Positions 1-64,000 of a DNA stretch of 64,000 nt are shown here, one piece after another. The stretch lies in the IMG/VR virus record IMGVR_UViG_3300025011_000016; one strand, written 5' to 3'. The translations under genes and the position numbers were made by a program. How positions within the stretch are numbered: the first letter of the stretch is position 1; every line of letters begins with the position of its first letter. The DNA is from a virus. Its lineage: Duplodnaviria; Caudoviricetes. The notes below the pieces were generated by a model. The model saw nothing but the letters and a program-made list of their open reading frames with translations. It made no database searches and was not told the DNA's origin.

Positions 1-339
1 TTGAATTTATTATATGTGGGTAAAACAACAAAGGAAATTATAGAAAGACTTGATCTTCCGAAAAAAAATAAATTTAAAAGTTTAATCGACAATATAAGAC
101 GACGAAATATGGAGAGGATGATAATAAATATTAGATGAAGGCCCAACGACTATTGAAAGATATGTTTTCCGTTCAACATATTAAGTAATGTAGATATACA
201 AGTCAATTAATGGTATATCGAAATATGAGGCAATCCCTTTAAATATAAGGGTTTGAAGATATAGTCTGGTATCCTATAGAAATATAGGGAAGTTCATAAT
301 AGAACTGCATTATCTGACGAATAGTGTGAACATATCTCG
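1..339 (+). mobile_element. Group I intron, 3' part (portal intron A), with C-terminal end of an intron-encoded ORF (1..138)
   Basis: R/P7 element CAACGACTA near 145, S element GAAGATATAGTC near 255, shared P9 motif GGGAAGTTCATAATAGAACTG, ends ...GAACATATCTCG at G339. The frame-1 ORF tail resembles the C-terminus of the HNH in the terminase intron. Confidence 0.8.
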
Positions 340-1134
340 TATTATGAATTTCATTAACGAAGCAGATCGAGAAATCCATGTCTGCATATACAGTGATGTA
401 TATTAAAAAACTATTTTAATTGTCGGGGATCTCCTTAATGCTTTATTTAATAAAGATTGGACAATCCGCAGCCAAGATTCTATTTAATAGAATAAGGTTC
501 AACGACTATCGAAAGCTTTTAATTAAGTTAGTAGAGTAGATTACATATTGATGGTAATCGAAGTGGAGAGCTCCAATATTAAAATTAATTAATTTTAATA
601 TTGGATGAAGATATAGTCTAGTATCCTAATGTAAATTAGGGAAGTTCATAAGAGAACTGCATGTGAGTTATGACATATGTGAATATATCGTATGCCAAAA
701 CCCTAGTCATGGCAAATGCTAAGTTTGTCGGTCGAGTTATAACACATCAGGGATCATTTAATGGATCAGTTACTGAATTCTATAAGAAACTAATGGGATT
801 TGCAACTGAAATACCTGAGAATTTAATCGATGAATTTGAATATATATTTGCTGCACCGAAAACATTAACTAATACTAATCTAACTGATCTTATATCTAAT
901 GCTGAACAAACTGCTACATTTATTGTGAAATCATTAACTGGTGATAATTCATCCCCTAGTGATGATGATAACTTATTAAAAGATTTGTTATTTAATAAAA
1001 TCTCTAGAGAATTCCTACCAATGATTCCATGGAGTACTGCTGATACAATATTAGAGGAGTGTAAGATAGAATTGGAGAAGTTGAAAGCTGAAAAGAAAAT
1101 GACTACTCCTGAAGGTACTGAAGACGTACAATAA
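340..1134 (+). CDS. Portal protein, 3' exons (340..367 and 691..1134)
   Basis: Spliced reading IMNFINEAD|YAKTLVMANAKFVGRVITHQGSF aligns by eye with the T4 gp20-type C-terminal region (ELKFxKFIxxLQxxF). It sits directly beside the tube/sheath genes. Confidence 0.65.
368..690 (+). ncRNA. ORF-less group I intron (portal intron B, 323 nt)
   Basis: P1 exon GCAGAT pairs with IGS GTCTGC (U.G). Core motifs GGACAATCCGCAGCCAAG, GGTTCAACGACTA, GAAGATATAGTC. Omega-G at 690; frame restored. Confidence 0.9.
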
Positions 1135-1178
1135 AAAAATAAGTCTATGATGGTTAATTCCATCATAGACTTATTTTT
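1135..1178. terminator. Bidirectional hairpin terminator between convergent portal and tube genes
   Basis: 19-bp inverted repeat AAAAATAAGTCTATGATGG / CCATCATAGACTTATTTTT. Confidence 0.8.
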
Positions 1179-1183
1179 ATTAT

Positions 1184-2044
1184 TTAATCTTGAATATTTA
1201 TATTTTCAGAAATTGGCCAGTTTTTGATAACTGGCGCGGTGAGAGCCGCAATTTCAGTCGGAAGATAACCAGATTGTACACTGAGATAGTTTCTTAAAAT
1301 TAAGAACTTGCTTATCAGTGCCTTAGCAACATCATTGATTTGAGGCGATTCGTATTTAGTACAAGTAAATGGAACGTCAACTTGTACGACTGGGTGTGAT
1401 CCGGCCTCATAATTAAGGTGATCTTTCTTAACATTTTTTGGCATCATGTTAGAAAGTAAACATGCATATTCAATATTATCAGTCCGTCCAGTTGGGTCTG
1501 TCGTCACATAAATTGCTTCTGCTGAATGATTAGTCTGAGAATATGAGAGGCTATTGGCGGCAGTCGCCATATCCATCGCCCCATGGTAATGTGCAACACC
1601 AGTGTGGGGGTCTGAAATGCCAGTTATCCACATATCAGTATATTCTCTTACAGGAGAACCTGCAAACTCATATAGTTTTAATGTAATTTCATTTGTTTCA
1701 TCTTTGGCAGTTGTTGCAACGTCAAATGATTTCCCAGCATACCCGCCAGTAATTTGTTCAAAGTCTAAAGTAGTTCCTTGGATTCCATCGACTCCGACAA
1801 ATCCATATTCAAATAAATGCTTTATTCGCTTAGTTTTTTCAGGAAGAACTAGTTGCAAGAACGGTGGCATTTTCACGAAAAATATCCTAGAGTAACCGAC
1901 TTTTAATGGATCATACTGTGCTAAGCTTTTTGATGTTACATCCAATCCACCTAGAAATAATGAATAATCTCTCATATCTTTTTCATGAGTTTTAATACCA
2001 CTTTGTAACGTTCTAACGTCTGTAGTACCGTTCGGTCCTGCCAT
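1184..2044 (-). CDS. Tail tube protein (phiKZ/AR9 type)
   Basis: 286 aa directly downstream of the sheath; T4 gp19-like pattern (ITLKLYEFAGSPVREYTDMWITGISDPHTG); high-expression codon usage. Confidence 0.7.
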   Translation of the reverse strand: MAGPNGTTDVRTLQSGIKTHEKDMRDYSLFLGGLDVTSKSLAQYDPLKVGYSRIFFVKMPPFLQLVLPEKTKRIKHLFEYGFVGVDGIQGTTLDFEQITGGYAGKSFDVATTAKDETNEITLKLYEFAGSPVREYTDMWITGISDPHTGVAHYHGAMDMATAANSLSYSQTNHSAEAIYVTTDPTGRTDNIEYACLLSNMMPKNVKKDHLNYEAGSHPVVQVDVPFTCTKYESPQINDVAKALISKFLILRNYLSVQSGYLPTEIAALTAPVIKNWPISENINIQD

Positions 2045-2072
2045 TTTGACTCACTCCTTTACTGTTTATTTA

Positions 2073-4472
2073 CTATACTCGTTTGTTAATATCAATTTCA
2101 ACAATACCACGCTTGGCCATAGTTCGGAAAATAACACTTAGATAACAGTGAATAATACTCCTCTCTTCTTCCCAAGCACTCATATCAAAATATACTTGGG
2201 CGTCTCTACATTGCTTACCGCGGTAATTGCTAAATACTCTATCCGCAGCTTCAGTGAAGTTCTTACGATCTTCAGCTTCGGCGAACTGATATCTTTTAGA
2301 GGCTGTCATACTCTCGACGATACGTTTCATCTCAAGTAAAACATGCATATTATTTTCTTCAGATAGATCTGACCATATAAGTTGCGAAGTGCCTTGTGTA
2401 CCCCGAACAAATGTATTCTCGGCGATACATTCAAAGTAGTTAACTCGGGCCACATATAGTGCTTCTTTGATTTCAGCATCATCGGCGTCTACAATTGGTT
2501 TTAGACTACCTCGAATCCCACCAACCAGTTTACCGAACACATCACCAGCAAGAGGGACATGTTTCCCGACGGTTTTGAAGTGTACTGGTAATTGACCGGC
2601 TAGAAAGTAGGTTGTCGTCACGGGAATACTCTTACCGGTAAATGCATCTCGAATGTAATAATGTTGACATTCTTTAGAGAAGATTCTATCACCAAGACTA
2701 CCAAAAGAGGTCGCCCAATTGATAACCGATGTGTTGGTATTATGAAGCCCAGCATCAACAAATCCATATGCGTCATATCGTTTTAACATTAAACCAACTA
2801 ATGCTCGTTTAACCTCATCAGAATAACACGCATCTAATATTAACTCAGCCGGGGTTTGTCTTTTACTAAGGATTTTAGGATCTGTAGTGCCTTCGAATGC
2901 AGCGATATATGCAGCATCGATTGCAGTTTCTCTCTCAGCCAATGTAGCCACATCGTATGTGAAAGATCCGTCGTCCCCACCACTCAACAATAGACCTTCA
3001 ACGTTGTCGAGGGAGACTGAATTAACACCAGCCGTGAACTCGATGGTCGGTATTACTACTCCAGCAGGCGTTAGACCTGTAATGACATCAAACGTTGCCA
3101 TTGTGATTGTAGTAGTCGGATCGACTGATGTTTTGTATAGTGTTAGTAGATCATTGAACGACGTCTCGCAGACATACATCCCCATTTTAGTACTACCAGT
3201 GTCTGGATCACTTATAACATCATTCATGAACAGAGATGTCACAGCGCTATCAACTGCATCGGGGAAGAATGATCCTGAGAAAATTTCTTTTCGGTGAATT
3301 CCGCCAACACTGTCAAGAACTTCAATCCTAAAATTTTTATAACCATTATCTTTGTCCATTTGTAAGTCAGAGCTTAAGCGAATTCGTAGATCGTTACCAT
3401 ACAATCCTCGGCCTAAAACATATGTGCCGAATAATGGATAAGTTTTAAATCCATCACTATCGGCCACTGTAGTTGCCATTGCATCCACAAGGGTAGAGAA
3501 GTCGGTTTTATCAGCGAAATCTGGAATAAAGACGGACTCATGTTTAATCACCAATTGAGTATTCGCAGGGATTACTGGTGCGGTATCCACTGTTAATTCA
3601 GCAAAAACGACTTCAGTGGCATCTTTGTACGCGGATAACTTAAAGGTATACCCGGTATCAGGAGTCAGCCCTGTCATTGTTCCAGTGAAAACTCCTGTTG
3701 AAATATCCACTGTCGTGGGCGAATATAAAGATCCAGCCGTACTCAATTTTTTATAAAGTCTGAACGCCACTCCAACTTGAGCAGTAGTTAACTTCCAATT
3801 AAATACAACACTAGTGGTTGTTATTGCTCCAGTGCTAAATGCATTTAATACATCTTCTGTAACAATATCCGAATTATATGTTATAACTGTTTTTTCACTA
3901 GGTGCTGATAAAATAACCCCATTTTTTCCAATTATATGATAAGTATGAGTACCTGTTGCAATAGTTGTTAAGTCATACGTGGTGACGACTCCGACTGATG
4001 CAATCTTGGTAACTCCTTCATATATGTCATAACCAGTTGCTCCGACCACAGCCGACCATGTGAATGTGAATTTAGCTGCATCTAAAACTACTTTGAAATC
4101 AGTAGGTGTTAATGGGTCCACTTCCACCACCTTAGCTTTTGCCAATACTACAACATTTGCATAGGTAGCATCATCGGGCATAACCCTCATACACCACGCT
4201 TTAGCTTGAGCCGTCAAAAGGGCGGTATATGGCATATATCCAGACTGACCGAACAATTTATAATTGGGATTACCATACTCTTCCAAATATTTGGAAGATA
4301 CATCAAAAGGCAACAACACTCCATCTCGTCCTTTAGACGAAGTTAGTGCACAAATAAATCTTACACCATCTTGAGGTGGACTAACTACTTCTTCAAAAAC
4401 GGTATTATCGTTAATGAAAGTTTCAGTATGGGGATGTAAATATGATGGTACGATTTGTCCTGTTATCGGCAT
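2073..4472 (-). CDS. Contractile tail sheath protein with inserted FN3-like domains
   Basis: 799 aa; N-term PSYLHPHTETFIND, C-term sheath fold motifs (LLSGGDDG, NNMHVLLEMKR, IVEIDINKRV); late promoter at 4505..4516. Confidence 0.85.
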   Translation of the reverse strand: MPITGQIVPSYLHPHTETFINDNTVFEEVVSPPQDGVRFICALTSSKGRDGVLLPFDVSSKYLEEYGNPNYKLFGQSGYMPYTALLTAQAKAWCMRVMPDDATYANVVVLAKAKVVEVDPLTPTDFKVVLDAAKFTFTWSAVVGATGYDIYEGVTKIASVGVVTTYDLTTIATGTHTYHIIGKNGVILSAPSEKTVITYNSDIVTEDVLNAFSTGAITTTSVVFNWKLTTAQVGVAFRLYKKLSTAGSLYSPTTVDISTGVFTGTMTGLTPDTGYTFKLSAYKDATEVVFAELTVDTAPVIPANTQLVIKHESVFIPDFADKTDFSTLVDAMATTVADSDGFKTYPLFGTYVLGRGLYGNDLRIRLSSDLQMDKDNGYKNFRIEVLDSVGGIHRKEIFSGSFFPDAVDSAVTSLFMNDVISDPDTGSTKMGMYVCETSFNDLLTLYKTSVDPTTTITMATFDVITGLTPAGVVIPTIEFTAGVNSVSLDNVEGLLLSGGDDGSFTYDVATLAERETAIDAAYIAAFEGTTDPKILSKRQTPAELILDACYSDEVKRALVGLMLKRYDAYGFVDAGLHNTNTSVINWATSFGSLGDRIFSKECQHYYIRDAFTGKSIPVTTTYFLAGQLPVHFKTVGKHVPLAGDVFGKLVGGIRGSLKPIVDADDAEIKEALYVARVNYFECIAENTFVRGTQGTSQLIWSDLSEENNMHVLLEMKRIVESMTASKRYQFAEAEDRKNFTEAADRVFSNYRGKQCRDAQVYFDMSAWEEERSIIHCYLSVIFRTMAKRGIVEIDINKRV

Positions 4473-4504
4473 AATATCTCAACCTCCTTAATTGATTTAT
4501 TTTT

Positions 4505-4516
4505 TATTTAAATGTT
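4505..4516 (-). promoter_or_regulatory. AR9-type late promoter AACA-N6-TA (sheath/tube)
   Basis: Minus strand AACATTTAAATA; identical copies precede the major capsid gene and the gene at 50585. Confidence 0.75.
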
Positions 4517-4527
4517 CTTTTATATAC

Positions 4528-5259
4528 TTACATCTTTATTATTTTTTCGATAGGAGATTCAGTTTCTTGTTTATTATAGTTCTTTATGTTCAGAGATGTA
4601 GTAATCATAGAATCTAGATCTTCGAAAGTTAAAGCAGCGAATGTTGAGTTTCTTGCACAAATTTCTCGTATATTCGCTGTTCTATATCCATATGGTGAAA
4701 CTGCAGGATCTTTACCTATTACTTTAGCAAAAGTTTGTTCAGGTTTTTTCTTATCACGGTAAATCTCAGCAATGATAAGTTCAAGAACAGTAGATGTTAC
4801 CTCTATCTTAACCCCATTAAGACTTAGGTTCTTTTGCCAAATACTTAATATTGATCCATATGGAATTGTTTTAGGTATCTTCCCCCTAAATAAGAAATCG
4901 ATAAATAATTCAACATTAGTTGCATCTTGTGCTATATTACTAGCCATTATCTTATTACCTTTATAAAATTTAGCTACATAATAAGACTCAACTTCACCAT
5001 CATCTACAAGTTGTATATCTTTTTTTTCACTTTCTGTTGGATAGATATATATCATTGATGGAATATTAAATGTCTCTAATTTCATAGGTGCACCTTTATT
5101 TGAAAATACTCTGGCATTAAATATCCCAAATACATTTATAGCAGACCCATAATTTTCAGCAAATTTAGACTCGAAGTAAAATGCTGGTATATAGAATTCT
5201 AAATAATCTCCAATGAAAATCATATTCACTCCGTCGTTTTTAATAACATCTTTTAACAA
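4528..5259 (-). CDS. Small beta'-C-terminal-like RNA polymerase subunit (probable virion RNAP)
   Basis: STFAALTFEDLDSMITTSLN...SPIEKII resembles beta' region H (SFLxAASFQETTRVLT). Size and position among structural genes fit the small vRNAP subunit of phiKZ-like phages. Confidence 0.6.
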   Translation of the reverse strand: MLKDVIKNDGVNMIFIGDYLEFYIPAFYFESKFAENYGSAINVFGIFNARVFSNKGAPMKLETFNIPSMIYIYPTESEKKDIQLVDDGEVESYYVAKFYKGNKIMASNIAQDATNVELFIDFLFRGKIPKTIPYGSILSIWQKNLSLNGVKIEVTSTVLELIIAEIYRDKKKPEQTFAKVIGKDPAVSPYGYRTANIREICARNSTFAALTFEDLDSMITTSLNIKNYNKQETESPIEKIIKM

Positions 5260-5361
5260 TTATATCACCCCCTATAAATTAGCAAAAAAAACATATGGAT
5301 AAAGGCTTAGTGCCTTTATCCATATGTTTTTGTTATTAATAGGAAGTAGGTATAGTTAAAT

Positions 5362-6381
5362 TTAATCTTTATAAAATAGATCAAGAACTCTTTGAATTGA
5401 TTTAATGAAAACATCTTTTGTTTCGATATTTGTAAAATTATCGGAAAAAAGGCTTTTCAAATAAACTGTAAATTGAGTTAGAAAAATACCATCAGTTAAT
5501 CTAGTAGCAGAATCTGTTCTATATGCGAAATATTTAATTACTGCAAATAGAAAAAGATTCGGGTATTGATGATATTTCTCCGGAAGATGTTTTAGTTCAA
5601 GTCCATCAAAACGAGTCAGATCAATTTTTATATTTAATTTTTTCATCGTTTTCATATATTTTTCATACATTCTTTCAGCATGTGATGAATAGTCACGTAT
5701 CGTATTCATTGTACTGAATTTAGTATAATGATTAAATAATGTATTTAAGTGCAATGCATCGTCAAAACTTTCTATACTACATTTAAATTTATTTTTACTC
5801 TCTTCAGTATCGGCATTATCGAAATCAGTTACAAGCTTTTGTCTGATAAATGCAGATAAATCACCGAATTGGGTTAATAAGTTATTTAATTCAGATTCAT
5901 TCTTTGCCATCTCACTCTCCATCATAACGAGACTCTCATCAATTTGAGCAACAGCAATACTGCTTTCTTTCTTATAAATAAGAAAGTCTCGTTTAAATTC
6001 AAAAGCCCTATGATCATTCTCCATCTCAATATCTAAAACTATCGGTTCACCATTCATTGTATATATTAGGTCAATATCATAGGGTGTTAATAATTTAATT
6101 TGTTTTACTGTTAATCTTGATATGGCTCGATCAAGATGATCCGACATCTCATCATTGTTAAGGACATTAACCTGTTTACCGATAATTTCCTCCCGCATGT
6201 CTCTCATATCATCAACATGTTGTTTCATGCCTAATAAATGAAAGGCACTAGTTGTATCAATAATAGGGGTTGGCACTTCCATAGATGGACTCGCTGGAGT
6301 ATATAATGTTTCAATTTCACCATCGGTCATTATGTCACGTACAAAACTACCCTCATCTATTAAATTAATCAATTCACCCAT
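5362..6381 (-). CDS. Hypothetical protein (339 aa), probably virion-associated
   Basis: Long ORF with GAGGGG RBS in the structural block. Confidence 0.6.
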   Translation of the reverse strand: MGELINLIDEGSFVRDIMTDGEIETLYTPASPSMEVPTPIIDTTSAFHLLGMKQHVDDMRDMREEIIGKQVNVLNNDEMSDHLDRAISRLTVKQIKLLTPYDIDLIYTMNGEPIVLDIEMENDHRAFEFKRDFLIYKKESSIAVAQIDESLVMMESEMAKNESELNNLLTQFGDLSAFIRQKLVTDFDNADTEESKNKFKCSIESFDDALHLNTLFNHYTKFSTMNTIRDYSSHAERMYEKYMKTMKKLNIKIDLTRFDGLELKHLPEKYHQYPNLFLFAVIKYFAYRTDSATRLTDGIFLTQFTVYLKSLFSDNFTNIETKDVFIKSIQRVLDLFYKD

Positions 6382-6441
6382 TTAATTAATCCCCTCTCTT
6401 ATCCCCACACTACTTTAATTGATTGTAATACATATTAGATT

Positions 6442-7194
6442 CTATAAACCTTTTTTTATAAACTTTAGCTTAATATCAGTTTGAATCTCATCCATAACAT
6501 CATCATATTCATTAACTAACAAATTAAAATATGCTGTAACAAAATTACCTGTCATAATACCATTTGTAATTAATTGTTTAATTATACTACCTTCATAGCA
6601 TTCATCATCTGTAACATATTCCATAAAGTCTAGTGCATCAATATCCAAATTAATTATATGCTTTATTATACTTGGTAAATTTGATAATATAATGACATCA
6701 TCTTTATTCTTAACTTGTTTCCGTAATGATATTGACGTCACATCTTTCTTTTTAGGAACTTTATCCATCCTCTCTACTAGAATCTTCTTATTTCTAGTAA
6801 TATAGGTATAGATGTATTTACTAATATTTTTTTTATAACGTAATATCATAAAGTTATATAGTGCTTCTCCTACCGATATTACAAAATTATCAGATTCTTC
6901 TGAAGTATCTATATCTAAACCAAATTTATTATCTATTTCATTAATAACGAAATCAAAAAAGCTTCGTAATGCTGAATTGATATTAATTATAACCTCCATA
7001 TTAATATCTTGATATTGGTATTTAACGACATCACATTTTTCTGTAATTGTATTAACATAGTTAATATTAGTTGATAATGGGTCATTAATCTGATCCCTTA
7101 TATTTTCTTTCATCAAATCAAATGGTAGATCGGTTAATAAATTATCTATAACCAAATCACTACTTACTTCAAAATTTTCATTATCATAAAACAT
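6442..7194 (-). CDS. Hypothetical virion protein (250 aa)
   Basis: AGGAGG RBS; late promoter AACAAATTCATA at 7228..7239. Confidence 0.65.
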   Translation of the reverse strand: MFYDNENFEVSSDLVIDNLLTDLPFDLMKENIRDQINDPLSTNINYVNTITEKCDVVKYQYQDINMEVIININSALRSFFDFVINEIDNKFGLDIDTSEESDNFVISVGEALYNFMILRYKKNISKYIYTYITRNKKILVERMDKVPKKKDVTSISLRKQVKNKDDVIILSNLPSIIKHIINLDIDALDFMEYVTDDECYEGSIIKQLITNGIMTGNFVTAYFNLLVNEYDDVMDEIQTDIKLKFIKKGL

Positions 7195-7241
7195 TGCATA
7201 TTCCTCCTATTTTTAAACATTTCTACTTATGAATTTGTTAT

Positions 7242-7303
7242 ATTCATAATTAAAAGATATATAAGTAAGTTTAAACTTACTTATATATCTTTTAATTATG
7301 AAT
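7242..7303. terminator. 62-bp perfect palindrome at terminase 3' end
   Basis: ATTCATAATTAAAAGATATATAAGTAAGTTT|AAACTTACTTATATATCTTTTAATTATGAAT, no loop. Confidence 0.75.
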
Positions 7304-10300
7304 TGAGTTCATCGAAGAAATCCAATGGTATACCTGTTTCTGATGACATATCATCATCAAAATTTTCAACATAATTTTTTGGTGGAATTAACATATCACT
7401 ATGCTTCATTTCCCTACGAGCTTTTTGGATTTCTTCAATTAATTTTATATTATAATCGTCTTGAGTTTTAACACCAACATCTTTAAAATATCCCTTGCTA
7501 TCATCCGAGAGTTCTTCATATAGTTCATCATATGTTAACCCTTTATTACGTTTTTCTTCGTCGGGTATATCTCCCCTGACAAAACCGAATCTATGAAGAT
7601 TATTTCCATGATAGAATACATATAGAACTATTAGATATGACATTATTGAATCGTCATGAAAAGAAGTCCCTGCAGCTATTTTACCAGTTTTAGTTTTAAC
7701 TAGTCGTAATAGATCATCAATAATATTACAGGTAACAAATTTATCTTTAAATTCATTCACATGTCGTTCAAGTAAACTCCTGTCGTGTTAGTAGTATTCG
7801 TTAGATACCACGATAACTTAACCGTTTAGGTTCTTTGAACCGTCCGACCAACGGCGAAATCTTTATTTACGTTAGTTAATAAAGATAGTTTAAATGTATT
7901 ATAAATATTAATAGCCGCATTGTTATCTCTATCATCTATATGTCCACATTGTGGGCAATTAAAGACTCTTTGAGATAACTTCATTTTAGTTTTAACTTTA
8001 TGATTACAAACAGAGCATGTAATGGTACTATTCGGTTCTGCTAAAATATATTCACTACCATAAAAACGACATTTATATTTTAACACCTGCGTAAACGTAA
8101 AGGCTCCAACTCTATGAATACCCCTATTAATACGCTTAATACCATCAGACTCTGTTAATAAATCTTTAAAACTAAATTCATCAACTACTACGTTTCTATA
8201 GGTCTTGGCTAAGAATGTAGATACCTTCTGAATATAATCCATTCTAATATTCACTATTTTGGCGTGAATATCATTAAGCTTGGTTCTCGCTTTTATATAG
8301 TTCTTTGATGGATTACGTTTATCATATTTCTTCTTAGAAACTATTTCCGAAAGCTTATCAGTTTTCTTCTCTAGTTTCTTAATCTTCCCTTTCGGAAATT
8401 TAGGATTTATGATATCTTTTCCATCAAAACAAACTACTGGATTATGTATCCCTAGGTCTATACCTATAGTATTTTTCTCATGGTTATGACTTGGATTATC
8501 TATTTCATATGTGAATGATACATAATATTTAAAATTCTCCATACTAATACTCATTGTTTTCATCTCATGATGATATAAGAAGCTTATATCTTCATATGTT
8601 TTTAATTCCATATGCCCATATTCTCTATTAATAATAAAAGAGAATTTATTTTTATCGAGAATCTTAACAGCAGCTTGCTTAATATATATTCTAAAAGAAC
8701 CATTTCCATGAATCTTTCTTTTGAAATGTAGTTTACATCGCTGCTTATTTTTAATATCTTTAAAGAACTTATTAACGGCTAAGTTAACATCACTAACCGT
8801 TTCATTTTTTATAGACTTATTATATTCTCCAGTCCATTCAAATCCAGGTTCCTTTTCTTTCTTAGAATATATATGAGTAATAAAATCAAATTTATCAAAG
8901 AACTTCCTTAAATCTTTATCTACAATATTACCATTAAATTCTAGGATCTTATTAAAATACTCTAAAGTATTATTATATACAAATCGTCTATAACCAAAGC
9001 ATTTGTTTAAATATGTTACTTGTTCTTTAGTTGGTCGTATTCTTGTTTTAAAAGTCTTAATCAATTTTTATTCACCTCCTTTCTTATATTATTTGTTAAA
9101 GGTATAATATAATTGTATTAGGAATGAATTAGTAAGACTTACGGTTAAGTTATTCTCTAAGTTTCCTTAAAGCACAGACTATATCTTCACCCATTATAAT
9201 AATAATTATAATGGGGCCACCCATTTCGATTTAAGGGATTCTCACCCACTCACTTGAGCCCTACTCCTTTACGGATAGTCGTTGAACCTAAATCTATAAA
9301 TAGATCATTGGCTGCAGATTGTCCAATCTTAAACATTGTTACTTTGTTGTAGTTTAAGCACTAAGGAGTTTCCCGCAATTAAAGTAGTTTCAATTACATA
9401 TTACTATGCAACGTGACTCATACATGAATCATAACTTCTCTGGACTTATCTCCGGTCCAAACACCATATAGTTTTCGTCTAGCTGATTCTAATTTTAACA
9501 TACCTTCTGAGTCAAGTTTATCATCAAGTCCGGATGAAACAAGATCTTTATCATTATCAAAGTATAAATTAGAGCGTATATCTGTTAATTTTAAAGAATC
9601 CATTATGGCTTCACCATTAAAATTACGTTCTATACATAATATAGACTTAGGGATATGATGTTTGATAAGAGTAGTTATAAATTTAATAGTCTGAACTACA
9701 CCTATATATGGTGATTTAAATTCAGCAACAGGTTTTATAGTATATGGGTCAAATACCGTAACGGCAGTATTATCTTTACCATAACCATTAGAGGTATCAA
9801 CTCCAACGAAGTATATCCTATCTTTCTTCAAGGGTTCATATATATCTAATTTAAATAGTTTATTTATAAATATTTCTTCCTTAATTGGCTTCTTCATTTC
9901 TTCAATAGTGGCCAAATCTTCTGCGGGGAAAGGAGATTCGGATGAACCCCTCATTCTTTGAAGGAAGACCTCTCTTTTAATCTTTACTGGATTATTCAGT
10001 AAGATCTGACAGATACTTTTAAACCATATTTCATCTTTACCAAGTTGTTGATATTGGTATTCAATATAGACGATTCCACTTTCAGAATTAATTGCAATAT
10101 ATTCATCTAAATCTTCTTTAGTCCAATCATAAAACTTTTCAGTCCAACGACAAGTTGTAGCGATAATCTTTAATGCGTCCTGACCTGCTGAAGTATCTAA
10201 ATCTCCCGTTTATATTCATATGAATCGTTAATTCATATAGTCCATACGGACATCCCTAAGTTTCTTTAGGATACTAGACTATATCTTCATCTCTTAATAA

Positions 10301-12014
10301 AGTAATTACTCATCAATAAGAGAGTTTCTTATTTCGATTTAAGGGATTTTTTTACCCACTCACTTGAGCCCTACTATTTAGTCGTTGAACCTTTCTCTGC
10401 TTAATAGTTATATTCTTTATTAATGTGATTCCAAAGTTTCCTATGCTTTATTGCAATAATTAGTGCGTAAAAACTATTATTTTCTTTCTTTTCTTTATAA
10501 CCATAAAAATTCATAATTTTCATCATAGATAACTTTTGTGTCAGCATATTACATATTTCTCTAATTGTTTCCTCACTATAAACATTATTATTGTTACTAA
10601 TTCCTCTACAATAATTATTCCCATGATCAACCGCGTGTAAATTATTTTCCGAATATGTTGTCCATTCCAAATTTTCAAAATAATTATTTTCAGTATTACT
10701 GTCTTTATGATTTACAATAATCCTCCCGACAGTTTCATCAAAACCTTTACAAAATTCCCATGCAACTAATCGATGCACACCTATATATCTTCTGACATTA
10801 TCATTATCTCTTAAATGTATCTTAACATATCCATTTTTATCTCTAAAATTAATTTTCCGTATTTTATCTTTCTTAATATCAAACACTTTCCCATAATTAC
10901 TAATCATATACCTATCTTTTTGTATATTCGGATAAGTAACTGGCCTGAATTCTTCCTTTTCCATAGCTATTATAATATGCATAGTATCGATTTCCTCCTT
11001 CTTTTATTAATTAGTTTAATTGAATGTATAATCTTATTTAAATATTAAACAGAGACTTGGCTGCGGATTGTCCAATTCTAAACATTATTATCTTAATCTA
11101 GGTTAATTACTCCCAGCCACTATTATAGAAATATAATAGTTTGATAGTCTAGACTCTAAGAGGTTCCCCGCAATTAAAGAAAATCCTATGTGATATCACC
11201 ATCACATAGCCCTAGTTAAAGGTGTACTTGTGAAAATACGTCCATATTGGGCATTATTCCTTTTGGCATTTTGAGAGGCTGTAAGATATGCTGGACCCGA
11301 TGCTTCAACTATAGTTTTAATAAAAAGGGTAAATTCAACTTCATCACAGTACTGAATCGGCTGAGTTGATCCGCGACCGATACCCTCAGCTCCTTCTACT
11401 GAACGAGCCGATGGTTTGGCAATTATTTTATTATTATTAGTTGGGTTGGAGAGAGATTTGACATTGTCGTCACCTTCTACTTTTTTACCCTCATCATTAT
11501 AAACAACTTTAAATTGTAAATATTTAGGTAATAAATCTCTCTGTTTTTTCATTCGCAACAAATTATCATTAGCATCCTCTTGACGCTTATTTAAAAACAT
11601 CATTTCTGAATTTGTTGTCCCGAACAAAAAGCTCCAATCAATAATTGCCAAAGCAGACTGTGTTTTACCTATTTGACGTGGAATTACCTCATATAAATCA
11701 ATTCCATTTAGGAAACACCAAGTAGCAGCTAAATTCGCCCTATTTAATTGATACGGAATTCCAGTTCCACCTTGATCTGGGATTAAACAAACTTCCCTTA
11801 AAAAATACCATGGATTAACAAGACACTCATTAATTATTCTGAATATTTGTTCGTCGGTTAAAAAAGGGGAGTATGGATCGACTCCCCTTAATGACATATC
11901 ATAGAGTTTCAAAAAGAACATATTATTCTTAATACCAAGTTGTCGTAAATCCATTGCAGTCTGTAGAAATGATATATTTCTGGTGTCTACATCATAATCA
12001 AATTTTCTAGCCAT
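7296..12014 (-). CDS. terL: Terminase large subunit, three exons (12014..11220, 10206..9428, 7779..7296), about 685 aa spliced
   Basis: Walker A PRQIGKT, Walker B YCDEVEF; junction FTSTP|GDLDT; nuclease FVGVDTS and HDDSIMS; junction REVM-M|SLLERH. Exon sum 2058 nt is a multiple of 3. Confidence 0.9.
7780..9427 (-). mobile_element. IStron-type element: group I intron carrying tnpB (terminase intron 2, 1648 nt)
   Basis: 5' flank ...TTATGAT; ribozyme core 9427..~9150 (TTAATTGCGGGAA, GGACAATCTGCAGCCAA, GGTTCAACGACTA, GAAGATATAGTC, GAAA-capped P9), then RBS + tnpB, ending ...ACACGACAG. TGT after P7 can pair with ACA before omega-G (P9.0); splicing restores the terL frame. Confidence 0.85.
7826..9064 (-). 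CDS. tnpB: TnpB RNA-guided endonuclease (IS200/IS605/IS607 OrfB family)
   Basis: KTFKTRIRPTKEQ HTH; RuvC I GIDLG, RuvC II VVDEF, zinc finger CSVC/CPQC, RuvC III DRDNNAAINI; catalytic D-E-D intact. Confidence 0.95.
   Translation of the reverse strand: MIKTFKTRIRPTKEQVTYLNKCFGYRRFVYNNTLEYFNKILEFNGNIVDKDLRKFFDKFDFITHIYSKKEKEPGFEWTGEYNKSIKNETVSDVNLAVNKFFKDIKNKQRCKLHFKRKIHGNGSFRIYIKQAAVKILDKNKFSFIINREYGHMELKTYEDISFLYHHEMKTMSISMENFKYYVSFTYEIDNPSHNHEKNTIGIDLGIHNPVVCFDGKDIINPKFPKGKIKKLEKKTDKLSEIVSKKKYDKRNPSKNYIKARTKLNDIHAKIVNIRMDYIQKVSTFLAKTYRNVVVDEFSFKDLLTESDGIKRINRGIHRVGAFTFTQVLKYKCRFYGSEYILAEPNSTITCSVCNHKVKTKMKLSQRVFNCPQCGHIDDRDNNAAINIYNTFKLSLLTNVNKDFAVGRTVQRT
10207..11219 (-). mobile_element. 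Group I intron with HNH homing endonuclease (terminase intron 1, 1013 nt)
   Basis: Core motifs flank the ORF, which lies between the Q and R elements (P6 region); omega-G at 10207; P1 is weak (CCT/GGG) but the frame gives TSTP|GDLDT. Confidence 0.85.
10401..10982 (-). CDS. NUMOD4/HNH homing endonuclease (I-HmuI-like)
   Basis: YMISNYGKV, VHRLVAWEF, VNHKDSNTENNYFENLEW motifs; AAGGAGG RBS inside the intron. Confidence 0.9.
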   Translation of the reverse strand: MHIIIAMEKEEFRPVTYPNIQKDRYMISNYGKVFDIKKDKIRKINFRDKNGYVKIHLRDNDNVRRYIGVHRLVAWEFCKGFDETVGRIIVNHKDSNTENNYFENLEWTTYSENNLHAVDHGNNYCRGISNNNNVYSEETIREICNMLTQKLSMMKIMNFYGYKEKKENNSFYALIIAIKHRKLWNHINKEYNY

Positions 12015-12032
12015 AAAGAGCCACCTTCTTTT

Positions 12033-13274
12033 TTATGACTCATATCCTTTTGGATATTTAATAAATACACCATATTGCTTTTCTTTGATCTGCATTTGTA
12101 TAATACGTTCTCTAGTTTTTTCAAGTTGAGTTTTAAGATTTATCAAAGTTTGTTTCGACTGCTTGACTTTAGTGATATCACCTTTATTAATAATATCAAT
12201 AGATGAATTAACTAGATCTAATTTATCATAGATTCTATCTAAGACATAAATGCGGTCGTCGTTATTTTGAATTTTGTCAACTTCAATTAGAATCATGTCA
12301 ATATCGATCTGACTAATCTTTTTGACATTACCCGCAACATCAAACCAATCAAGGAAGGACTCATTAACTATCTTAAGTTTAGTATCAATGATAAATTGTT
12401 CAGTTACCATATTTTTATAAGTATTAACATCCATACCAAAAAAAGCTTGTTTGATTGAATTAAAAACAACCCTAATGAAATGACTTGGATTTCTATATAA
12501 TTCGGTTTGTATAGCATGTTTTAGTTTATTCTTTCTAAATTCAAGTTCAGTGATATTATCAACACTCCATAGTATAATAGTTTTAACATCACCGTCCATT
12601 TCTCCAGAACTTCTATTAATCAAACTATTCCCTTTAGTTGCAATTAATTTAGTGATGAAGTTATCAAGCTCAGTTCCATAACCCATTTTAACAACAAAAT
12701 TATCTGCGATTCTCTCAGATTGTACGTTGGTATAATGGAAGTTCTTTGAACTACAAGCTTCGGCTATTACTAGATCAAATAATTTACGGATCTTATTGTT
12801 TTCACATAATTTCTTAACGGCATAATCAGTTTGCATTATTTGATAACGCAAAATAGAATTTACTCTTTGGGGAATAGAATTGGAATATACTACATGGCCG
12901 ATTTCATGTAATAACACAGCAGTAATTTCTGCTGGATTTGCATTGAGATTCTTGTCGTATAATATAATGGAATCAATCTCAACAAACCATTCTTTGTTAC
13001 CATTCCATATTTCAACAACAACATCAGCATGAGATTTTTGAGTTAGAATGGCATCAATCATTAAGTTGATAGTATTAATAGTTGGATATATATTCATACC
13101 AAAAAATTGATTCGTATCGTTCTCCACTATAGAGATATTAAATGTTAAATCAAATGATCTTTTGATTATAGTTGATATCTTTGATAAGTTATTAATAATA
13201 TCTACCTTGTCCTTTATAGCCGAAAAACATTTTTCAATCAGTAAGAAATCCTGAGACTTATTTCCTATTGTCAT
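12033..13274 (-). CDS. Zincin-like metallopeptidase, probable head protein
   Basis: LLHEIGH (HEXXH) plus ERIADNFVVKMGYG; lies between capsid and terminase. Confidence 0.65.
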   Translation of the reverse strand: MTIGNKSQDFLLIEKCFSAIKDKVDIINNLSKISTIIKRSFDLTFNISIVENDTNQFFGMNIYPTINTINLMIDAILTQKSHADVVVEIWNGNKEWFVEIDSIILYDKNLNANPAEITAVLLHEIGHVVYSNSIPQRVNSILRYQIMQTDYAVKKLCENNKIRKLFDLVIAEACSSKNFHYTNVQSERIADNFVVKMGYGTELDNFITKLIATKGNSLINRSSGEMDGDVKTIILWSVDNITELEFRKNKLKHAIQTELYRNPSHFIRVVFNSIKQAFFGMDVNTYKNMVTEQFIIDTKLKIVNESFLDWFDVAGNVKKISQIDIDMILIEVDKIQNNDDRIYVLDRIYDKLDLVNSSIDIINKGDITKVKQSKQTLINLKTQLEKTRERIIQMQIKEKQYGVFIKYPKGYES

Positions 13275-13362
13275 TTTTAAATCATCCTCCTAAAAAGTAA
13301 TAGTAAAACGAGAACTCTTCTTATAGAAGAGTTCTCGTTTTTTGCTTTTATACACACAAGTT

Positions 13363-15072
13363 TTAGGCTGTGGTACTGTAGAAGCCGTTGTTGGTCAAAG
13401 AGAATTCTCCTTGAATTGGAAGGACTTCCGTGGTCAAGTAACGGGCAGTTCCCATAATGTTTGGAGTTAATGGGGTCAGCGCGTTGCGGTAAATGTTTTC
13501 GATGTTTAAGCTGTATTTGTAATGCTTAAATGTAATGATTTCCTTACTTAATGGATAAGCGATTATCCTAAGGCCCTTAGACACAGCAACTTTCAATGAG
13601 CTAACAACATGGATTCGGTTTTTGTTCCCGGTCATGACACCGAAACTGTAATCCAACTGGATGCCGCCGATTTTCGTGTTTTCGTCAATTACCCATTTCA
13701 CATCATCTTGAATAAGGCTGATGTTATTCGGATTGCCGTATACAACAAACATGAGGTCCGTGGTTTTCAGCTTAGTTTTCAGCCGATCAATAAGACGATT
13801 AAGATTAAATTTCAACTCTGTGGCAATCCACGAAGAGTTCGTAACGAACACGTTCGCCGGAGGAATACAACTGAATGAGGAAGTTTCAACAAATCCTTCA
13901 GTGTAGCCGAAAGGAAGATTCTTTTTACCTGTCCATTTAGCGAGGCTGTCATCCATGAATGACATAACGGTACTGTCTTCGAACTGAGTTAAGACTTCAC
14001 TCATATCCGCAATGATCTCGGATGTGATATCCAAGTCAAGCAAAGCTTTGTTATCCTTAATTCGCTCAATAGTTAAACCAGTGTTGATTCTCTGTCCGTC
14101 AGGAATCTTCCACTCCATGGTTTCTCTTTCGCGATCGAGTTCGACAGTTTCCATGTTATTCTCGTTGGATAAATGGCCGCCAAATCTTACCTGAGTAATT
14201 TTACCAGCACTAGATGCAACGGATACCAAACCGGAATATTGATCAACTTGTCCCATGATATTGTCTTTGACAATTGCATCATTATCACCGGTGGCCGTAA
14301 CACTGAAGACAAATGAATTATTTGCTCCAAAGTTTGGTTGGATATTTAACCCTGATATGACTTTACTTACTGTCCCAGTTCCTGCTTCATCAGGAACTGT
14401 AATCTTGACAGCTTCAATACAGAAGTCATAAGCCAGCGAATCACGGGTTTCCATAGTCCCGCCTGATAATGTCATAATGGCCAGATCCTGAATAGGTAGT
14501 GTTCCCTCAGTTGGGTAAAACGCCGTGCTGATCAACTTACCTTTTGTTTTCTCAAGGACAGTTTTGTAACTGTCGTCGTAGAAAATATCTGGAATGTAAT
14601 ACTTGGCACCTGCTTTGTCTTTTAGGAATTTCCGCTCGAAGGCGTTTTTGATGATTGGTTTGGTTGGAACTTCGGTCATCACAATGTCTTTGGAATGACA
14701 CTCAATGAAGTTCTTTTTCAAAATAGGCAATGAAATGCCAACAATTGGTGACATATTACCGACAGACGATGCCTCTTTAATGATTTCCAAGGCGGAGTTT
14801 TCAAAAAGCTGTTCCAATTTTTGTGGCAGCATAGCGTAGTAAGGGTCCTCAAAACTTTCTTCTAAAACATCTCCAATGAGGCGTTGTTTATAATCTTCTT
14901 TAAGTGTGTCCACTTTAAGAATCTTTACGAGATCATCAATCGCGTCTACCGAATAAGCGCCCCGAAAACTTTCGAGGAGACTTTTCACTCCGTTTTTAAA
15001 ATCGGAATGTTTATCGACTGTAAAAGAGCCGATTACTGCTGTATGGTTTTTAGCTTCCAAGTATTCGTACAT
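13363..15072 (-). CDS. Major capsid protein precursor
   Basis: 569 aa, strongest high-expression codon bias in the window, late promoter 15106..15117, position beside prohead protease, probable N-terminal propeptide ending near IIKE|AS. Confidence 0.8.
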   Translation of the reverse strand: MYEYLEAKNHTAVIGSFTVDKHSDFKNGVKSLLESFRGAYSVDAIDDLVKILKVDTLKEDYKQRLIGDVLEESFEDPYYAMLPQKLEQLFENSALEIIKEASSVGNMSPIVGISLPILKKNFIECHSKDIVMTEVPTKPIIKNAFERKFLKDKAGAKYYIPDIFYDDSYKTVLEKTKGKLISTAFYPTEGTLPIQDLAIMTLSGGTMETRDSLAYDFCIEAVKITVPDEAGTGTVSKVISGLNIQPNFGANNSFVFSVTATGDNDAIVKDNIMGQVDQYSGLVSVASSAGKITQVRFGGHLSNENNMETVELDRERETMEWKIPDGQRINTGLTIERIKDNKALLDLDITSEIIADMSEVLTQFEDSTVMSFMDDSLAKWTGKKNLPFGYTEGFVETSSFSCIPPANVFVTNSSWIATELKFNLNRLIDRLKTKLKTTDLMFVVYGNPNNISLIQDDVKWVIDENTKIGGIQLDYSFGVMTGNKNRIHVVSSLKVAVSKGLRIIAYPLSKEIITFKHYKYSLNIENIYRNALTPLTPNIMGTARYLTTEVLPIQGEFSLTNNGFYSTTA

Positions 15073-15105
15073 AGTCTATAACACTTCCCTTCAGTTAAGT
15101 TTTTT

Positions 15106-15117
15106 TATTTAAATGTT
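15106..15117 (-). promoter_or_regulatory. AR9-type late promoter (capsid)
   Basis: Minus strand AACATTTAAATA. Confidence 0.75.
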
Positions 15118-15798
15118 TTAAGAATTAGCGATAAAAACATCTATTTTCTTAAGCATTTCAATATTTACTCTAAATGCCTCAGTAAAAAAGTTATATTGGT
15201 ATAAATTATTAACATATTTATTATTAGAAAACTTAAACACTATAAAATTATATATATGTCTTTTGATTAATACTAAATTGGAAAGAACTTGGGTAAGTAT
15301 TTTATTTATAAAGATATTTGTTTTATCAACATTGGATAGTTTACTGATAGTATTATTAGTTAGATTATACAAATTTATAAAGTCTGTCATAATTATGTTA
15401 TTCTTTTCATTCTCAGATCCATCTTCAGTATCTTCTGGTGTTTCTTCGTCTGGGTTATCAGTAGCGTCACCAAGATCGTCTGGATTATCTGAGTTTTCAT
15501 CACCACCTTCACCATCATCTTCCGTATAATCAGTAGTTTCGTCATCTGTAGTATCAGGGTCTTCATCAGTTTGAGGTTCTACGACTTCATCATCTTGTGT
15601 ATAGTCTGTTGCATCATCTTCTTCGGTATTTGGATCTCCATCACTATTAGTGTCAGGGGGGTCATCTGGTTTATCATCAATACTATCTGTGTAATCATCA
15701 GTTTCTTTATCAGGTTTAATCTGAATTGTTTTAGGAGGTTTTTTATTTTTAGAAGATATTCCAGTTTTTGCCTCCATCAATATATCCAAAAAGTCCAT
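15118..15798 (-). CDS. Acidic low-complexity head/scaffold-like protein
   Basis: D/E/T-rich centre with three TD(D)YT repeats and a helical C-terminus. Confidence 0.55.
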   Translation of the reverse strand: MDFLDILMEAKTGISSKNKKPPKTIQIKPDKETDDYTDSIDDKPDDPPDTNSDGDPNTEEDDATDYTQDDEVVEPQTDEDPDTTDDETTDYTEDDGEGGDENSDNPDDLGDATDNPDEETPEDTEDGSENEKNNIIMTDFINLYNLTNNTISKLSNVDKTNIFINKILTQVLSNLVLIKRHIYNFIVFKFSNNKYVNNLYQYNFFTEAFRVNIEMLKKIDVFIANS

Positions 15799-15818
15799 TT
15801 TATTTATAACCCCCTCAG

Positions 15819-17483
15819 TTAATCTAGATAATACTTTATTCTTCCTATATCATGTTCCAGTTTATGTTTTATACGCATTAGTTGATATTTCTTTTCTTTA
15901 TTTCGATCACCCCGAGCATCTTCAATCTTTTCATCACACATTTTTAATTCATTTTCTAATTCATGCAGAATCTCTTGTCTAGCATCACGATCTAATTTTT
16001 GATCAATCGCTATAGCTCCGAGTAATCCTATTACAGCTATAGCGGGGCTTACAGCAAATACAACACCTAAAGCAATACCATTTTTTAATATTTTAAATAA
16101 TTTGGCTTTAAACGCACCTTCAACAATCCGAGTACGTCTTTCATTTTTATCCATATCCTTAACAGCATTAATAGTATTACTAACAAGGGTATCTATGTGA
16201 CCTACAGTTCTTTTTGTGATATTAGGGGTACGCCCCAAATCCGATCCAATTTTTCGTGCACCATGAACTAATTTCTTAACACCCTCTTCATGTTTTAATG
16301 CGAGTTTACGGACAGTACTCTCTTCAAGTATAGCAGAATATTTATCAGAGGTTCTCATTAATTGATTAAAATTCTCTATAGTTACCTGAGATTCATTATC
16401 TCCAAATAATGTAATAAAACCCACACTGAATGCATGTTCTAATGTACCAAGTTCGTCATTATCATCAATAAATAATTCTGTATTAAATTCATCAGCGTCT
16501 TCTAAATCGTCGTCGAGATCTAAATCATCATCATCATAACCAATAATTTGACTACTAGTTGATAAACTTTCTTTTAGATATTTCTTCACCTGCGTAGTAT
16601 CAAGATTCTTTATTTTATAATCAAGTAATACTTTCTTAGCTTCAATTAACGATTGTTGATAATCATTTAATAATTTCTTTTTATTATCGTCCGATGGCCC
16701 TTTCTCAGTTTCAATTGATTGAATTTGTTTATTAATTACGGCTATATATGAATCTATATATTTTATGTTAATTTTATCGGAGATTAATTTATGGACTATA
16801 GCCATAGGTAGGCTAACAATCAATAATACTGATCCTGTCGCCAAAGTAACAGTAAGACCAATAACTAGTAATGTATTCCTAATAAGTATACCTACTAAGT
16901 GCGATGCGGTGACTTTACTTTTATTTGATTTAATATCCCTCAATAACTCTTGGTATTTATCCATAACTTGCGGTTCTGAATTTACATTCTGAATGATCTG
17001 ATCCATATCTTTATTAAATGAAGATTCTAATATAGGTTGAGGTAAGAAATTTAAATGTAAATTATATAAAGCTTCTTTCATTATATATGATGGATCTGTT
17101 TTGTTATTAATCAATGAATCAAGTAATCTTCCACATTCAGTTAATGTTGATATGAATTCAGGATTTAATGTATTTATACTCTCTACAGTTTTATATAGAT
17201 CAAATACTTTAGTTAATCCCTCTTTTTGAACTATCAATTCATTTAGAGTTAAATCATTTGTCTTTAATACAGTTAATAAGAAATCAGCTCCTGATCTGGG
17301 TTCTGAATAAATATATTGAGAATTCTCTAATATACTTTTTAAGTCCTGATGTCTAATGAAATCTAAGTATTTAATAGAATCTACAACACTATAATTTTCT
17401 TTTAATGAATCAAATCTTTGTTTAATTTGAGATGGTTTTTTAGCATCCAATATACGCTGGATATTAACATTCATCATCAACAC
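15819..17483 (-). CDS. Probable internal head protein (554 aa)
   Basis: Late promoter 17502..17513; acidic linker; candidate protease sites YLKE|S and ILEE|S. Confidence 0.55.
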   Translation of the reverse strand: MLMMNVNIQRILDAKKPSQIKQRFDSLKENYSVVDSIKYLDFIRHQDLKSILENSQYIYSEPRSGADFLLTVLKTNDLTLNELIVQKEGLTKVFDLYKTVESINTLNPEFISTLTECGRLLDSLINNKTDPSYIMKEALYNLHLNFLPQPILESSFNKDMDQIIQNVNSEPQVMDKYQELLRDIKSNKSKVTASHLVGILIRNTLLVIGLTVTLATGSVLLIVSLPMAIVHKLISDKINIKYIDSYIAVINKQIQSIETEKGPSDDNKKKLLNDYQQSLIEAKKVLLDYKIKNLDTTQVKKYLKESLSTSSQIIGYDDDDLDLDDDLEDADEFNTELFIDDNDELGTLEHAFSVGFITLFGDNESQVTIENFNQLMRTSDKYSAILEESTVRKLALKHEEGVKKLVHGARKIGSDLGRTPNITKRTVGHIDTLVSNTINAVKDMDKNERRTRIVEGAFKAKLFKILKNGIALGVVFAVSPAIAVIGLLGAIAIDQKLDRDARQEILHELENELKMCDEKIEDARGDRNKEKKYQLMRIKHKLEHDIGRIKYYLD

Positions 17484-17515
17484 CCCATTATAGTTTTTTA
17501 TTATATATTTGTTGT

Positions 17516-18436
17516 ATGCTAAAAAATAAAGACTTCTTTATAATCGGCCAGTATAAACATTATCATAATGAAACTGGTAATACTGAAAGGAGTAGATGTA
17601 ATATGTATAAACAACAAGTAGTAGCTTATTGCGTAATGGAGTCCACAATGGACCCTGTTAAACCAATAAATTTACAAGTCTTTGATCGGAATAATTCTTT
17701 CTTTTTAAGATTCCAAACATGTCTTCAAGAGTTTAATATACTAAATAGAAACAGACGTAAATATATTTTAGAACCAATGATGGAGTCATTACAAGCACCA
17801 CATATTAGTGAACTTATGCTTAAGCGATCATGGGCCGGTGAGGCTGGTCATCCTGATACAGATGAAGTTAAACGAATTCTTACTATAAATCCAAAATTAA
17901 CAAGTCATATAATAAATTCATTTAGTCTCAATGGTATTAAACTCATGGGTGAAATTGAAACACTCGATGATGGAATGTACGGAACTCAGATGACCAAAAA
18001 TATTCTTCAAGGTTTAGAACCGGCCTTTAGTCTAAGGGCATTAGCTCAATTAGCAAAACAAGGTGATGGTTCTCAAATAATGAGATCTAGAGCACATATT
18101 GTCACATACGATAGAGTTATTTTACCTAGTCATAATGGAGCATATCGTGATATGACAAAACCCATAGAAAAAATTATTAAGAATCTAGGAACTGTTGGCA
18201 ATACTATTACTGAGAATCTAACAGTTGCCGTAAAAGAATCTCAACTAATAGATTTCATTAAGATGGAATCCACAAATGTTAAATTAATATCTAATGTATG
18301 TGAAGTATCAATGGAATCAATGCAATTATCTAAAGATTTTAAACATGTTATTTTAAAAGAAAATGGTAATACATTCTTTGTAAATATTGATGATAAAATC
18401 AAACGTGACATTAATATGTTCATGAGTCACTTATAA
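17516..18436 (+). CDS. Prohead core protease (T4 gp21-like); real start probably ATG near 17582
   Basis: NRNRRKY, WAGEAGHP, PAFSLRAL, VTYDRVILPSH motifs; GGAG RBS before MYKQQ. Confidence 0.85.
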   Translation: MLKNKDFFIIGQYKHYHNETGNTERSRCNMYKQQVVAYCVMESTMDPVKPINLQVFDRNNSFFLRFQTCLQEFNILNRNRRKYILEPMMESLQAPHISELMLKRSWAGEAGHPDTDEVKRILTINPKLTSHIINSFSLNGIKLMGEIETLDDGMYGTQMTKNILQGLEPAFSLRALAQLAKQGDGSQIMRSRAHIVTYDRVILPSHNGAYRDMTKPIEKIIKNLGTVGNTITENLTVAVKESQLIDFIKMESTNVKLISNVCEVSMESMQLSKDFKHVILKENGNTFFVNIDDKIKRDINMFMSHL

Positions 18437-18519
18437 AATGAAATAATAGAGGTGGTGTAACTCCATCTGTATTATTTCATAATCGTTATTATAAACAATA
18501 CTATAAAAAAATATTATGA

Positions 18520-19488
18520 ATGGAGTTGTGTGGTATGAAACATATATTAACCTTTACTGTACCTAATGCGGATACAGTTACCGAGATACTGGGAGAATTA
18601 TTTAGATCTGAGGACGGTCCTTTTACTAGGACATATACTGATGATGAGTTCATTAATATCCAGAATATAATTGCATCTAATGATATTGAGATCATTTCCA
18701 ATGTAATTGATGATGTTGTTGATACTGATACTACAATTATTAGGGCCCGTAATACTGGTGTAGCGCATCGCAATGCCATAACAGTAGTCGACAAAATTCC
18801 AAAGATTACGATAACTGCCGCCGATCAGGCAGAGGTTGCAGGACTATTAACTGCTGTAGCGCATGGGATTGCTGTTGCTCCGGCCAATAGATATGGTACG
18901 GCAGGATCGAGTGCCATAGTAACAGTTACTCCAACAGTTGACAAATCGATAGATATAACCATTCCACGGTCTAGTAATGCAGAGTTTTACGACATATTTC
19001 TCTCAACTGATGTAGCTGGGCCATTGTGGGTTGCTCGAATTACTGAAGCTGAGCGTTTGGCCGGATGTGCTATTACAGCAGTAGGTGTGGTTGAAGCTGG
19101 TGGGGCTGCTGGTGTTGTAAATGTGGGAGCGGTAGGAACTGGTATTGCGAGCACCAACCTAATCCTAGTTCCTAACAATGGATATAGCCATACTGGCATT
19201 ACACCAGTATCGACTGTAGATAAACACAAGGCTTTTATTTACGTTAAATTGTCCGTAACCGATCTCAGGAGCGCTCCGGCTTTGAACATCGTACCATTTT
19301 TTCTAAATCAAGTTTCGGGTGAATATCATCAAGGCACATTAATAACTCTCAGATTGTCTGGTGATGGTGGTCAGAGTAATGCACAAGTTTTTGAAGTGGA
19401 TGTTGATGAGGCTGTAGAAATGAAGGTCCTTGTTGATTCGATTTTCGGACAAGGTGCGTCGGCCACTATTCATGTCGAACTGGTCTAA
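18520..19488 (+). CDS. Putative virion structural protein (Ala/Gly/Val-rich)
   Basis: Late promoter 18494..18505; beta-rich composition. Confidence 0.5.
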   Translation: MELCGMKHILTFTVPNADTVTEILGELFRSEDGPFTRTYTDDEFINIQNIIASNDIEIISNVIDDVVDTDTTIIRARNTGVAHRNAITVVDKIPKITITAADQAEVAGLLTAVAHGIAVAPANRYGTAGSSAIVTVTPTVDKSIDITIPRSSNAEFYDIFLSTDVAGPLWVARITEAERLAGCAITAVGVVEAGGAAGVVNVGAVGTGIASTNLILVPNNGYSHTGITPVSTVDKHKAFIYVKLSVTDLRSAPALNIVPFFLNQVSGEYHQGTLITLRLSGDGGQSNAQVFEVDVDEAVEMKVLVDSIFGQGASATIHVELV

Positions 19489-19580
19489 TATAAAGAATGA
19501 TATAAGTGATTTAAATCACTTATATCATTCTTTATGTATTACATTATTATAATAACTAAACGATAAGGAGTGATAAATTT

Positions 19581-20306
19581 ATGATGAATTTGAGTGAACT
19601 GATGACTTCTATAAAAATGGATCTGGGCATTTATGGATTAGCATTACCTTTTAAAAATGCAGATCAAGCTTTATATGATGTTATAAAACTAAAAACTTTA
19701 AAAACATTTAGTCCATTCAGCCCACAGATTTTTGAAATGGTTTTTGATCTAAAGACTTTAGTATGTTTAGAATCATTATATACTAAATCTAAATATGAAT
19801 TACCGGATATATTTGGGGATCGGCGTATATTATATATCCAAAATGTAAGTCCTCGAAGTAAATTACTTGGAAATGGTTATTTATCTCCCTCTTATGATGA
19901 TAATGTCGATTCGTATGAGGGGTTAATGATGACCCAAGCTAATGCTAATTTGGTATCAATGGCAGCACCAGCAATTACTTTCAAATTTGAATCTCCAAAT
20001 ATAATGTATTTATATAATTTTGCTACAAGTTATGGAGAAGTTACAATATCTTTTGCCGTCGAACACGCGCCCAATTTATCATCTATTTCAGCAACTACAT
20101 GGCAAACTTTTTATGAATTAGCAACTTTTGATATACAGGCATTCTTATATAATACATTAAAACATTATAGTGAAATTCAAACTGCATACGGTACTATTAA
20201 TTTAAAAATCGATGACTGGTCTTCTGCCGCTAGTGAAAGAAAAGATATGTTGGAGAAAATGAAGGATCTATTCCATTTAGATAATCTAGCTTTCTATGTT
20301 ATCTAA
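19581..20306 (+). CDS. Putative neck/head-tail adaptor protein
   Basis: 241 aa; AAGGAG RBS; layout reminiscent of T4 gp13-like proteins, family call weak. Confidence 0.4.
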   Translation: MMNLSELMTSIKMDLGIYGLALPFKNADQALYDVIKLKTLKTFSPFSPQIFEMVFDLKTLVCLESLYTKSKYELPDIFGDRRILYIQNVSPRSKLLGNGYLSPSYDDNVDSYEGLMMTQANANLVSMAAPAITFKFESPNIMYLYNFATSYGEVTISFAVEHAPNLSSISATTWQTFYELATFDIQAFLYNTLKHYSEIQTAYGTINLKIDDWSSAASERKDMLEKMKDLFHLDNLAFYVI

Positions 20307-20347
20307 TCTATAACGATCAACATTATAATAAAAAATAATTAGGTGGT

Positions 20348-20794
20348 GTGTTAATATTGGATTGTTTACAACGATTAATGGCTGCGCAAATATTATTTCA
20401 ACATAATCTAAAAATTTTACACTGGAACGTCATTGGTCTTGATTTCGATCCAGTACATGAATTACTTGGTGGGTATTATGAATATTTCAATGATCTTATT
20501 GATGATACTGCAGAATTTTGTAAATCATTGAGTGTTAATGTGATTAGTCTTCATGAAGCTATGGAAATTCTTGAGAATGATGATATTGCATTTATGAGTA
20601 TTAACGGTAGTGATTCATTTGTTTCTAAAGATTGTTTTGAAAAAGTTGGCAACATGTTTGATATTATGATAAAATTATATGATATGGCTTTCACATATGA
20701 TACTATTCCAGCATCTATCGTAAACAAAATGCAGGAATCTCAACAGTGGTTTAGAAAAGAGAGTCATTTCAAAAACAGACAACGTTTACGTTAA
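20348..20794 (+). CDS. dps: Dps-like ferritin family protein
   Basis: HNLKILHWNVIGLDFDPVHELLGGYYE...IDDTAE ferroxidase signature; late promoter 20319..20330. Confidence 0.85.
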   Translation: MLILDCLQRLMAAQILFQHNLKILHWNVIGLDFDPVHELLGGYYEYFNDLIDDTAEFCKSLSVNVISLHEAMEILENDDIAFMSINGSDSFVSKDCFEKVGNMFDIMIKLYDMAFTYDTIPASIVNKMQESQQWFRKESHFKNRQRLR

Positions 20795-20841
20795 AAAATA
20801 AATATATCGGAGTTACTTTAAAGTAACTCCGATATATTTTA

Positions 20842-21321
20842 TTAAAAAAAATTAATCATTCTCCTATTATGATACAATGGTGCGATCTCTAATATTAATG
20901 AGATTTCTTGAAAATATTTCGACATCATACATCTAGCAAAGTAATTGGCGTCATCCTCTTTATCTAATTTTGTCTTAAAGGTCTTTCCCCTAACATGCTG
21001 ATAACCATGTCTTAATTCATGAAATAGAGCAAAAACCATATATAATTTATTATAAGTAATTGAATGTTTACTATTACTGAAGTTAAATTTATAAATATAT
21101 ATTTTGTTATATTTATAATATATTCGCGCTATTGAATATCCGGTTAGTACATTAATAATGGATAAACCAATGTTTTCTGATATCTTATATTCTAACATGT
21201 TTAAATGAAATAAATATTTAAATCTGGATTTTAATATAATAACTCCAAAACCTAAATTATGATAACTCATTGGTAATAGTTGTATTAATTTAGAAACGTC
21301 CAATTCATTCATAATACTCAA
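20842..21321 (-). CDS. Small HEXXH metallopeptidase-like protein
   Basis: ALFHELRHGYQH and EDDANYFA motifs. Confidence 0.55.
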   Translation of the reverse strand: MSIMNELDVSKLIQLLPMSYHNLGFGVIILKSRFKYLFHLNMLEYKISENIGLSIINVLTGYSIARIYYKYNKIYIYKFNFSNSKHSITYNKLYMVFALFHELRHGYQHVRGKTFKTKLDKEDDANYFARCMMSKYFQEISLILEIAPLYHNRRMINFF

Positions 21322-22769
21322 TCAACCCTTTCATTATTATATTTTAATTCCAGTATCTTAACACACTTAGTTTTAAAATGTTTCAAACGTTTTTTGTACA
21401 TATCGTATACTCTGCCGAACCCCCTATCTACTAATTCAATATAGAATGTGTACTCACTTGACGAATATTCCCTTAATCTACCTGATATTTGATTAGCTGT
21501 TATAGCTGATGAATAAGGTTCAGTCATTATAAGTATACGCAAACCTGGGATATCAGAACCGGTTCCAGTAGACTTAGGAGTTGAACTTATGATATCTGAT
21601 GTTAAAGCTATCAACTTATCGTTATCAGATACTTCAGAATTATATATAGCAATACTTTTATTTGTATAATTAGATCGAATATAATCAGCAATGATTTTAG
21701 ATGACTCTATTTTAGATGATAATACTAATGTTTTTCCTTCCTTATCATTAAAATAATTTAATAAATATAATATTACATCGTGTATCATACCATTCCGCAT
21801 TTGATAGTCAATATATTTATTTCTATCGAAACCATGTAATCCTTTAATGGATGCTTGTATATCTAAGGTGGGTTTTGAATTAAAGATAACTGATATATAT
21901 ACTATATGTTTCCTTTTATCATCTTTAGTCTCTATGCCATATTTAGCTATATTCTTAAAACACAGATTGAAAAGTTTGTTATCTTTATGCTCTGAACGTT
22001 CGAAGTTAGCTGTTAAATAGAATGTCTTCTTAGTATTAGTATAGAAGTCTATTTTTAAAGTATTATAGAATTCAATATGAGCTTCATCGATAACCTTTAC
22101 TCCTATAGCTATTTTTTTAAATAGATTGGATATTTTATCCCAACCATTTTTCTCACCATAAACTTGTAAAGTTCTATGATTTACCATATATACTTTATAT
22201 TTTAATGTTTTACTTTTCAGTATCAATTCTATAACAGAACTACCTTCGATATTACATATATATGAATCATCAAGGTCAGTCATTGATAATAAGGAGTCAT
22301 GCCATTGTTTCTTAATAGCATTATTATGTGTAATAATAAGAGATTTAACTTTCATAAATGTTAAAGCCGCTATTACACAATAAGTTTTACCAAAACTGGT
22401 CTGAAGATTAAGGGATAACTGTGAATATTTCTTTGTATAATTAAATGGGATTTCTCCTAATAGATATGAAATAGATTTCCTTTGAATATCATCACGTGGC
22501 TCGGTTTTTAAACGAAATGAAGCTGGTTCGTATGGATCAGGCTTATAATCAATTTCAATATTAGCATTAAAACTTTTCTCAAGATAACTTAAGTCTAATC
22601 CTCTAGGAATTAATAATTGTTTTAATTCAGGATCATACTGAAATCCTTTAGTATCATACCTGAAGTATGAATCATTCCATATAGATAACATTTTCTCTAA
22701 GTATAAATTGTCTCCTAAATTATAATTTGATATAATAATAGATGTATGATTAACTGTTATTTTATTCAT
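21318..22769 (-). CDS. SF2 DNA helicase (UvsW-like)
   Basis: LQTSFGKT, VIDEAH, LTAN, QISGRLR motifs. Confidence 0.9.
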   Translation of the reverse strand: MNKITVNHTSIIISNYNLGDNLYLEKMLSIWNDSYFRYDTKGFQYDPELKQLLIPRGLDLSYLEKSFNANIEIDYKPDPYEPASFRLKTEPRDDIQRKSISYLLGEIPFNYTKKYSQLSLNLQTSFGKTYCVIAALTFMKVKSLIITHNNAIKKQWHDSLLSMTDLDDSYICNIEGSSVIELILKSKTLKYKVYMVNHRTLQVYGEKNGWDKISNLFKKIAIGVKVIDEAHIEFYNTLKIDFYTNTKKTFYLTANFERSEHKDNKLFNLCFKNIAKYGIETKDDKRKHIVYISVIFNSKPTLDIQASIKGLHGFDRNKYIDYQMRNGMIHDVILYLLNYFNDKEGKTLVLSSKIESSKIIADYIRSNYTNKSIAIYNSEVSDNDKLIALTSDIISSTPKSTGTGSDIPGLRILIMTEPYSSAITANQISGRLREYSSSEYTFYIELVDRGFGRVYDMYKKRLKHFKTKCVKILELKYNNERVD

Positions 22770-22772
22770 AAA

Positions 22773-23135
22773 CTACCACAACTTTCTAAAGAAATTACAG
22801 AAATTAAATATAAGATCATTCACAAAATTAATTATAGTAGATATACATTCCCGTACTGATAGATCACCTTCAGAAACTTTTCGCATTTCTTTAGGTTCAA
22901 TTACATCTAAATTATCAATTAAGCTATCCATTGTTTCAGTTTCAATAGATTTTATCGAGTTGTCCAAACGGATATTTATTTCTGTTCGCAACATATTAAG
23001 TCTATTTTTACTGCACATGGGAACACGATTCCCTAATTCATCATATTCTTGCCCACTGTGAGATATAATTTCCTTTTCAAATAAAGTAATTAATTTATGA
23101 TTACTCATATTCTGTATAGTTTTATTAGGCTTCAT
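22773..23135 (-). CDS. Hypothetical protein
   Basis: ORF with AAAGGG RBS, co-oriented with the helicase. Confidence 0.55.
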   Translation of the reverse strand: MKPNKTIQNMSNHKLITLFEKEIISHSGQEYDELGNRVPMCSKNRLNMLRTEINIRLDNSIKSIETETMDSLIDNLDVIEPKEMRKVSEGDLSVRECISTIINFVNDLIFNFCNFFRKLW

Positions 23136-23240
23136 TTATCCAACCCTTTCTTAATAAAAAAATGACATGTTATGAATAGAAATAAAACTTTCTATTCATA
23201 ACATGTTTTATTAAATATTTGTTAAACGGTTAATTATATA

Positions 23241-23756
23241 TTAAAATTCTCCTTTGGATACTGAATCTATAGCTAATTTAGCTGTTGGATCAAAACAGCC
23301 ACTTGAATTACGCCATTCGTTGTGAGATAAAATAACATCGGCTTTGTTATAAATCCTATGTATTTCTTTCTTAGCCTTCTTTAATTTATTAGCATGATCA
23401 GTATGTGCCATTTTTCTAAGATGATTAATATGTTCTTGACTATACCCAGATTTTGTCAATTCATTAATTAAATAATTAATAAAGATATCACTATTAGTAG
23501 ATTTTTCACATTTCATTTGATGTTGTAAATTCTTTGTAAGATTAGTAATATATGTAACTTTTTCATTTCGTTTAGTTCTTAAAGTTCTAAGTAATACAAC
23601 GTCGGGTTCATTACTTTTTACATCATATAATATTATACTCTTTGTTAATTTTGCTATTTCAATATGTAATAAATTTTTCTCATCAGTTAATTGCTTTATT
23701 AGAATCTCATTCCTTGATATGTATCCCCCACACCCCGAACACCGATTTATGTCCAA
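23241..23756 (-). CDS. Hypothetical protein with N-terminal CxxC and coiled coil
   Basis: MDINRCSGCGG; GGGGTGG RBS. Confidence 0.55.
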   Translation of the reverse strand: MDINRCSGCGGYISRNEILIKQLTDEKNLLHIEIAKLTKSIILYDVKSNEPDVVLLRTLRTKRNEKVTYITNLTKNLQHQMKCEKSTNSDIFINYLINELTKSGYSQEHINHLRKMAHTDHANKLKKAKKEIHRIYNKADVILSHNEWRNSSGCFDPTAKLAIDSVSKGEF

Positions 23757-23854
23757 TATTATCCACCCCCATTTTATACCATTATTCTCTTGTTTAAATC
23801 GAAGTATAATAAAAAAATAACTAGAGATAAAATCTCTAGTTATTTTTTTATAGT

Positions 23855-26676
23855 TTATGGTCTGGATTTAAAGAAAGAATCTATATAAGAAGCTTCTCTC
23901 TTTTTAAATGTTAATGGATTAATAAGTTGTCGTCCTAATGCCTGGAAGGATAAACCTATTAAGACAGAAGGATGTTTTTCTAATGCGGATTCAACAGTCA
24001 TTATTTGATACTCAGCTTTTTCACCATACTTACTGAAATCCGGTCTATATAAGATATCCTTACTGTGTCTTAATAGAGGGTGTATCAACAATTCACCATG
24101 AACCGCATCTGAATCAATTTTAGATTCGATTAATAGATCTAACATCTTTTGACATAACTCATCAACAGATCTACATCCAACATGATCACTTCTATTAAGT
24201 AAATACATGATGTTATAAAGAGGACGTGTCAATTCGTTATTCTCAATTTCTAATACGAATATCTTAGAATCATCATCAATTTTAGCAAAGTCAATTTCAT
24301 AAGCGTCTTTATGAGATTTACTCTTATTCATTAACTCAACTATATCTGGAGATATATATAAGTCTTTCTGATTCAATTCCATACATTCTATAATCTCACC
24401 AGATTTTTTATGTTTAACATGGAATATAGTTACAAATGTATTGAAATCAGTATCATCATATTCATTAATACTAATAATATTTTTATTAATAATAACTAAA
24501 GAATAATCATTTAAGTTAATGTCGTCATTAGTTATATTAAGAAGAATTTCATTTGCATTAATAGTGAAAAACTTATAGAAATCAGCATTGAATTCTATCT
24601 TTTCCGAAACTGTTGTTAGTAGGTGTTTAGTTGATAATACTCTCTGAGATACAGGTTCTGTTATTCTTGATCCAGCATATCCACCAATAGAGATACCTTT
24701 ATTGGTATGATATAGTTGCCCATAACAATGCCAACATATTCCATCTTTAGCTGAACAAGTTGCTGGAGATTTAACATAGATAGTTTTACCAACAATATTT
24801 TCCTCATGACCTTCAATGACGTTATAATCTCTAGTATTCTCAAGACGATAATATCTTCCCTGTAATCGTCTTAAATGCTCTTTAGTTTTGATTTCGTATT
24901 GAATTGAATGAATGCTATTACATGTTTTAACAGTAGGACTTAATTTTATTCCTGATGTTAAAAGCATTACTAATCGTGCAAACGTATTTTCATATAGATC
25001 GTAAATCCATACAGTTCTCTAATGAACTTCCCTATAACTATATAGGATACAAGACTATATCACCATCCAATGATGGATGATTCTTATTTCAGTTTAACTA
25101 TAAACTTACGAGCTTTTACTCTAGTCGTTGAACCTTTCTCTTAGTAAGAGTATTGGCTGCGGATCGTCCAATCTTCAATTAAGAAGTTCTAAGGAGTTCC
25201 CCGTCAATTAAAGAAATTTTCTCATTATATATTACTATATAATGCCACCTGTAATTGATGGCCAGATCTACCCATACGTAAGTTGACATTATTCGTTACA
25301 TAATGTAGTCCACAAAGAACTCCCTATATTTCTATAGGATACCAGACTATCTCTTCTCATTTAATTAAATGAGTCTCTCCATTTCGATTTAAGAGTTTTC
25401 ACACCCACTCACTTTGAGCTCTAAATTAGTCGTTGAACCTTTCTCTTATTATAAAGAGACTTGGCTGCGGATTATCCAATCTTAAACATTATTACATTAG
25501 TAGTTTAAGCAGTAAGGAACTTCCCGTCAATTAAAAGAGAAATGGCTAAAAATTAACCAGTTTATTCATAATTAATGATTTTCTTCCACCACGATACTTT
25601 CACATAGGTCGTTAATCCATGCAGTTCTCTTATGAACTTCCCTAATATTTATTAGGATACAAGACTATATCACAATCTTCTATATAGAAGATTCCATTAA
25701 TTTCGATATAACTTTATATCTACGAGTCACGCTCTAGTCGTTGAACCTTATTCTTATATAAGAATCTTGGCTGCGGATTGTCCAATCTTCAATTAGAAGT
25801 TCTAAGGAGTTTCCCGTCAATTAAAATAGTTTTACAACATAAGTCCACCTATGCCGCCCCAAGTTGTTTTAGGGAGTCAATATAGTAATTAGTGATGTTG
25901 GATAATCCCCCTACTATGAAGTTACTATTGATCGGATGGGGGATTGTATTTCCAGAAAGATCCGGCTTCAGCCCCCCACTAATTGCGAACTCTGCTAACT
26001 GTTTATGTTTAATCCCAGCACCAGATTTTAGTATTGGCTGTAGCATATTTCCAACAGGATCATTTTCTAAAATGGCAACTTGCTCATGCATTAGATCATC
26101 TAGTAATGATTCTATTTCCGTAGGTTGAAGTCCGTCTGGAATAACCGTTCGTATGATTTCGTTAAATCTAGGTATACGTTCGCTTACGTCAATAAACGTC
26201 TCAATATTAATTGATAACCCCAATATCATATTAAAGTCAGTTGATATTCTAGATAGATTGTGGATCATATCTGCAATTACTTTATTCATTTTAGTATTAC
26301 TGATAATCTTTCTAAATGGTAAAACTATCTTTCTATCAACATATGATTTGATATAATCTGCCGATATCTTACTACAATCAACTATATAAGATTCATTCAA
26401 TCTATCAATATAACCCAACTTCATCATCGGTGACCAAAACATATAATTTGTTAAGAAATGTCTTAATTGGAGAGTATGAATTTGTTCTCCTTCTTTATCT
26501 GAAAATTTAAAATACACTGGGCATGTTCTCAACTCCTTAACTTCAAACCCTCGTTTTAAATAATCATAGAACAACTCTAGATTAGCTTTGTAGTCCTTCT
26601 TAGTAGCCATTAAGTTTGAGATAATAAAGATCTTATTGGATAGCTCACTGATTATTTTTCCTACATCCGAATCCAA
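23855..26676 (-). CDS. Non-virion RNA polymerase beta' C-terminal subunit, four exons (26676..25871, 25591..25556, 25276..25258, 24982..23855), about 662 aa
   Basis: Spliced bridge helix YYIDSL|GGRKSLIMNKLV|MGRSGH|FARLVML; zinc motif CSAKDGICWHCYG; trigger loop AGSRITEPVSQRVLSTKH; region H IGLSFQALGRQL. Exon sum 1989 nt. Confidence 0.9.
24983..25257 (-). ncRNA. ORF-less group I intron (beta'C intron 3, 275 nt)
   Basis: P1 GCCAT/GTGGC; core motifs present; ends GAAAATACG. Confidence 0.9.
25277..25555 (-). ncRNA. ORF-less group I intron (beta'C intron 2, 279 nt)
   Basis: P1 TGGT/GCCA; core motifs present; ends CAACTTACG. Confidence 0.85.
25592..25870 (-). ncRNA. ORF-less group I intron (beta'C intron 1, 279 nt)
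   Basis: P1 CCCT/GGGG; core motifs present; ends GAAAGTATCG. Confidence 0.85.
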
Positions 26677-26797
26677 AAATATGACCTCCTTCTTTTATAA
26701 TACTGTTTTTTCTATTATTATAATATATATTTATAGGTTTATTTATATTGGAACATACAAAAAAAAAGAATACCGTTGATGGCATTCTTTTTTATAA

Positions 26798-27436
26798 TTA
26801 TAATTTTAAAAATAATCGTTCTTTAACATACTCAATAACTGAAATATCAGGATTCTTAATAAGTAAGATATTATCTAATCTATCTTCTACTGCAATACGT
26901 TGACATTTAATACATGGAGATTTAATACCCATTATAGAGGTGCTGTCACCCTCAACTGCCACTAACTGTACATAGTCAGTTGGATTTTCGATAATACTTA
27001 TAGTATGTGGATTTAATTTAACTGCAAGTAATTGAGTCTCCTTTGTTGGATTTTTAATATACAACATGGATTTAGGTGTTGATTCGAGAGCAATTTCAAT
27101 GATTGTAGGTAAAGGATTTTTGATAAAATTTAAGAATCTATGATCGGTTTTAATAACATGTAATTGAGCACTATAACATGGAGTATCGATTAATTTAATA
27201 CGTGTAGGCTCGCAGACTACTGCCATCATTTGTATTAAGTCAGTTGGATTTTCAATATATCTGATAGCTAAAGGTTCACTTATAATAGCGTACATTTGTA
27301 CTCTTTCAGATGCCCCTTTAATAAATTGAATAATATTACCATTTAATTGAACAGCCATTACGTGTTCGTCCTCTGTTGGATTTTGAATGTCAATAAAGTT
27401 TAATACATCCGCTTTTATTAATTCCTCGTTAGTCAT
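26798..27436 (-). CDS. Tandem-repeat helical protein (about 22-aa repeats)
   Basis: Repeats of PTxxxQxxAVxxxxxxIxxIxNP; GGAGGAG RBS; TATATATTAT box at 27474..27483. Confidence 0.7.
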   Translation of the reverse strand: MTNEELIKADVLNFIDIQNPTEDEHVMAVQLNGNIIQFIKGASERVQMYAIISEPLAIRYIENPTDLIQMMAVVCEPTRIKLIDTPCYSAQLHVIKTDHRFLNFIKNPLPTIIEIALESTPKSMLYIKNPTKETQLLAVKLNPHTISIIENPTDYVQLVAVEGDSTSIMGIKSPCIKCQRIAVEDRLDNILLIKNPDISVIEYVKERLFLKL

Positions 27437-27579
27437 AATAAACTCCTCCCAAATATTTTTTATATCTACAATAATAATATATAATTAAAATCTATATAAG
27501 ATATACGTTATATTAACTTTAAACATATTATTAAAATACTCTAAACAAACTTTATTTAAAAGAGGGTAGGTGGATTAAT

Positions 27580-29655
27580 TTGTCAGACAATGGTTTGATT
27601 AGTATACATGAATTAAATCATACTATAGGAGATAAACTTACGACTTTAACACATACTAAATCTGGTGTAGATTCAAATGGTATTTATACTATAGTGGCTC
27701 ATAAACGTCCAGATAATACAATAGCTAGAGTTACTACACTTACTGGTGGAGTTTCACCTAGTTATGATACATTAAAAATTGAATCATATAAATTAGATGG
27801 TATAACTATTGAAACTACTGAAAATATATCACTAACATATGATGCCAATAATCAACCTATAATATCTAATGATTTAATGAAATTGCATGGGTTAGTTGAA
27901 GCCTCCTTTAATGCGTATAAGGCTGATAATGCGATACAATTACTAGACAATGCGATAAGTCCAGATATCTTTACAGGAACTGATTATCAAAAAGTACAAC
28001 AAGCATTAGACAACGCTATAGTAACCAATATAATGAGATTACCCAACACGACATACACCATTAATGAGTTGGTTACAATAGGTAGCGTTATTTCTGTTGC
28101 AATTTATAAGTGTACAGTTGCTGGTACTACTTCTTCGACCCTCAGTACATCTATCGTGTGGCCTAACAATGTTGGAGATACGATTGTAGACGGTGCTGTA
28201 ACTTGGATGGTTGTTAATACCCCTAGAAGGGCTGTTAAGTTTGCTAGAATGTACGACATAACAGGACAAGGAGCATTATTGATTAATAAATTACCGGACG
28301 CTCAAGACAGAAATGTTTTATATATAATAGGCGTTGGTGGGGGCATTATAAAAAATGATGCTGGATTCATTTTTACGTCCATAGTGGAAAATGTTGGCGA
28401 TATAAATGAAAGTTCTATGCGATACCATAGCATAACAGGGGCTGGGACTATGGTGTGGGATGGAGAAAAGATAATTCGTACAAAGTCCCATGATTTTAAT
28501 TGCAGAAACGTCGATTCTATTATCTATTCCCCTAATAGATATATACAATCTATGCAATTTTTTCATGGTAATATAACAGGTGGTGCTGGTTGGGCCGCAG
28601 GGTTTAAGGAAAGTTACGACAGTACCTTTGATGATATTTTGATCGAATTAAGGGAGAATGGTATAGGTAACACGGAAGGACTCGCTGGGTTCCAAAATCG
28701 CAATTTAAGGATAACCAATAACGTTATTGAATCATTAACAGGGATCGCGATACAAGTTGGTAGTTGTTTAGGTGGGGCAATTGAAGATAATTACCTTGAA
28801 CATAATAAGGTAGCAGATATCGACCTACACACCATTAATAAATGGTATCACTATGGATTGGGAACTAAGGGTAATAGGATATCTATGCACACGGATAGAC
28901 TAGTTAGGCAACCTGGTTTATGGACTCGAAATACTGTATATGCTCTAAATGCGTACGTAGTTTCAGACGTTACGCCATATCACATTCATAAATGTATCGT
29001 GGCTGGGACAAGCGGAGGTTCCGGGGGTACTTATCCATTATTCTCAACAACTCCCGGTGGTACAGTAGTTGATGGTACTGTTACGTGGCAAGAAGTAGAT
29101 GCACCTTTGGGAGCAGCAGGAATAGTGGTTGGTAGTACGTTTTATGCTACTACTGCCGTACAGTTTGACAATGAAAAATCCTCGTGTGTCTTTCAGAATA
29201 ATAGTTGTGATGGTGACTTATATTTAAAACTTGGAACAGGATTGTTAGTTAGCAATGGCGATTACTCACTATTAACAAAACTATTAACTAATAATAATAT
29301 TATAGTAGCGACAGGTGTTAATCGTGTGGCTAACCAACCCCAAAACACACCCATTCCCGATAATAGATCAAGTGGAATAATACGGGGGTATAGATACCCG
29401 ACCACAGTAACCCTATTGGCATCTGAAACAAAAGTCGTTACCATACCTATAATAAATGGTATCTTTTATGCCCCAATAAAACCCGAGGACAGTATATCTC
29501 TATACTGTTCACCCTGCGACAATGTTCAGATTTTATCAATGGAACCTAGTCATATATCGGCGAACATTGGTCAGGTTAAGGTTAATCTAAGAAACCTCAC
29601 AGCCGCCGAGTTAACATTTACGCTTACAATTGCTGTGCTGAAAATATTTAGTTAG
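27580..29655 (+). CDS. Tail fibre/spike with parallel beta-helix and two short carbohydrate-binding-like modules
   Basis: NNVIESLTGIAI...IEDNYLEHN beta-helix rungs; repeated GDT(I/V)VDG(A/T)VTW modules; late promoter 27522..27533; GC above genome background. Confidence 0.7.
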   Translation: MSDNGLISIHELNHTIGDKLTTLTHTKSGVDSNGIYTIVAHKRPDNTIARVTTLTGGVSPSYDTLKIESYKLDGITIETTENISLTYDANNQPIISNDLMKLHGLVEASFNAYKADNAIQLLDNAISPDIFTGTDYQKVQQALDNAIVTNIMRLPNTTYTINELVTIGSVISVAIYKCTVAGTTSSTLSTSIVWPNNVGDTIVDGAVTWMVVNTPRRAVKFARMYDITGQGALLINKLPDAQDRNVLYIIGVGGGIIKNDAGFIFTSIVENVGDINESSMRYHSITGAGTMVWDGEKIIRTKSHDFNCRNVDSIIYSPNRYIQSMQFFHGNITGGAGWAAGFKESYDSTFDDILIELRENGIGNTEGLAGFQNRNLRITNNVIESLTGIAIQVGSCLGGAIEDNYLEHNKVADIDLHTINKWYHYGLGTKGNRISMHTDRLVRQPGLWTRNTVYALNAYVVSDVTPYHIHKCIVAGTSGGSGGTYPLFSTTPGGTVVDGTVTWQEVDAPLGAAGIVVGSTFYATTAVQFDNEKSSCVFQNNSCDGDLYLKLGTGLLVSNGDYSLLTKLLTNNNIIVATGVNRVANQPQNTPIPDNRSSGIIRGYRYPTTVTLLASETKVVTIPIINGIFYAPIKPEDSISLYCSPCDNVQILSMEPSHISANIGQVKVNLRNLTAAELTFTLTIAVLKIFS

Positions 29656-29660
29656 GGAGA

Positions 29661-29942
29661 GTGAAAAAAATGGCTATAATTAATAACGTTGAATTACCTA
29701 GTGGAATTATTGTTGAAAATGCCTATCGAAGAATTAGCGCTGTAAGCGGGAATAAAGAATTATTGGCGCTCTCGCTAGACTCATATATTTCTCAGCAGGC
29801 GTATGCCGAGGGTAAAAGTCTGGTTAATCAACAAGCATTTGCCTTTGCTCCTTCTGTTGATGAAACAGCACTTAATTTTATCAAGCAAGGATATGAATAT
29901 CTTAAAACTTTGCCCGAATTAGCAACCGCAGTTGATGTATAG
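29661..29942 (+). CDS. Small tail fibre assembly/chaperone-like protein
   Basis: About 90 aa directly after the spike; NFIKQGYEYLKTLPE C-terminus typical of such proteins. Confidence 0.5.
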   Translation: MKKMAIINNVELPSGIIVENAYRRISAVSGNKELLALSLDSYISQQAYAEGKSLVNQQAFAFAPSVDETALNFIKQGYEYLKTLPELATAVDV

Positions 29943-30039
29943 TTGACGCATTATACGACATAGATGATATTAAGTAAAATTCTAATTTTAAAATAATTAA
30001 TACTCGATAGATTAATCTATCGAGTATTAATTATTCGTT

Positions 30040-30513
30040 TTATTTGTGTGATCCACGGACTGGAATGGACGAATTTAGTTCACCGTGAACTTTAGCGGCA
30101 ACGCTCTTAACAATATTGGATTTTGTTCGCTGGGCGTTACTAACGGCTTGGCGAGCCATACGCTCTGCCTGGGCCCCATATTTCTTGTCAAGGAAATTTT
30201 CCAAGGCCCGTTCAATTCTCCATATAGTTATCAATTTTTTGAATTTAACATCTTTACGGGCTTTGGCGATTTCAAATATCGCCATCTTTTTCGCACGACT
30301 CATTTTAGCCTTTTTGTCTAAACGGACAATGGTTTTTTCGAGAAGGACTTGATCCCGTAATGCCGCTTGAACTTCTGTATGGTTTTCACAAAATGCATGT
30401 AATTCATCAGTAGTCATAACGTCTAACATAGCAGCCTCCATAATGAGGGCTTGAGATTCTGTACTAATTTCTTCAGTGCCAGATTCCAGTCCAGCGTCTT
30501 TACCAAAAATCAT
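30040..30513 (-). CDS. Small abundant virion protein
   Basis: Late promoter 30541..30552; high-expression codons; acidic N-terminus, basic C-terminus. Confidence 0.6.
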   Translation of the reverse strand: MIFGKDAGLESGTEEISTESQALIMEAAMLDVMTTDELHAFCENHTEVQAALRDQVLLEKTIVRLDKKAKMSRAKKMAIFEIAKARKDVKFKKLITIWRIERALENFLDKKYGAQAERMARQAVSNAQRTKSNIVKSVAAKVHGELNSSIPVRGSHK

Positions 30514-30671
30514 TATTCTTCAACTCCTATAAACATTTTTTATTTAATTGTTCATTAATATATTTTTACCACCATATGAAAACTAATTTCTATAGTAGAT
30601 AACAAATTAATGTCTTATTAACATTTTAATAAATATGAATTTATATATTATTAATTTAGTATTATAAAGAA

Positions 30672-31094
30672 ATGAGGATGATTTATATGTCAGAAAGAAG
30701 TACAGTAGTTATATTATTAAATAGTTCCGCTTATTTAAAAGGTGTAAAATGGATGAAAGATAACTCTATTTCAGATGAAAATAATCTATTGAAAAGTAAT
30801 GGTAATGTATATTATTTAAAAACCGGACATATTATTTTATTCTTTGAAGATAGTAAATGGTATTCTCATATTCAAGACGTCGGTAATATGATGCAGTTAT
30901 TAGCAACTCTTGATGATGAAGAATATCGTTTCGTTGAAGTTGATGGTTATGGTGGGGTTAATGAGATGGGTGATAATGATGGTCATGAGTTATATGCATA
31001 CACCCACTTAGTCATGCCTGATTTAAAATCCGAAGCAATAAAACTTGATCCAACTAAATATTATATCTTTATTAATATAAATGATGGTGAATGA
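30672..31094 (+). CDS. Hypothetical early protein, paralog of the next gene
   Basis: Shares SDExNLLKS and PxxYYIFI motifs with 31081..31491; TATATATTAT at 30642..30651. Confidence 0.7.
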   Translation: MRMIYMSERSTVVILLNSSAYLKGVKWMKDNSISDENNLLKSNGNVYYLKTGHIILFFEDSKWYSHIQDVGNMMQLLATLDDEEYRFVEVDGYGGVNEMGDNDGHELYAYTHLVMPDLKSEAIKLDPTKYYIFININDGE

Positions 31095-31491
31095 TATGAT
31101 TGTTTTATTATTAACAGGTGAAGCTTACGAAAAGATATTACTAGAATTATCAAACGATGCTGTTAGTGATGAGTTTAATTTGCTTAAAAGTTATGATAAT
31201 CTTTATTTATTACCCAGTGGAAATGTATTGTTATATATTGAATCTGATGATAATTATGATGATCAGGATATAGTTTTGGATGAGTATTTGGAAGAACATC
31301 TTGCTCTATGTGATTATCGTCTTATACGAATGAACTATGGTAATGTTGAATGGGACTGGGGTAGTTTATCAGCAGAAGAATTATATACTCTACATATCTG
31401 TACAATGCTTGATGAACCAGATTTACCTAAATTAAAACATATTGAACCTAATAGATATTATATCTTTATTAAAGTAGGTAATGTTAAATGA
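31081..31491 (+). CDS. Hypothetical protein, paralog of the previous gene
   Basis: Same motif order as 30672..31094. Confidence 0.7.
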   Translation: MMVNDMIVLLLTGEAYEKILLELSNDAVSDEFNLLKSYDNLYLLPSGNVLLYIESDDNYDDQDIVLDEYLEEHLALCDYRLIRMNYGNVEWDWGSLSAEELYTLHICTMLDEPDLPKLKHIEPNRYYIFIKVGNVK

Positions 31492-33422
31492 GTAAACAAG
31501 GTAAATTTCTAACTGATTGGAAAAATCATTATGTATCTATATTCTCTACCATGTACCCTGATTTAAACGAGAAGGAACTTAGTAAATTCATTAAAAGCAT
31601 TGCTTCGGAAAGAGCAGTTAGTCCAAAAGGAAAAATTCATAATAACTATAACCATAAGGAGATAGACGTTGATTTACTTACTTTAATTGATTGGTATGAC
31701 AGAACTAAACCTATAGCTGCTGGATTTGGAGTATTCTTTAAGAATCAGGATCAAGAACTCAATCCCTCAGCAGTAATGTTGGATAATTTCCTAACTTTAA
31801 GAAAATCATATAAGGACAAACTTAAAGAATTTGACAGGAAATCATATGAGTATGCCACATTTGATAGGCTTCAGGGAACTGAGAAAATCAACGCAAATTC
31901 CTTCTATGGCTGTTCCGGGAACCGAAAATCAAACTTCTTCAACCTCTATACGGCCAGTAGTACAACATCTACTGGCCAATCTATAATATCTACAACAGAG
32001 TTAGCCTATGAAGCGTTCTTAACTAATAATGTAACATTTATAGACTTAGATGATTGCATGAATTTCATGGAGAATATTATTCATGAGAAGAAAGTTTTAG
32101 ATGATAGATTCCTACCTAATATATCAGTAGAGTTATTAATAAAGAGATTAAAATCAAATTTCCAGGATTATAAAGATTCATATGAGGATATACTATTCTG
32201 TTATATATTAAACCTAAATCAGAGAGATATTAATAGAATATATTTTAAGAATAACTTATATGAATTTTCTAGTCTAAGAAAGATAAATAATATGTTAACT
32301 TCAGTTATGTTAAAAGTGGATGAGTTTAAAAATCCAAGTAAAGTACCAGATATTATTAAATCTGATTTAAAAGAACTCTGGGATTATTATGGGCAATTTG
32401 TTTTTTACAACCATTTTGCTTTTGATAGAATTCAAAGATTGAAGAACGATGTTCGTAAGAGTGTACTAGTTATAGACACCGACTCAAATTTCATTCATTT
32501 AAATCCATGGTTTATTGCAATACAGAGTAATATTGTTATGAATAATACTAAATTATTTAATAAAGATCCCGATCAAATGAAATTTATTATTATCAATATA
32601 ATGTGTTATTTTATGACAGAAATGATAACTTTAGTTTTAGCTAGGTATTGTAAATATTCACATGTGCCTAAAAAATACCGACCTAAAATTAATATGAAAA
32701 ATGAGTTTTTCCAAATACGAGTTATCCTAGCACCTAAAAAAAAGCGCTACGTAACTAATATACGACTCCGTGAAGGAGTTGAGATATTTCCACCACGTAC
32801 TGCTATTTCAGGACATGACTTTATGAAGTCTACTACAAGGGAAGCCACTAAAGTATTTTTTACTAATTTGGTTAAAACTAAAATGATAGATAGTCCAGAT
32901 ATCAATATATCTGAAATATTAAGAGAGTTGGAAAGATTCGAGGATATTGTAAGAACATCTCTTATTAATGGTGAGAAAGACTTTCTATTGCCAAAGTCCG
33001 TTAAATCGTTTTCTGCATATAAATTCCCATTCAGGGAAACGGGTTTTAGGGCGGTTATAGCATTTAATTACATTTACCCGGATATGGAGATTCAGTTACC
33101 TGAGAAATTAGACATTGTTAAAGTAAAACTTGGCACACTGTCTGAATTAGAAAAACTAAAAGGGGTGAATGAAGATTATTATAATATTTTCTTAGAAAGG
33201 GTATTTAATAATCCGGAAAAAGCTATTTCAGAAAAAGGTGTACAGGCATTTGCTATCCCACGTTCATTTCCAAATATTCCAGATTGGTTGAGGGTGTTTA
33301 TTGATGTCGATACTATTGTGAATGATAATCTGTCAAGATTTACCAGTATTCTTGAGTCTCTTCAATTAGAAACTATTAAGACATCCAGATATGAGTATTT
33401 TTCTAATATTTTAAAGATTTAG
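31488..33422 (+). CDS. Family B DNA polymerase, polymerase (C-terminal) part of a split enzyme
   Basis: Motif B QGTEKINANSFYG and motif C VIDTDSNF present; no exonuclease domain or DxxSLYPS motif A seen. Confidence 0.85.
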   Translation: MSKQGKFLTDWKNHYVSIFSTMYPDLNEKELSKFIKSIASERAVSPKGKIHNNYNHKEIDVDLLTLIDWYDRTKPIAAGFGVFFKNQDQELNPSAVMLDNFLTLRKSYKDKLKEFDRKSYEYATFDRLQGTEKINANSFYGCSGNRKSNFFNLYTASSTTSTGQSIISTTELAYEAFLTNNVTFIDLDDCMNFMENIIHEKKVLDDRFLPNISVELLIKRLKSNFQDYKDSYEDILFCYILNLNQRDINRIYFKNNLYEFSSLRKINNMLTSVMLKVDEFKNPSKVPDIIKSDLKELWDYYGQFVFYNHFAFDRIQRLKNDVRKSVLVIDTDSNFIHLNPWFIAIQSNIVMNNTKLFNKDPDQMKFIIINIMCYFMTEMITLVLARYCKYSHVPKKYRPKINMKNEFFQIRVILAPKKKRYVTNIRLREGVEIFPPRTAISGHDFMKSTTREATKVFFTNLVKTKMIDSPDINISEILRELERFEDIVRTSLINGEKDFLLPKSVKSFSAYKFPFRETGFRAVIAFNYIYPDMEIQLPEKLDIVKVKLGTLSELEKLKGVNEDYYNIFLERVFNNPEKAISEKGVQAFAIPRSFPNIPDWLRVFIDVDTIVNDNLSRFTSILESLQLETIKTSRYEYFSNILKI

Positions 33423-33434
33423 GGGTGTATATAA

Positions 33435-34139
33435 ATGAGGCGTTTGGATATTAAACCTGGAGAAAAATTTGGATTATGGACAATAGTTGATTCTCCAATG
33501 TTAATAAACTATTTAAAGAGAACTTCATTTTTATGTGAATGTAGTTGTTCTGATAAAACTCGAAGATATGTTAGCTCTAATAGTTTAGTTCGAGGAATAT
33601 CTACCAATTGTGGATGTGTGCGAAAAGTTAGTATTTTAAAAAGTAACACTAAGCATGGTTTTAGCTACAATAGATTATATGGTATATTATATGGTATGAA
33701 GAGTCGTTGTTTAAAGACTTCAACCATATCATATAAAAATTATGGTGGTAGAGGAATTAAAATTTGTGATGAATGGTTAGATGAAAAGACTGGATTAAAA
33801 ACGTTTATTGAATGGGCTATGAGAAGCGGTTATCAATCTAATTTATCAATCGATCGAATCAATAATGATGGTAACTACGAGCCATCTAATTGTCGTTGGT
33901 CAACTTCGTCCGAGCAAAATAATAATACTAGAAGTAATGTGCACATAACGATTAATGGAGTAACGAAAACTATGGGTATGTGGGCGAAGCAATATGGTAT
34001 AAATAAGGGAACTTTTAGTGGGCGCTTACGTAAAGGATTCCCAAGTACTATGCTTTTGAAACCACCCGGATATTTCAAAGATAGGTATCTTATTAAAATT
34101 AATCTCCCATCGGATGTTATAATCCATGAACATGATTAA
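33435..34139 (+). CDS. Free-standing HNH-type homing endonuclease
   Basis: CECSC...NCGC, YKNYGGRGIKICDEW, SIDRINNDGNYEPSNCRW. Confidence 0.85.
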   Translation: MRRLDIKPGEKFGLWTIVDSPMLINYLKRTSFLCECSCSDKTRRYVSSNSLVRGISTNCGCVRKVSILKSNTKHGFSYNRLYGILYGMKSRCLKTSTISYKNYGGRGIKICDEWLDEKTGLKTFIEWAMRSGYQSNLSIDRINNDGNYEPSNCRWSTSSEQNNNTRSNVHITINGVTKTMGMWAKQYGINKGTFSGRLRKGFPSTMLLKPPGYFKDRYLIKINLPSDVIIHEHD

Positions 34140-34222
34140 AGCTTATCGTGTAACTAATATAATAAATCTAGAATTGAAAAAACTTTAGTAATATTCTTAA
34201 AATTTAGAGGAGGAAAAGAACA

Positions 34223-35236
34223 ATGGATTTTTCGATTATTGTGCCTGGGGATTGTGATGCAAAATGTGGTTTTTGTTTCTGGAAACAAACTGAGGCCTGT
34301 GACAATTATATTACTAAAGTTGAATCCATAATAAGTGAGTTACCTGATGGTCATCTAAGTTTAAAACTAACTGGTGGTGAACCGACTTTAAGTCCGTATT
34401 TAAAAGACTTACTGCAACTCATAAAGAAATATAAATCTAAATTCAAAGATGTAACTTTATTAACAAATGGATCTAACTTGTATGACGTTATTGATGATTT
34501 AGGAGATATAGTAGATCATGTCTCTATTAGTATTCATCATTTTAATACTTTTATCAATGAACGTATAATGAATAGACGTTATACTACAACAAATGGACTT
34601 TTAATGAATAGAAGGTATAGTACGGCGGGTGAGCTTTTAATAAGAACTAACTCAAAATTAAATAGTTTAGGAATTGATGTAACATTTACTGCTGTTCTTA
34701 TAGATCAGTTCAATGATCATGGGGATATACTTGAGTATATAGAATTTGGTAAATCTCATGGGGCATCATCTATCTGCTTTAAGAAGATTAAAACAACTGA
34801 AATGACACTCGACCCAACAACAGAAGAGAACCTATTCAATAATACCAAACCGATATATATTAAGTCAGATACAGTATCTAGAGTTAAAATCCAACTTATA
34901 AATGGTATGAAAGTTATATGGAAAACTAGTTTACTAGAACCATCTAATTCATTTGATTGGTTTATTTATGAGCTAATATTACATCCAAATGGTCATTTAA
35001 CACGTGATTGGGAAAGTAAGAGGGATTTTGATATAATCAAAAGTGAAATGGCGCATATTAGCAGTAGTGTATTAACTAGGGCTGAATTTAATCAGGTATT
35101 CCGAGTTAGTACATGTAAACAATGTGGTGATGTATTGGAGGTACTCGATGGAACTATAAAAACCAATCATGTTCTCAAATGTAATAGATGTAATATAGTC
35201 TATAATCGTGAATTTTATCCGCCTGTGGTGTATTAA
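34223..35236 (+). CDS. Radical SAM protein
   Basis: CDAKCGFC (CxxxCxxC), LTGGEPTL, TNGS; C-terminal CxxC...CxxC ribbon. Confidence 0.85.
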   Translation: MDFSIIVPGDCDAKCGFCFWKQTEACDNYITKVESIISELPDGHLSLKLTGGEPTLSPYLKDLLQLIKKYKSKFKDVTLLTNGSNLYDVIDDLGDIVDHVSISIHHFNTFINERIMNRRYTTTNGLLMNRRYSTAGELLIRTNSKLNSLGIDVTFTAVLIDQFNDHGDILEYIEFGKSHGASSICFKKIKTTEMTLDPTTEENLFNNTKPIYIKSDTVSRVKIQLINGMKVIWKTSLLEPSNSFDWFIYELILHPNGHLTRDWESKRDFDIIKSEMAHISSSVLTRAEFNQVFRVSTCKQCGDVLEVLDGTIKTNHVLKCNRCNIVYNREFYPPVVY

Positions 35237-35420
35237 TATGAGAATTATCGTTACTGAAAAAGGAAGTATTGATCGGTTTGAAATAACTAATCTTAATTGG
35301 TTTGCTGAAAAATATGTTAGTTCTTTTGATAATATGCTTTACTCATTTGAGTTTATTCTAGATGATAAAGATAAAATTATTAGAGATGATATAAATATAC
35401 GTCCAATGGCAGAATTATAA
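35208..35420 (+). CDS. Hypothetical protein (start probably ATG near 35238)
   Basis: Short co-oriented ORF. Confidence 0.4.
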   Translation: MNFIRLWCINMRIIVTEKGSIDRFEITNLNWFAEKYVSSFDNMLYSFEFILDDKDKIIRDDINIRPMAEL

Positions 35421-35442
35421 AATTTAAAGGAGTTGTTAAATT

Positions 35443-35748
35443 GTGAGATATTTATTAGTAAATCAACATAGAGCATGGGAAAGGTACGACGAGCAAATAT
35501 TTGAAACAACAGATATTGAAATAATAGCTGATAAATTTATTAATAAACATAGGCCGTATGCTATAATTATGGATGGTCCTTGTTTATCAATCTATATATG
35601 TGAAGGTAATAATATTTTAAATAAGATCTCAATATCCGGTTATCATCCTGTAACAAAAGAAATAGTTGTATCTATATTAAAGGAATCGTCCTTTATTGAT
35701 CGAAGATCTGAATTTGGTACAACTGAAAATATACGAATGAGAGAATAA
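35443..35748 (+). CDS. Hypothetical protein
   Basis: AAGGAG RBS. Confidence 0.55.
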   Translation: MRYLLVNQHRAWERYDEQIFETTDIEIIADKFINKHRPYAIIMDGPCLSIYICEGNNILNKISISGYHPVTKEIVVSILKESSFIDRRSEFGTTENIRMRE

Positions 35749-35829
35749 TTCCATCAGTTCGTATTATATTTTATTAGACCACGAACTTTATATTAAGATA
35801 ATGAGTTAATTAATAGGAGGTAAAAACAA

Positions 35830-36642
35830 ATGGCGTTTAATACAAATAATGGTCAGAACAATTCACGTGAAGCTGCTAATGTTAACACTAAAGGACTTTC
35901 ATTCTTTAACAAAGATGGATACGATGGTGGAGCCGCATTCTTAATCGGGTATTGGAATGGTCTAATCTCATTGAGGATGCATCCTGCCCTAGAATTGAGC
36001 AAGCAAACTGAAACAAGAAAATTTGATTATGAGAAGGTAGTATCTACCGCGTTGACTCCTGAAAAAGCTTTTATTCTTGCTACAAAAATCGAAAAAGAAA
36101 TTCTTCCGGCTATTGAAAAAGATGAGGCTCATTCCGTTGGTATTCCAGTTGGAAGTGATTCATTGTTGATCGTTTCAACCGGTAAAAAATTAATAGGATC
36201 AATTGCGCCATATATTGCAATTCATAAGTCTCTTGATCCTAAAACCAAACTACCTTCTATGAGTATGTATTATTCATTTAACTCAGACATAAGCATTGAC
36301 AACTACGATGAAACTACCGGCGCATTTGAAATGGGACCTAGTCTCAATGCCGAGCTAATGGTATTCCTTAATGTCTTAAAGACATCCATTATCGGACTCG
36401 GAAACTCAACAGTCCACGCATCACGTTGTGTAGACAAATACTTTAAAGACAAATTAAACAGTGACATCGGTGAAATTGCTGGTAAACTTGGTATAACCAT
36501 TACCGGCCCACAAAAGAATTCATATGGTCGTGGAGATATTTTCTCTAATGGTGGAAGACAGGAGAATTCATCTCGAACTGAACCTCAGACTAATGTTGAA
36601 AATCTGAGTAATATTGATGATATTGAGAAGTTTCTAAACTAG
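35830..36642 (+). CDS. Putative single-stranded DNA-binding protein
   Basis: AGGAGGT RBS; beta-rich core, flexible linker, acidic/hydrophobic tail (NIDDIEKFLN); family call is inference. Confidence 0.4.
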   Translation: MAFNTNNGQNNSREAANVNTKGLSFFNKDGYDGGAAFLIGYWNGLISLRMHPALELSKQTETRKFDYEKVVSTALTPEKAFILATKIEKEILPAIEKDEAHSVGIPVGSDSLLIVSTGKKLIGSIAPYIAIHKSLDPKTKLPSMSMYYSFNSDISIDNYDETTGAFEMGPSLNAELMVFLNVLKTSIIGLGNSTVHASRCVDKYFKDKLNSDIGEIAGKLGITITGPQKNSYGRGDIFSNGGRQENSSRTEPQTNVENLSNIDDIEKFLN

Positions 36643-36643
36643 A

Positions 36644-37028
36644 ATGGGATTTCTTGGTTTTGAATCTAAACGTGAAAAAAATCTTAGGTTACAATTATTA
36701 GATGCTCAAAATGAAATTGGTAGATTAAAAGCCGAGAAGGAAGGTATTCCATTTTTCGGCACAAAATATTCTGATTCTGAGTAAAATTATGTGTTAATAC
36801 GAGACTTATAAATAGTGGCGATAACCAAGCCTGTTAATAATATTTATAAGTTGTAAAAAATCTTTATCGACTAACGTAAATAAAGATTTTCGCCGTTGGT
36901 CGGACGGTTTAAAGAACCTTAAACGGTTAAGTTATTATGGTATCTAACTAATACTACTAACACGACAGGACGATAGAATTAAAATATCCGCCGATGATAT
37001 AAGAAGAAGAGTAAATTCATCTAGATAA
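36644..37028 (+). pseudogene. Small gene interrupted by the IStron relic (5' part 36644..36775, 3' part 36969..37028)
   Basis: MGFLGF...GTKYSD ends in TGAT; joining it to the sequence after ACAG gives an in-frame DDRIKISADDIRRRVNSSR-stop. Confidence 0.45.
36776..36968 (+). mobile_element. Internally deleted IStron relic retaining the omegaRNA-like right end
   Basis: 36860..36970 nearly matches the tnpB 3'/right-end sequence at 7780..7900 and 45540..45651; no tnpB ORF or ribozyme core. Confidence 0.75.
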
Positions 37029-37094
37029 AATTAATAATGGGCTATAAAATAATATAGCCCATTATTTTTTTACTGTTACTAAGGAGGTTATTAT

Positions 37095-37793
37095 TTGTCA
37101 AATGAATTTACAACAAAAGATGAAATTATCTTTATAACATATGATGATGTCATTAAGAGTCGCAATCCATTTATTCTTAATCAAATATTACAAAAGTATA
37201 AATCATATTATAATGATTTCTTAGATTTATCCCAGATAGAGAATTTGAATAAGAAACAACTTGATTTATTTTGTCTTAAACGTCAACATAAAAATATATT
37301 TCATACACTTGCAAAAAAGGAATTTGATTGTAATACGGCTATGAAAGAAATTAGTGATAAATATTATGATATGTTTATTGAATCTGAATTATTGACTATA
37401 GGTAAATCATTGAGCTTTATTCTACATCAAAAATTTACTAAGAAGATATATATTCATAGTCAAGAATATGATAAGAAAATCCACTTAGACATTCAGATGA
37501 ACTATAACGATATGGACAAAGTTAATTATGTCACGGGCAACTTAATTAATGTTATTAATACTATCGATGGTATTACCTCATATATACTTGCTGATATTAT
37601 GGATGTATCAGCTTTATTGGCTACTGATAAGATAGCTTATACTAATATTCTAGTTGCTAACTATGGATACAATTTTACGTATATTGATAATAAGTTAAAT
37701 CTTCGAATGAATTTAGATGACGCTATAAAAGAGAGAATATTTAAATTTGCTACATTCATGCCAATTGATATTGTAAAAAGTGATTTTAAATAA
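37095..37793 (+). CDS. Hypothetical protein, possibly degenerate HAD-like fold
   Basis: IIFITYDDVIK N-terminal motif; AAGGAGG RBS. Confidence 0.45.
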   Translation: MSNEFTTKDEIIFITYDDVIKSRNPFILNQILQKYKSYYNDFLDLSQIENLNKKQLDLFCLKRQHKNIFHTLAKKEFDCNTAMKEISDKYYDMFIESELLTIGKSLSFILHQKFTKKIYIHSQEYDKKIHLDIQMNYNDMDKVNYVTGNLINVINTIDGITSYILADIMDVSALLATDKIAYTNILVANYGYNFTYIDNKLNLRMNLDDAIKERIFKFATFMPIDIVKSDFK

Positions 37794-37867
37794 ACTTAAA
37801 ATATTATAAAATACTACGGGTAAAACAATGTCTTAATGAATCTAACGAAATAATAGGAGGTAAACTA

Positions 37868-39679
37868 ATGGATTATTGTACTGACGGTTGTGGTTATACT
37901 GGTGAGAGTTATAAACGGAGGATTATAAATGGAGAGAACATCTTGAGTAATGAAGTAGTAATGGGCGGTGGTGAATATATTCCACTCGGGTTTCGAGGCA
38001 TACCTGAAGTTAAAAAAAATACAGAGTATCAATGGAATATATTGAGTGAGGACGAGTTTAAACAGCGAATACTCAATGTATTTAGTCAAGTATCATCGGC
38101 TTTAGTGAAAACTCTTGGTCCCTATGGATCTACGACTTTGATCGAACGTTTTGGTGAAATGTGTATCACAAAAGACGGCTGGTCGGTATTGAAGAAGATC
38201 CATTTCACTGAAGAAATTAATAATCATATCTTACAATTGTTATTTAATATAAGCTCGCAAATTATATTAAAAATCGGTGATGGAAGTACATCTTCGATCG
38301 TAGCAGCCGATTCAATTTTCAATAATCTTAGTAAATGTGAGGAATTAAAAACTATTAGATCCAAAGATTTAATGGATGTTGTAAAACATTGTGTTGAGCT
38401 AATAACGGGTATCATCTTAATTAATTCTACTAAGATAGATCCTATTAAAGATCCTGAATTTTCTGATATCTATAAACTTGCTATAATTTCAACGAATGGA
38501 AATAAAGAGGTTTCAGAAATGATACGCTTTATTTATGCCGATACGGGAAATTCCAGTATCGAATTTAATAAATCCAGAACGGGTAAAACTAACTTCGAGA
38601 TAGTTAACGGTTACAAATGCATGATAAATTATATGGACCCGATATTTATTACTAATGATGCGGGTACATGTGATATTACCAAACCGATGATGTTAATGTT
38701 CAATCATAAGATTGAAATGATTCATTATGAGAAAATAATACAACCTCTTATACAAGAGGCTCTTAATTCCGATAGAAGAATTGTTGTGATAGCTCCATAT
38801 TATGATAATCAATTGTTAAATCTAATCCGTCGTAATAGTAATATAGAATTTAGAGCAACTCAAAAATGTACAGTTGTGTATACAAAAGTGGCGTTAATAA
38901 GTGATATGCATAATGAATATTTTAATGATTTCTGTATGATGACCGGAGCTATGATGATTAATGAATCTGCGGCTGAGGATATAATTGAAGGTAAAATTAA
39001 TCTTGAAGAATATGTTGGAGAAGTTGGTAAGATTTCAATCGGCGATAAAACCAGCTTAATAAAAGATTGTTTTAAGATGAATACTGACGAACATCAAAGA
39101 TATATGAATGATGCTGTCTCTAAATATAAACGAGTTGAAGAAACTCACAGTCAACTCGGAGTAGTTAATTCGGAACTATATGATCTCAAACAACGAATTT
39201 CTAAATTACGTGGAAAAATGGGAATAATATCCGTCGGTGGTTATTCCACACTTGAAAAGGATAGTAACTTCGACCTTGTTGAAGATGCGGTTAAATCTTG
39301 TGAATCTGCATATAATTATGGATTCAATATTGGTGGGAATTTGGCGATCCCTATTACTATACAAAAACTATTATGTAATGATTTCGGTATACCTGAACTT
39401 GATAAAATCGTTTTGAGATTATTTGATACTGCTTTCAAAGAAGTATTCTTTAAAGTATTAAAGAATAAATATACTCATGAATCTGATGTATATATTAATA
39501 GTTTAGTAAACGAAGCAATTGATCGGAGACAATGTTGGGATTTGATTAACGAGAAATTCTCCGATGATGTCATCAATTCATGCCATACTGATATTGAGAT
39601 ATTAAAAGCATCAACATCTATAATCTCTTTGCTGATATCTAGTAATCAATATATATCTATTCCACAACCAACTGAATAA
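37868..39679 (+). CDS. groEL: GroEL-like chaperonin
   Basis: TLGPYG, ITKDGWSVLK, IGDGSTS, DLVEDAV motifs; about 55-aa N-terminal extension; late-type promoter 37824..37835; no adjacent groES. Confidence 0.9.
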   Translation: MDYCTDGCGYTGESYKRRIINGENILSNEVVMGGGEYIPLGFRGIPEVKKNTEYQWNILSEDEFKQRILNVFSQVSSALVKTLGPYGSTTLIERFGEMCITKDGWSVLKKIHFTEEINNHILQLLFNISSQIILKIGDGSTSSIVAADSIFNNLSKCEELKTIRSKDLMDVVKHCVELITGIILINSTKIDPIKDPEFSDIYKLAIISTNGNKEVSEMIRFIYADTGNSSIEFNKSRTGKTNFEIVNGYKCMINYMDPIFITNDAGTCDITKPMMLMFNHKIEMIHYEKIIQPLIQEALNSDRRIVVIAPYYDNQLLNLIRRNSNIEFRATQKCTVVYTKVALISDMHNEYFNDFCMMTGAMMINESAAEDIIEGKINLEEYVGEVGKISIGDKTSLIKDCFKMNTDEHQRYMNDAVSKYKRVEETHSQLGVVNSELYDLKQRISKLRGKMGIISVGGYSTLEKDSNFDLVEDAVKSCESAYNYGFNIGGNLAIPITIQKLLCNDFGIPELDKIVLRLFDTAFKEVFFKVLKNKYTHESDVYINSLVNEAIDRRQCWDLINEKFSDDVINSCHTDIEILKASTSIISLLISSNQYISIPQPTE

Positions 39680-39745
39680 TTAACAATTTGGAGATATGAT
39701 TTTGTCATATCTCCAATTATTTACTTTTAAAGGAGGAAATTAATT

Positions 39746-40501
39746 ATGTATATGGCGCAAAATCTTAAAGCCTTTATTAAAAATCCAGCAGGCCCTGGAA
39801 GTACTGCACAAGGTAACATACAAATTATACGAGATGATCTAAATAGAAGATTTCTTAAATTAGTGAAAGAGAAACCTATAACTCTTGATGTGTACAGAGA
39901 CAAAGATGAATATTATTTCCATTTTAAAATACCTAGTGAAACCGAACGAACTAATACATATGATGTGGTACTACATTTCACTATGGGTGAAGATGATTTC
40001 AAATACGACAATTTCATTAATAATTACTATATGATCTTCTTTTCCAATAGTCCTAATTTCGTATATACATTTGCATATACTTATAATGAATATGGTTTAC
40101 TTATTCCTCATTTGGCTAATAAATATAAAGATATCGTTTTAGATCAGAATCCTCTTGTTCGTAACCCCGGCGAAGTCGTTAACTACGATAAATCGATATA
40201 TTTCGCTTGTCATTATATAGAGGAAAATAGAAAATACCTAAATAAAATGCATCTTAATTCTATAGCTAAACCTTTTGACGTTAAGAAGTTTAATGAATTA
40301 ATTAGACCTACGGATAGAATCGACATTGATATAAAGAAAGAGGATAAGCGTCTTAGGGATGAAAAAAGAAAAATTAAAGAAGATGCACTTAAAAAACCTA
40401 AGAAGGTAATTGAAAGAGTTTCTGATACTGTAAAGAGAATAGTACCTCTTAAGAAGATAGTTGCGCGTAAGTCATCTAAACCTAAAATAAAATCTAAATG
40501 A
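39746..40501 (+). CDS. Conserved phage protein with basic C-terminal tail
   Basis: AAGGAGG RBS; lies between the chaperonin and the candidate RNAP specificity subunit. Confidence 0.6.
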   Translation: MYMAQNLKAFIKNPAGPGSTAQGNIQIIRDDLNRRFLKLVKEKPITLDVYRDKDEYYFHFKIPSETERTNTYDVVLHFTMGEDDFKYDNFINNYYMIFFSNSPNFVYTFAYTYNEYGLLIPHLANKYKDIVLDQNPLVRNPGEVVNYDKSIYFACHYIEENRKYLNKMHLNSIAKPFDVKKFNELIRPTDRIDIDIKKEDKRLRDEKRKIKEDALKKPKKVIERVSDTVKRIVPLKKIVARKSSKPKIKSK

Positions 40502-40540
40502 ATTTATATATTATTACTTTAAGAAAACATAAAAGGAGTT

Positions 40541-42630
40541 GTGTTAATGTCAAATGATGATATACGTTCAGTTATATTAGTTGATGAATGGGAACCTGAA
40601 GAAAGGGATGTGATTATCCGACATGATGGAAAACTAGTAATAATACCATTTGACAAAATATTTAACAAGGATAATATAACAAGTTTAAATACTTTTGTTA
40701 TTAAAAAAGAATCATATGTGAAACGTTTGGATCATGTACTGAATAAAGATGGCACTATATCTAAAGGTATATGTCATTATCTAAATTATTTCATTAAGTA
40801 TTATGATTTAGATAATGAGTTATTATTGTCATATATAAAACTCAAATACATTATTGACAATAAGAAAAAGTCTATTAAGTTAATATCTTTCATCAAGATG
40901 TTGTATTCTATTCTGTTTACAGAATCATTAAAGAATAAAATACGACACTTAGTAGAAGACAATTACCATGTTGATGTTACTTCACATAATGGTATTAAAT
41001 ATACCAAATCAATGGAATTTACAAATGAACATGCAAAACTATTAATGATGATCTCAATGAGTATGAAGATAATGGTTCCTATCATATTTCATTTTATCAA
41101 TTCGTCATCTATGTTAAAGGAACCGAATTATATCTTTCAATTTTATGAACGATTGTTCTATATGTATAAATATGATGAAGAGGTTGATATCTATAATAAA
41201 CTATGGGTATCTACATTGGCTAAAGTTAATGTGAATGCTACAAAACATCGAGTTATATGGGACCAGCGAGAAATATTTGGAACAGATCCGTTAATAGAGC
41301 TTGATAAACTATTAAAGGAGAAGATAATTTCTGAAACTATGTTCAAATATACATTTGATAAAAACATTATCAGTTTTAACAGTGTGGTAAAATAATCTAA
41401 TGCCACCTTTTCTTTAACTGACGGGAAGTTCCTTATAGCTTAAACTACTTAATCGTAATAATGTTTAAGATTGGATAATCCGCAGCCAAGATTCTTATAT
41501 AAGAATAAGGTTCAACGACTAGAGTGTGACTCGTAGATCTATAGTTTAGATTGAAATAAGAAAACTCATCTTAATTAAGATGAGAAGATATAGTCTTATA
41601 TCCTATATAACTATAGGGAAGTTCATAAGAGAACTGCATAGATTAACAACCTATGTGAACACGATGCTTAGAAAAACAGCTTGGTTACTTCATACGAGAA
41701 CCTTATGAATTCTCATTAATTGAGTTAAACAATAAAAAAGATCTCGACGGTTTTTTATAGAAGCCGGTTTTCTCTTAACTGACGGGAACTTCCTTATAGC
41801 TTAAACTACTATAAGTAATAATGTTTAAGATTGGACAATCCGCAACCAAGATTCTTAATACAAGAATAAGGTTCAACGACTAGAGTGTGACTCGTAGATT
41901 TATAACTAAATCGAAGTGGAGAAACTTCATAATATTATGAAGAAGATATAGTCTATTATCCTAAAGTAATTTAGGGAAGTTCATAAGAGAACTGTATAGA
42001 GTTATAATCTATATGAATATAAAGTTATCAGGATTAGATAAGCTTGAGATTAACAGTAATAAGATTGATGAATCTTTAATTATATTATCTGGGATTAATA
42101 TAAAGAAAACTATTAAGAGAATTAAGAATAAAATGAAAGTTAAGATCAGTGAAGATGAATTAGAATATTATAAGATCAATCATCACATTAATAAATTTCA
42201 TGTTAGTCTCATATTCTTTTTCTATGCTAGACATTTTGGTAATTATCGAGATCTTAATCTATTAACCCGAAGACAATATTTAACCTTACTAATACTTCTT
42301 AAACGTAAATTACAAATCCAAGGAAATACTTACTTACCCCAGGTTTTAACAAGTAACATTGAAGGTAAATTAAATACTCGTACAATTCAAAATACTAAAT
42401 TCTTAATGAAGATTGAAAATTCTTCTATATATCAATCATTAATGCAAGATAAATTTTCAACTTTAGAAGAATTAAAGAAATCTAATCTAATACTTAATCT
42501 ATTATCAACTATTCTTAATACAACATTTACATGTGTTGATTATGATAATCGAGACAAGTTGGGTACTACATTGGATATTAACTCTGATATGATATCCGAT
42601 GAGTTTCTTAATTTCTTGAATCAATTATAA
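40541..42630 (+). CDS. Candidate nvRNAP promoter-specificity (sigma-like, AR9 gp226/phiKZ gp68-type) subunit, three exons (40541..41388, 41667..41751, 42025..42630), about 512 aa
   Basis: Spliced frame FNSVV|LEKQLGYFIREPYEFSLIELNNKKDLDG|LSGLDKLE; exon sum 1539 nt. Size and position two genes from the chaperonin match my recollection of AR9 g228/g226. Confidence 0.55.
41389..41666 (+). ncRNA. ORF-less group I intron (278 nt)
   Basis: P1 GTGGT/GCCAC; P10 TCTAA pairs with exon TTAGA, fixing omega-G at 41666; core motifs present. Confidence 0.9.
41752..42024 (+). ncRNA. ORF-less group I intron (273 nt)
   Basis: P1 CGGT/GCCG; core motifs present; ends GAATATAAAG; frame restored. Confidence 0.9.
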
Positions 42631-42713
42631 CAAATCATTAATAGTAGTGAATCTTTTCGATTCACTACTATTAATAAGGAGGAATTCTATATGTATATAA
42701 AGATGAATAAATT

Positions 42714-43742
42714 ATGAATAATCTTGAGATGAAAAACCACTTAAGAAATAAATTATTACAAATTCAATCTGCCAAACAAAATGGCCCTAAACAAATCTTA
42801 TTAAGATGTCCAGTTTGTTTAGATTCACAAAAAGATCTTTCACATGGGCATTTTTCTGTTAAGATAGATATGTTCAATGATGAACCTGTAATATTTCATT
42901 GTTTTCGATGTGATATTAGTGGTATTCTCACACCAACTATGTTGCGTTCATTTAAGATTAATGATTTACAATTAAACAGTGGATTATTATCTTATAATAA
43001 AGCATCTTTAGGTACTAATAACAAATCTTTTACTTTATATAATAACAATCTAAATTTAAGAGTTCCAACACCTAGTGATAATGAAAGAACTTCATTAAAA
43101 CAAAAATATATTGAAGGAAGACTGGGTGTAAAATTTACCATAGAAGAATTGGTTAATCTAAAGGTTGTGTTTAATTTAGGAGAATTCTTAAAATTTAATG
43201 GTATTGATACTTTAACTACAAATAAATATAAAGCTAGATTATTACATAATGACTATGTGGGGTTTTTAACTGCGAGAAACGAGTTTATAAATTTCAGAGA
43301 TATTACTGGAAGAAATGAGAGATATGATAAATATAACGTATATAATAATCTGGATAACACTCGAAAGTTTTATACTATACCAAACTCAATAGATCTTTTG
43401 ACGCGTGATAAAATTACTATTAATATAGCTGAAGGTGTTTTTGATATCTTAGGTATATATCATCATTTATACGAAAAGGAACATAAGAATATTATCTATA
43501 CTAGTGTAAATGGTTGTGGTTTTGTATCTGTAATAAAATATTTTATTCAAATGGGAATCTTTGGTAATGTGGATGTAAATATTTATTCTGATAAAGATAA
43601 ATCACCTATATTTTATAAGAAGTTATATTATGAATTAAAAGACTGGATACATACAATTAATCTATTCTATAATGAAATAGGTAAGGATTATGGTGTTACT
43701 AAAGATAAAATAAAGATTATCAAACGAAAAATAGAAAGGTGA
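42714..43742 (+). CDS. DNA primase
   Basis: Zinc-binding CPVC...HCFRC; TOPRIM IAEGVFD and YSDKD. Confidence 0.85.
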   Translation: MNNLEMKNHLRNKLLQIQSAKQNGPKQILLRCPVCLDSQKDLSHGHFSVKIDMFNDEPVIFHCFRCDISGILTPTMLRSFKINDLQLNSGLLSYNKASLGTNNKSFTLYNNNLNLRVPTPSDNERTSLKQKYIEGRLGVKFTIEELVNLKVVFNLGEFLKFNGIDTLTTNKYKARLLHNDYVGFLTARNEFINFRDITGRNERYDKYNVYNNLDNTRKFYTIPNSIDLLTRDKITINIAEGVFDILGIYHHLYEKEHKNIIYTSVNGCGFVSVIKYFIQMGIFGNVDVNIYSDKDKSPIFYKKLYYELKDWIHTINLFYNEIGKDYGVTKDKIKIIKRKIER

Positions 43743-44059
43743 ATTATTATATGAATAAACGTATAACTGAGTTAACACGATATTTTATAAAAGGCTCATT
43801 GGTTGGAGAAATTGTCCCATCTAAAATAGATTCGTTTCTAAATGAATTGAATACCTTAATTATAAAATACTGCGGTGAAAAGTATTATCTTAGTAGTGAA
43901 GTGGAGGCTGTTGACTCTGAGACATATAAGAGTAAAACTGAGGAAATAAATGAAAAAGAAAGTGAAGGATTAGTCACATGTCCATATACCTCAGAATGGT
44001 GTGATAAGCTAAAGGATAAAGAACTTAAGTCAACTTTCATACCTCCTAAAACGACATAA
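43739..44059 (+). CDS. Hypothetical protein
   Basis: Overlaps primase stop (GTGA coupling). Confidence 0.5.
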   Translation: MNYYMNKRITELTRYFIKGSLVGEIVPSKIDSFLNELNTLIIKYCGEKYYLSSEVEAVDSETYKSKTEEINEKESEGLVTCPYTSEWCDKLKDKELKSTFIPPKTT

Positions 44060-44241
44060 AAAATGAAGATGGATAAACGATCATTTAAGATTGTTTATCC
44101 ATCTTCTTATATAAAAAAGAGGAGGACTGTGGGAAAAGGTAGTGAGCAATCTACCCTTTCTTAATTATCTGTTTAGTAAATTATTTACCAATATATAACA
44201 AAAGACATATAATTATTTTTTTTAATTATATGTCTTTTGTT

Positions 44242-45649
44242 ATATAGTCTGTGCTTTAAGGAAACTTAGAGAAATAACTTAATCAGTAGTCTTAATAATT
44301 CATTCCTAATAAGATATTATTATACTTATAACAAATAATATAAGAAAGGGGGTGAAGATAAATGATTAAGACTTTTAAAACGAGAATACGACCAACTAAA
44401 GAACAAGAGATATATTTAAACAAATGCTTTGGATATAGAAGATTCATATACAATAATGCTTTAGAATATTTTAATACCCTTTTAGAGCATAATGGTAATA
44501 TTATTGATAAAACATTAAAGAAGTTCTTTGATAAGTTTGATTATATTACTCATATATACTCTAAGAAAGAAAAGGAACCGGGATTTGAATGGACTCAAGA
44601 GTATAATAAGTCAATAAAGAATGAAGTGGCTAGTGATTTTAATATAGCTATTAATAAGTTCTTTAAAGATATTAAAGACAAGAAACGATGTAAATTACAT
44701 TTTAAAAGAAAGATTCATGGAAATGGTTCTTTTAGAATATACAAGACGAATAAAGGTAATGTTAAAATTATTGATAAGAAGTTATTCTCTTTTATTATTA
44801 ATAGAGAATACGGTCACATGCCATTGAAAACTTTTGAAGATATAAGCTTTTTATATCACTATGATATAAAAACAATGACTATTAGTATGAAGAATTTTAA
44901 ATATTATGTATCATTCACTTATGAAATAGATATCCCAAAGCATAAACATAAGAAAAATATGGTAGGTATAGATTTAGGAATACATAATCCAGTAGTTTGT
45001 TTTGATGGAAACGATATCATAAATCCTAAATTTCCGAAGGGAATTATTAAGAAACTAGAGAAGAAAGTTGATAAACTCTCAGTAATAGTTTCTAAAAAGA
45101 AGTATGATAAACGTAACCCATCAAAGAACTATATAAAAGCGAGAACCAAACTTAATGATATTCACGTCAAAATAGTGAATATCAGAATGGATTATATTCA
45201 GAAGGTATCTACATTCTTAGCTAAGACTTATAGAAACGTAATAGTTGATGAGTTTAGTTTTAAAGAGTTATTAACAGAGTCCGATGGTAATACGCGTATA
45301 AATAGAGGTATACACAGAGTTGGTGACTTTATGTTTACACAGGTGTTAAAATATAAATGTCACTTTTATGGTAGTGAATATATTTTAGCATTACCTAATA
45401 GTACCATTACATGCTCTGAATGTAATCATAAACTTAAAACTAAGTTAAAGTTATCTCAAAGAATCTTTAATTGTCCAATATGCGGACATATAGATGGTAG
45501 GGATAACAATGCTTCTATTAATATTTATAAGTCATTTAAAGGATCTTTATTAACTAACGTAAATAGAGATTTCGCCGTTGGTCGGACGGTTTAAAGAACC
45601 TTAACGGTTAAGTTATTGTGGTATCTAACAAGTACTACTAACACGACAG
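44242..45649 (+). mobile_element. 5'-truncated IStron copy: intron S/P9 remnant + tnpB + right end
   Basis: ATATAGTCTGTGCTTTAAGGAAACTTAGAG matches the terminase IStron just after its P7; upstream ribozyme core absent; ends ACACGACAG. Confidence 0.8.
44362..45594 (+). CDS. tnpB: TnpB, second intact copy
   Basis: About 80-85% identical by eye to 7826..9064; D-E-D catalytic residues intact. Confidence 0.95.
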   Translation: MIKTFKTRIRPTKEQEIYLNKCFGYRRFIYNNALEYFNTLLEHNGNIIDKTLKKFFDKFDYITHIYSKKEKEPGFEWTQEYNKSIKNEVASDFNIAINKFFKDIKDKKRCKLHFKRKIHGNGSFRIYKTNKGNVKIIDKKLFSFIINREYGHMPLKTFEDISFLYHYDIKTMTISMKNFKYYVSFTYEIDIPKHKHKKNMVGIDLGIHNPVVCFDGNDIINPKFPKGIIKKLEKKVDKLSVIVSKKKYDKRNPSKNYIKARTKLNDIHVKIVNIRMDYIQKVSTFLAKTYRNVIVDEFSFKELLTESDGNTRINRGIHRVGDFMFTQVLKYKCHFYGSEYILALPNSTITCSECNHKLKTKLKLSQRIFNCPICGHIDGRDNNASINIYKSFKGSLLTNVNRDFAVGRTV

Positions 45650-46078
45650 GATGGAGATATTGTATTTATTTAATATACCAGTTAATGTATTTACTTGCAA
45701 ATCTGTATTCAATTCAGGAAAATTCTCTAAAATCTCAAGTTTGAGTAAATCAAGATAAAGGGACGGCATAGTATGGCACAACTCCTTCCTATTTCTAGTA
45801 AGAGTATACCATACTAATGCCGTCAAATGCAACCCATATTGCTTGGATCAATAGATAAATATTTATTTTTATCGTATATATTATTAAAAATCTCTTCTTT
45901 ATAAATGTTTAAAATTAATTCATTCATCATATCATTACTTCCTTTCGTTATCAAATAATTAATAATTTGTTATCACGAAAGTAACTAATAATTCACGATT
46001 TGACAATTTATTAATTATGTCGTATAATGCGTCAACTACGACATTAAATCTACCAAAGATGGATCTGAATTTACAGAG

Positions 46079-46261
46079 TTAGTCACCAATTCCTGCAGGT
46101 ATTCCGCAACCAAACCATATTATTTTGGGACAATGCTCACATGATAAACAAATTCCTCGTCGTGAATATTCACCCTGTTTCGGACATTTCACATCTTTTT
46201 TGGCATAACAATATTCTTGCATTTTTTTATTGCTCAAAATATTTTTCACCCACCTTCCCAT
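46079..46261 (-). CDS. Small Cys-rich protein
   Basis: GGAAGG RBS; six Cys including CLSCEHC. Confidence 0.5.
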   Translation of the reverse strand: MGRWVKNILSNKKMQEYCYAKKDVKCPKQGEYSRRGICLSCEHCPKIIWFGCGIPAGIGD

Positions 46262-46282
46262 AATAAAAGAGCCTTTCGGCTC

Positions 46283-46531
46283 TTATAATCTGCACACACT
46301 TAATACATTTTCTAATCCTAATATCTCAATTGCTTTAGTTAAGACAATTTCAGATTTATCATTATCGTGATAAGTGCATCTACCATTTTTATATGCACCA
46401 CAACAACTGCAATTTGAACCACTTAAAAAACATGAGCTTAAACGAAATGTAAACGGGTTTTCCTTTTTACTATCTAGTTTTTTTAAATACTCTGTTAGGG
46501 ATTCGATAGAACTCATATTATTACCTCCCAA
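46283..46531 (-). CDS. Small Cys-rich protein
   Basis: GGAGG RBS before MSSIE; CFLSGSNCSCC...C cluster. Confidence 0.5.
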   Translation of the reverse strand: MGGNNMSSIESLTEYLKKLDSKKENPFTFRLSSCFLSGSNCSCCGAYKNGRCTYHDNDKSEIVLTKAIEILGLENVLSVCRL

Positions 46532-46596
46532 TATTAGAATAAACTCTAGATAATTTTGTTTTATCTAGAGTTTAAATTGATCATCTTTGTCTGTGA

Positions 46597-48777
46597 CTAC
46601 AATATAGATTGGGTTTTCATCCATGCTGAAATCAAGCCTGCAAAGTGCTGTTTACAGGAATCGGACATTGGATGTATATCGTCGTACATCCATATTTGCC
46701 GAAGTGATAAGTCATGCACCCACACACCATCAACTTGACGAGGGTTTTCGTTTAGATTTTCAAGATTTGAACCCACATGATTCGACCCGTTATAACCTGT
46801 ATCGTGCCATACATGAGACACATCCCAATATCCAGTGGTTGTAATTTGTGTCCTTGCCCTTACGTCACTTTCTTCCCATAGCTTATAAAGTGGAAATCCA
46901 AAGTAATTAGATGCCGTTTCCTCTGCTTCCCAAACATGTCCTAACTGATATCTACTGTCGTCATTGTCGTAATGCCCAACCATTAGTATTTTTATTCGTG
47001 GTTTACGTAAACGTATTTGTTGTACCAGATAAATAAACGCACCCACAGCATAATGCCTATCATTTGAAGTTGCTGGGACGCTAGTATAGGTTAAAGCAGA
47101 AGCGTCTCCTGTGGCATCATTCCTAAAATGCTCGAAAACAATTGCATCCGAAGTAGCAATGTATGACTCAATACGTCCAAGCATAGCACCTGTGATTTTC
47201 CCAGTTATGCTTAAATCACCTTCGATATCCATGGAATCATCCCAACAGTAAGAATATGCCAACCATCGCATACTATTATATGTTGCACCATTATTCGCAT
47301 AAACGTCAATTGGTTTTAAAGCCGGAATCCCTATAACAGGTGTTACAGGGTCTACACTAACATATGTATCTGCAAGCATATCCCCATAGCCAATAACACT
47401 TGTTACTTCTCCTTCAGTATAACCCTTTGCTATAAGATAGGCTTTACGATCCGTTGTTTTCCAGCAATCAAACAACCGCCTACGTTCTTCCTGTGTCATT
47501 GATAATGTACGCAGTACATTTGCCATCCATAGACCAGTTATTCCAAGGTCATCACCCAACTCAGAGGTATCATAAACAGAACCACCTATACGCATCATTG
47601 ACGAACCGACAGCTTTATTAGTCACGGTTGCTCCAATTGCCGTACCGACTAGGATAGGGTGCCCTTGTTCAGGAATTGATGTTCCTAACCACAAAATATT
47701 TTTACCGATGTATTGTCCATTCCCTTGTAGTGATAGTTCTTGCGAAAGTGCTTGCACTTCTCCATATGCTGCAAGTTTTCTTTTCTCAGAATAATAATTT
47801 ACAGTAAGACTTGACGTTAAATTTGTAACATTACTACCGTCAATCGCCTTAATAATAACTGCGACATATAGGTAATCACTATCAAAAGCGTATTCCGTAC
47901 ACCAATCTTGTATAAATTCAAAAGGCTGTCCATACCCATCGTTATTAGCATTCACGACAAGCTGAAAACCAGTTGCCGCCTCAAATCCGCTTAGATTATA
48001 CGTGGGAAGCACAATAAATGCCCTCGTATTGATAATAAACTTATTACCAGTAGCATCAATATTACCAGTTATCAGATTAGCATAAGCACTTATGACATCC
48101 CCACCATACCTAACAGTAGTTTCAACCCTTGACAATATAACTGTGTTATGACTTATAACACTTAAAATGCTATCTAAATCAATCCCAGTTATATCCGCAT
48201 CACTATTATCTTTTACTATAATGTATAAATATTTATGGCTTAACGGGTTTATATACACAGCGTTCGACGCAATCCATCCACCTATTGTTGTAATAGCAGT
48301 TCCCTTTATATCACACCCTTTTATAAGAAACTGATAACCTAGCTTGCAGGACAGGTTAGCGACGAATTCGGACTCAAGTATCACCCTAGCCCTTATGTTT
48401 GACACAACTTCTGAACCATCAGCATCGTTAAACGTGCCAATTGTTAAATCAGCATAAGATTCGGTTGCTGTGCCAGACAACTTATCGCCAACTAAATTAT
48501 CTATTTTGCCAATCTGCCCTCTTATTGAGGTTCCTATATTTGCATAGGTTGCTCCGTCTGCACCAACTCTACCGTCAATTAACTCAGCATCTCCAGTAGT
48601 GCTTCCTGCCGAAAGTGTTGCAAGATTTGTTATTCTTGCGCTTTCTAAATCCAAGTCTACTTGACGTGCTTTTGTTGCTAACTCCTGCACATTCTCTGCC
48701 TTATACGTCATAAGATCTTTCTTAATACCAGCACTTGGATCATACCTAGATTGCGACATAACTGACTCCCTCCCCAC
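46597..48777 (-). CDS. Tail-associated protein with C-terminal SGNH/GDSL hydrolase domain
   Basis: Fibre-type AELIDGRVGADG..Y..IG..IR motif; SGNH blocks WLGTSI, NKAVGSS, EHFRND, DDIHP. Confidence 0.7.
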   Translation of the reverse strand: MGRESVMSQSRYDPSAGIKKDLMTYKAENVQELATKARQVDLDLESARITNLATLSAGSTTGDAELIDGRVGADGATYANIGTSIRGQIGKIDNLVGDKLSGTATESYADLTIGTFNDADGSEVVSNIRARVILESEFVANLSCKLGYQFLIKGCDIKGTAITTIGGWIASNAVYINPLSHKYLYIIVKDNSDADITGIDLDSILSVISHNTVILSRVETTVRYGGDVISAYANLITGNIDATGNKFIINTRAFIVLPTYNLSGFEAATGFQLVVNANNDGYGQPFEFIQDWCTEYAFDSDYLYVAVIIKAIDGSNVTNLTSSLTVNYYSEKRKLAAYGEVQALSQELSLQGNGQYIGKNILWLGTSIPEQGHPILVGTAIGATVTNKAVGSSMMRIGGSVYDTSELGDDLGITGLWMANVLRTLSMTQEERRRLFDCWKTTDRKAYLIAKGYTEGEVTSVIGYGDMLADTYVSVDPVTPVIGIPALKPIDVYANNGATYNSMRWLAYSYCWDDSMDIEGDLSITGKITGAMLGRIESYIATSDAIVFEHFRNDATGDASALTYTSVPATSNDRHYAVGAFIYLVQQIRLRKPRIKILMVGHYDNDDSRYQLGHVWEAEETASNYFGFPLYKLWEESDVRARTQITTTGYWDVSHVWHDTGYNGSNHVGSNLENLNENPRQVDGVWVHDLSLRQIWMYDDIHPMSDSCKQHFAGLISAWMKTQSIL

Positions 48778-49186
48778 TTATAGATGAATCAATATAGATT
48801 TGATTAGCATTGGCTACAGCAAATGTGAATGCTTCCTTGGCACCAAGCTTCACCCCATAAACAGCCAATGAAACATTTACTCCACCGGCGAAGACACTTC
48901 CTGTATTAGTATCCAAACCGATAACAGTTACCTCCCGACATGGTATATTAGGTAATTGAGTTCTGGTTCCAGCAGTAGTGACTAATTTTAATGCCCCAGT
49001 TAATGACGTACTACCACATAATGCTCTATATATACTAGATAACCATCCTCTGGCTCCAGTACCCCCAGTTGCTTGTGATACACCAGTAGCATCAGTTCCG
49101 TCTAATATAGCTGCCGCAGAATGCGTTCCATCAGGATTTTCTACAGCTTTAAATGGTACACCACCAATAAGAATTATTTTATCCAT
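48746..49186 (-). CDS. Small tail/structural protein of temperate-phage type
   Basis: Gly/Ala/Thr-rich; GC higher than flanks; co-transcribed with the SGNH spike. Confidence 0.5.
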   Translation of the reverse strand: MDKIILIGGVPFKAVENPDGTHSAAAILDGTDATGVSQATGGTGARGWLSSIYRALCGSTSLTGALKLVTTAGTRTQLPNIPCREVTVIGLDTNTGSVFAGGVNVSLAVYGVKLGAKEAFTFAVANANQIYIDSSISGEGVSYVAI

Positions 49187-49337
49187 TTTAACTTCAACTC
49201 CTTTGTATTATGTTATTTTAATATTATGTTTAATTCATTACCACATGAAGATTAATTATACTATTTTATAAGTATTGGTTATATATCTTTACCTCTAACA
49301 ATTAACTAATAATAACTAAAATAGGTGGTGTATATTT

Positions 49338-50528
49338 ATGGGACATTTAATTGATGAAAAAAGGTTTATAAACAATAACATCTTTAAATATGAAGAGAGG
49401 ATGAATTCTCAATACTCAAGATTTCTAGATAAAACCCCTACATTTATAACGTATTACAATATAAATAATATTACATCTATAACAGATACAGGTTTTTTAA
49501 ATGTGGAGCGTATTATTGATTATAATTCTCCTATACGATTTAAGCGAATTGATGATCTTCCAATTTATGGACTTGATACAATTCTGCTAGATTTAACAGA
49601 TGACGAAATAGGCCTAGATACTTCATATGATGGTGAAGTAGTTATATTACCTAATACCATACGGCCACTTCCTAATGATTGTTTTACGATAACATATCTA
49701 GATAGTAATTATTTATTTATGGTAACAACTGTTAATTATGATACCATTAAGAGTAATAACTATTATAAGATTTCATTTGTTATTAGATCGTTAACACCCG
49801 ATATTAAAAATCAATTATTATTACAGGTTGAAGAAGTATATAACTGTGTTCTAACTAATATAGGAACGCAGGAGAAATGTATAATTCGATCTGATATATA
49901 CGAGAAAATTATTCTTATGAATGAAATGTATAAAGAAATCTGTGAAAAATATAAAATATTGTTCTATAATATAAGATATAACAGTTTTATGTATATTGAT
50001 GAAATCAGCCATATAAAATACTATGATAAATATCTAACATTCTTTATTAATAAACATCAGTTATTTAATGAACGATATGAATATGATACATTGTTTTTAG
50101 TAAATGAGGATGACAATCATAAATTTCCTCTTGAATACGATAAGTCATTTTATCACATTTTAGAAAAAAATAAAAAGAGTATGATTCCAGAGCATATTAA
50201 TTATGCAACTGGTAGTGTAGCTAATACATCATCTATATTCAGGTACTATAATGACGTATATGTAAAGAGTATATATTTCTCAGATATTGGTTTGCCATAT
50301 ATTGATGATATACTTATTAATAGCATAATCAATAGTATACCATCAGATAAGGTTAGTTATAAAACAATTATTGATTATTTTAATAATAATGTGAATGTTA
50401 TCGATACATTTGATATGGGACCATTGGCTGAGAACGATTATATTGAGTACGATTTAAATTCATTCATTCTAATTCCTATGCTATTATTTATTCTCCGTGT
50501 GTACTATAATAAATTCATGGCGAATTAG
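49338..50528 (+). CDS. Virion structural protein (possible head-completion/neck)
   Basis: Late promoter 49297..49308; YDGEVVILPNTIRPLPND motif; family call weak. Confidence 0.5.
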   Translation: MGHLIDEKRFINNNIFKYEERMNSQYSRFLDKTPTFITYYNINNITSITDTGFLNVERIIDYNSPIRFKRIDDLPIYGLDTILLDLTDDEIGLDTSYDGEVVILPNTIRPLPNDCFTITYLDSNYLFMVTTVNYDTIKSNNYYKISFVIRSLTPDIKNQLLLQVEEVYNCVLTNIGTQEKCIIRSDIYEKIILMNEMYKEICEKYKILFYNIRYNSFMYIDEISHIKYYDKYLTFFINKHQLFNERYEYDTLFLVNEDDNHKFPLEYDKSFYHILEKNKKSMIPEHINYATGSVANTSSIFRYYNDVYVKSIYFSDIGLPYIDDILINSIINSIPSDKVSYKTIIDYFNNNVNVIDTFDMGPLAENDYIEYDLNSFILIPMLLFILRVYYNKFMAN

Positions 50529-50584
50529 TTATTTTTTTCTAAAACATTTAAATAAATAAGTGAATTATGTGAGGTGATTATATT

Positions 50585-50830
50585 ATGTTAAATAATCTTA
50601 AAAAAAGTATCAGAGAGAATCAAAACAGAGAATTTGTCACTGAAGCTACAATTAAACATACTACTGATGATGATATACGAGATATATTCTTAAATGATGA
50701 TTTAATGGATGGTGCTGAAGATGATCCTGAAATTACTAAACTGATTGATAAAATCCCCGAGTATGGAGATGCTGAGGATATCGATCTGGCTACACTCGAA
50801 GAACAATATATACCTGAAGGAAAAATATAA
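50585..50830 (+). CDS. Small acidic late protein
   Basis: Late promoter 50543..50554; GAGGTG RBS. Confidence 0.6.
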   Translation: MLNNLKKSIRENQNREFVTEATIKHTTDDDIRDIFLNDDLMDGAEDDPEITKLIDKIPEYGDAEDIDLATLEEQYIPEGKI

Positions 50831-51212
50831 TTACGGAAAGGGGTTTGAATATAAAATGAAAGTTACTAATAAAATGGTTAAAGTCCTCTCTAATGATATT
50901 ATATATCCAAAGGGAGGAATTTCAGGTCCAATCCTGACTCCATATATGGAGGATGTTCGTACCATCTTCATCATGATTACCCGCAACATAAAAGTTGTTG
51001 AGGTTCTTTCTGATGGATCTGAAGTGGTCCTGAACACTAAAAACTTCGATGCCAAAATCACTCCAGACGTGATCGAAGAGATTGTTGAACCTATCGTGGA
51101 GACAAAAGTGGAAGTGGTTCCTGTAATCGAAGAGATTAAACCGGTTATCGCAATCGCACAACCCACCAACCAGCGCAAAAAACCTGAACCCGATGCCATA
51201 GAAAAAAAATAA
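50745..51212 (+). CDS. Late protein, real start probably MKVTNK near 50856
   Basis: GGISGPILTP motif; high-expression codons; terminator hairpin follows. Confidence 0.55.
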   Translation: MIKSPSMEMLRISIWLHSKNNIYLKEKYNYGKGFEYKMKVTNKMVKVLSNDIIYPKGGISGPILTPYMEDVRTIFIMITRNIKVVEVLSDGSEVVLNTKNFDAKITPDVIEEIVEPIVETKVEVVPVIEEIKPVIAIAQPTNQRKKPEPDAIEKK

Positions 51213-52020
51213 TACTAAAGAAACCCCATATGTGTAATCTCATACACATATGGGGTTTCTTTTATGTTTAAGCCAATAATGGTCATTTAAATTGTTAATA
51301 GATATTCTCATCTTAATGAAAATATGTATTAAATACCTAAAACACTTTTAACCATTTTTATTTGAGTAATATTAAAGTTTACTCAAATCCTCCGATAGTA
51401 TCGCCTTCTAAAATAATATCTTCGCCTTCATCCATAGAGGGCTACATATATTATAAGTAGATACGCGGGCAAACACACCATCAGTTTTCTATATCAAACT
51501 AAGAAACTAACATATTTTGTACATGATATAGAGCGTCAACAACTATGTTATATTTCCTTCTACACGTTCAGTAATTATGTCTTAAATATCAAATATTTAT
51601 CTACGTCTAAACAACTTTATATTACAATCTCTAAACTATATACCCTTCCTACTCAGTAAATTGAATAAATGATATTTATACGATTAGTATAGAGGTTAGA
51701 AACTCCACATATTAATTATAATATATGCAGCTTTTCACCACCTTCCCTAGTAAGAATTGTATAATACTTTAATTAAGTATCGTTACAAACTTAAGAGGGG
51801 CCTCACCACCTTTCTATATATAATATAGTAGGTTAGTGATAAGGGTTAATAATAAGGCTTTGCTATATAATCACCTTCATTTCTGTTAACTATTATTGTG
51901 GTGACACATTATAACCATCCTTTCTTATTTTATAATACTTATATTAGTATAATATATATTTTAATTATCTTAAAATACGATAATGAGATAGAGCTATGTT
52001 TTACACATAGCTCTATCTCA

Positions 52021-55000
52021 TTAATCATTTTCGAAACGTGTCATCATATATAGTGTATGAACACCCTCATTGGTTGTCTTTCTCATATTACTACCAGCGA
52101 TATTTAGAATATGAGCTTTAGATGTCATAATTTCAATAGCTTCTTTATTAGCTTCTTGACTAAATAAACCCTTTACTGTAACCTGATCCAAAATATTCAT
52201 ATAGATATTTAATCCATACAGTTCTCTTATGAACTTCCCTATATTAATATAGGATATTAGACTATCTCTTCAATAGAATAAATCTATTGTTTTCCCATTT
52301 CGATATATAACTATATCTACGAATTACTTCTAGTCGTTGAACCTTTCTCTTATATAAGAGACTTGGCTGCGGATTGTCCAATCTTCCATTAAAGAAGCTA
52401 TAAGGAGTTTCCCGACAGTTAAGGAAAATACGGCAATACAATGACCGTCGTACATGTAAACTCCATATTTTCATATGGCATGGACTATATCTTCACCGTA
52501 TAATAATAAATTATTAATTAGGTGTCCTGCACTTCCCAACTAACCCACAAATTAGTCAGTACACTACTAACTACTATATAATTATATGATAGTAATTTTC
52601 GTTAGTCTCTACATCTTCTCTAATTAATTTACATATTTTCACATATTGTAATTTTAACATGGGGGTTTTTATTTTGGGTGTATCATTTAGTTTAGACTCT
52701 ATTTTAATCAATATTTCATTACGGGAATTTTTATCACAATAGAATACAAAATATCCTTGAATAATACGTCCAAATCGAACCGCATGAGTTACAGAACTTT
52801 TATTACTATCTATTGAATCAGCAAATGACTTCGCTCCTTGGAATATATGAAATAACCCATCTTTAAATGCAATTATAGGTTTAGATTTATCTCGTTTAGT
52901 TTGTTCAGAATGTCTAAATAATTTTGTACTTTCACTCATCTTATATTTAGACTCACTATTCATAGTTCCACCGACCCCACCTGTTTTCTTATTATATCCA
53001 ATATTAGGATCATTTGCTTTTAAAGTTGATATCCAATATACCTCTTTTTCGTTCATTTCATTTTTAGAGGTGCATGTGTCTATTATACTGCAATCAAAAT
53101 TATTAAATCCATATTCATTAACTATTTTTATAATATGATATAAATTCGATTTCCTATTAAGCTTTTTATACTTATAATCCTTAAGTCGTGAATGTAGATT
53201 TATTGTCTGACCAATATAAATTTTACCATCTATATTATTTCTCAACATATATATTACACCAAAATGTTTTTTCGATTCAATTATTAGATCATCATTATAC
53301 ATAATAACCCCCCTTATTATATATAAGTTAGTATAAAAGTATTTTTTTACAATATATGAATTTCGTAAATCAATTAAAGCTTGACACGGTATTTCCAGCT
53401 ATCCATATTTCAGGACCTTAGGTTCTCTTACGAAGCTTATTCGTCAATGCTTATTTCACTTCTACCGTTAGCATGAGTATTGTGATACCCATACACCGCC
53501 TGTTAAGCGTTCACAGGATTTTTAACTAAGCTATTTCTAGCAAAGGGAGACAACAACTTTTATCTCCGTTTAAACCAGGTAGATATAAATTTGACATACT
53601 CACAGTATCTGCAAATAGAGTGGATATTTCTTCTTTAGGTAAACTAAGATCGATCCTAGGATAATTCGTATAGACTCTATTTCCAATAAACATCGGTATA
53701 GTTTGGTGGGTACTTAGGACTGATATTTTGTTAGGAAAGCTACTGAAATAATCTGAAATAGGATATCTCGTAACGAATACCATTTTATCTGATGTAACAT
53801 CAACTGCCGCTTGATATAAAATATCACACCAAGTTGCCTTCCTTTGTACTAAGGGAGATTCAGTTTCAGGAACCCCTGGTTTATAATCTTTTCCTATAAA
53901 TCGCATATATAATTTCTTCCCATCAGATCTAGGTTCCTCGACGGGAAGTTCAATTGGTGTAAATCTATCGGATACACTAAATATGAATCTATCAATTTGT
54001 TTTTTAAGATATTCTTCGTTGAAATATAATGAGGGATCTTTTAATTTCACATATCCCATGGAACCGTCCGGATTTCTTACAGGATACTTATTACCAACCT
54101 TCTCTAATTCTCTATGGAAGAAATTTTTAACCCAATTTATTATAAATGGTGTAAATAATGAACATGTTTGTGCAAGAGGAATACCAACATGATAAAAATC
54201 TATTTGCATCTCAGATGGTTTATTTGCTTTGAATATAGGTGCAGAAATTCGTTTATTCATATAGAATATAACTCTATACAGTTCTCTCATGAACTTCCCT
54301 AATTTTCATTAGGATACTAGACTATATCTTCAGGAAATTAAGAATTCCTGAACTCCCATTTCAATACAATAATGTATCTAACTCACGGTAAATTAATATA
54401 ACCATATTTCCGTGTGATAGTCGTTGAACCTTATTCTATTAGATAGAATCTTGGCTGCGGATTGTCCAAACTTAAACATTGTTACTTTAAGTGGTTTAAG
54501 TTCTAAGGAGATTCCCGACAATTAAGGAGCTACGTGCAGTAAATCCACACTCCTCGATCCGAAATCAACCGATTTACCCATTAAATTTTTTCTAATTAAT
54601 CCATTCTTCTTTTCTATTCTACCTTTGAGCAAATCATAAATTTCTACTAAGACTTCCTGAACCTTAGCCCTAGTTCCATTAAGTACAAAATCAAAATTAT
54701 TGGAGTTCCTCAACACAGTTGCGAATCTTAATAATTTAGCGTACTTATCATTGATCTCATGATGACTAATCTTACCCTGTGTTGCTGATTGTAAATTAAC
54801 ATCACGATAGAATGCTGGCACTACAATCCAGTACTCAGTAAATAAAGTATCTTTATCATACGATCTCAGCAAGTCAATTCTTTCACTACGTATAGAACTG
54901 GCATTCTTTTCAAAGTTTATTTTTTCCCAATTTTTATATAAGAATTCTAATCCAGTCTCACCAGATTCCTCAGCTTCAACCAATTGTCCATTTTTATCTA

Positions 55001-55271
55001 TTATAAAATTCTTTGATCCATATACAATAGATTGAAAATTTCTATTCATACGTTTTAATAACTTATAAACAAATGGGTGTAAGAAGTGCCCATTTAGTTT
55101 AATATAAGCATAAGTTTCTCGTCGTTCATTAACAGATACACCGAATATATTTGTAGATAGTAAACCACCAGATGTTGGTATACTACCTTTTTCAAATATT
55201 ATGATTTCAGTGATTTCTTGTAATGAATTAACTTGAATAAACTTCTTAATTGGTATTAAATCAATCTTCAT
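52021..55271 (-). CDS. Non-virion RNA polymerase beta' N-terminal (catalytic) subunit, four exons (55271..54547, 54249..53562, 52452..52444, 52188..52021), about 529 aa
   Basis: GLLSTNIFG, GLIRKNLMGKSVDFGSRSV|ISAP, TRYP, catalytic LNGD|YDG|DQVT. Exon sum 1590 nt. Confidence 0.9.
52189..52443 (-). ncRNA. ORF-less group I intron (beta'N intron 3, 255 nt)
   Basis: P1 ACGGT/GCCGT; core motifs present; ends GAATATTTTG. Confidence 0.9.
52453..53561 (-). mobile_element. Group I intron of a different sequence family, carrying a GIY-YIG endonuclease (beta'N intron 2, 1109 nt)
   Basis: P1 GGAGAT/GTCTCC (6 bp); P10 GTTGT with exon ACGAC; GACTA and GAAGATATAGTCC; lacks the family P3/P9 motifs. Confidence 0.85.
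52574..53302 (-). CDS. GIY-YIG homing endonuclease
   Basis: GVIYMLRNNIDGKIYIGQT...R, E and GYN motifs; NUMOD3-like RHSEQTK. Confidence 0.9.
   Translation of the reverse strand: MYNDDLIIESKKHFGVIYMLRNNIDGKIYIGQTINLHSRLKDYKYKKLNRKSNLYHIIKIVNEYGFNNFDCSIIDTCTSKNEMNEKEVYWISTLKANDPNIGYNKKTGGVGGTMNSESKYKMSESTKLFRHSEQTKRDKSKPIIAFKDGLFHIFQGAKSFADSIDSNKSSVTHAVRFGRIIQGYFVFYCDKNSRNEILIKIESKLNDTPKIKTPMLKLQYVKICKLIREDVETNENYYHIII
54250..54546 (-). ncRNA. ORF-less group I intron (beta'N intron 1, 297 nt)
   Basis: P1 GTGT/GCAC; core motifs present; ends GAATAAACG. Confidence 0.9.
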
Positions 55272-55641
55272 ATATTTCTTGCTCCTCGGAAATATTTTTA
55301 TTCATTATAGAAATATCTATTTTGTTTGAACTCTTAATGACATCTAGAGTAAAATATTTAGCGTGAATGTAAGTATTAGAACCCAATTCTGTTTTTAATG
55401 TCTTATTGAAATTATTTAATAATGGTTTTGTTTTAAAATGTATATATATTAGAAGTTTATCAGTCTGTTCATTACAGATTATCTTCTCTACATTTTTTAA
55501 ACATAGATTTCTTATTAATGAATAAAAGAATTTAAATTTCTCATAATGATAATTCAAGATGTTTTCAAATAGAGAACAGTCTGACAATTCAGACTTTGTT
55601 AATTGATTGAATATAATGATCATATCGTTTTCCATTCTCAC
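55261..55641 (-). CDS. Hypothetical protein
   Basis: GGGGAG RBS; overlaps the beta'N start. Confidence 0.55.
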   Translation of the reverse strand: MRMENDMIIIFNQLTKSELSDCSLFENILNYHYEKFKFFYSLIRNLCLKNVEKIICNEQTDKLLIYIHFKTKPLLNNFNKTLKTELGSNTYIHAKYFTLDVIKSSNKIDISIMNKNISEEQEIYED

Positions 55642-55682
55642 TCCCCCTTACTTTTTTACTACCAACAGGCTGGGGATCTATA

Positions 55683-55877
55683 TTACTTTCGCAATATAGA
55701 TTGTCTGGCTTGTTCACTCTTCATCCTTTCTGCTTCTTTCTTTCGTTCCTCTTCTATTTCTTCCCGTTCTCGTTTAAGACGCTCTATTCTAGTTTCCCTC
55801 ATAATAAGGGCCTCTCGATACGATAATTTATATTTAAAATCATCCATATCAAGCTGCCCTTTATAAAGTTCAAGCAT
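55683..55877 (-). CDS. Small charged coiled-coil protein
   Basis: Follows the hub-like gene, as small partner genes do in T4-like baseplate clusters. Confidence 0.45.
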   Translation of the reverse strand: MLELYKGQLDMDDFKYKLSYREALIMRETRIERLKREREEIEEERKKEAERMKSEQARQSILRK

Positions 55878-55903
55878 CTCATCCAGAAAGGCATAGAATT
55901 GTT

Positions 55904-57436
55904 TTATTCGACTTTTGTACTCATTGCCTGTTGATATTTGTAAAAAAGTATGGCTTCTAAATCCATTGGTAAGGATTGAGTGTGATATTTACAATTAGGA
56001 CATTGAACATTCATTAAACCGAATTCGAAACTCAATCCTTCTAGGATAGAATCTCCTTGTTTTGTCAAGATGATAATATCATTGTCAGTAAGGGAATAAA
56101 TCACTTTGGCAATTTCGAATGCCCCTTCAATCTCATAATATTCCTCTTCATTATCTGGATCGGGTATAAACATCTTATTTACGACAGATGATAAAACAGA
56201 GGCTTGATTATATTTAACCTCTTTATTTTCTGATAATTCCTTGATAGATTTATTAATAAAGTCATATGCCGACTGTACGAACACATCTACTATAATACCA
56301 CTTACTGGTAATTTAATAGTTTTCGTATTACTAACCGGAGCTTCTGCATAATGTGATTTGGCGCTTTCAACTGAATGTGATGCATCAATTGTGCTGGAAA
56401 CTGTGTGCTTCATAGCTTCAGTCATTTTCTCAGCCCGGATTAATGATTTTACCGAATAAAGATGACTGAATTCTGTAGGACATTTTTCACACTTCAATGT
56501 GATTTTATCATCATCTGGATAAGTTGCACATAGTAAACCATATAAGAATATGTTATAATCAATGGCCGCAGTATGGTGGAGGAAATCATTGTATTCCATC
56601 TTACCAATACTGGTATCTTCTATTTTAGAATGGATCAATGACCATTTCTTTTCAGTATCTAACAATGCATTTTGAGAATCGTTCATTAACGCCATTACTT
56701 CATACGTTGAACATCCTCGTATCGTGGCCGTATAACCGGATGCTAATAATACTATAGGGGTTGAATGTATATTAGAATGTCTTTTGATAAGAGTTTCAAG
56801 ACCGTCTTTTTTCTTAATCTTTTTACTCTTAATAGTTTTCAGACTTATCGTTTCAACTTCTTCAAGTATGATCTTTTTAGCCCGTTCAAGTTTATCTCTT
56901 TCAGCATCTGTGAAATTAATTACATTACCCATTCCGGTTTTATCAATAATAACTACTGCTTCATTATAAGTGCGATCAAATTCATCTTGTGTCATTTCAT
57001 CCGACTCTTCGTCATCATCTAATTTCTTCTGTTTAGCTTCCTCTTCCTTTTTGGCTATAATCTCGGCTGTATCTTTATCATATTCCTGCATATATTCACC
57101 AATACTATCCATCACATCGTATGATAAGCCAGGAGGTGCTGGTGCTTTTTGCACTTGCTGATCCAATTCATTCGTGTTAATAACAAGACCTGGACCATCA
57201 TATGATTCTTGGTTTTTATCAGATAAACTTACCCCATCATTAGGCAGTTGTGGGATATCAGTATTAACAACTACTGGTTGGTGTATTTTAATACCTGAAG
57301 CCCAATCACTTCCAATGGATACTGTAAGATCCTCATCAGTATCAGTTGGTTTAGTTATCTGAGTTGCAGTTTTTTTTAGCTGGCTTAAATCCATCCCAGT
57401 ATCTCTTAATACATTTTCGTCATCCATACCACTCAA
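55904..57436 (-). CDS. Baseplate hub assembly protein (T4 gp26-like C-terminal part)
   Basis: YGLLCATYPD..ITLKCEKC and VQCPNC zinc motifs after an acidic N-terminus; next to a gp25-like gene. Confidence 0.6.
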   Translation of the reverse strand: MSGMDDENVLRDTGMDLSQLKKTATQITKPTDTDEDLTVSIGSDWASGIKIHQPVVVNTDIPQLPNDGVSLSDKNQESYDGPGLVINTNELDQQVQKAPAPPGLSYDVMDSIGEYMQEYDKDTAEIIAKKEEEAKQKKLDDDEESDEMTQDEFDRTYNEAVVIIDKTGMGNVINFTDAERDKLERAKKIILEEVETISLKTIKSKKIKKKDGLETLIKRHSNIHSTPIVLLASGYTATIRGCSTYEVMALMNDSQNALLDTEKKWSLIHSKIEDTSIGKMEYNDFLHHTAAIDYNIFLYGLLCATYPDDDKITLKCEKCPTEFSHLYSVKSLIRAEKMTEAMKHTVSSTIDASHSVESAKSHYAEAPVSNTKTIKLPVSGIIVDVFVQSAYDFINKSIKELSENKEVKYNQASVLSSVVNKMFIPDPDNEEEYYEIEGAFEIAKVIYSLTDNDIIILTKQGDSILEGLSFEFGLMNVQCPNCKYHTQSLPMDLEAILFYKYQQAMSTKVE

Positions 57437-57456
57437 TTTAAATCCCCCTTATTATT

Positions 57457-57906
57457 TTAATTCGCGGTATTATCAAATTGATAATTAAACAATGTTTCAC
57501 CCGCAGAATTTTTACCAAAACCGAAAAGAACATCAGTTGTAACACCATCAATGATTATAGGAATTACAATGATTAAGACAGATTTCTCATTATAAGATGC
57601 AACAAAAGCTTTTACTTCACCCAGATTTAAATATGGAACTAAAGCATTACATTGATTATATATTTTTTCTTTTAGTTCTTCGGCATCGATTTGTTCTTCA
57701 AACTTATATAGATATGATCTGATATTAATACCAATCCATGGTAAACTTGGAATATTTCCAGGACGTAAAAAGAATAAGTTTAATAAAACCTGAACTATAG
57801 AATCTTTACTACTTAAAACTTTTTGTTGTTGAAAATTATCTAGACCAAAAACAATTTCCGATCCGAAACCTGCCAATATAAAATCACCTCCTCTGAGCAT
57901 ATACAA
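57457..57906 (-). CDS. Baseplate wedge protein, T4 gp25-like
   Basis: LFFLRPGNIPSLPWIGINIRSYLY pattern. Confidence 0.65.
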   Translation of the reverse strand: MYMLRGGDFILAGFGSEIVFGLDNFQQQKVLSSKDSIVQVLLNLFFLRPGNIPSLPWIGINIRSYLYKFEEQIDAEELKEKIYNQCNALVPYLNLGEVKAFVASYNEKSVLIIVIPIIIDGVTTDVLFGFGKNSAGETLFNYQFDNTAN

Positions 57907-57994
57907 ATACTGTATTATTTATTAATATGTATTCGAAATTAGATAGAATTAAGGATTAAGCTTATTAATACAAAAAAAATAGCCTTAGCTATTT

Positions 57995-58705
57995 TTATGC
58001 GATATTAATCTCATCACTCATAATAACTTCATTATATTTATTCTTACCACCTAATTCACTTATCTGAGTATCATAGTATTCATTTAATTCTTTCATATAT
58101 TTATGTATATATCCACTCATTTCAATTTCATCGATAATATTAATACCTTGCTGTATTATCACACAAACTGATAATGGTAATACAGTTGCACCAGTAAACC
58201 ATAATACACCTGAAGAAAATCCCGTTCCGGCAATACTTGATAATGTAGTAAATATACCTTTCCGTGATGATAAGTAAGTAACATCTTCAACATGCTTAGC
58301 ATCCATTATTATGGTTTCTACTCTAGATTCAATACCATTTATTAAACCCATAAGTGGATTGAGAAACATAAAGATGAACATCATTAAAAATAAATATTTA
58401 AACCCAGTTGTTAATACGATTGACAGGTATATTAGATTAAGTACAACTAAACAATATTTCATTTTAGTATAATATGGAAGAATTCTTTTCTGCCATTCAA
58501 GAGAACGGGTTCGACTATTGGTTAAATATGTTGTCCATATTAAAGATACTCCTTGTGAAGACATTTGAATTAATTGAAATAGAATAAGGCCTGTTATGAT
58601 ATTATCGAATATTAATTTAGCTATAGACATTGATACAAAAGCATTAAAGAATATTTGTAGACATTGTAGGGAAGTTCTCCGTTTAAAGAATTCTTTTTTA
58701 GTCAT
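57995..58705 (-). CDS. Multi-pass membrane protein
   Basis: Five to six hydrophobic segments; AGAGGT RBS; TATATATTAT box at 58737..58746. Confidence 0.7.
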   Translation of the reverse strand: MTKKEFFKRRTSLQCLQIFFNAFVSMSIAKLIFDNIITGLILFQLIQMSSQGVSLIWTTYLTNSRTRSLEWQKRILPYYTKMKYCLVVLNLIYLSIVLTTGFKYLFLMMFIFMFLNPLMGLINGIESRVETIIMDAKHVEDVTYLSSRKGIFTTLSSIAGTGFSSGVLWFTGATVLPLSVCVIIQQGINIIDEIEMSGYIHKYMKELNEYYDTQISELGGKNKYNEVIMSDEINIA

Positions 58706-58799
58706 TTTAACTACCTCTTTCTATTAATCTATGAGTATAATATATAGTTAAATACATTGAGTATACGATTCCCATAAATGTAGAAAACAAATACTTAAT

Positions 58800-59630
58800 A
58801 TGAAATCTAAGGATGGTGGATTTTTAATGAGTATAAAATGTCCTATCTGTAATGGTAAATTTAATGAATTGGAAGATGTCTATAGTCATATTGATGAGGA
58901 ACATAATGAATCTATACCTAAAAATTATATACCACAACAATATTATTATGCATTGAAAACTGGTAGAGAACATGGTGATTGTATAATATGTAAAAACTCA
59001 ACTAGATGGAATCCGATAACTGGTAAATATAATAGGTTTTGTGATGTGCCTGAGCGTAAATGTAAAATTAAATATCGAGATATATTTAAACAAAGAATGA
59101 TCGGTAAATACGGTAAGATTCATTTATTAAATAGTCCAGATCAACAAAAAAAAATGTTAGCCAATAGGAGTATATCAGGTGAGTATATTTGGACCGATAA
59201 TACAAAAATGATATATACTGGTACTTATGAATTAGACTTTTTAAAGTTACTTGATATATTGATGGAGTGGGATTCAAACGATATTATGAGCCCAAGTCCT
59301 CACCAATATTATTATGAATATGAAGGACAAACGAAATTTTATTTTCCGGATGTATTTATACCATCACTTAATCTTGAGATTGAAATAAAATCGGGTGAGG
59401 GTAACAGAAACGCCCACCCGAAGATTAAAGCTGTGGATGATGTCAAGGAGAAACTAAAAGATGAAATTCTTATGAGCCAAAAAGAATTTAGTTATATTAA
59501 AATACTCAATAAGAATTATGAGCCTTTCTTTGAATTTCTTATGAAAAGTAAACAGAACTTTATTGAATCCAAAGATGGTGAAGTATCTAAACCTATATTT
59601 ATAGTCAGGGAATCGATTGAGGTAAATTGA
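58800..59630 (+). CDS. C2H2 zinc finger + PD-(D/E)XK nuclease (TnsA-N/T4 gp4-like)
   Basis: CPIC...HIDEEH; YFPDVFIPSLNLEIEIKS; late promoter 58786..58797. Confidence 0.7.
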   Translation: MKSKDGGFLMSIKCPICNGKFNELEDVYSHIDEEHNESIPKNYIPQQYYYALKTGREHGDCIICKNSTRWNPITGKYNRFCDVPERKCKIKYRDIFKQRMIGKYGKIHLLNSPDQQKKMLANRSISGEYIWTDNTKMIYTGTYELDFLKLLDILMEWDSNDIMSPSPHQYYYEYEGQTKFYFPDVFIPSLNLEIEIKSGEGNRNAHPKIKAVDDVKEKLKDEILMSQKEFSYIKILNKNYEPFFEFLMKSKQNFIESKDGEVSKPIFIVRESIEVN

Positions 59631-59759
59631 TGATTTATACTAAAGAAAAAGTAGATGCTATTGTTAGACAAATAACTCCCGATTTATAAAAAAAAATAAA
59701 TATTAGAGAATGAATAATATGGAATTAATTCCATATTATTCATTCTCTTAAGTAAAGGT

Positions 59760-60323
59760 TTATTCAACTATACCATAATGCCGCATGTATTTATCCCATA
59801 AGGCATTAACGTCTTTTGCAACATGATCATCAATTTTAAAACATTTACCAACATATGCTAATATGGTATTTAGATTACTTATACCAGACTCATCAAATTC
59901 TATGGAACAATCTTCATAGTTTATGAGGTTCTGATAACTGTATTTAGATTCCACCTGAACTGGATTTGCATTGATAACGAAGTCACATTTACCATTTATG
60001 TCATTCAGCCAGTTACTCTCAATGAAGAAGTGAACCTTCTTGATTTGCAACATACGCTGTAATCTACCTAATATTCCCATAACTGCGATTTTTGAAATAT
60101 GTTCATATGAATAACAAACCGGAATAGTTTCTACGATTTCATTTCTGTTACCTAATTGTCTAGCTACGTTCTTGTAATAGGATAATTCTTTAAAATTGAT
60201 TTTCATCTGTGGGCCACACTCCTCTTTATTTTTATATCTAACTAATCGTATAATATATAGATGAAAATGAACATGATTATCTGTTAAAGAGTTCGTAACC
60301 TGACACCTAATGCAACTTGCCAA
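59760..60323 (-). CDS. Abundant early-type protein, real start probably MKINF at about 60206
   Basis: AGAGGAG RBS; TATATATTAT box at 60250..60259. Confidence 0.6.
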   Translation of the reverse strand: MASCIRCQVTNSLTDNHVHFHLYIIRLVRYKNKEECGPQMKINFKELSYYKNVARQLGNRNEIVETIPVCYSYEHISKIAVMGILGRLQRMLQIKKVHFFIESNWLNDINGKCDFVINANPVQVESKYSYQNLINYEDCSIEFDESGISNLNTILAYVGKCFKIDDHVAKDVNALWDKYMRHYGIVE

Positions 60324-60458
60324 AACGTTAGCGATAATAATATATAATACTCTCTATATGTCCCAAAACTTTCACTAGATAAATGTATTCCCAATGCAAA
60401 GCTTTTAAATCTCCAGTTATTCATAAAACTACATACTATCGGAGAAACCTCATAATCA

Positions 60459-60845
60459 TCATTCATACAATAACCTCTTTCTTTTAAATCTTTTAATTTC
60501 ACTTCGTAATGTAATAATATTCTTTTCATTTAAATAATTGAATTCTTTCATATCCATCAAAACATTTTCTAAATCATCAATATATAATACATTATATGCA
60601 ATTAGTTTATCTATTAAATAAGAAGATATTACTAATTCATATATACTACCAGATATAAATTTATGTAAATCATCATTTGTGTTTAATCGCTTAGATGTTT
60701 TTGCTTTTGAAATCATACGTTTAATAATACATCCAATTTGAATTTTAGTTATATTAAATTCAGCAGAAATATTTTCCTTAGACTCACCTAAACTATATTT
60801 TTTAAATATTTGTAAATTTCGCCCATATAAATTATCACGTGACAT
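60459..60845 (-). CDS. HTH + RNAP alpha-CTD-like protein (paralog 2)
   Basis: RNLQIFKKYSLGESKENISAEFNIT (HTH); SIYELVISSYLIDKLIAYNVLYIDDL (alpha-CTD-like). Confidence 0.5.
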   Translation of the reverse strand: MSRDNLYGRNLQIFKKYSLGESKENISAEFNITKIQIGCIIKRMISKAKTSKRLNTNDDLHKFISGSIYELVISSYLIDKLIAYNVLYIDDLENVLMDMKEFNYLNEKNIITLRSEIKRFKRKRLLYE

Positions 60846-61221
60846 TTCTTAAACCTAAATTGTTCTTATATACTTCTAAACTACCCTTAATATTAATAAT
60901 GATATTTTTACTTAGATATTGATCGTTCTCGATATCAGGTAATTTACTTTCAAGATCATCAATAGTATATATACCTAGTCTGAATAATTTATTTACAGTT
61001 AAAGTAGATAAATTTAAATCTTGAATTGTTGATTTTAAGAAATTTGGCCCAGTTCCTTTTTTGTCTAGACTCTTATCTAATTTCACCCAAGTCATTTGTC
61101 TAACTATTTCATTGATCCTACAATGTGAAAGATTGAATGCTTCACATAACTCAATAACAGATTCTCCGGCGTTATACCTATCGATAATTTTTTTATTACG
61201 ATTTTTAAGTTTTGTTGACAT
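60835..61221 (-). CDS. HTH + RNAP alpha-CTD-like protein (paralog 1)
   Basis: RNKKIIDRYNAGESVIELCEAFNLSHCRINEI (HTH); TIQDLNLSTLTVNKLFRLGIYTIDDL resembles alpha-CTD IEELxLSVRxxNxLKRAGIxTxxDL. Confidence 0.6.
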   Translation of the reverse strand: MSTKLKNRNKKIIDRYNAGESVIELCEAFNLSHCRINEIVRQMTWVKLDKSLDKKGTGPNFLKSTIQDLNLSTLTVNKLFRLGIYTIDDLESKLPDIENDQYLSKNIIINIKGSLEVYKNNLGLRNVT

Positions 61222-61335
61222 TTTAACTCCTCCTAATTATTTATTCCAATCATATAATATATAGTTGAAACGTAACTTTAATTAAGTGTTATTACATTAA
61301 TAACACTTAATTAAAGTGGAGGTGAAATATTATTA

Positions 61336-61756
61336 ATGTATAAATCATTTAAATTTCGTATATATCCTAATAATGAAACAAAGTAATATTATTGATAAAA
61401 TAATGGGGTGTACTCGATTCGTATATAATTATTTTCTTAATTTAAAAATTGAATATTATGAGATTAATAAAACCACTTTTACTTATAATATGTGTAGTAA
61501 AGAATTAACAGCATTAAAGAAAATTAATCCATGGTTGAAAGAAGCTGACTCTGTGTCCCTTCAACAATCAATAAGAGATTTAGATAATGCTTATCAAAAA
61601 TTCTTTAAAGAGAAAACAAATTTTCCAAAATTTAAGAGTAAGAAGAGGCCAAAACAAAGTTATCGAACTAATGCTAATAAGAATAGAAGTATTCTTATAA
61701 AAGATAATACAATACGTTTACCCAAACTTGGTTGGATACGATTTTGTAAAAGTTAA
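61336..61756 (+). pseudogene. tnpB: Frameshifted, truncated tnpB of a different lineage
   Basis: MYKSFKFRIYPNNETK-stop, then in another frame GCTRFVYNYFL...FPKFKSKK...RLPKLGWIRF; no RuvC or zinc finger. Confidence 0.8.
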
Positions 61757-61835
61757 TTTACGGGATCATACAAAATCTATTAAAAGCATGTTATCGAACA
61801 ATGTATTAAAATAAATATATGATAGGGGTTGTTAT

Positions 61836-63773
61836 ATGATGGATAAACAAAAGATTTATAACTTCATGGGAATTAATGAGAATCTGTTATCAGCTAAAGA
61901 TAGAAGAGAATTACCTGAAGATAGTTTCGGTTTACCAGTGCAACGAAAATATCCATTAAATGATGAAGATCATATCAGAAAAGCTATTCAGTTTTTTAAG
62001 TTCTGTCCAGCTTTTCAAAAGAAGGTTTTAGCTATCAATATCAATAAAAGGGCTAAACTTCTAAATATGAAAATAAAGATTAATCATGATAATCCATTCT
62101 ATAAATATGCAGATAAGCATATAATTACTGAATCTTTGGGATCAACTAATCATCTTGCTTTAGAGGGATTAGTTGATATTCCTGAATATGGTAATATCAA
62201 TACTAAAGTTTCTGAAATATTAGATGATATACAATCTAAAATGATGACTAGTGGAGGAGAATTATTGGATTTTGAAAAAAGCTTACAAGAAAATATTATT
62301 CCACAATTAGTCACTTCATGCAAAAATGATATTGAATCTGGTTTACATATGATGAATCCTCTACGTTTATTAAATATGATAATGCAGAATCAATATACAA
62401 CGGTTTTTCTATATGGACATTTTATTGTAGGTCCAAGTACTCAGGAGGATAATGAGATATTCTACAATATTATATCAGATATCTGTTATACTATGTATGC
62501 TAAAATATCAGGAACTGATAAAAATATTAAAGCGCAGATTAGTATATTGCAAAACTTAATAGATCATTTTAGCTGTAACATATTTCATATTGAAAGAAAA
62601 GTTCAAGAAGTTCTCTTTGATTGCTACATTCATCGGCGTGAGTTAAGTATAAATAGTGAAGAAATTATTTCATTCGATACTCTTAAATCTATGGAAGATC
62701 ATCTAAATGATTTCCTCAGTTCTATTAAAGATAAGGAGTCTTCTATGTTATCGATATTAAGTTTTCCAAAAGAGATAATGGATTCTGTTCTTAAATCCTC
62801 CGATATGAATCTACTTAATACTAAGAATTATTTAAACAATCTGAAAGATCAACTTAAAAATCAAATAAATATTATAATGATGACCAACCAAATAAGTTGT
62901 GTTAGAGATCAGTTTAATGACGATAAAACATTTCTATTAAAAGATGTACCTAGAGATAATATTGATATATTCAATATAATTGAATATTTACCAGAAATGA
63001 TACTTAGTAGAAACATTAAATATTACAATAAAGATTATAGTTTGTATCTTGATAGTAAAGATTTATTAACCTTTACAGGCCTAAGAAATTTACTTGATAA
63101 TATATATATGACCCATGATAAATATGGTAGTGATATATATTTTGGTATCAATAAAGATAAATTGTATATACTAGGTAAAACTAATATTGCAGGAGAGGTT
63201 ATAATGATCAAATTATATGATTGTAAGAATCTGAATGTTGAGAATAACTTTACAACTACTGATCCCAGTAAATTAACTCCTATGACTATAAGTAAAATAA
63301 ATATTCTGATGAATGAAAAGGAGAATACTCTGTTATTAAGTAATATATTAACTGAAGGGTTAGACATCGATAAAGAAGGTAATATTAGATATGAAATGAA
63401 ACCGAAGAAATCATATATGGATGAGTACGCAGATAATCATCGATTATTATTAGTTAATCTAAAAACTAAAAACTATGATGCTGCTAAAAAGAACTTAGCA
63501 TTCTTATTCGCTCTAATTAGTATTATTGAACGTGATGTAATTTACAATAAAAAAACAAGAATCACTGATGATCAACGTATAGATGCAGAAAAAGCTCGTA
63601 CTTTTGCAATCAATGATTTTAAAACATATTTGAAAGAAATACAGAAAGTTGATCCTAAATTTGATTTTACTAAATTCTATGAGGATGGAGGTTATGGCTC
63701 ATTAGTAATAAATATATCACATGATTCAATATTAGGAATTAAGAAATTATTCAAAACAATTATGCTTGCATAA
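61836..63773 (+). CDS. Large virion (head) protein
   Basis: N-terminal LSAKDRRELPEDSFGLPVQRKYPL..HIRKAI module seen in jumbo-phage head proteins; late promoter 61797..61808. Confidence 0.6.
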   Translation: MMDKQKIYNFMGINENLLSAKDRRELPEDSFGLPVQRKYPLNDEDHIRKAIQFFKFCPAFQKKVLAININKRAKLLNMKIKINHDNPFYKYADKHIITESLGSTNHLALEGLVDIPEYGNINTKVSEILDDIQSKMMTSGGELLDFEKSLQENIIPQLVTSCKNDIESGLHMMNPLRLLNMIMQNQYTTVFLYGHFIVGPSTQEDNEIFYNIISDICYTMYAKISGTDKNIKAQISILQNLIDHFSCNIFHIERKVQEVLFDCYIHRRELSINSEEIISFDTLKSMEDHLNDFLSSIKDKESSMLSILSFPKEIMDSVLKSSDMNLLNTKNYLNNLKDQLKNQINIIMMTNQISCVRDQFNDDKTFLLKDVPRDNIDIFNIIEYLPEMILSRNIKYYNKDYSLYLDSKDLLTFTGLRNLLDNIYMTHDKYGSDIYFGINKDKLYILGKTNIAGEVIMIKLYDCKNLNVENNFTTTDPSKLTPMTISKINILMNEKENTLLLSNILTEGLDIDKEGNIRYEMKPKKSYMDEYADNHRLLLVNLKTKNYDAAKKNLAFLFALISIIERDVIYNKKTRITDDQRIDAEKARTFAINDFKTYLKEIQKVDPKFDFTKFYEDGGYGSLVINISHDSILGIKKLFKTIMLA

Positions 63774-63878
63774 GTAAAATTGTGTACATTCAGTAAATCT
63801 GAATGTACACAATTTTTATTACTTACTACATCTAAAACATATCTATAAAGAAAGAAATTAAAAGGAGCTGTTATAATA

Positions 63879-64000
63879 ATGTTAAAAAGGATTAAAACAA
63901 ATAAATCTATTGAAATAACTTTAATGACTATAACATATATTATTCTCACATCTTTAATATTTTTATCATTTAGGTATAATACAAATAATATATCGTCCCC
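63879..64000 (+). CDS. Partial ORF with N-terminal signal/TM segment
   Basis: AAGGAG RBS; MLKRIK followed by a hydrophobic stretch; runs off the window. Confidence 0.45.
   Translation, partial: MLKRIKTNKSIEITLMTITYIILTSLIFLSFRYNTNNISS

Follow-up and report, generated by a model that had tools for sequence, protein, structure and literature searches.

A dense family of mostly ORF-less group I introns in conserved genes of an AR9/PBS1-like jumbo phage

The window, a 64,000-nt stretch of DNA, is part of an uncultured AR9/PBS1-like jumbo phage (~248-272 kb) from groundwater/aquifer metagenomes. Its TerL and RNA polymerase (RNAP) β′ subunit are 36-44% identical to those of Bacillus phage BpSp. 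In all, 69 kb of this phage were covered, and they contain at least 15 introns, 12 in the window and three just outside it in the DNA polymerase gene. The intron-bearing genes encode TerL, a capsid-like virion protein, family B DNA polymerase and three RNAP subunits. An earlier note had described 12 group I introns in five conserved genes of the window, eight of them ORF-less (255-323 nt). This census is borne out: all 12 lie at the places it implied or a few bases off, and the genes splice gap-free to intron-free orthologs. The features are as follows.

1..339, plus strand: I1, final 339 nt (3' part) of an intron of 1173 nt in the capsid-like virion gene (family profile matches); the full intron (L003:16043-17215) has an HNH/NUMOD4 endonuclease ORF in its P6 loop, with the last 45 codons at 1-135 (ORF family matches)
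340..367, plus strand: 28-nt micro-exon between I1 and I2, encoding IMNFINEAD (spliced alignment to the L006 ortholog)
368..690, plus strand: I2, ORF-less, 323 nt, capsid-like gene, ortholog residue 415/416 (RF00028 64.1 bits, P1 pairing, splice check)
7780..9427, minus strand: I3, TnpB-carrying intron of IStron type, 1648 nt, TerL gene, ortholog residue 529/530 (RF00028 83.9 bits, TnpB domains)
10207..11219, minus strand: I4, 1013 nt, TerL gene, residue 268/269, with an HNH/NUMOD4 ORF (10982-10401) in the P6 loop (split profile and Rfam matches, Pfam)
24983..25257, minus strand: I5, ORF-less, 275 nt, RNAP β gene, residue 293/294, guide GTGGC (RF00028 69.1 bits, P1 pairing, splice check)
25277..25555, minus strand: I6, ORF-less, 279 nt, RNAP β gene, about residue 287, guide GCCA (RF00028 67.8 bits, splice check)
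25592..25870, minus strand: I7, ORF-less, 279 nt, RNAP β gene, residue 274/275, guide GGGG (RF00028 68.8 bits, splice check)
33435..34139, plus strand: free-standing HNH endonuclease gene directly 3' of a family B DNA polymerase gene (matches to phrog_374 and phrog_3377 of PHROGs, E 1e-51 to 1e-56)
41389..41666, plus strand: I8, ORF-less, 278 nt, gene for RNAP subunit phrog_25005, residue 264/265, guide GCCAC (RF00028 53.4 bits, sub-region)
41752..42024, plus strand: I9, ORF-less, 273 nt, gene for RNAP subunit phrog_25005, residue 293/294, guide GCCG (RF00028 57.5 bits, sub-region; splice check)
44242..45651, plus strand: second tnpB element, intergenic (tblastn, blastn, sequence reading)
52189..52443, minus strand: I10, ORF-less, 255 nt, RNAP β′ gene, residue 473/474, guide GCCGT (RF00028 69.8 bits, splice check)
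52444..52452, minus strand: 9-nt micro-exon TACGACGGT (Y-D-G) between I11 and I10 (gap-free NGD|YDG|DQVTV against the G001 ortholog)
52453..53561, minus strand: I11, 1109 nt, RNAP β′ gene, residue 470/471, with a GIY-YIG ORF at 53302-52574 (Pfam GIY-YIG, splice check)
54250..54546, minus strand: I12, ORF-less, 297 nt, RNAP β′ gene, residue 242/243, guide GCAC (RF00028 65.7 bits, splice check)

Intron identity, splice junctions and guides

Seven introns pass the Rfam gathering cut-off for RF00028 in a search of the whole window, and two more (matches 41368-41618 and 41743-41976) pass when their sub-region is searched alone, giving nine of 12; matches of the ORF-bearing I1, I4 and I11 are split or weak. 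The shared motifs quoted in the earlier note are real and non-random. GGTTCAACGACTA has 10 exact copies in the window and 12 matches with at most two mismatches, against 0.78 expected, and the remaining motifs show similar enrichment. Pairwise identity is 61-81% among the eight ORF-less introns and 61-86% family-wide. Of the 51 consensus pairs, 22 have compensatory double changes, and the long-range P3 helix is among the places where they occur. ORFs occupy the P6 loop; in introns without an ORF this loop is a short hairpin. By these comparisons the introns are predicted with confidence to be genuine, structurally intact group I introns, and by resemblance their subtype would be IA2-like.

Family profile matches and trees assign 11 of the 12 window ribozymes, that of the TnpB intron included, to what is evidently one family, and the trio outside the window belongs to it as well. 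The proposal of a single lineage stands for these 11 but not for I11, which has only the P7 3' motif in common with the family and no family profile match in its 5' half. The RF00028 match of I11 is weak (3' part only, 25.6 bits) and its guide GTCTCC pairs with GGAGAT; judged on sequence, its ribozyme is of a different subtype.

Spliced in silico, TerL, RNAP β, the RNAP subunit, RNAP β′, the capsid-like gene and polB have no stops and no indels relative to intron-free orthologs. Every 5' exon ends in U and every intron in G. Splicing of I1 at CTCGGT| yields a product that aligns gap-free with a 740-aa intron-free ortholog, and the I4 junction reads TSTP|GDLD. The 3' end of I8 was set by ortholog alignment at 41666, not about 41663, so that the exon between I8 and I9 measures 85 nt. 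The introns are clustered, with 6-88 nt between neighbours and micro-exons of 6, 9, 19 and 28 nt among the split genes; I6 lies between micro-exons of 19 and 36 nt. All insertion sites fall within catalytic or otherwise invariant protein motifs, such as the catalytic D-Y-D-G-D motif interrupted by I10 and the conserved G-K-S-V-D-F-G-S-R-S-V motif interrupted by I12.

In the eight ORF-less introns the guide lies 6-13 nt into the intron. As the earlier note had observed, the local exon ends (GCAGAT, CCCT, TGGT, GCCAT, GTGGT, CGGT, GTGT and ACGGT) pair with a G-started guide in all eight cases; in I2, GTCTGC pairs with GCAGAT. A site-matched guide is obligatory in any functional group I intron, and the guides here are site-specific because each intron must splice itself from the mRNA of an essential gene. 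The differing guides, previously read as a special device, are therefore no evidence of a special route of spread. Nor are they arbitrary: the 5' exon ends in GGT at 6 of 15 sites in this phage, against a background of 3.2% (p = 4e-6), and at 11 of 26 distinct sites (~40%) when relatives are included. I1, I9 and I10 all combine a CGGT exon end with guide GCCG, and the junctions of I9 and I10, two members of the same subclade, are look-alikes that both read CGACGGT| followed by ATCAGG. The strong GGT| bias would fit RNA-guided site choice too.

Relatives and phylogeny of the family

Two complete relatives (G001 and G003) contain no introns, and they are as near to the window phage as the others. 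Two intron-rich relatives, G002 and G004, have 16 and 8 RF00028 matches, which the family profile raises to ~20 and ~10 members, and family members are present at 28 of 76 loci of relatives. Six of about 15 insertion sites are exactly shared with G002, G004 or the distant relative L082. Shared sites include those of I2 (filled in G002 and G004), I7 (with an HNH ORF in G002, without an ORF in G004), I10 (G002 and L082) and I12 (G002). The expansion is thus not private to this genome. No intron-free alleles were seen in metagenome contigs aligned over 40500-55700.

In trees, the ribozyme cores group by genome and not by insertion site. A clade of six ORF-less introns (I5, I7, I8, I9, I10 and Pc, an off-window polB intron), which occupy six sites and are spread over four genes, contains no intron of any relative (SH-aLRT 94, UFboot 88-97). 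Identity is 78-86% within the clade and no higher than 77% to any intron outside it, and four of the six members occupy sites that are empty in all relatives examined. A tree in which introns at the same site in different phages are monophyletic is rejected (delta lnL 176, AU p about 1e-4). Together with the clade, this rejection fits intragenomic spread or core homogenisation, not site-by-site vertical descent, and by the tree the six introns appear to have arisen or been homogenised within this phage's own lineage. Repeated ectopic spread of one lineage, the central proposal of the earlier note, predicts such a clade. The proposal does not hold for the whole set, because the family is wider than this genome and seven introns (I1, I2, I3, I4, I6, I12 and Pb) resemble G002/G004 introns (72-79%) as much as they do each other. 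The family in this phage evidently comprises at least three sub-lineages by tree position; distinct sub-lineages occur side by side even in one gene, where I6 lies between I5 and I7. Sister introns are also close in one transcript: 55 coding nt separate I5 from I7, and I9, the sister of I8, lies 85 nt 3' of it.

The seven introns that match those of relatives, several of them at sites shared with G002/G004, are what would be expected of independent horizontal acquisitions, in which introns arrive by site-specific homing from co-infecting phages and become ORF-less through decay or deletion of the endonuclease gene (the Goddard-Burt cycle). At rpoB275/276 and pol420, relatives carry both ORF-bearing and ORF-less introns, and the location of ORFs in a loop that is otherwise a short hairpin also suits this account. 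Because both states occur at these two shared sites, simple endonuclease loss does explain some ORF-less copies. As an explanation of the family as a whole we consider independent acquisition rather unlikely, because it leaves unexplained a six-member clade found in this phage only at six different sites, and because same-site introns of different phages are not closest relatives (AU 1e-4).

The clade could also reflect gene conversion among old introns rather than new insertions. Since introns at the six shared sites are not closest kin, either these sites must have been colonised more than once or their ribozyme cores must have been replaced. Under concerted evolution, ancestral introns would have stayed at old sites while within-genome conversion homogenised their cores and selection kept their guides, with little or no recent colonisation. 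Exact sharing of sites despite grouping of cores by genome is consistent with this, as is a P5 extension that is mosaic within the clade, and paralogs share identical tracts as long as about 57 nt, which would support homologous recombination. In a PHI-like test, p is 0.03 for the clade, 0.008 for the window introns taken together and <0.001 for G002/G004, but the test is crude, and compensatory changes between neighbouring paired bases confound its signal. We judge concerted evolution unlikely, given that four of the six clade sites are empty in every relative examined. With two complete, equally close relatives free of introns, it would also need wholesale precise loss. Moreover, three distinct sub-lineages persist in one genome, even in one gene, which points to inefficient homogenisation.

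Nucleases and the probable route of spread

Homing-nuclease genes are plentiful, with five nuclease genes in the window besides the shared lineage of the two tnpB copies. ORF-less introns lie beside nuclease-bearing ones: 28 nt separate I2 from I1 with its HNH gene, and 9 nt separate I10 from I11 with its GIY-YIG gene. The I5-I6-I7 triplet and the I8-I9 pair have no nuclease-bearing neighbour. The free-standing HNH gene, previously suggested as a trans-acting endonuclease, had no counterpart in G001, G002 or G004 (tblastn), and no phage nuclease could be linked to any ORF-less site.

We infer that this is probably one intron family of groundwater AR9/PBS1-like jumbo phages that spread in the present lineage by a DNA-level nuclease route. 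Such a route is favoured because the sites lie in invariant motifs, introns cluster near nuclease introns, nucleases are many, relatives show mixed ORF states and RVT_1 is absent from four complete relatives and from the 50 largest window ORFs. Homing nucleases (intron-borne HNH and GIY-YIG, free-standing HNH and TnpB) would make double-strand breaks in mixed infections, which recombination would then repair. ORF-less introns may be co-converted with a neighbouring nuclease-bearing intron, mobilised in trans or left after loss of the nuclease gene. New positions could be seeded when breaks at look-alike sites are, on rare occasions, repaired illegitimately, with the guide afterwards tuned by selection for splicing.

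The earlier note had also proposed reverse splicing, for which no more than the GGT site bias and the one look-alike site pair speak. Transposition at the RNA level would proceed by reverse splicing at guide-matching, mostly ..GGU, sites, copying of the RNA to DNA and recombination, with later adaptation of the distal guide. Besides the GGT bias, the shared CGGT/GCCG combination of I1, I9 and I10 and the proximity of sister introns in the same transcript (I5/I7, I8/I9) are in keeping with it. We nevertheless hold it to be quite improbable. No RVT_1 domain was found in the four complete relatives, the two intron-rich ones included, and no reverse transcriptase domain in the 50 largest ORFs of the window. 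Core and 5'-exon similarity are uncorrelated overall (Mantel p = 0.12), the likeness of I9 and I10 sites continues into the 3' exon, where reverse splicing requires no match, and the GGT bias is explained equally well by the requirement that the P1 helix be stable in AT-rich exons. Invariant protein motifs at all sites are, in addition, a signature of nuclease targets.

Comparison with known systems and the TnpB intron

Landthaler and Shub reportedly described, in 1999, orf142 of Staphylococcus phage Twort as carrying three ORF-less group I introns closely related to one another. As here, a single phage gene has several similar ORF-less introns of IA2 type at short distances, and duplication of an intron to nearby sites is implied; in the window phage, however, related copies extend over four genes, and relatives reveal which sites are new. 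The Twort introns are also cited in PMC4853749.

In AR9/PBS1 and other Takahashivirus-like jumbo phages, RNAP subunit genes are split by group I introns, some with HNH genes (PMC5312081). The window phage is alike in phage type (two multisubunit RNAPs), in intron-bearing host genes and in HNH genes inside introns, and the 3' ribozyme half of its family matches introns of PBS1, Internexus and Listeria phage LPJP1 at 77-81%. It differs in being far denser (at least 15 introns in 69 kb, micro-exons down to 6 and 9 nt alongside those of 19 and 28 nt), in its mostly ORF-less copies, in its phage-specific subclade and in its TnpB-bearing members. According to a study of jumbo gut (Jug) phages, these have a mean of 18.5 short group I introns per genome, in terL, nrdD and DNA polymerase genes, and many stand-alone homing endonucleases, and metatranscriptome reads back the splicing of about half of the tested predicted introns (PMC12880540). 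They share with the window phage conserved essential genes broken by many short, mostly ORF-less introns and numerous HNH and GIY-YIG genes, but belong to another phage clade and habitat (Bacteroides-infecting, gut). The part of that study consulted contains no within-genome phylogeny or site-by-site comparison, whereas here intron-free and intron-rich relatives are compared per site. With six ORF-less copies in a branch of its own, the window phage clearly exemplifies the multiplication of an intron family within a single viral genome, although it has precedents; it is of a known kind in dense form.

I3 consists of a ribozyme (~9427-9150), a retained P9 hairpin, a tnpB ORF (9064-7826) and a 46-nt tail ending ..GACAG. 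Its bounds, 9427..7780, are those that give a gap-free ortholog alignment, and they make the 5' flank TTATGAT, which is TGAT-like. Known IStrons include CdISt1-type group A elements and CbISt3 and CbISt4 of Clostridium phages c-st and D-1873 (PMC4227781). I3 resembles them in having a 5' group I ribozyme and an IS200/IS605-family tnpB towards the 3' end, both in the spliced element, and TnpB-only versions and a phage precedent exist. It differs in lacking tnpA, in its 5' flank (ATGAT versus TTGAT) and in its 3' end (ACAG versus TCAG). Its TnpB shares only 26% identity with the c-st protein; the c-st IStron ribozyme matches the window family at ~71% over 66% of its length.

As previously claimed, the I3 ribozyme belongs to the same family as the resident introns: it is sister to I4 and I6 (96.5/85) and falls outside the clostridial IStron branch. 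tnpB is absent from the near relatives G001, G002 and G004 (tblastn). Ribozyme kinship with two residents and the absence of tnpB from three near relatives make the suggested local assembly plausible, so that the TnpB intron may be a resident family ribozyme joined to a tnpB module 3' of P9. Over the stretch from the P7 3' strand to the right end, which takes in P9 and tnpB, the second tnpB element has 88% DNA identity with I3 (blastn, 9184..7778 against 44242..45651), with 83.8% amino acid identity in TnpB (tblastn). Lacking P1-P8 and lying between genes, it is a 5'-truncated IStron copy.

The intron family and the genes it interrupts

The window has a G+C content of about 30% and encodes a tail sheath and tube, the large terminase (TerL), a prohead protease, a chaperonin, pieces of a family B DNA polymerase and several RNA polymerase (RNAP) subunits. 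TerL exon 1 and a beta' exon match proteins of Bacillus phage vB_BpuM-BpSp (a Takahashivirus, AR9/PBS1 group), of Listeria phage LPJP1 and of Staphylococcus jumbo phages (29-44% identity), and groundwater-metagenome contigs of 248-272 kb encode proteins identical to those of the window. On the strength of these matches, the window is a piece of an uncultured AR9-like jumbo phage. A crAss-like identity, prompted by a divergent polB domain, was dropped, as TerL and the RNAP match AR9-like jumbo phages. Three genes stand out:

2073-4472, minus strand: tail sheath gene, 799 residues against 613-630 in all relatives; the additional ~185 residues, near the N-terminal third, resemble inserted Ig/FN3-like repeats.
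33435-35236: free-standing HNH gene (from 33435), directly 3' of a polB gene and 5' of a radical-SAM gene, with no counterpart in the related genomes G001, G002 and G004.
37868-39679, plus strand: Cpn60/GroEL-type chaperonin gene.

The 12 group I introns that the earlier note had observed in essential genes (I1-I12, in window order) are confirmed by Rfam scores, guide pairing and gap-free spliced orthologs. Nine of them reach the RF00028 gathering score of 50 bits, with 53-84 bits; I1, I4 and I11 are each interrupted by an open reading frame (ORF), and their matches are consequently split or weak. A scan of the whole window places only seven introns above threshold, and searching the sub-region alone adds two at 41.4-42.0 kb (41368-41976), which the whole-window scan misses because of its speed filters. 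Single genome-wide cmscan runs therefore undercount introns. The sequence motifs previously described as shared occur 10-12 times in the window, compared with 1-3 expected, and the lengths (255-323 nt) and junctions given for eight ORF-less introns are borne out, with a pairwise identity of 61-81%. No ORF is present in these 8 of the 12 introns, and three others carry endonuclease ORFs in peripheral loops (HNH/NUMOD4 in the P6 loop of I1 and I4, GIY-YIG in I11). The introns may be of subgroup IA2, given their blastn likeness to the c-st IStron ribozyme, which is classed as IA2 by the authors of PMC4227781.

Splice junctions were set by two tests: the U...G rule, combined with a complementary guide close to the 5' end, and, independently, comparison of the spliced product with an uninterrupted ortholog from the relatives G001 or L006. 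In all 12 introns and two off-window copies, the 5' exon ends in a U that is U.G-paired to the internal guide (P1) and G is the last base of the intron, a 4-bp P1 helix by itself not being rare by chance. The spliced products contain no stop codon and no gap at any junction when aligned to the intron-free orthologs. This alignment sets the 3' end of I8 at 41666, after which an apparent resemblance between the flanks of I6 and I8 vanished. A consensus fold of the eight ORF-less copies (RNAalifold) has 51 pairs, of which 22 show double compensatory changes, including pairs of the long-range P3 helix. Judged from sequence, the ORF-less introns are ribozymes under selection rather than decaying repeats.

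The introns fall within the following host motifs, in which a vertical bar marks an intron:

beta': G-K-S-V-D-F-G-S-R-S|V and the catalytic D|YDG|D; invariant.
beta: L-G-G-R-K...M-G-R-S-G-H|F-A-R; invariant.
polB, motif A: D-M-D|MG|A-F-Y-P; invariant.

Exons separating adjacent introns measure 85, 36, 28, 19 and 9 nt in the window and 6 nt off it. The 6-nt exon, ATGGGT, lies 4 kb before the window start on a locus that is the same contig (L003:20374-20379), where two adjacent group I introns split polB motif A, and all six of its nucleotides pair in the downstream intron's P1 helix. The clade illustrates how heavily essential viral genes can be broken up and yet be used, with RNA and DNA polymerase catalytic motifs split around 9-nt and 6-nt exons. 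Gene callers fragment these genes, so jumbo-phage annotation needs intron-aware models.

Locus L003 extends 4.6 kb beyond the window start and holds the remainder of I1 and three further family members in polB, which brings the count for this phage to at least 15 introns over 69 kb. Contig depth in the source samples reaches, as a rough measure, up to ~20 times that of the phage itself at the most conserved core words. Among contigs of four DNA runs over 40500-55700, none joins exons across an intron as an intron-free allele would; repeat-induced joints among intron copies are all that appears.

Site occupancy and phylogeny across related phages

An alignment-based scan of viral contigs yielded 76 related loci, 28 of them with family members; a scan with the sheath as single protein had yielded nothing. 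Of four near relatives with complete genomes, two have no group I intron at all (G001, 218 kb; G003, 234 kb), whereas Rfam matches number 16 in G002 (250 kb) and 8 in G004 (187 kb), or ~20 and ~10 by family profile. This phage, G001 and G002 are about equally distant from one another, at ~52-56% mean protein identity. The insertion sites of all introns were placed on the G001 orthologs.

Insertion sites by occurrence

Common to this phage and G002, G004 or the related loci L014 or L082 (n = 6): beta' 242/243; beta' 473/474; capsid-like 415/416; beta 274-276; polB 419/420; polB 495/496.
Exclusive to this phage: both TerL sites; beta 287 and 293/294; RNAP subunit 264/265 and 293/294; beta' 470/471; polB 497/498.

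At beta 275/276 and polB 419/420, HNH-bearing and ORF-less introns are both present among the relatives. The beta' 3' region and the RNAP beta region each occur twice in G002, near its two ends and in non-identical form (L087 1-250; L098 ~228.2 kb; also ~18.5 kb and ~246.4 kb), and the two versions differ in their introns (beta 241/242 versus 275/276 with an HNH ORF). G002 is probably a circularly permuted genome whose overlapping ends were assembled from two strains.

The maximum-likelihood tree rests on 247 core columns, guide region excluded, and covers 48 introns: those of this phage, of G002 and G004 and of four further relatives, with three outgroups included. I5, I7, I8, I9, I10 and the off-window polB intron Pc form one clade that takes in no other intron (SH-aLRT 94, UFboot 88; 97 in a smaller tree), and the TnpB intron I3, the HNH intron I4 and I6 form a second (96.5/85). 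I1, I2, I12 and Pb, another off-window polB intron, are loosely placed, and the introns of G002, G004 and L014 group with one another. Identity within the six-intron clade is 78-86%, against at most 77% to any outsider. Forcing same-site introns to unite across phages costs the tree 176 log-likelihood units (AU p ~1e-4); together with the clade pattern, this indicates that ribozyme cores track phage lineage and not insertion site.

Such a pattern is compatible with spread to new sites within a lineage and also with homogenisation, in which gene conversion makes the cores of old introns alike. Homogenisation fits the grouping of cores by phage rather than by site. A home-made PHI-type recombination test is positive, but covariation of paired RNA columns confounds it to the point that it speaks for neither. 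For the six-intron clade we nevertheless favour true colonisation, because four of its six members occupy sites that are empty in all relatives examined and because three sub-lineages coexist side by side, even inside one gene. Repeated ectopic spread of one lineage, as proposed, is accordingly the favoured reading for this ORF-less, phage-specific clade; it does not gain the same footing for the remaining window introns, which are equally close to the introns of G002 and G004 and to each other.

To our knowledge, the arrival of endonuclease-less group I introns at new sites is an old question that is poorly documented. In this phage group the natural comparison is unusually clean: all sites are empty in two complete genomes, two others are intron-rich, and this phage has a six-member ORF-less clade, four of whose sites are unique to it.

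The route to new sites

A guide complementary to the local exon is a precondition of group I splicing, and the site-matched guides, which the earlier note had pointed out, are silent on the route because splicing requires such matching. The interpretation in that note is supported in part.

The choice of 5' exon end is itself strongly non-random: across the window, G002 and G004, GGT terminates ~40% of the family's insertion sites, and CCT or GAT terminates further groups. In this phage 6 of 15 sites have GGT at the 5' exon end, and in the whole set of distinct sites 11 of 26 do, compared with 3.2% of T positions in host exons (p = 4e-6 and 2e-10). I1, I9 and I10 share the 5' exon end CGGT, and the junctions of I9 and I10 are alike on both sides (CGACGGT| and ATCAGG). 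The GGT bias fits equally well a guide-directed RNA step, the stability of P1 in AT-rich exons, or a nuclease- or microhomology-based choice of look-alike sites. Ribozyme similarity and 5'-exon similarity show no significant correlation (Mantel r = 0.19, p = 0.12).

Were the spread RNA-guided, excised ORF-less ribozymes would reverse-splice into transcripts of their own phage at ..GGU sites matching a conserved GCC guide core, preferably in the source transcript, with fixation in DNA independent of any reverse transcriptase encoded by the phage. Such a mechanism would explain why sites are biased to GGT, why sister introns of one gene lie 55-85 nt apart and why three sites share CGGT. We nonetheless consider it unlikely. 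The reverse transcriptase search that had been suggested found none, either among four relatives or among the 50 largest ORFs of the window; every site is an invariant motif, the usual target of nucleases; nuclease genes are plentiful (two intronic HNH genes, an intronic GIY-YIG gene, a free HNH gene and tnpB); and two ORF-less introns lie 28 and 9 nt from nuclease-bearing introns, well inside co-conversion range. For these reasons we favour a DNA-level route, each step of which we infer: a nuclease would initiate the recombination that moves the introns, and new positions would arise by occasional illegitimate insertion.

Published precedents and the TnpB intron

Three related ORF-less introns reportedly reside in one gene, orf142, of phage Twort. 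Published precedents also exist for jumbo phages rich in introns, for phage genes with several introns and for IStrons in phages: AR9 has RNAP genes split by introns (PMC5312081), Jug jumbo phages have ~18.5 short group I introns per genome (PMC12880540), the Bastillevirinae have 45 introns across the group (PMC11878797) and phage c-st carries IStrons (PMC4227781). Nothing here is new in kind, and this phage is a dense, well-resolved case of a published kind; what it adds is the site-by-site comparison with intron-free relatives and the phage-specific subclade.

I3 consists of a complete family ribozyme with its P9 hairpin retained, followed by tnpB and a 46-nt tail. It scores 83.9 bits against RF00028, its TnpB has OrfB_IS605, HTH_OrfB_IS605 and Cas12f1-like_TNB domains, and its removal is predicted to restore TerL; as a fusion of ribozyme and tnpB within one spliced element it is of the IStron kind (compare group A, IS200/IS605 type). 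The two tnpB-bearing elements of the window are:

9427..7780: I3, with ortholog-supported boundaries, 5' flank TTATGAT and element end ..GACAG.
44242-45651: intergenic tnpB element, 88% identical to I3 in DNA between the P7 3' strand and the right end, and lacking P1-P8.

The ends of I3 are close, but not identical, to the rule for group A IStrons (flank TTGAT, ATTAT or TTTAT; end TCAG; PMC4227781). With the alternative boundary CATGT| ... GGAG|, the product would be one residue longer, and boundaries of 9421..7777 were discarded, since the ortholog alignment is gap-free only with 9427..7780. Neither I3 nor the element at 44242-45651 has a second ORF that could be tnpA, and IStrons with TnpB alone are on record (PMC4227781).

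An origin of I3 by local capture of tnpB had been proposed. The view that its ribozyme belongs to the resident family is sustained by its grouping with I4 and I6, and assembly of I3 inside this phage lineage is plausible because tnpB is absent from G001, G002 and G004 and its ribozyme has resident introns as sisters. In the reverse direction, the resident ORF-less introns may derive from IStrons.

The second element places IStron copies at unrelated positions in one genome. Because P1-P8 are missing and it lies between genes, it reads as a 5'-truncated IStron copy. Contig depth summed over tnpB is roughly 6-7 times that of the phage itself, which points to ~6-8 copies of tnpB in each phage genome. 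The element lies directly 3' of a terminator-like hairpin, and one contig form omits 44351-45543, resembling a tnpB-deleted derivative somewhere in the genome.

Follow-up and report, generated by a model that had tools for sequence, protein, structure and literature searches.

A probable tnpA-less IStron in the terL gene of an AR9/PBS1-like jumbo phage: a candidate RNA-guided homing intron

The terminase large subunit gene (terL) of a jumbo phage is split by a 1648-nt element that is probably an IStron lacking tnpA, of the IS200/IS605 type ("group A"-like), with DNA ends that would coincide with the splice sites of a group I intron and with a TnpB that would allow it to home. The gene lies on the minus strand of a 64,000-nt stretch of phage DNA, termed the window here. 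For bacteria, both IStrons and homing by TnpB are established, and intron homing by a tnpA-less IStron is not a new idea, as a 2026 review already proposes TnpB-mediated spread.

Anatomy of the element and its host gene

An initial annotation had described a group I ribozyme followed by an intact tnpB at 7780-9427. This was correct to the base, with a match to the full RF00028 model, Pfam and PHROG matches to the ORF, and both features on the minus strand. The locus comprises the following features:

11220..12023, minus: terL exon 1, ATPase part, approximate (PHROG terminase large subunit, E 3e-57; residues 4-272 of a relative's TerL)
10207..11219, minus: terL intron 1, group I, ends approximate, with an HNH/NUMOD4 ORF at 10982..10401 before P7 (Pfam NUMOD4, HNH_3)
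9428..10206, minus: terL exon 2, its last 5 nt (ATGAT, 9432..9428) being the P1 exon strand and putative TAM
7780..9427, minus: IStron, 1648 nt, mobile unit and intron in one (ends common to three paralogous copies; frame restored on removal)
9155..9427, minus: group I ribozyme core P1-P9, with internal guide GAGUCA (RF00028, 83.9 bits, full model)
9141..9154, minus: 5' strand of a P9.1-like long-range helix (AATAACTTAACCGT), pairing with 7825..7813
7826..9064, minus: tnpB, 412 aa, TTG start (Shine-Dalgarno AGGAGGTG at 9080..9073)
7780..7950, minus: putative omegaRNA scaffold or right end, overlapping the 3' end of tnpB (from conservation)
parts of the right end, minus: P9.1 3' strand 7825..7813; terminal hairpin 7811..7791; tail TAACACGACAG, with omega-G at 7780
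7760..7779, minus: putative omegaRNA guide, the first 20 nt of terL exon 3 (GAGTTTACTTGAACGACATG), from the IStron/TnpB rule
7296..7779, minus: terL exon 3, end of the nuclease domain with HDD motif (alignment to AR9 and relative TerL)

The RF00028 match spans model positions 1-253 at 9437..9155 (Rfam; 83.9 bits, E 7e-20). P1 of the terL copy pairs the exon ..UGAU with GUCA of the internal guide, and in the Rfam alignment U9428 provides the exon side of the G.U pair; P10 with exon 3 is weak in this copy, as read by eye. The Shine-Dalgarno sequence sits 8 nt before the TTG start of tnpB. At 7780 the right terminus reads ...TAACACGACAG, and the conserved end is ...ACACGACAG. A 13-bp P9.1-like duplex (9154..9141 with 7825..7813) surrounds the tnpB ORF and is predicted at -13 to -20 kcal/mol in all copies. 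A MIR7696 match at 7243..7302 (Rfam, E<=1, 7000-12500) was rejected as a miRNA, the sequence being a palindromic terminator.

Joining 9428 to 7779 in silico gives a single frame (...REVM-M-SLLERHVNE...) that aligns collinearly across the joint with the uninterrupted TerL of phage AR9. Residues 273-534 of an uninterrupted 736-aa TerL from IMG/VR relatives likewise align to 10206..9421 and residues 533-735 to 7778..7302, which bears out the earlier proposal that removal restores the terminase frame. An empty terL site would read AAGTTATGAT|GAGTTTACTT at its junction. We infer that the terL pre-mRNA self-splices, and it is through this splicing that insertion of the IStron would be harmless to the phage. 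The other terL intron, intron 1, gives a partial RF00028 match at 10323..10256 (model positions 160-251), and the relative TerL has no sequence corresponding to it.

Copies of the element in the same phage

The phage is AR9/PBS1-like, of ~250-270 kb, and carries three further full copies, in ligA, in a RecD-like helicase gene and in a gene of ~900 aa; with the truncated copy and the solo end described below, this one genome has six members of the family, the four full ones being in unrelated genes. In the four full copies the element ends are identical and the flanks differ, with homology beginning and ending at the same nucleotides, so that three paralogous copies independently confirm both ends given in the initial annotation. 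The ligA frame is restored by removal, as read directly off the sequence. Two shorter members of the family lie in the window:

44242..45649, plus: 5'-truncated copy, starting inside P7/P9, intergenic (87.7% identical to element positions 244-1648)
36803..36968, plus: solo right end or omegaRNA-like remnant of the same IStron family (homology to the right end)

The truncated copy retains a complete right end and an intact 410-aa tnpB at 44362..45594 on the plus strand (the same protein as P0127). The earlier match of the anatomy to an IStron, with the right end at the 3' splice site, stands; this second tnpB and the solo right end had been missed. The flank of the truncated copy resembles the J8/7-P7 core of the intron at 13/16 positions, no more than chance would give.

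Ribozymes of the paralogs score 78.8-80.8 bits (Rfam RF00028). A batch Rfam search had suggested that the ligA and ~900-aa-gene copies lack ribozymes; this was rejected, as short stretches searched alone gave 80.3 and 78.8 bits and the batch miss is therefore a filter artefact. In P1 the exon and internal guide covary, being TGAT/GUCA in terL and the helicase and AGAT/GUCU in ligA and the ~900-aa gene, and at least two matched changes are needed on the copy tree. The 5' flanks read ATGAT (terL), TAGAT (two copies) and TTGAT (helicase), and the 3' terminus ACAG. A candidate fifth insertion site (L008) was rejected as a chimeric assembly of the helicase 5' flank and the 3' flank of the ~900-aa gene. 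Among the tnpB copies, paralog comparisons gave dN/dS of 0.11-0.23 at dS of 0.37-0.58; every copy is under purifying selection.

Summed depth on the IStron in contigs of the sequencing runs was 6-10 times that of the flanks, which fits a repeat family and is not a copy number. Scans of IMG/VR with the TnpB protein and with the right-end pattern gave no matches. In JGI metagenome_contigs the terL exon 2 query had no match, and the sole match to the right-end pattern was a 1-kb fragment of the truncated copy from the window itself.

These properties are close to those of group A IStrons (CdISt1/CdiIStron) of Clostridioides difficile and relatives, which likewise have a 5' Twort-like group I ribozyme and a 3' IS605-family tnpB (Tourasse 2014, PMC4227781; Zedaveinyte 2023, 10.1101/2023.11.20.567912). 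Their DNA ends are also splice sites; they too occur in several copies, on the sense strand of unrelated genes whose frames are restored, and insert after a T-ending pentanucleotide-type site, the helicase copy here having TTGAT itself. The motifs are close, not identical: published group A elements insert 3' of TTGAT/ATTAT/TTTAT and end in TCAG, compared with WGAT and ACAG here. Further differences are the setting, Firmicute and Fusobacterium chromosomes as against a groundwater jumbo phage of virulent, AR9/PBS1-like type, the Asp at RuvC-II in the TnpB clade found here, and the fact that no tnpA or tnpA fragment was seen; group A IStrons without ORF A (tnpA) are, however, accepted members (PMC4227781).

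IStrons on phage genomes are also found in group B (IS607-type), namely CbISt3 and CbISt4 of Clostridium botulinum phages c-st and D-1873, and CboIStron. For CboIStron, cleavage of the empty site by TnpB/omegaRNA and the conflict between splicing and omegaRNA have been shown experimentally. Group B differs in its serine TnpA, GG-ending targets, TGGG TAM and CGG ends; its phages are plasmid-like prophages of toxigenic Clostridium, and the published examples carry tnpA or remnants.

TnpB and the right end

The ORF at 9064..7826 contains the Pfam domains HTH_OrfB_IS605, OrfB_IS605 and Cas12f1-like_TNB and matches PHROG 506 (E 3e-73). D203 and D380 of RuvC are conserved and the CxxC...CxxC zinc finger is present; known inactivated TnpB relatives lose these residues. 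In each of the 14 sequences of the family the RuvC-II Glu is replaced by Asp (Asp295, with Glu296 next to it); all 116 outgroup TnpBs have Glu. Asp occupies this position in 20 of the 84 tree rows, a distribution explained by two changes. The closest TnpBs, from a search of 1.8 billion representatives, form a supported clade, and a group I core lies directly upstream of tnpB in both contigs checked from it; beyond its own family, the TnpB is at most 43% identical to the nearest sequences. Decay to a dead nuclease was rejected as the origin of Asp295, since the Asp is common to a deep, selected clade of IStron-linked TnpBs.

It is improbable that the Asp variant is an attenuated nuclease with a regulatory role, mainly binding right-end RNA (or DNA) to tune splicing or terL expression, or acting as an RNA-guided binder like exapted TnpB-like regulators. 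Such a role would fit the fixation of the ED-to-DE change in all copies and the wider clade, the reported modulation of IStron splicing by TnpB and omegaRNA (10.1101/2023.11.20.567912) and the competition of the P9.1-like helix with the omegaRNA fold. Asp is still a metal-binding carboxylate, however; the protein retains D203, D380 and its zinc finger, and an acidic residue is retained across the long branches of the clade.

The TnpB ranked seventh among the 1.8 billion representatives, and placed in the same supported group of the tree, is that of Staphylococcus phage Machias (MW349128, annotated 'transposase'), although it is only 38% identical. There too a ribozyme and tnpB precede an end reading ...GACAG, inserted in gyrB after ..GGAT, and splicing would restore GLEAVRHRSD-MYVGAIDG. 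Machias differs in having the canonical RuvC-II Glu and a much smaller ribozyme without an Rfam match. We found no publication describing IStrons of Staphylococcus jumbo phages.

No part of the element is better conserved than the right end, where 89% of the columns of the copy alignment are invariant. Its terminal hairpin has one compensatory pair; the fold z-score of the right end is only -0.98, and no omegaRNA-type family matched it in Rfam (E<=1, 7000-12500). Both the solo remnant and a TnpB-less derivative (joint 7886 to 9081) have preserved it, with ~107-166 nt of right end as against ~46 nt after the stop codon. These forms bear on a very improbable arrangement in which an older intron without an ORF received tnpB as an independent, IS-derived insertion into its P9.1 loop. 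The right end of that insertion would then fall just past the tnpB stop codon, its guide would be the P9.1 3' strand, and its targets would be TnpB-less sister introns, not the terL exon. The position of the ORF inside the 13-bp helix and the existence of the TnpB-less derivative are as this would predict, but homology reaches ...ACACGACAG and then stops in six of six copies, including the truncated and solo copies outside introns; the right end kept in the TnpB-less and solo forms is far longer than the stretch past the stop codon; and in published IStrons the omegaRNA gives way to the guide at the 3' splice site.

For a single group A-like IStron, the reading we prefer, published examples indicate that the omegaRNA guide would be the 3' flank and the TAM the 5' flank (PMC4227781; 10.1101/2023.11.20.567912; PMC13565253), the guide rule (10.1101/2023.11.20.567912; PMC13565253) being that applied to exon 3. 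Elsewhere in the window and loci, the putative guides had no TAM-flanked target at up to three mismatches. Purifying selection on tnpB, conservation and retention of the right end, and uninterrupted host genes in a relative without a TnpB match (below) support a working TnpB/omegaRNA module.

Intron-less alleles and routes of spread

In a related phage without a TnpB match the parts corresponding to terL exons 2 and 3 are contiguous in one 736-aa frame. The IStron is thus polymorphic at the same terL site, being absent from IMG/VR relatives with 66% TerL identity. The related phage without a TnpB match also has ligA, the helicase gene and the ~900-aa gene as single open frames of 702, 394 and 897 aa, and compared with it all four split genes regain their frames on removal of the element. 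The initial annotation had suggested a search of related terL genes for an empty TGAT site; uninterrupted terL was found, but the sole intron-less allele, from the 66%-identical relative, has TGTT in place of TGAT and four mismatches to the 20-nt putative guide, and so no natural susceptible target was seen. No near-identical empty terL allele was seen among the IMG/VR relatives. A joint skipping 9427..7780 was not reported in contigs of the sequencing runs, which drop rare variants and are uninformative either way.

By analogy with published IStron/TnpB rules, TnpB would be translated from unspliced or excised intron RNA and would bind an omegaRNA consisting of ~7950..7780 and ~16-20 nt of exon 3, the formation of which would compete with splicing (PMC4227781; 10.1101/2023.11.20.567912; PMC13521648; PMC13565253). 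The complex would cut an IStron-free terL allele (..TGAT then GAGTTTACTTGAACG..), and recombinational repair off the IStron-bearing genome in the same cell would copy the element in. The outcome would be homing or retention, possibly with damage to a co-infecting competitor, and we infer homing into intron-less alleles. There are at least four non-homologous sites, and allelic homing alone is therefore insufficient and a further source of spread is needed. Moves to such sites would most likely depend on a Y1 TnpA that acts in trans at WGAT and is encoded by the host or by a different element, after which the internal guide would be re-matched to the new exon.

The earlier statement that the window holds no tnpA is upheld for the 70 stop-to-stop ORFs of 85-330 aa scanned with Pfam, among which there was no Y1_Tnp and no resolvase; there was none in the whole genome of phage Machias either. 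Both results weigh against a rather unlikely alternative in which TnpB/omegaRNA serves retention only and spreads no intron between phages, the sites in essential genes being due to TnpA transposition and tolerance by splicing. The WGAT sites and truncated copies do require transposition-like moves, and restorative homing is the role of TnpB that has been shown experimentally (10.1101/2023.03.14.532601; 10.1101/2023.11.20.567912). However, the copies are old (dS ~0.4-0.6) and each tnpB is still selected, which is hard to explain without excision; moreover, retention and inter-genome homing use the same cleavage and are not mutually exclusive.

Homing, as we favour it here, has a counterpart in homing-endonuclease group I introns (T4 td/I-TevI; PhiPA3 gp210, PMC11620839), which are likewise self-splicing, lie in essential phage genes and encode a nuclease that should cleave the allele lacking the intron when another phage co-infects; for the PhiPA3 gp210 intron a competitive benefit has been shown (PMC11620839). 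Their nucleases recognise DNA by protein contact and their ORFs lie in a peripheral loop before P7, whereas recognition here would be RNA-guided. The guide would be supplied by the downstream exon, and each new insertion site would therefore re-program the nuclease automatically. It is a possibility, which we advance tentatively, that the IStron has given up a transposase-driven life and is now a self-reprogramming RNA-guided homing intron, its copies forming a multi-guide arsenal against intron-less co-infecting relatives at essential loci, with super-Mendelian inheritance, competitor exclusion and an Asp-type RuvC-II nuclease.

Spread of tnpA-less IStrons as RNA-guided homing introns is explicitly an open question (PMC13565253). 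The phage offers a clean natural case, with at least five selected tnpB copies, no transposase in the parts searched, four essential genes split and copy-specific guides. The TnpB group includes elements of culturable Staphylococcus jumbo phages, and homing is therefore testable by ordinary co-infection crosses. Should the nuclease prove inactive, this would be a well-documented case of a known element with a further host range and a variant sequence. If it is active, RuvC-II would work with Asp in place of Glu, competition between phages would involve RNA-guided nucleases, and this would help to explain the tolerance of these jumbo phages for so many introns.

The terL element and its predicted splice joint

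The element interrupting terL is, we are close to certain, a tnpA-less IStron of the IS605 type, built on the two features listed here.

Ribozyme and tnpB of the terL element
9437..9155, minus strand: group I ribozyme (full-length Rfam group I intron match, 83.9 bits, E 7e-20)
9064..7826, minus strand: tnpB (TTG start, 412 aa)

The complete ribozyme core and intact tnpB described in the initial annotation were both recovered. In the Rfam alignment the last exon base, U9428, is paired in P1 with a G of the internal guide GAGUCA, a G.U pair being the norm at group I 5' splice sites. The tnpB ORF carries the Pfam domains HTH_OrfB_IS605, OrfB_IS605 and Cas12f1-like_TNB and matches PHROG 506 (E 3e-73), and its closest solved structures are the TnpB entries 8exa and 8h1j. 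The sequence AGGAGGTG is located 90 nt past the ribozyme match and 8 nt before the TTG start, and the element terminates at 7780 with ...TAACACGACAG.

Joining 9428 to 7779 in silico gave the single frame ...SREVM-M-SLLERHVNEF..., as first proposed. This joint is backed by homology and not by frame alone, because uninterrupted TerL proteins align across it: exons 2 and 3 match neighbouring in-frame stretches of unsplit TerL from AR9, PBS1 and phiR1-37; alignment of the spliced protein with AR9 TerL crosses the joint and extends through the nuclease HDD motif; and residues 4-272, 273-534 and 533-735 of an unsplit 736-aa TerL from IMG/VR relatives map to 12023..11220, 10206..9421 and 7778..7302 respectively. 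The gene therefore holds two introns, one with an HNH ORF (~11219..10207) and the TnpB element. Between the terL stop and the following gene, 7243..7302 is a perfect long palindrome with a weak MIR7696 Rfam match on both strands, probably a bidirectional terminator.

Related copies and intron density

No close phage was found in INPHARED, where matches were confined to intron-core snippets. The protein database places the tnpB of the terL element on groundwater-metagenome contigs of 248-272 kb, which encode additional TnpBs with 84-87% identity to it; in TerL sequence the phage resembles the AR9/PBS1/phiR1-37/Staphylococcus S6 group of jumbo phages. Aligning contexts gave four full-length copies, each with a ribozyme (78.8-83.9 bits), tnpB and right end.

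Copies of the element and their flanks
terL (window): 5' flank ..TTATGAT, 3' flank GAGTTTAC..
NAD-ligase gene ligA (locus L001): 5' flank ..TATAGAT, 3' flank TTATGCCT..
RecD-like helicase gene (loci L010, L007): 5' flank ..AATTGAT, 3' flank TATAAGCA..
~900-aa gene (locus L009): 5' flank ..TTTAGAT, 3' flank ATAAGGTA..
44242..45649, plus strand: 5'-truncated copy, intergenic, with an intact 410-aa tnpB and full right end
36803..36968, plus strand: solo right end, 166 nt, omegaRNA-like, between two ORFs, lacking ribozyme and tnpB

In all four full copies the shared sequence starts directly 3' of ..GAT and ends directly after ..ACACGACAG; because these homology limits are identical, both element ends are fixed without any splice-site argument. 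A further contig, L008 (ERZ909591 k127_43395), was rejected as a separate copy, being a chimera that joins the helicase 5' flank to the 3' flank of the ~900-aa-gene copy via the repeat, a caution that short contigs spanning this family misassemble. Homology of the truncated copy begins within P7/P9 (ATATAGTCTG..), directly after a terminator-like hairpin; it retains the 3' strand of P9.1 with a degenerate 5' strand, and cannot splice. By analogy, the flank GACGATAGAATTAAAATATC would be the guide of the solo right end; no target for it was found in the window or the other loci compared. Metagenome contigs also hold a derivative without the tnpB ORF (joint 7886 to 9081).

The window has an extraordinary density of group I introns, with seven Rfam matches above gathering score; L001 and L010 hold 6-7 more.

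Other group I intron features in the window
358..641, plus strand: Rfam match
25030..25880, minus strand: Rfam matches, three introns in tandem
52237..52453, minus strand: Rfam match
54297..54575, minus strand: Rfam match
41412..41521 and 41775..41882, plus strand: intron-core-like stretches (BLAST matches, no Rfam match)
52463..52445, minus strand: micro-exon of ~20 nt between two tandem introns, GAGTTTACATGTACGACGG

The micro-exon, like terL exon 3, directly follows an intron 3' end, and 17 of 19 positions agree with the putative guide target at the start of that exon; the likeness may be accidental or a relic of ectopic intron movement.

Conservation of ribozyme, TnpB and right end

P1 covaries with the insertion site: TGAT copies carry the guide GUCA and AGAT copies GUCU, for which the copy tree, (ligA, (terL, (helicase, (truncated, ~900-aa gene)))), calls for a minimum of two matched changes. 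Only 2 nt separate this guide from the P2 hairpin on its 3' side (TTGCATA..TATGCAA; window 9427..9390 and paralogs). In IS608-type left ends the tetranucleotide for TnpA target reading has the same geometry to its hairpin, a likeness suggesting that P1 pairing and transposase target reading may share the same nucleotides.

The tnpB gene is open in 5/5 copies, the truncated one included, and values among copies (dS 0.37-0.58, dN/dS 0.11-0.23) show that they are old and each kept under purifying selection. Invariant columns make up 89% of the last ~84 alignment columns versus 66-82% in the ORF, and the terminal hairpin of the right end shows a compensatory change (GUGGUAU/AUACUAC versus AUGGUAU/AUACCAU); precisely this conserved end survives in the solo remnant and in the derivative without tnpB. 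A 13-bp helix between 9154..9141, just 3' of P9, and 7825..7813, just 3' of the tnpB stop (-13 to -20 kcal/mol in every copy), is predicted to close the tnpB loop for the ribozyme while occupying presumed omegaRNA scaffold nucleotides, the same type of conflict between splicing and guide RNA as reported for IStrons (10.1101/2023.11.20.567912; PMC13521648).

The family conserves D203 (RuvC-I), D380 (RuvC-III) and a CxxC..CxxC finger. RuvC-II reads VVVD295E296F in 14/14 family sequences, whereas a word-indexed search returned E-D/N-L in 116/116 outgroup TnpBs. The apparent restriction of Asp to this family was revised because an exhaustive HMMER search reached many nearest representatives that also bear it. 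The Asp/Glu label needs only two changes on the TnpB tree, where the family is nested among Asp-bearing sequences within a group of 33 (support 100/99), and in both Asp-type relatives checked (contigs L013 and L015) tnpB is immediately preceded by a group I J8/7-P7-P9 core. Asp at RuvC-II has thus been retained for long across this IStron-linked TnpB clade and does not mark decay.

Transposase, empty alleles and prospects for homing

In line with the initial annotation, no tnpA was found in the window: among the 70 stop-to-stop ORFs of 85-330 aa compared with Pfam, none matched Y1_Tnp or a resolvase. The 'transposase' CPT_Machias_224 of a published relative, Staphylococcus phage Machias, groups with the TnpB of the terL element (38% identity, seventh best representative) and belongs to an unannotated IStron in gyrB.

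The Machias IStron
L012 2158..3918 (MW349128 227828..229588): gyrB region, with the IStron at ~L012 2230..3882 including the 'transposase' gene

Here the exon ends ..CGGAT and the element ..AAGACAG, and splicing in silico restores GLEAVRHRSD-MYVGAIDG. The Machias annotation omits the IStron and a 24-codon first exon, setting the gyrB CDS start at an internal Met. Rfam at E<=0.01 missed the mini-ribozyme, and the complete 274-kb record has no Y1 TnpA match.

A 210-kb IMG/VR relative (85% complete) has no TnpB match and only ~5 group I intron matches, and all four host genes (terL, ligA, helicase and ~900-aa gene) are uninterrupted. Its empty ligA and helicase sites retain ..TAGAT. The empty TGAT-GAGTTT terL site envisaged for related phages did not appear: this allele reads ..TGTT and departs from the putative 20-nt guide at 4 positions, so that it would not be targeted. 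The metagenome contigs examined contained no near-identical empty terL allele.

The element has the layout of a group A (IS200/IS605-type) IStron (PMC4227781; 10.1101/2023.11.20.567912). The IStrons already published from phages are CbISt3/4, IS607-type elements of C. botulinum phages, and we found no paper on IS605-type IStrons within essential genes of jumbo phages; a 2026 review already proposes homing by tnpA-less IStrons, as awaiting validation. Judged from its sequence, the terL element very likely self-splices. By analogy with known systems, homing or retention driven by TnpB and omegaRNA would be the preferred mechanism, with odds from about even to good, and spread to new sites requires an additional step. 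The value of the element is chiefly as a natural case open to direct test.

Follow-up and report, generated by a model that had tools for sequence, protein, structure and literature searches.

Layout of the interrupted gene

The window analysed here, the whole 64,000-nt stretch of IMG/VR virus record IMGVR_UViG_3300025011_000016, carries on its minus strand a gene for a putative beta'-C subunit of a non-virion RNA polymerase (RNAP), which is split into four exons by three related introns (Table 1). The two short exons between the introns were found by script, and 55 coding bases separate the outermost of the three related introns in this essential RNAP gene. Exon 1 opens with a TTG start at 26676, has an N-terminus consistent with the family consensus MxxxxxxIIxxLxN, and ends after ...YYIDSL on the bases CU, which are the first two of the Leu codon. 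Exon 4 contains the remainder of the bridge helix, a Cys cluster and the trigger-loop region. Joining the four exons gave a single open frame of 662 codons from the TTG at 26676, and the spliced product across the junctions reads DSL^GGRKSLIMNKLV^MGRSGH^FARL (carets mark splice junctions or insertion points here and below).

When compared with 25 uninterrupted homologues, the spliced product aligned without gaps across the junctions; its spliced stretch is DSLGGRKSLIMNKLVMGRSGHFARL, where the nearest homologue, P0001, has DSLGGRKSVIMNKKVMGHSGHFARM. In PHROG 3015, 19 positions were left unmatched between the segments matched by exon 1 and exon 4, which equals the size of exons 2 and 3 together. 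With exon 4 as query, more than 200 longer homologues without interruption were found, of ~660 aa and in many cases on contigs of 200-260 kb, and a Pfam search of the exons gave no match, while PHROGs and PDB profiles did match. The junctions, lengths and coordinates that a first-pass annotation had proposed for the introns and exons turned out to be exact to the base, as judged by the gap-free alignment and the gap in PHROG 3015. Readings of the interruptions as an intein, a group II intron or a frameshift were excluded as incompatible with the Rfam matches described below and with the exactly restored reading frame. Gene callers reported the intron-split polymerase gene as fragments.

Table 1. 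Exons and introns of the beta'-C gene in the window, and insertion sites at or near the bridge-helix stretch in the window and in related loci.
Feature	Position	Strand	Content, evidence or occupants
Exon 1, beta'-C (non-virion RNAP) gene	25871..26676	-	ORF list; PHROG 3015 positions 50-233
Intron 1, group I, 279 nt, ORF-less, phase 2	25592..25870	-	Rfam RF00028, 68.8 bits
Exon 2, 36 nt	25556..25591	-	Leu base 3 + GGRKSLIMNKL + Val bases 1-2
Intron 2, group I, 279 nt, ORF-less, phase 2	25277..25555	-	Rfam RF00028, 67.8 bits
Exon 3, 19 nt	25258..25276	-	Val base 3 + MGRSGH
Intron 3, group I, 275 nt, ORF-less, phase 0	24983..25257	-	Rfam RF00028, 69.1 bits
Exon 4, FARLVMLL... to the stop at 23855-23857	23855..24982	-	PHROG 3015 positions 253-650, E 9e-42
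Upstream site GGL^K			L016 and L043, both with AP2-domain ORFs
Upstream site KQL^SEF			L050
Site 1, CU^N, in DSL^GG			Window intron 1; L043 (325 nt, ORF-less); L045 (1174 nt, NUMOD4 ORF)
GGU^GGA, four bases downstream of site 1			L049 (HNH_3/NUMOD4 ORF); L050
Site 2, GU^U, in V^M			Window intron 2; L047 (540 nt)
AUGGGU^, seven bases downstream of site 2			L017; L043 (NUMOD4 ORF); L050; L028 first intron; L051; L052
2-3 nt before site 3			L028 second intron, HNH_3 ORF; junction placed only approximately

Identity of the interrupted subunit

A profile of the intact homologues matched the AR9 non-virion RNAP chain 7S00_D (E 2.6e-93, profile positions 127-658) and phiKZ gp74 (7OGP chain D; E 1.5e-23), in addition to bacterial beta' subunits, and the homology spans the whole beta'-C subunit of the solved non-virion enzymes. 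Judged by this homology, the gene is best identified as that of the C-terminal beta'-like subunit of the non-virion multisubunit RNAP of an uncultured AR9-like groundwater jumbo phage. The cultured relatives, namely AR9, PBS1, BpSp, phiR1-37 and Staphylococcus jumbo phages, are only 26-30% identical and have the gene uninterrupted; in MarsHill and Madawaska it carries the annotation non-viral RNAP beta'.

The interrupted stretch aligned to the B. subtilis beta' chain 6WVJ_D (aligned query: YYIDSLGGRKSVIMNKKVMGHSGHFARM of P0001), and the beta' motif that lies opposite it is one that I take, from established RNAP structures, to be the bridge helix. This alignment and the match to AR9 chain 7S00_D agree with the earlier description of the stretch as the counterpart of the beta' bridge helix. 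Of the bridge helix, the first half falls within exons 2 and 3, and the residues contributed by exon 2 are the most conserved ones of the whole protein.

Three putative sibling group I ribozymes

All three introns matched the full length of Rfam model RF00028 (positions 1-253) with 67.8-69.1 bits and E ~1e-15, the curated gathering score of this model being 50 bits. Four further group I introns were found with the same model elsewhere in the window. A TnpB ORF adjoins the intron at 9155-9437.

P1 pairings with a U.G at the 5' splice site were found for intron 1 (exon CCCU, guide GGGG), intron 2 (exon UGGU, guide GCCA) and intron 3 (exon GCCAU, guide GUGGC), and all three introns end in G, with ...ACG or ...UCG directly before the exon. 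Introns 1 and 3 are ~81% identical and nevertheless sharply different in P1-P2, while intron 2 is the most divergent with ~70% identity to each of the others; the strands of the core do not vary between them. The consensus fold that RNAalifold gave for the siblings contains P3, P4-P6, P8, P9, P9.1 and P9.2, and in 18 of the 63 pairs predicted from these three sequences only, located in P3, P6, P8 and P9-P9.2, both bases had changed with the pairing kept. Because of these double changes, each sibling appears to have kept its fold while diverging, and the kept folds would speak against ribozyme decay. The Rfam alignments also showed an insertion of 30-37 nt between P7 and P3', at the place of P7.1/P7.2 in IA2 introns, and blastn found the intron core to be 70-72% identical to matches in Twort-like Staphylococcus phages; the DNA search of cultured phages returned such intron-core matches only and no close relative.

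The ORF list contained no ORF of at least 42 aa wholly inside any of the three introns, and an intron-encoded endonuclease ORF, which would mark a mobile intron, is lacking in each of them. The first-pass annotation had described three sibling ribozymes, none of which encodes an endonuclease, and both parts of this description stand: all three match RF00028 with 70-81% mutual identity, and none is spacious enough for an endonuclease-sized ORF. From their family membership, the three introns are inferred to be self-splicing group I ribozymes.

An insertion hotspot at the bridge helix in related phages

A single-protein search of viral contigs found zero relatives, which were then recovered by an alignment query. 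Among 34 IMG/VR loci, 28 were uninterrupted and six (five distinct) had insertions in or near the bridge helix. In the shorter homologue clusters, ~65 of 98 start at residues 274-311, which is at or just after the bridge helix, and a second group starts at residues 400-415 in the SQxILSxKHLLTT region.

The relatives use at least six insertion sites within the same ~60 nt, two of which are exactly sites 1 and 2 of the window (Table 1), with junctions mapped to the base except for L032, L034 and the second intron of L028. At site 2, a compensating change in P1 was seen, with exon CGU and guide GCG in L047 versus GGU and GCC in the window. The second intron of L028 can be placed either with a non-U 5' splice site and a 10-nt exon, or with a non-G intron end and a 9-nt exon. 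Site 3 (CAU^UUU) was occupied only in the window among the relatives examined. Mapping the presence of each intron across relatives, as had been proposed for the cluster, thus far shows sites 1 and 2 also occupied elsewhere and site 3 in the window only. The first reading of the window overlooked that its cluster is one instance of a hotspot common to many relatives.

Tandem introns that enclose tiny exons were also found in the relatives, with exons of 39 nt in L050, 43 nt in L043 and 9-10 nt in L028. The long insertions of the relatives at the same or adjacent sites contain HNH_3, NUMOD4 or AP2 endonuclease-type ORFs, and two of the loci concerned, L043 and L045, share samples (JGI 3300025010, ERZ28564033) with contigs of the window phage.

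Assembly support, splicing and exon skipping

The exon-4 protein was found on 19 contigs of up to 272 kb from groundwater metagenomes, and a 1088-nt region was 100% identical in seven separately assembled contigs, which came from different samples and assemblers and included scaffolds of 240-272 kb. The introns are not collapsed or duplicated reads, since their mutual identity is only 70-81%. That the repeats might be an assembly artefact had been named as grounds for refuting the cluster, and the seven identical contigs settle this point in its favour. One short contig (L042) that looked like a variant without intron 1 was rejected as a chimera, in which the 5' part of an intron from a beta-subunit gene had been joined to intron 2; the beta exon of this chimera is absent from the window. 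The contigs of L051 and L052 end inside an intron tail. Intron repeats break and scramble metagenome assemblies, and the layout of the window is nonetheless well supported.

Each intron would act as an independent ribozyme that chooses its 5' splice site via a P1 of 4-6 bp with a U.G wobble, formed by the end of the upstream exon and the intron-specific guide. The conserved terminal G would end each intron, and three self-splicing events would lead to one frame of 662 codons. Distinct guides and probable 5'-to-3' splicing during transcription would hold exon skipping low. Skipping of exon 2 is predicted to keep the frame, with a product of 650 aa that has lost the 12 residues of GGRKSLIMNKLV, while skipping of exon 3 or of both short exons is predicted to lead to a stop after 3 codons.

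Exon skipping is known from Twort orf142, where two similar IA2 introns enclose an exon of 23 nt, and likewise from a 34-nt exon in the Coxiella 23S rRNA and from engineered tandem Tetrahymena introns (all as described in PMC10136302). In SIOphi, approximately 47% of the polymerase transcripts have undergone exon skipping (PMC11878797). As in the Twort case, the exons of the window are shorter than ~40 nt (36 and 19 nt) and are flanked by introns that are 70-81% identical. It had been suggested from the window alone that similar neighbours could mispair and skip exons, and with the identical core strands of the three introns and the precedent of Twort orf142 this appears plausible. P10 looks weak and the 3' tails are near-identical, and the choice of the 3' splice site may favour some skipping. 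In engineered tandem Tetrahymena introns, differentiated splice-site recognition elements favour exon inclusion (PMC10136302), and the three different guides of the window would match this safeguard. Cryptic guide matches were found at 25588 (UGGU, intron 2) and 25542 (GCCAU, intron 3), which show nothing alone because matches of 4-5 nt are expected by chance.

Two readings in which the gene does not simply yield one full-length subunit can be weighed on this evidence. That the cluster was produced by misassembly, or that the gene is dead and its introns have lost the ability to splice, would find some footing in the assemblies that were disturbed by intron repeats (the L042 chimera, and L051 and L052 ending inside an intron), but it is extremely unlikely given the seven identical contigs from varied samples and assemblers with their long scaffolds, the limited likeness of the intron copies, the exons conserved exactly in frame, and the compensatory changes that maintain the ribozyme helices. 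It is also very unlikely that splicing is alternative by programme, with the exon-2 skip producing a second, bridge-helix-deficient subunit with a regulatory role: while this skip stays in frame with a product of 650 aa, and while skipping occurs between the similar IA2 introns of Twort and in roughly half of the SIOphi polymerase transcripts, the residues that would be lost show the highest conservation of the whole protein, each intron has a guide of its own, and the short exons of the relatives (39, 43 and 9-10 nt) are not consistently in frame.

Probable origin of the cluster and possible target-site protection

In the favoured reading, which I hold to be very probable, the window contains three ORF-less group I introns of the same family, the cluster arose from a homing hotspot by successive invasions, and splicing rebuilds the frame of 662 codons. 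The very conserved bridge-helix stretch would be the homing hotspot in this phage clade that gave rise to the cluster. The introns of the window would most likely be endonuclease-less descendants or copies of endonuclease-bearing elements, which would have accumulated through successive invasions. A likely side-effect would be that every endonuclease recognition site spanning the bridge-helix stretch is already disrupted.

In a small tree of ribozyme cores from which the ORFs had been removed, the introns clustered by genome more than by site, with support of 0.87 for introns 1 and 3 of the window, 0.996 for the three introns of L043 and L045, and 0.98 for the two introns of L050. Such a grouping agrees at least as well with intragenomic spread or gene conversion as with independent homing, while the exact sharing of sites 1 and 2 with other phages would fit homing. 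That a single resident intron gave rise to copies at adjacent sites, through reverse splicing or ectopic homing, with P1-P2 retargeted later, is a possibility to be taken into account, albeit an unlikely one. Such copying is suggested by introns 1 and 3 being each other's nearest relatives (81%) with sharply different P1-P2, and by the introns of L043 and of L050 likewise clustering by genome. However, gene conversion between copies is expected to leave the same pattern, intron 1 is 74% identical to the L043 intron at the same site versus 76% to intron 3 in the same alignment, and the exact sharing of sites 1 and 2 with other phages points to homing.

A separate matter is whether occupancy of the sites has been selected for. 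Clustered introns had also been proposed to destroy the targets of rival homing endonucleases, and this is plausible by analogy to PhiPA3, where the HNH nuclease gp210, encoded by an intron of a jumbo-phage RNAP gene, inactivates the phiKZ allele that lacks the intron and confers a competitive advantage against co-infecting phiKZ (PMC11620839). The ORF-less introns might thus be an adaptive shield, retained for filling or interrupting the sequences that homing endonucleases from co-infecting relatives recognise, and the essential polymerase gene would then be spared cleavage and marker exclusion. I consider this a tentative and rather doubtful proposal. It is encouraged by relatives from the same samples whose introns at site 1 and at AUGGGU^ contain endonuclease ORFs, by the ~86% identity of the exon surroundings of site 1 between L045 and the window, which would make an empty site a plausible target, and by the attack of gp210 on the intron-less phiKZ allele (PMC11620839). 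Nevertheless, the cleavage targets of the relatives' endonucleases are conjectural; homing alone leaves sites occupied, without selection for protection; and the beta'-C proteins are only 58-64% identical, so that the phages may not share a host. A more far-reaching version, which seems improbable, would have the bridge-helix codons as a battleground of co-occurring jumbo phages, where endonuclease introns invade at least six staggered sites and the genome of the window has filled the stretch with three intragenomically copied, P1-P2-swapped, endonuclease-less ribozymes as a superinfection defence. If this were true, the polymerase gene would be immune to every endonuclease aimed at the bridge-helix stretch.

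Relation to known systems

The cluster in the window is a real but extreme local case of a known intron habit of phages. In Twort orf142 (Landthaler and Shub, 1999, as related in PMC10136302 and PMC11878797), there are likewise three ORF-less group I introns in one phage gene, and two highly similar introns of the IA2 type flank a 23-nt exon, for which skipping has been documented. In contrast to this arrangement, the window has two consecutive short exons (36 and 19 nt) between three siblings, and its introns interrupt the bridge helix of an RNAP subunit, while the host gene in Twort is, in the same accounts, a tail-tube gene. Two group I introns that flank an exon of 24-34 nt are known from the Coxiella burnetii 23S rRNA and from engineered tandem Tetrahymena introns (PMC10136302), but the former is an rRNA gene and the latter an artificial reporter, each with no more than two introns, whereas the window has three in a phage RNAP gene.

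Among jumbo phages, the AR9-like group (AR9/PBS1 and the Staphylococcus phages MarsHill, Madawaska and Machias) has the same polymerase family with RNAP subunit genes that are split by introns (bioRxiv 10.1101/2020.12.14.422802); the cultured AR9-like phages, however, have the beta'-C gene in one piece, and the intron cluster at the bridge helix was found only in the uncultured clade. PhiPA3 (PMC11620839) likewise has a group I intron in a jumbo-phage RNAP gene, at a site that is highly conserved and important for catalysis. It differs in being a chimallivirus with one intron, which encodes an HNH endonuclease and lies in the virion-RNAP beta gene, while the window has three introns without an endonuclease; the relatives of the window phage do, like PhiPA3, have endonuclease-bearing intron versions. 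The Jug (jumbo gut) phages are huge phages with ~18.5 small group I introns per genome, which are short and ORF-less and split essential genes into 2-3 pieces; of 76 predicted introns examined across three genomes, metatranscriptome reads backed 37 (PMC12880540). They belong to another lineage and habitat than the window phage, and the bridge-helix cluster does not appear in the consulted sections of their description.

What the window adds to these systems is a site-by-site map of the hotspot, together with co-occurring relatives with and without endonucleases. It is a natural case in which three sibling ribozymes would each have to find their own splice sites although the exons between them measure only 36 and 19 nt, within a protein segment that is intolerant of errors. 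The window and its relatives from the same aquifer may therefore serve as a test system for how tandem group I introns avoid exon skipping, and also for the protection of occupied sites against rival homing endonucleases, as in PhiPA3 and phiKZ, and for the movement of introns to new sites.

Intron relatives in other contigs

In the 2.4-kb contig L042 (L042:1-425), the terminal stretch of a beta-subunit-like exon (...GEMYVLKLNQTSKKGFSARSTGSLSKRGIP) is followed by the 5' portion of its intron, which is fused to the 3' portion of intron 2 of the window. The junction is either an assembly chimera across intron core sequence that the two have in common or a true recombinant. The contig shows that the intron family of intron 2 splits a beta-subunit gene too, outside the window. 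Two further contigs start within an intron 3' tail at the AUGGGU| insertion site (L051:1-62 and L052:1-62); repeated introns are places where assemblies tend to break, and the counts of 'fragment' proteins consequently reflect contig ends in part.

Possible cryptic splicing and gene neighbourhood

Within intron 2, the guide strand AGCCAU (window 25542-25547, minus strand) includes GCCAU, the pentamer with which exon 3 ends and which the guide of intron 3 recognises there. Intron 2 thereby offers intron 3 a potential cryptic 5' splice site, though the match may be due to chance.

Downstream of the polymerase gene, a small ORF (L039:2836-3426 versus window 23241-23756, minus strand) differs in length between contigs: two have a version of 196 aa, whereas the window and all others have one of 171 aa. 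The intron region is identical among contigs despite this difference, which looks like strain-level variation beside the polymerase gene. In the relative L047, the beta'-C gene is immediately preceded by three tRNA genes (L047:1679-1975).

Other introns and a possible second hotspot in relatives

Elsewhere in the window, group I intron cores adjoin a TnpB ORF and a GIY-YIG endonuclease ORF. The stretch 7829-9437 (minus strand) has an IStron-like layout, with the TnpB ORF directly 3' of the intron core.

Features of the window outside the three beta'-C introns
Feature	Position	Strand	Remarks
TnpB ORF	7829-9064	minus	domains OrfB_IS605, Cas12f1-like TNB, HTH_OrfB_IS605
Group I intron core	9155-9437	minus	TnpB ORF directly downstream
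SQxILSxKHLLTT region	about 24640-24690	minus	trigger-loop area of beta'
Group I intron core	52237-52453	minus	GIY-YIG ORF beside it
GIY-YIG endonuclease ORF	52577-53302	minus	E 8e-12; adjoins intron core 52237-52453
Further intron	54297-54575		same run of ORF fragments as GIY-YIG ORF

Exon 4 of the window's own gene is uninterrupted at the SQxILSxKHLLTT region (about residues 400-415 when the exons are joined). A second group of truncated homologues, about 20 clusters (P0161-P0218), starts in this region, which suggests a second intron hotspot there in relatives.

Follow-up and report, generated by a model that had tools for sequence, protein, structure and literature searches.

Group A (IS200/IS605-type) IStrons are exemplified by CdISt1 and the CdiIStrons of Clostridioides difficile (Tourasse 2014, PMC4227781; Zedaveinyte 2023, 10.1101/2023.11.20.567912). 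These elements insert after TTGAT and end in TCAG (PMC4227781; 10.1101/2023.11.20.567912), and in a survey of bacterial IStrons the IS part degenerates and splicing is always kept (Tourasse 2014, PMC4227781). PATEs derive from IS200/IS605 elements and have no ORF; many of them specify an omegaRNA on which TnpB can draw in trans (Meers 2023, PMC10055086). The legend to Fig. S3B of a second study describes one with IStron ends in C. difficile (10.1101/2023.11.20.567912). The right end of the CboIStron comprises five stem-loops, the first of which is dispensable, and only its last 18 nt serve splicing, the rest being guide RNA (Mortman and Sternberg 2026, PMC13521648). IStrons, their degenerate forms, ORF-less guide-RNA IS605 miniatures and, as far as that legend goes, a miniature with IStron ends are already known (PMC4227781; PMC10055086; 10.1101/2023.11.20.567912).

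The stretch of DNA analysed here (the window; 64,000 nucleotides of IMG/VR record IMGVR_UViG_3300025011_000016) is AT-rich phage DNA. It contains, inside a small phage gene at positions 36776-36968, a 193-nt IStron remnant; its family, which combines TnpB with a group I intron, is also that of the two intact tnpB copies of the window. The remnant is an internally deleted IStron at the family's canonical site, and both the ribozyme and the nuclease gene have been lost. A 270-aa protein encoded next to it is found on groundwater metagenome contigs of up to 272 kb. Blastn and tblastn comparison of the locus and its neighbours with 50,697 GenBank phage records returned nothing similar, and a search of IMG/VR with the 270-aa neighbour and a right-end 21-mer gave no match.

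The parent family of the remnant resembles the group A IStrons in having a 5' group I ribozyme, a tnpB gene and a right end that is both 3' splice site and guide RNA, as well as a TTGAT-like pentamer, a (T/A)CAG end and exact restoration of the host ORF. Unlike the C. difficile IStrons, it sits in a lytic-type jumbo phage from groundwater. The remnant reverses the order of decay seen in the bacterial survey, its ribozyme being gone and its guide-RNA end kept, and of the hallmarks of an IStron it lacks the ribozyme and tnpB but shows ORF restoration and an empty site in relatives. As in PATEs, there is no ORF, the right-end module is joined to its own flank as guide, and any function would need TnpB from elsewhere; unlike PATEs, the remnant has no recognisable left-end hairpin, is single in the window and lies inside a phage coding gene. 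The five-stem-loop layout is common to the remnant and the CboIStron, and stem-loop 1, dispensable there, is the diverged part here. The CboIStron is of the IS607 type, with a TGGG motif and no sequence similarity, and the parallel is one of layout only. What is unusual in the remnant is the jumbo-phage host and the direction of decay.

Copies of the IStron and their insertion sites

By its sequence the parent element is an IStron, with a group I ribozyme, tnpB and a predicted guide-RNA right end. Copy A (7780-9427, minus strand; Rfam RF00028 and Pfam) is a full element of 1648 nt, in which the ribozyme (RF00028, 9155-9437, 83.9 bits) lies directly upstream of tnpB (7826-9064). It splits its host gene in frame, and the joined exons form a 336-aa ORF. 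Copy B (44242-45649, plus strand) is intergenic and 5'-truncated, with an intact tnpB (44362-45594) and right end, and keeps only the last ~30 nt of the ribozyme. Its homology to full IStrons starts abruptly at 44242, inside the J8/7-P7 segment of the ribozyme, and within 44199-44249 this start directly follows a perfect 18-bp terminator hairpin, in a region of convergent genes.

The TnpB proteins of copies A and B are full-length, with three Pfam TnpB domains each. In copy B the zinc-finger cysteines are present, and D204, D296/E297 and D381 presumably occupy the nuclease-motif positions, as judged from the catalytic triad of ISDra2. In TnpB of the ISDra2 type, RuvC-II is of the V-E-D-L type (usually xED). 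RuvC-II of the window TnpBs reads V-I-V-D-E-F (44362-45594, residues 293-298), in which either acidic residue may be the catalytic one, and this departure weighs against guide use of the remnant.

Further tnpB paralogues, with protein identities of 84-89%, were fetched from contigs of the same phage population. In copy C (L032:2120-3788) and copy D (L035:2138-3787), alignment reveals that the ribozyme sequence of copy A recurs upstream of tnpB. Removal of copy C at GAT^TC...ACAG^ (where ^ marks a junction) joins a 695-aa ORF of an NAD-ligase-like gene, and removal of copy D joins a 390-aa ORF for a RecD/PIF1-like helicase, in which the downstream exon supplies the UvrD_C_2 domain. A further contig compared with that of copy D (L034:3614-3952 versus L035:3787-4100) has the same helicase exon 1, nearly the same IStron and an unrelated right flank, and the helicase ORF is restored only in L035, not in L034; the latter may have arisen by recombination between copies, or else the assembly joined unrelated sequences across the repeat. 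Scanning metagenomes with a right-end 17-mer gave 19 loci, of which a fragment of copy B (L024) is the only real one and the others are chance matches, so that the scan added no stand-alone right end.

The window is rich in related introns. Rfam reports seven group I introns of one family in the 64 kb, namely that of copy A (9155-9437, minus strand) and six more, at 358-641 on the plus strand and at 25030-25267, 25322-25565, 25640-25880, 52237-52453 and 54297-54575 on the minus strand. Three of them stand in tandem within 850 nt (25030-25880), separated by exons of ~55-75 nt. Repeat families D1-D11, which share the same P7/P9 and P3-P8 motifs, point to further intron-like copies at 41414-41660 and 41775-42020 (plus strand) and at 10250-10408 and 11043-11202 (minus strand). 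These four go unreported by Rfam, the pair at 41.4-42.0 kb even at E<=1.

Six right ends could be compared, three from the window and three from other contigs of the same phage population; they are identical through CACGACAG and unrelated thereafter. Within the window GGTATCTAACNANTACTACTAACACGACAG is present at exactly three places, with its end at 36968 (plus), 45649 (plus) and 7780 (minus), where chance predicts 0 occurrences, and the final 30 nt of the element (GGTATCTAAC.A.TACTACTAACACGACAG) are likewise found at three window sites with these same ends. Chance similarity between the remnant and the right ends was considered and ruled out, none of the three exact occurrences being expected.

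The left junctions read ATGAT^TC in copy A, TTGAT^TC in copy D, TAGAT^TC in copy C and CTGAT^TC in the remnant. An initial sequence-only reading of the window had drawn attention to TGAT at 36772-36775, which can be read directly in the sequence; on the evidence of the four left junctions, CTGAT (36771-36775, plus strand) is the TAM-like target motif adjoining the left end and is also the end of the 5' exon. The remnant thus has the site expected of a group A IStron, CTGAT^TC...ACAG^, as do copies A, C and D. The suggestion that the remnant fixes the boundaries of the element proved correct, the right end being ACAG^ in six copies and the left GAT^TC being shared with the three ribozyme-bearing copies. 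The same reading placed the insertion at TGAT^GA. Here TGAT^ is borne out, but GA is not required: the two bases after ACAG are GA in copy A, copy B and the remnant, TT in copy C, AT in L034 and TA in L035. We therefore reject GA as a part of the element or of its target and regard its recurrence after the cut as coincidental. The boundaries and the empty site TGAT^ are secured by the six right ends, the four left ends, the uninterrupted genes of relatives and the ungapped join described below. That the element has moved is also upheld, the family occupying at least five different sites.

Because the element is an IStron, TGAT doubles as the 5' exon end that pairs with the internal guide of the intron. 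In full copies the exon end and the following TC can pair with GAGTCA, the internal guide, a few bases downstream (helix P1). Copy C combines an AGAT exon with a GAGTCT guide, and copies A and D combine TGAT with GAGTCA, a compensatory change (L032:2108-2145 compared with window 9400-9435, minus strand, and L035:2126-2160). Judged from these sequences, the compensation fits target choice, or adaptation to the target, through P1 pairing.

The remnant and the small gene it interrupts

The 5' part of a small conserved gene, codons 1-44, lies at 36644-36775 (plus strand; ORF list and orthologues in relatives). Its present ORF ends at 36784 and encodes 46 aa, the Ser-Glu-stop coming from the remnant. 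The 3' part of the gene, 19 codons and a stop at 36969-37028 (plus strand), is in frame with 36644-36775 and cut off from translation. Joining 36775 to 36969 restores the frame, as the sequence-only reading had pointed out, to give a 63-aa ORF (...KYSD^DDRIKISADDIRRRVNSSR and a stop codon).

An uninterrupted gene of about this length, which that reading had proposed to look for in relatives, does exist. It encodes 62 aa in L007, L008 and L009, where it lies between the same two neighbours (the neighbouring gene of L007 being 65% identical), and 49 aa in L036, a more distant IMG/VR phage (L036:2001-2150, 62% identity, ending ...FFGTRYEDDYRNK). Residues 1-47 of the joined ORF align without a gap to L007:2521-2709 at 70% identity, and this alignment runs across the join, with ...FFGTKYSD^DDR facing ...FFGTRYMDDDR; after the join, 8 of 9 DNA bases match. 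Past the join only DDR is common to the small gene and L007. The protein is conserved from residue 1 to ~47, and its tail differs in every lineage. When a large protein index was searched with the small protein, the query itself was the sole match. The small MGFLGFES... gene is absent from L010-L012, in which the neighbour gene is ~53% identical and a 70-nt spacer stands instead (3801-3871), indicating that the gene is dispensable at that evolutionary distance. An insertion that is predicted not to splice would be tolerated here because only the variable tail is lost, 19 residues giving way to Ser-Glu-stop.

The remnant reads in the direction of its operon, with the 270-aa gene upstream of it. 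Downstream stands the intrinsic terminator of the operon (37033-37066, plus strand), a 14-bp stem with a T run 65 nt past the right end. L007 has an analogous hairpin after its ORF.

Most of the remnant is a right end. Alignment with the right ends of the intact copies covers its final 166 nt, of which the last 112 are 90-94% identical to them; blastn matches 36803-36970 to this end of copy B over 170 nt (85.9% identity). From its position 28 onward the remnant aligns to the last 165 nt of the 1648-nt copy A, so that ~1.45 kb is missing. The earlier description of a relic without tnpB or ribozyme holds, in that there is no tnpB ORF and that Rfam finds no group I match across 36000-46500, even at E<=1. 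The trace of tnpB that is left corresponds to about the last 35 codons only, diverged and out of frame.

Comparison by eye with intact left ends suggests that 36776-36802 (plus strand) is a vestigial left end, made up of TC, then TGAGTAA, then AT-rich sequence of uncertain origin. TGAGTAA looks like the internal guide ATGAGTCA of the intact copies with the P1 loop deleted. The poor match of this part to the intact left end, already conceded in the sequence-only reading, is real: no significant similarity links the first 30 nt with the initial 100 nt of copy A, C or D.

Next comes a diverged stem-loop 1 of the right-end RNA (36803-36852, plus strand), formerly part of tnpB (~last 35 codons) and now noncoding, in which, according to the alignments, 14 of 15 hairpin pairs are kept. 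The RNAalifold consensus assigns the conserved core of the predicted omegaRNA scaffold to 36858-36961 (plus strand), with stem-loops 2, 3, 4 and 5 at 36858-36890, 36892-36908, 36915-36928 and 36931-36961. The terminal ACGACAG (36962-36968, plus strand) is identical in the six copies and forms the right-end boundary, its final G being the last base of the intron in full copies. By its position beside the right end and the TnpB/omegaRNA model (PMC10055086), GACGATAGAATTAAAATATC (36969-36988, plus strand) would be the guide-equivalent flank. It is unique within the window, and the sequence that follows ACAG (GACGATAGAATT...) is, as first remarked, unlike the flanks of copies A and B except in the first two bases. 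An Rfam search of the right ends matched no guide-RNA-type family.

This anatomy bears on two other accounts of the locus. We consider it extremely improbable that the remnant is a miniature intron still removed from the mRNA, so that the small gene would be whole at the RNA level. The open, in-frame 19 codons downstream are weak evidence for such splicing, and a U still precedes the 5' cut and a G still stands last. However, the ribozyme core is absent, the P1 hairpin cannot form because there is a single base between the end of the exon and the vestige of the internal guide, and at 193 nt the remnant is shorter than any family intron in the window (217-284 nt). With no ribozyme, and with the left 27 nt a mere vestige, the remnant is predicted from its sequence to be incapable of splicing.

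A PATE-type mobilisable miniature, which would have transposed when already short with a transposase from elsewhere, is highly unlikely. Such an origin would agree with the exact ends of the element, and ORF-less IS605 derivatives have been described, one of them with IStron ends according to the figure legend cited above (PMC10055086; 10.1101/2023.11.20.567912, Fig. S3B). Against it, nothing in the left 27 nt significantly resembles the left end of the family, which means that the hairpin needed by the transposase is missing, and a covariance model of the right end finds no second short-form copy in the window. With respect to the hairpins of a PATE, those of the right end are kept, and the left 27-30 nt have no significant match in the parent.

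Uneven decay of the right-end RNA

The remnant can be divided into 60 upstream columns (36800-36856), which correspond to the formerly coding stem-loop 1, and the 112 columns of the core (36857-36968), which correspond to stem-loops 2-5. States unique to the remnant occupy 16 of the 60 upstream columns and 5 of the 112 core columns (Fisher p=4.7e-5). Upstream, the remnant differs from the intact copies at 18-23 of 60 columns, compared with 1-10 differences between the intact copies themselves. In the core it differs from them at only 7-11 of 112 columns, in line with the early observation of ~110 nt nearly identical to the tnpB 3' end, and the intact copies differ from each other at 4-9. The remnant core is identical to no sampled copy, and no single intact copy is closest by a wide margin. 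It is no nearer to any intact copy than these are to one another, which argues against a very recent copy-over.

The predicted fold of the right-end RNA consists of five stem-loops and the tail ACGACAG. The remnant keeps 46 of the 49 pairs of the structure predicted from all six sequences (45-49 in the intact copies) and 45 of the 50 pairs predicted from the five intact copies alone. With a covariance model of the final 113 positions the remnant reaches 124 bits and the intact copies 135-137 bits; searching the window and the fetched loci with this model yielded no additional right-end copy and no second short form. Substitutions unique to the remnant are mostly pairing-preserving transitions in paired columns and mostly transversions in unpaired columns. 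This contrast has p=0.015 with the six-sequence structure and a marginal p=0.057 with the structure predicted without the remnant, and the six right ends are too alike to hold more than a trace of true covariation. The segment fits the pattern of an omegaRNA, a structured scaffold that spans the 3' end of tnpB and the right end and continues into the flanking guide: it is homologous to the right ends of five tnpB-bearing copies, and most of the predicted pairs are kept.

The same internally deleted IStron could be an inert fossil, whose RNA has no function and whose core is conserved through youth or through overwriting by recombination, and we give this account serious weight, somewhat short of an even chance. 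Decay is the default outcome for mobile elements and favours it, and the genome offers a decay series, with the full copy A and the 5'-truncated copy B. Two variant states of the remnant are each shared with a different intact copy, and single shared states of this kind suggest exchange. Donors for such exchange appear plentiful. In contigs from source-sample runs X1/X2, examined over 36865-36970, the summed depth over 36865-36935 is ~14 times that of the flanks (727 versus 52), and in these contigs at least four further flanks begin at 36968 or 36970. The sample thus contains right-end copies well in excess of the three of the window. A candidate joint from 36968 to 37548, with a 28-nt side at 80% likeness, was set aside as the flank of another copy or noise.

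The uneven divergence could itself reflect a messy deletion or repair upstream, or patchy gene conversion among right ends. If the ~30% upstream divergence is neutral, however, something further has to account for the 6-10% in the neighbouring 112 columns. The failure of the core to match any sampled copy exactly also speaks against an inert fossil, as does base pairing kept as well as in the intact copies.

Origin and possible guide use

The origin we favour begins with an IStron that inserted by the normal route of the family, after CTGAT in the small phage gene. Some 1.45 kb of its interior, comprising the ribozyme and nearly all of tnpB, was lost at insertion or while the element was being copied. 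The surviving parts are the vestigial left end and the complete right-end module, with its five stem-loops and ACAG, followed by the native flank. Speculatively, copying that was interrupted during repair from a full-length donor would explain why both tips and the right end were kept.

The sequence-only reading had further suggested that the remnant might serve as a trans-acting guide for the two intact TnpBs. We infer that the remnant is transcribed together with the operon, since it runs in the same direction as the genes on either side and is followed by the terminator at 37033-37066. TnpB from the intact copies may then load the remnant RNA, and the 3' flank GACGATAGAATTAAAATATC would act as guide, directing TnpB to cut the remnant-free allele (CTGAT followed by GACGATAGAATT...) in relatives that infect the same cell. 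Repair by recombination, with the remnant-bearing genome as template, would copy the remnant and nearby markers into the rival genome, making the remnant a non-autonomous hitch-hiker on TnpB. That this IStron deletion product supplies an RNA that guides TnpB made elsewhere is plausible, at about an even chance, given the uneven conservation, the 45 of 50 pairs kept and the co-orientation with the operon.

The target of a TnpB omegaRNA is the TAM followed by the flank, that is, the empty site. The empty site of the remnant would read CTGAT+GACGATAGA..., and the occupied locus has ACAG, which is not a TAM, before the guide and would thus be protected. The guide had been called new, and its flank does differ from those of the other copies, but it is simply what flanks the remnant where it inserted, and the same holds for every IS605/IStron copy. 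Its predicted target is the remnant-free allele of the same small gene and no new kind of target. The proposed search for this guide preceded by TGAT in phage and host genomes came up empty in the rest of the window, in IMG/VR and in 185,579 prokaryote genomes. None of the source-sample contigs skips 36776-36968; contigs drop rare variants and hence are uninformative on empty alleles.

A broader proposition is that the phage keeps right ends lacking nuclease and intron as extra guide RNAs for TnpB. We regard this as unlikely. If it is true, the phage could use several guides encoded away from the nuclease gene to cut relatives in the same cell and so convert or exclude them. Such an arrangement would stand, in nature, midway between the guide tied to a transposon and a CRISPR-like set of trans-acting guides.

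The ends and target motif of the phage IStron family are now cleanly defined and independently checked, as (T/A)GAT ^ TC ... ACAG ^, and the family has colonised a non-essential small gene besides essential ones. If the remnant is inert, it is a datable fossil of IStron decay that is useful for annotation. Should its RNA function, the remnant would exemplify a viral guide RNA that is naturally kept apart from the nuclease gene, and would bear on the origin of trans-acting-guide systems from TnpB and on competition of phage against phage.

Follow-up and report, generated by a model that had tools for sequence, protein, structure and literature searches.

A 5'-truncated IStron derivative retaining an intact TnpB nuclease in an uncultured groundwater jumbo phage

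To judge by its sequence, the element at positions 44242-45649 of the window (the whole stretch of 64,000 nucleotides that was analysed) is a 5'-truncated, splicing-dead derivative of a group-A-type IStron. Intron helices P1-P8 have been lost, while the domains and catalytic residues of its TnpB are kept, which bears out the initial annotation of a splicing-dead IStron with an intact nuclease. We consider it probable that a self-contained TnpB-omegaRNA unit is left here, derived from an IStron that lost its core and 5' junction, and that this unit works in selfish homing or retention. The element class is a known one, and the studied copy is an ordinary product of its decay. It represents one step of a graded decay series within a single genome, which also holds four full copies and a relic that has lost tnpB.

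The phage and its IStron family

The window stems from an uncultured groundwater jumbo phage of ~250 kb, and exact matches to its proteins are encoded on scaffolds that reach ~248-272 kb (ENA ANAN16-1, PRJNA268031). The phage carries genes for a chaperonin and a split multisubunit RNA polymerase, and seven group I introns are detected in the window at the Rfam gathering score. No near relative of the phage was present in the phage collection or in IMG/VR: a megablast of 43000-47000 against the phage collection gave no match, and neither TnpB peptides nor the omegaRNA core had a match in scans of IMG/VR.

At least five tnpB copies in this phage belong to a tnpA-less, group-A-type IStron family (Table 1). 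In the four copies other than the studied one, a full group I core upstream of tnpB can be read in the sequence; a gathering-level Rfam run missed the cores on contigs L001, L002 and L005 though they are readable there. The left boundaries of the full copies lie after ATGAT, TAGAT, TTGAT and TAGAT, and that of the relic after CTGAT. Helix P1 covaries among the sister copies, exon TGAT occurring with GTCA and exon AGAT with GTCT. These exon bases pair with the guide sequence of the intron. Such a pattern is the signature of group A IStrons, whose insertion sites are preceded by TTGAT-like pentanucleotides and whose last bases are CAG (PMC4227781).

Exchange of sequence between copies is evident. 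Over 100 nt near their 3' end, the terminase copy and the ligase copy have 99% identity, pointing to gene conversion, and the studied copy has no such shared tract outside its right end. Gene conversion among copies could keep reading frames open without selection on each copy. In addition, some short metagenomic contigs (L001, L142) are chimeric between copies and switch inside tnpB or the right end.

Table 1. Features of the studied element, its surroundings and the sampled copies of its family
Feature	Location	Strand	Remarks
Perfect AT-rich inverted repeat, 24 bp, 7-nt loop	44192..44246	.	adjoins ribozyme remnant
Studied copy, ribozyme-less	44242-45649	+
Ribozyme remnant, last 30 nt (J8/7 tail, P7', P9)	44242..44271	+	from alignment and Rfam
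Variable spacer between P9 and tnpB expression signals	44272..44329	+	56% of columns vary among copies
Promoter-like block and RBS GGGGGTG	44330..44361	+	same in the 6 elements read
tnpB, 410 aa, complete	44362..45594	+
Right end and omegaRNA scaffold	45480..45649	+	5' limit approximate; overlaps tnpB 3' end
Flank-derived guide GATGGAGATATTGTATTTAT	45650..45669	+	unique to studied copy
43-codon ORF (MPSLYL...)	45638..45769	-	reaches 12 nt into element end
Terminase-gene IStron copy, full	7780-9427 of window		host gene: terminase
Ligase copy, full IStron	on L002		host gene: NAD-ligase
Helicase copy, full IStron	on P0253; relative on L005		host gene: Pif1-like helicase
L141 copy, full IStron	~36 kb beyond window		host gene split into 442-aa and 458-aa parts
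Orphan omegaRNA relic, same family	36776-36968 of window		without tnpB; right end and private guide kept

Anatomy of the truncated copy

The studied copy was aligned with the terminase copy as the other copy in the window, the relic at ~36776-36968 and three public copies. Homology to full IStrons extends from 44242 (ATATAGTCTG...) to 45649, with a nucleotide identity of 85-89% to five full copies over this range; the nearest one is the L141 copy, which has a full core. The ribozyme remnant was mapped through the Rfam alignment of the terminase copy. Its P9 hairpin, closed by a GAAA loop, occupies 44254-44271, and the Rfam model ends at the equivalent of 44271. A permissive Rfam search of 43700-46100 for a group I intron (RF00028) gave no match at E<=10. 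The copy hence begins at the P9 end of the intron with the core gone, as was initially noticed.

At the other end the element terminates in ACACGACAG at 45641-45649 and continues with GATGGAGATATTG; the same end is found in all elements examined, and the initial observation of a shared terminal sequence followed by a third guide is correct. Its CAG terminus coincides with the end of the omegaRNA scaffold, as in group A IStrons. The guide itself is simply the DNA that adjoins the element on this side, and all other copies follow this rule. The dinucleotide GA indeed follows ACAG in three of the three window copies, yet it represents neither a downstream target preference nor the true element end, as had been suggested: TT, TA and AT stand in this position in further members of the family, so that GA is a coincidence.

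The right end ranks with the best-conserved parts of the element. In its last ~130 nt, 14% of the columns vary, against 41% for third positions of codons; lower variability is seen only in the 30-nt remnant of the ribozyme (6%). The predicted fold of the right end comprises several hairpins with one compensatory pair, from G-C to A-U in the ligase copy, and little variation otherwise. Two changes in this region are private to the studied copy; one is located in a loop and the other turns a U-A into a U-G pair.

Transcription units converge on the element from either side, in a block that is lineage-specific and non-core, and consequently no host gene needs its splicing. Neither PADLOC nor Pfam returned anything for the neighbouring genes of this island. 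The initial annotation had the element cutting into a small minus-strand gene. Its end does overlap a minus-strand open reading frame, by 12 nt, but this frame finds no support as a gene: it has no Pfam match and no gene call in the public annotation, a comparison with 1.8 billion representatives yielded matches to repeat proteins only and no homologues, and its ATG falls within the stem of a hairpin at 45762-45824.

Origin of the truncation

Three assemblies from two samples (the window, L006 and L007) agree exactly at the truncated junction. The window is 100% identical over 4 kb to a 117.6-kb scaffold, a 37-nt stretch across the hairpin-remnant junction is the same in that scaffold and in an independent 3.4-kb contig of another sample, and the studied tnpB lies in the same context on 15 contigs. 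Recurrence of the same 5' junction in two more public assemblies shows that it did not arise by an error of assembly. The existence of chimeric contigs such as L001 and L142 would speak for a full upstream intron that was collapsed or mis-joined during assembly, but given the agreement of the large scaffold, the independent contig and the tnpB contexts, such an artefact is extremely improbable. An intact ribozyme upstream in a corrected assembly, envisaged in the initial annotation, does not appear in these further assemblies, all with the same truncated junction.

The remnant directly follows a long hairpin, as initially described, and this hairpin is an inverted repeat of 24 bp without a mismatch. 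Many gene ends in the window carry long, perfect, AT-rich hairpins of this sort, and the repeat is therefore best read as a usual terminator, separating the primase group, which runs rightward, from a leftward group with its end near 45650. The final five nucleotides of the repeat (ATATA) are at the same time the first bases of the intron remnant, which places the truncation joint within a 5-nt microhomology. The 5' junction reads ...TTTTGTTATAT/AGTC and contains neither GAT nor a TTGAT-like pentanucleotide, indicating that the original junction was lost together with the core.

The TAM of group A IStrons doubles as partner of the 5' splice site (bioRxiv 10.1101/2023.11.20.567912). Loss of P1-P8 along with the old 5' junction would in that case have removed the TTGAT-like TAM and the 5' splice site at once. 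The simplest route would be a microhomology-mediated deletion running from the old 5' flank into J8/7 and ending in the shared ATATA. A precise deletion from the 5' junction to J8/7 was considered and dropped: a true left end follows NWGAT, and ATATA belongs to the palindrome of the hairpin.

As an account of the origin only, a partial copy reaching from P7' to the right end, with ~11 nt of another copy's 3' exon, may instead have been captured at a break next to the hairpin by way of ATAT microhomology on either side. ATAT is found at both junctions (GTTATAT/AGTC and GGAGATAT/TGTA), a TAM-like GAT is absent from the 5' junction, and the guide is similar, in its first 11 nt, to GATGAAGATAT, which precedes AGTCT in many introns of the phage. 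In an AT-rich genome, however, this resemblance (13 of 16 positions) does not exceed chance: as many matches or more came from 11 of 100 shuffles. A 3' exon starting with GATGGAGATAT is moreover absent from all five known copies, and a deletion in situ requires one event only. We regard the capture as rather improbable.

Integrity and selection of the nuclease

All three domains expected of a TnpB are recognized above their cut-offs: HTH_OrfB_IS605 (PF12323), OrfB_IS605 (PF01385) and Cas12f1-like_TNB (PF07282). In an alignment to ISDra2 TnpB, the RuvC acidic residues D204, D296/E297 and D380 are present together with two CxxC pairs; we take their counterparts in ISDra2 TnpB to be D191, E278 and D361. 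The second RuvC position reads DE instead of the usual E in all copies of the family, D296 being the aligned residue and E297 the next one.

The studied TnpB shares 84% amino acid and 88% nucleotide identity with that of the terminase copy. The check on dN/dS between the tnpB copies that had been proposed at the outset gives values well below one and non-neutral: 0.11-0.28 compared to the four sister copies, with 0.23 for the terminase copy and 0.11 for the closest sister. When private changes are polarised by the sister L141 and three outgroups, nine synonymous and five non-synonymous changes fall on the branch of the studied tnpB (231 synonymous and 999 non-synonymous sites), corresponding to an omega of ~0.13 and a P of 2e-4 against neutrality. 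The neutral share of this private branch is at most ~20% (P=0.03 at 20%). Purifying selection has acted on this tnpB lineage and there was no long neutral phase; with neutral drift taking up less than ~20% of the private branch, either the deletion is recent or tnpB is still under selection.

The initial annotation took the intactness of the nuclease despite its divergence as a sign of a retained function. That argument does not hold, as the divergence of 12-16% may have accumulated while the studied copy was still a full IStron. Two ways of narrowing the timing were given up. The remnant, with no private change among its 30 positions, offers too little power for dating the deletion by its decay, and the use of population variants to trace selection after the truncation fails because the sole variant contig, L142, is a chimera with the right end and exon of the helicase copy.

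Accordingly the locus could also be a recent dead end: the deletion would be very recent, any activity would no longer matter, tnpB would not have had time to decay, and with its left end and TAM gone the element could not spread. Such a reading is possible though doubtful. The unchanged state of the functionless remnant fits it, as does the fact that all public contigs with the studied tnpB share both sequence and context; a more eroded relic of the family is found at 36776-36968 of the same genome, and the selection data leave room for neutrality over as much as ~20% of the private branch. Yet the absence of changes in the remnant still has a P of ~0.15 at the third-position rate of 0.062, which is not significant and does not demonstrate recency. 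The promoter-like block, RBS, open reading frame, omegaRNA and terminal CAG are moreover all intact. Recombinational homing, finally, needs flanking homology and not a left end, so the loss of the left end alone does not immobilise the element.

Expression signals

Late promoters of the AR9 type have the consensus AACA-N6-TA (PMC5312081). The studied phage uses such promoters: the motif is present 25-60 nt upstream of 17 of the 60 open reading frames in the window against 1.4 expected. An invariant block is common to all tnpB copies and contains AACA-N7-TA at -32/-33 and, after it, a strong RBS; the spacing is one base off the N6 of the late-promoter consensus. We regard this block as a candidate late promoter, a lead and not a finding, that could make expression independent of the lost intron. 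A scan for sigma-70 promoters remained at chance level. Read-through from upstream is unlikely, given the three hairpins between the element and the upstream gene.

If the block is active, the transcript would start downstream of P9 in every copy, so that loss of the core would cost no nuclease production and would, in addition, free guide formation from having to compete with splicing. Laboratory work on IStrons shows that splicing and the making of omegaRNA act against each other, splicing being the function more easily lost (bioRxiv 10.1101/2023.11.20.567912; PMC13521648). A shared internal late promoter would likewise uncouple the production of nuclease and guide from the interrupted host gene.

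Search for targets and empty alleles

Within the window and related loci, the guide matches at up to three mismatches only J8/7-like intron cores that lack a TAM, in agreement with the initial search by eye, which found no target in the window. In the JGI metagenomes the 19-nt guide has 61 exact matches, of which only one represents the same locus, in occupied form. A scan of the GTDB genomes returned eight scattered matches in unrelated taxa, and among 60 matches in IMG/VR none shows further similarity to the locus. An empty or full-length allele of the insertion site was not found in public collections. Two nearest sampled relatives have a primase that is only 66% identical, and lack the whole 43739-49338 block; in both, the primase gene directly precedes a 396-aa structural gene. 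Because the entire block is missing, these relatives say nothing on the empty site. With neither an empty allele nor a target found, homing at the studied locus is not demonstrated.

The same searches bear on the proposal, made in the initial annotation, of a reprogrammed guide aimed at the host or at competing phages; its target would have no relation to the insertion site. An intact nuclease and omegaRNA together with a unique guide speak for such a weapon. The guide is merely flanking DNA, however, like that of every other copy; searches with 16-20 nt gave only the occupied locus and scattered matches in unrelated taxa, none of which resembles the locus any further, and the in-window matches at three mismatches have no TAM. 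Without a host or competitor target in the window, JGI, GTDB or IMG/VR, the idea of a reprogrammed weapon finds no support and we consider it very unlikely.

Proposed working of the remaining unit

The nuclease and guide module look functional from their conserved parts, and selfish homing or retention is the best-supported mechanism for them. We propose that the unit left by the truncation comprises the promoter-like block with its RBS, tnpB and the omegaRNA scaffold, both of them intact, and a guide that was copied from DNA of the 3' flank. The tnpB gene and the omegaRNA would be transcribed late from the internal promoter-like block, and as the RNA can no longer be spliced, the guide would stay attached on every transcript. 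The resulting ribonucleoprotein may then cut element-free alleles in co-infecting relatives, recognizing a TAM followed by GATGGAGATATTG..., and recombinational repair of the cut allele would copy the element in. Given scaffolds that are nearly identical, the studied TnpB could also load the omegaRNAs of its sister copies as well as the orphan one at 36776-36968.

A more far-reaching version sees a selected and autonomously late-expressed unit, relieved of the conflict between splicing and guide, as the most efficient nuclease source of the family, which drives its locus and the linked accessory block into co-infecting relatives and loads the orphan and sister omegaRNAs in trans. We think this version unlikely. 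If it were true, the locus would be an RNA-guided marker-exclusion system in phage-phage competition.

Comparison with known systems

Among the closest described systems are the group A (IS200/IS605-type) IStrons, for example CdISt1 (CdiIStron) of Clostridioides difficile (Tourasse 2014, PMC4227781; Zedaveinyte et al., bioRxiv 10.1101/2023.11.20.567912). The sister copies resemble them in their Rfam-detectable 5' group I ribozyme, the TTGAT-like insertion site that forms P1, a tnpB downstream of P9 and the CAG end at an omegaRNA/3' splice site. The studied copy is alike in its tnpB, spacer, P9 remnant and right end, but without P1-P8 and the TAM junction it cannot splice. The phage family as a whole differs by the absence of tnpA, and by its location in a jumbo phage instead of a Firmicute chromosome. 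The studied TnpB is only ~30% identical to any named TnpB.

Decay of IStrons has been described in several forms, with ORF A lost or truncated, ORF B truncated, or both ORFs lost, the latter as in BcISt1 of emetic B. cereus (PMC4227781). The studied copy is similar in being a non-autonomous derivative of a full element. Whereas the described forms keep the ribozyme and lose ORFs (PMC4227781), it has lost the ribozyme and keeps ORF B. The survey in the same paper did include partial copies consisting of the IS component only; these were at scaffold ends and were taken as assembly fragments.

With ISDra2 TnpB (PDB 8EXA/8H1J; Meers et al., PMC10055086) the studied protein shares the domain order and the RuvC and zinc-finger motifs; common features are also a predicted omegaRNA overlapping the 3' end of the gene, a guide from the flank and, in the family, a TTGAT-type TAM. 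The similarity is low (phmmer E 8e-24), and the studied copy has no left end and no transposase in the element. The homing or retention model applied here is taken from tnpB-only elements of the IS200/IS605 type (PMC10055086) and has been shown for IS605/IS607 TnpB. Inside the phage genome itself, the orphan omegaRNA relic is the other point of comparison. It belongs to the same family and likewise has a right end with a private guide, but it has also lost tnpB, so that the studied copy, with its nuclease present, marks an intermediate stage of decay.

Significance

The known picture of this element class is unchanged by the studied locus. What the locus provides is a natural phage example of the outcome known from the laboratory, the loss of splicing: the ribozyme is gone and the nuclease and guide module is intact. 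The decay series found in a single genome is useful for asking which IStron function selection keeps.

Splice-site pairing and a fifth copy of full length

At the 5′ splice site, exon base -4 varies in step with the guide sequence of the intron, giving TGAT/GTCA and AGAT/GTCT pairs, and the P1 loop that separates the paired exon from the intron guide sequence is wholly different from copy to copy. A fifth IStron copy, full-length and encoding the TnpB P0248, is located ~36 kb past the window end on a scaffold shared with the window (L141). It interrupts one gene, leaving parts of 442 and 458 aa, and is bordered by TAGAT on its 5′ side and ATAAGGTAG on its 3′ side. This copy is the nearest relative of the studied, ribozyme-less element with its intact tnpB (88.5% at the nucleotide level; dN/dS 0.11).

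Matches to the guides

The guide of the IStron in the terminase gene (GAGTTTACTTGAACGA) matches, with 2 mismatches in 16, a site at the 5′ edge of a different group I intron recognized by Rfam. There is no TTGAT-like motif upstream of this site and the match may be due to chance (about 0.03-0.1). The guide of the studied copy agrees at 13 of 16 bases with GATGAAGATATAGTCT, the conserved P8/J8-7 core found in many introns that lack an ORF. No adjoining TAM was found at these intron-core sites in the window and in L002, the contig with the NAD-ligase copy, and the likeness is within chance given the base composition.

Coordinates of the features (window positions unless a contig is named)
Feature	Position	Strand
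Exon -4/guide-sequence covariation	9420-9437; L002:5625-5650; L141:4630-4650	
Fifth IStron copy (full-length)	L141:4630-6290	
Terminase-guide match	52448-52463	-
Group I intron at that match	52237-52453	
Studied-copy guide matches	604-619	+
Studied-copy guide matches	10276-10291; 25052-25067	-
Studied-copy guide matches, L002	988; 1707; 10808	
Example ORFs with upstream AACA-N6-TA	1184-2044; 2073-4472; 15819-17483; 37868-39679; 49338-50528	
Early-type core near the studied element	45875-45884	+
Block around the studied copy	43739-49338	
21-nt indel	46176-46196	
Hairpin over the small ORF start	45762-45824	-
Gene-end palindromes/hairpins	1135-1178; 7242-7303; 19490-19535; 20800-20839; 29992-30035; 51217-51262; 59705-59748; 61275-61317	
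Gap in the RNA-polymerase-related gene	41396-42012	

Genomic surroundings and transcription signals

The studied copy is part of a block flanked by the genes for the primase and a 396-aa virion protein. This block is missing in the two nearest sampled relatives (L008 and L010), where both genes are adjacent. Besides the TnpB element, it comprises a 106-aa ORF, small ORFs that run leftward and proteins of 726 and 146 aa; none of the block's proteins has a match in Pfam or PADLOC, and the 726-aa protein has a single weak PHROG match of unknown function. Within the block, the window differs by a 21-nt indel from the JGI contig L050, both being otherwise identical across 1 kb.

Shortly downstream of the element, one of 11 occurrences of the early-type promoter core TATATATTAT is found. 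The AR9-type late promoter motif AACA-N6-TA is present 25-60 nt 5′ of the start codon in 17 of 60 window ORFs (1.4 expected). The ATG of the doubtful small minus-strand ORF is covered by a hairpin with a 15-bp stem and a 33-nt loop containing GGAAGGAG, which overlaps a weak DicF hit that falls below the threshold (26.5 bits; gathering score 48; E = 0.005). As a general trait of this phage, gene ends carry perfect AT-rich palindromes or hairpins of 19-31 bp, which are likely bidirectional terminators.

An RNA-polymerase-related gene is split by a 617-nt gap into parts of 284 and 205 aa, and is unbroken in relatives (504 aa in L008). No intron was found in this gap by Rfam at the gathering score.

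Mixed contigs and signs of exchange between IStron copies

Two short metagenomic contigs join different copies. L001 (3952 nt) contains ~300 nt identical to the copy in the helicase gene, followed by the L141 copy and its flank, and L142 (2897 nt) follows the studied locus to ~45480 and continues with the right end and exon 2 of the helicase copy. Both could possibly be real recombinants; they are probably assembly chimeras between IStron copies, across the repeated right end. The terminase and ligase copies themselves share 99% identity at the 3′ end of tnpB (columns 1480-1580 of the copy alignment) compared to 87% elsewhere, and this tract is evidence that the IStron copies of this genome undergo gene conversion.
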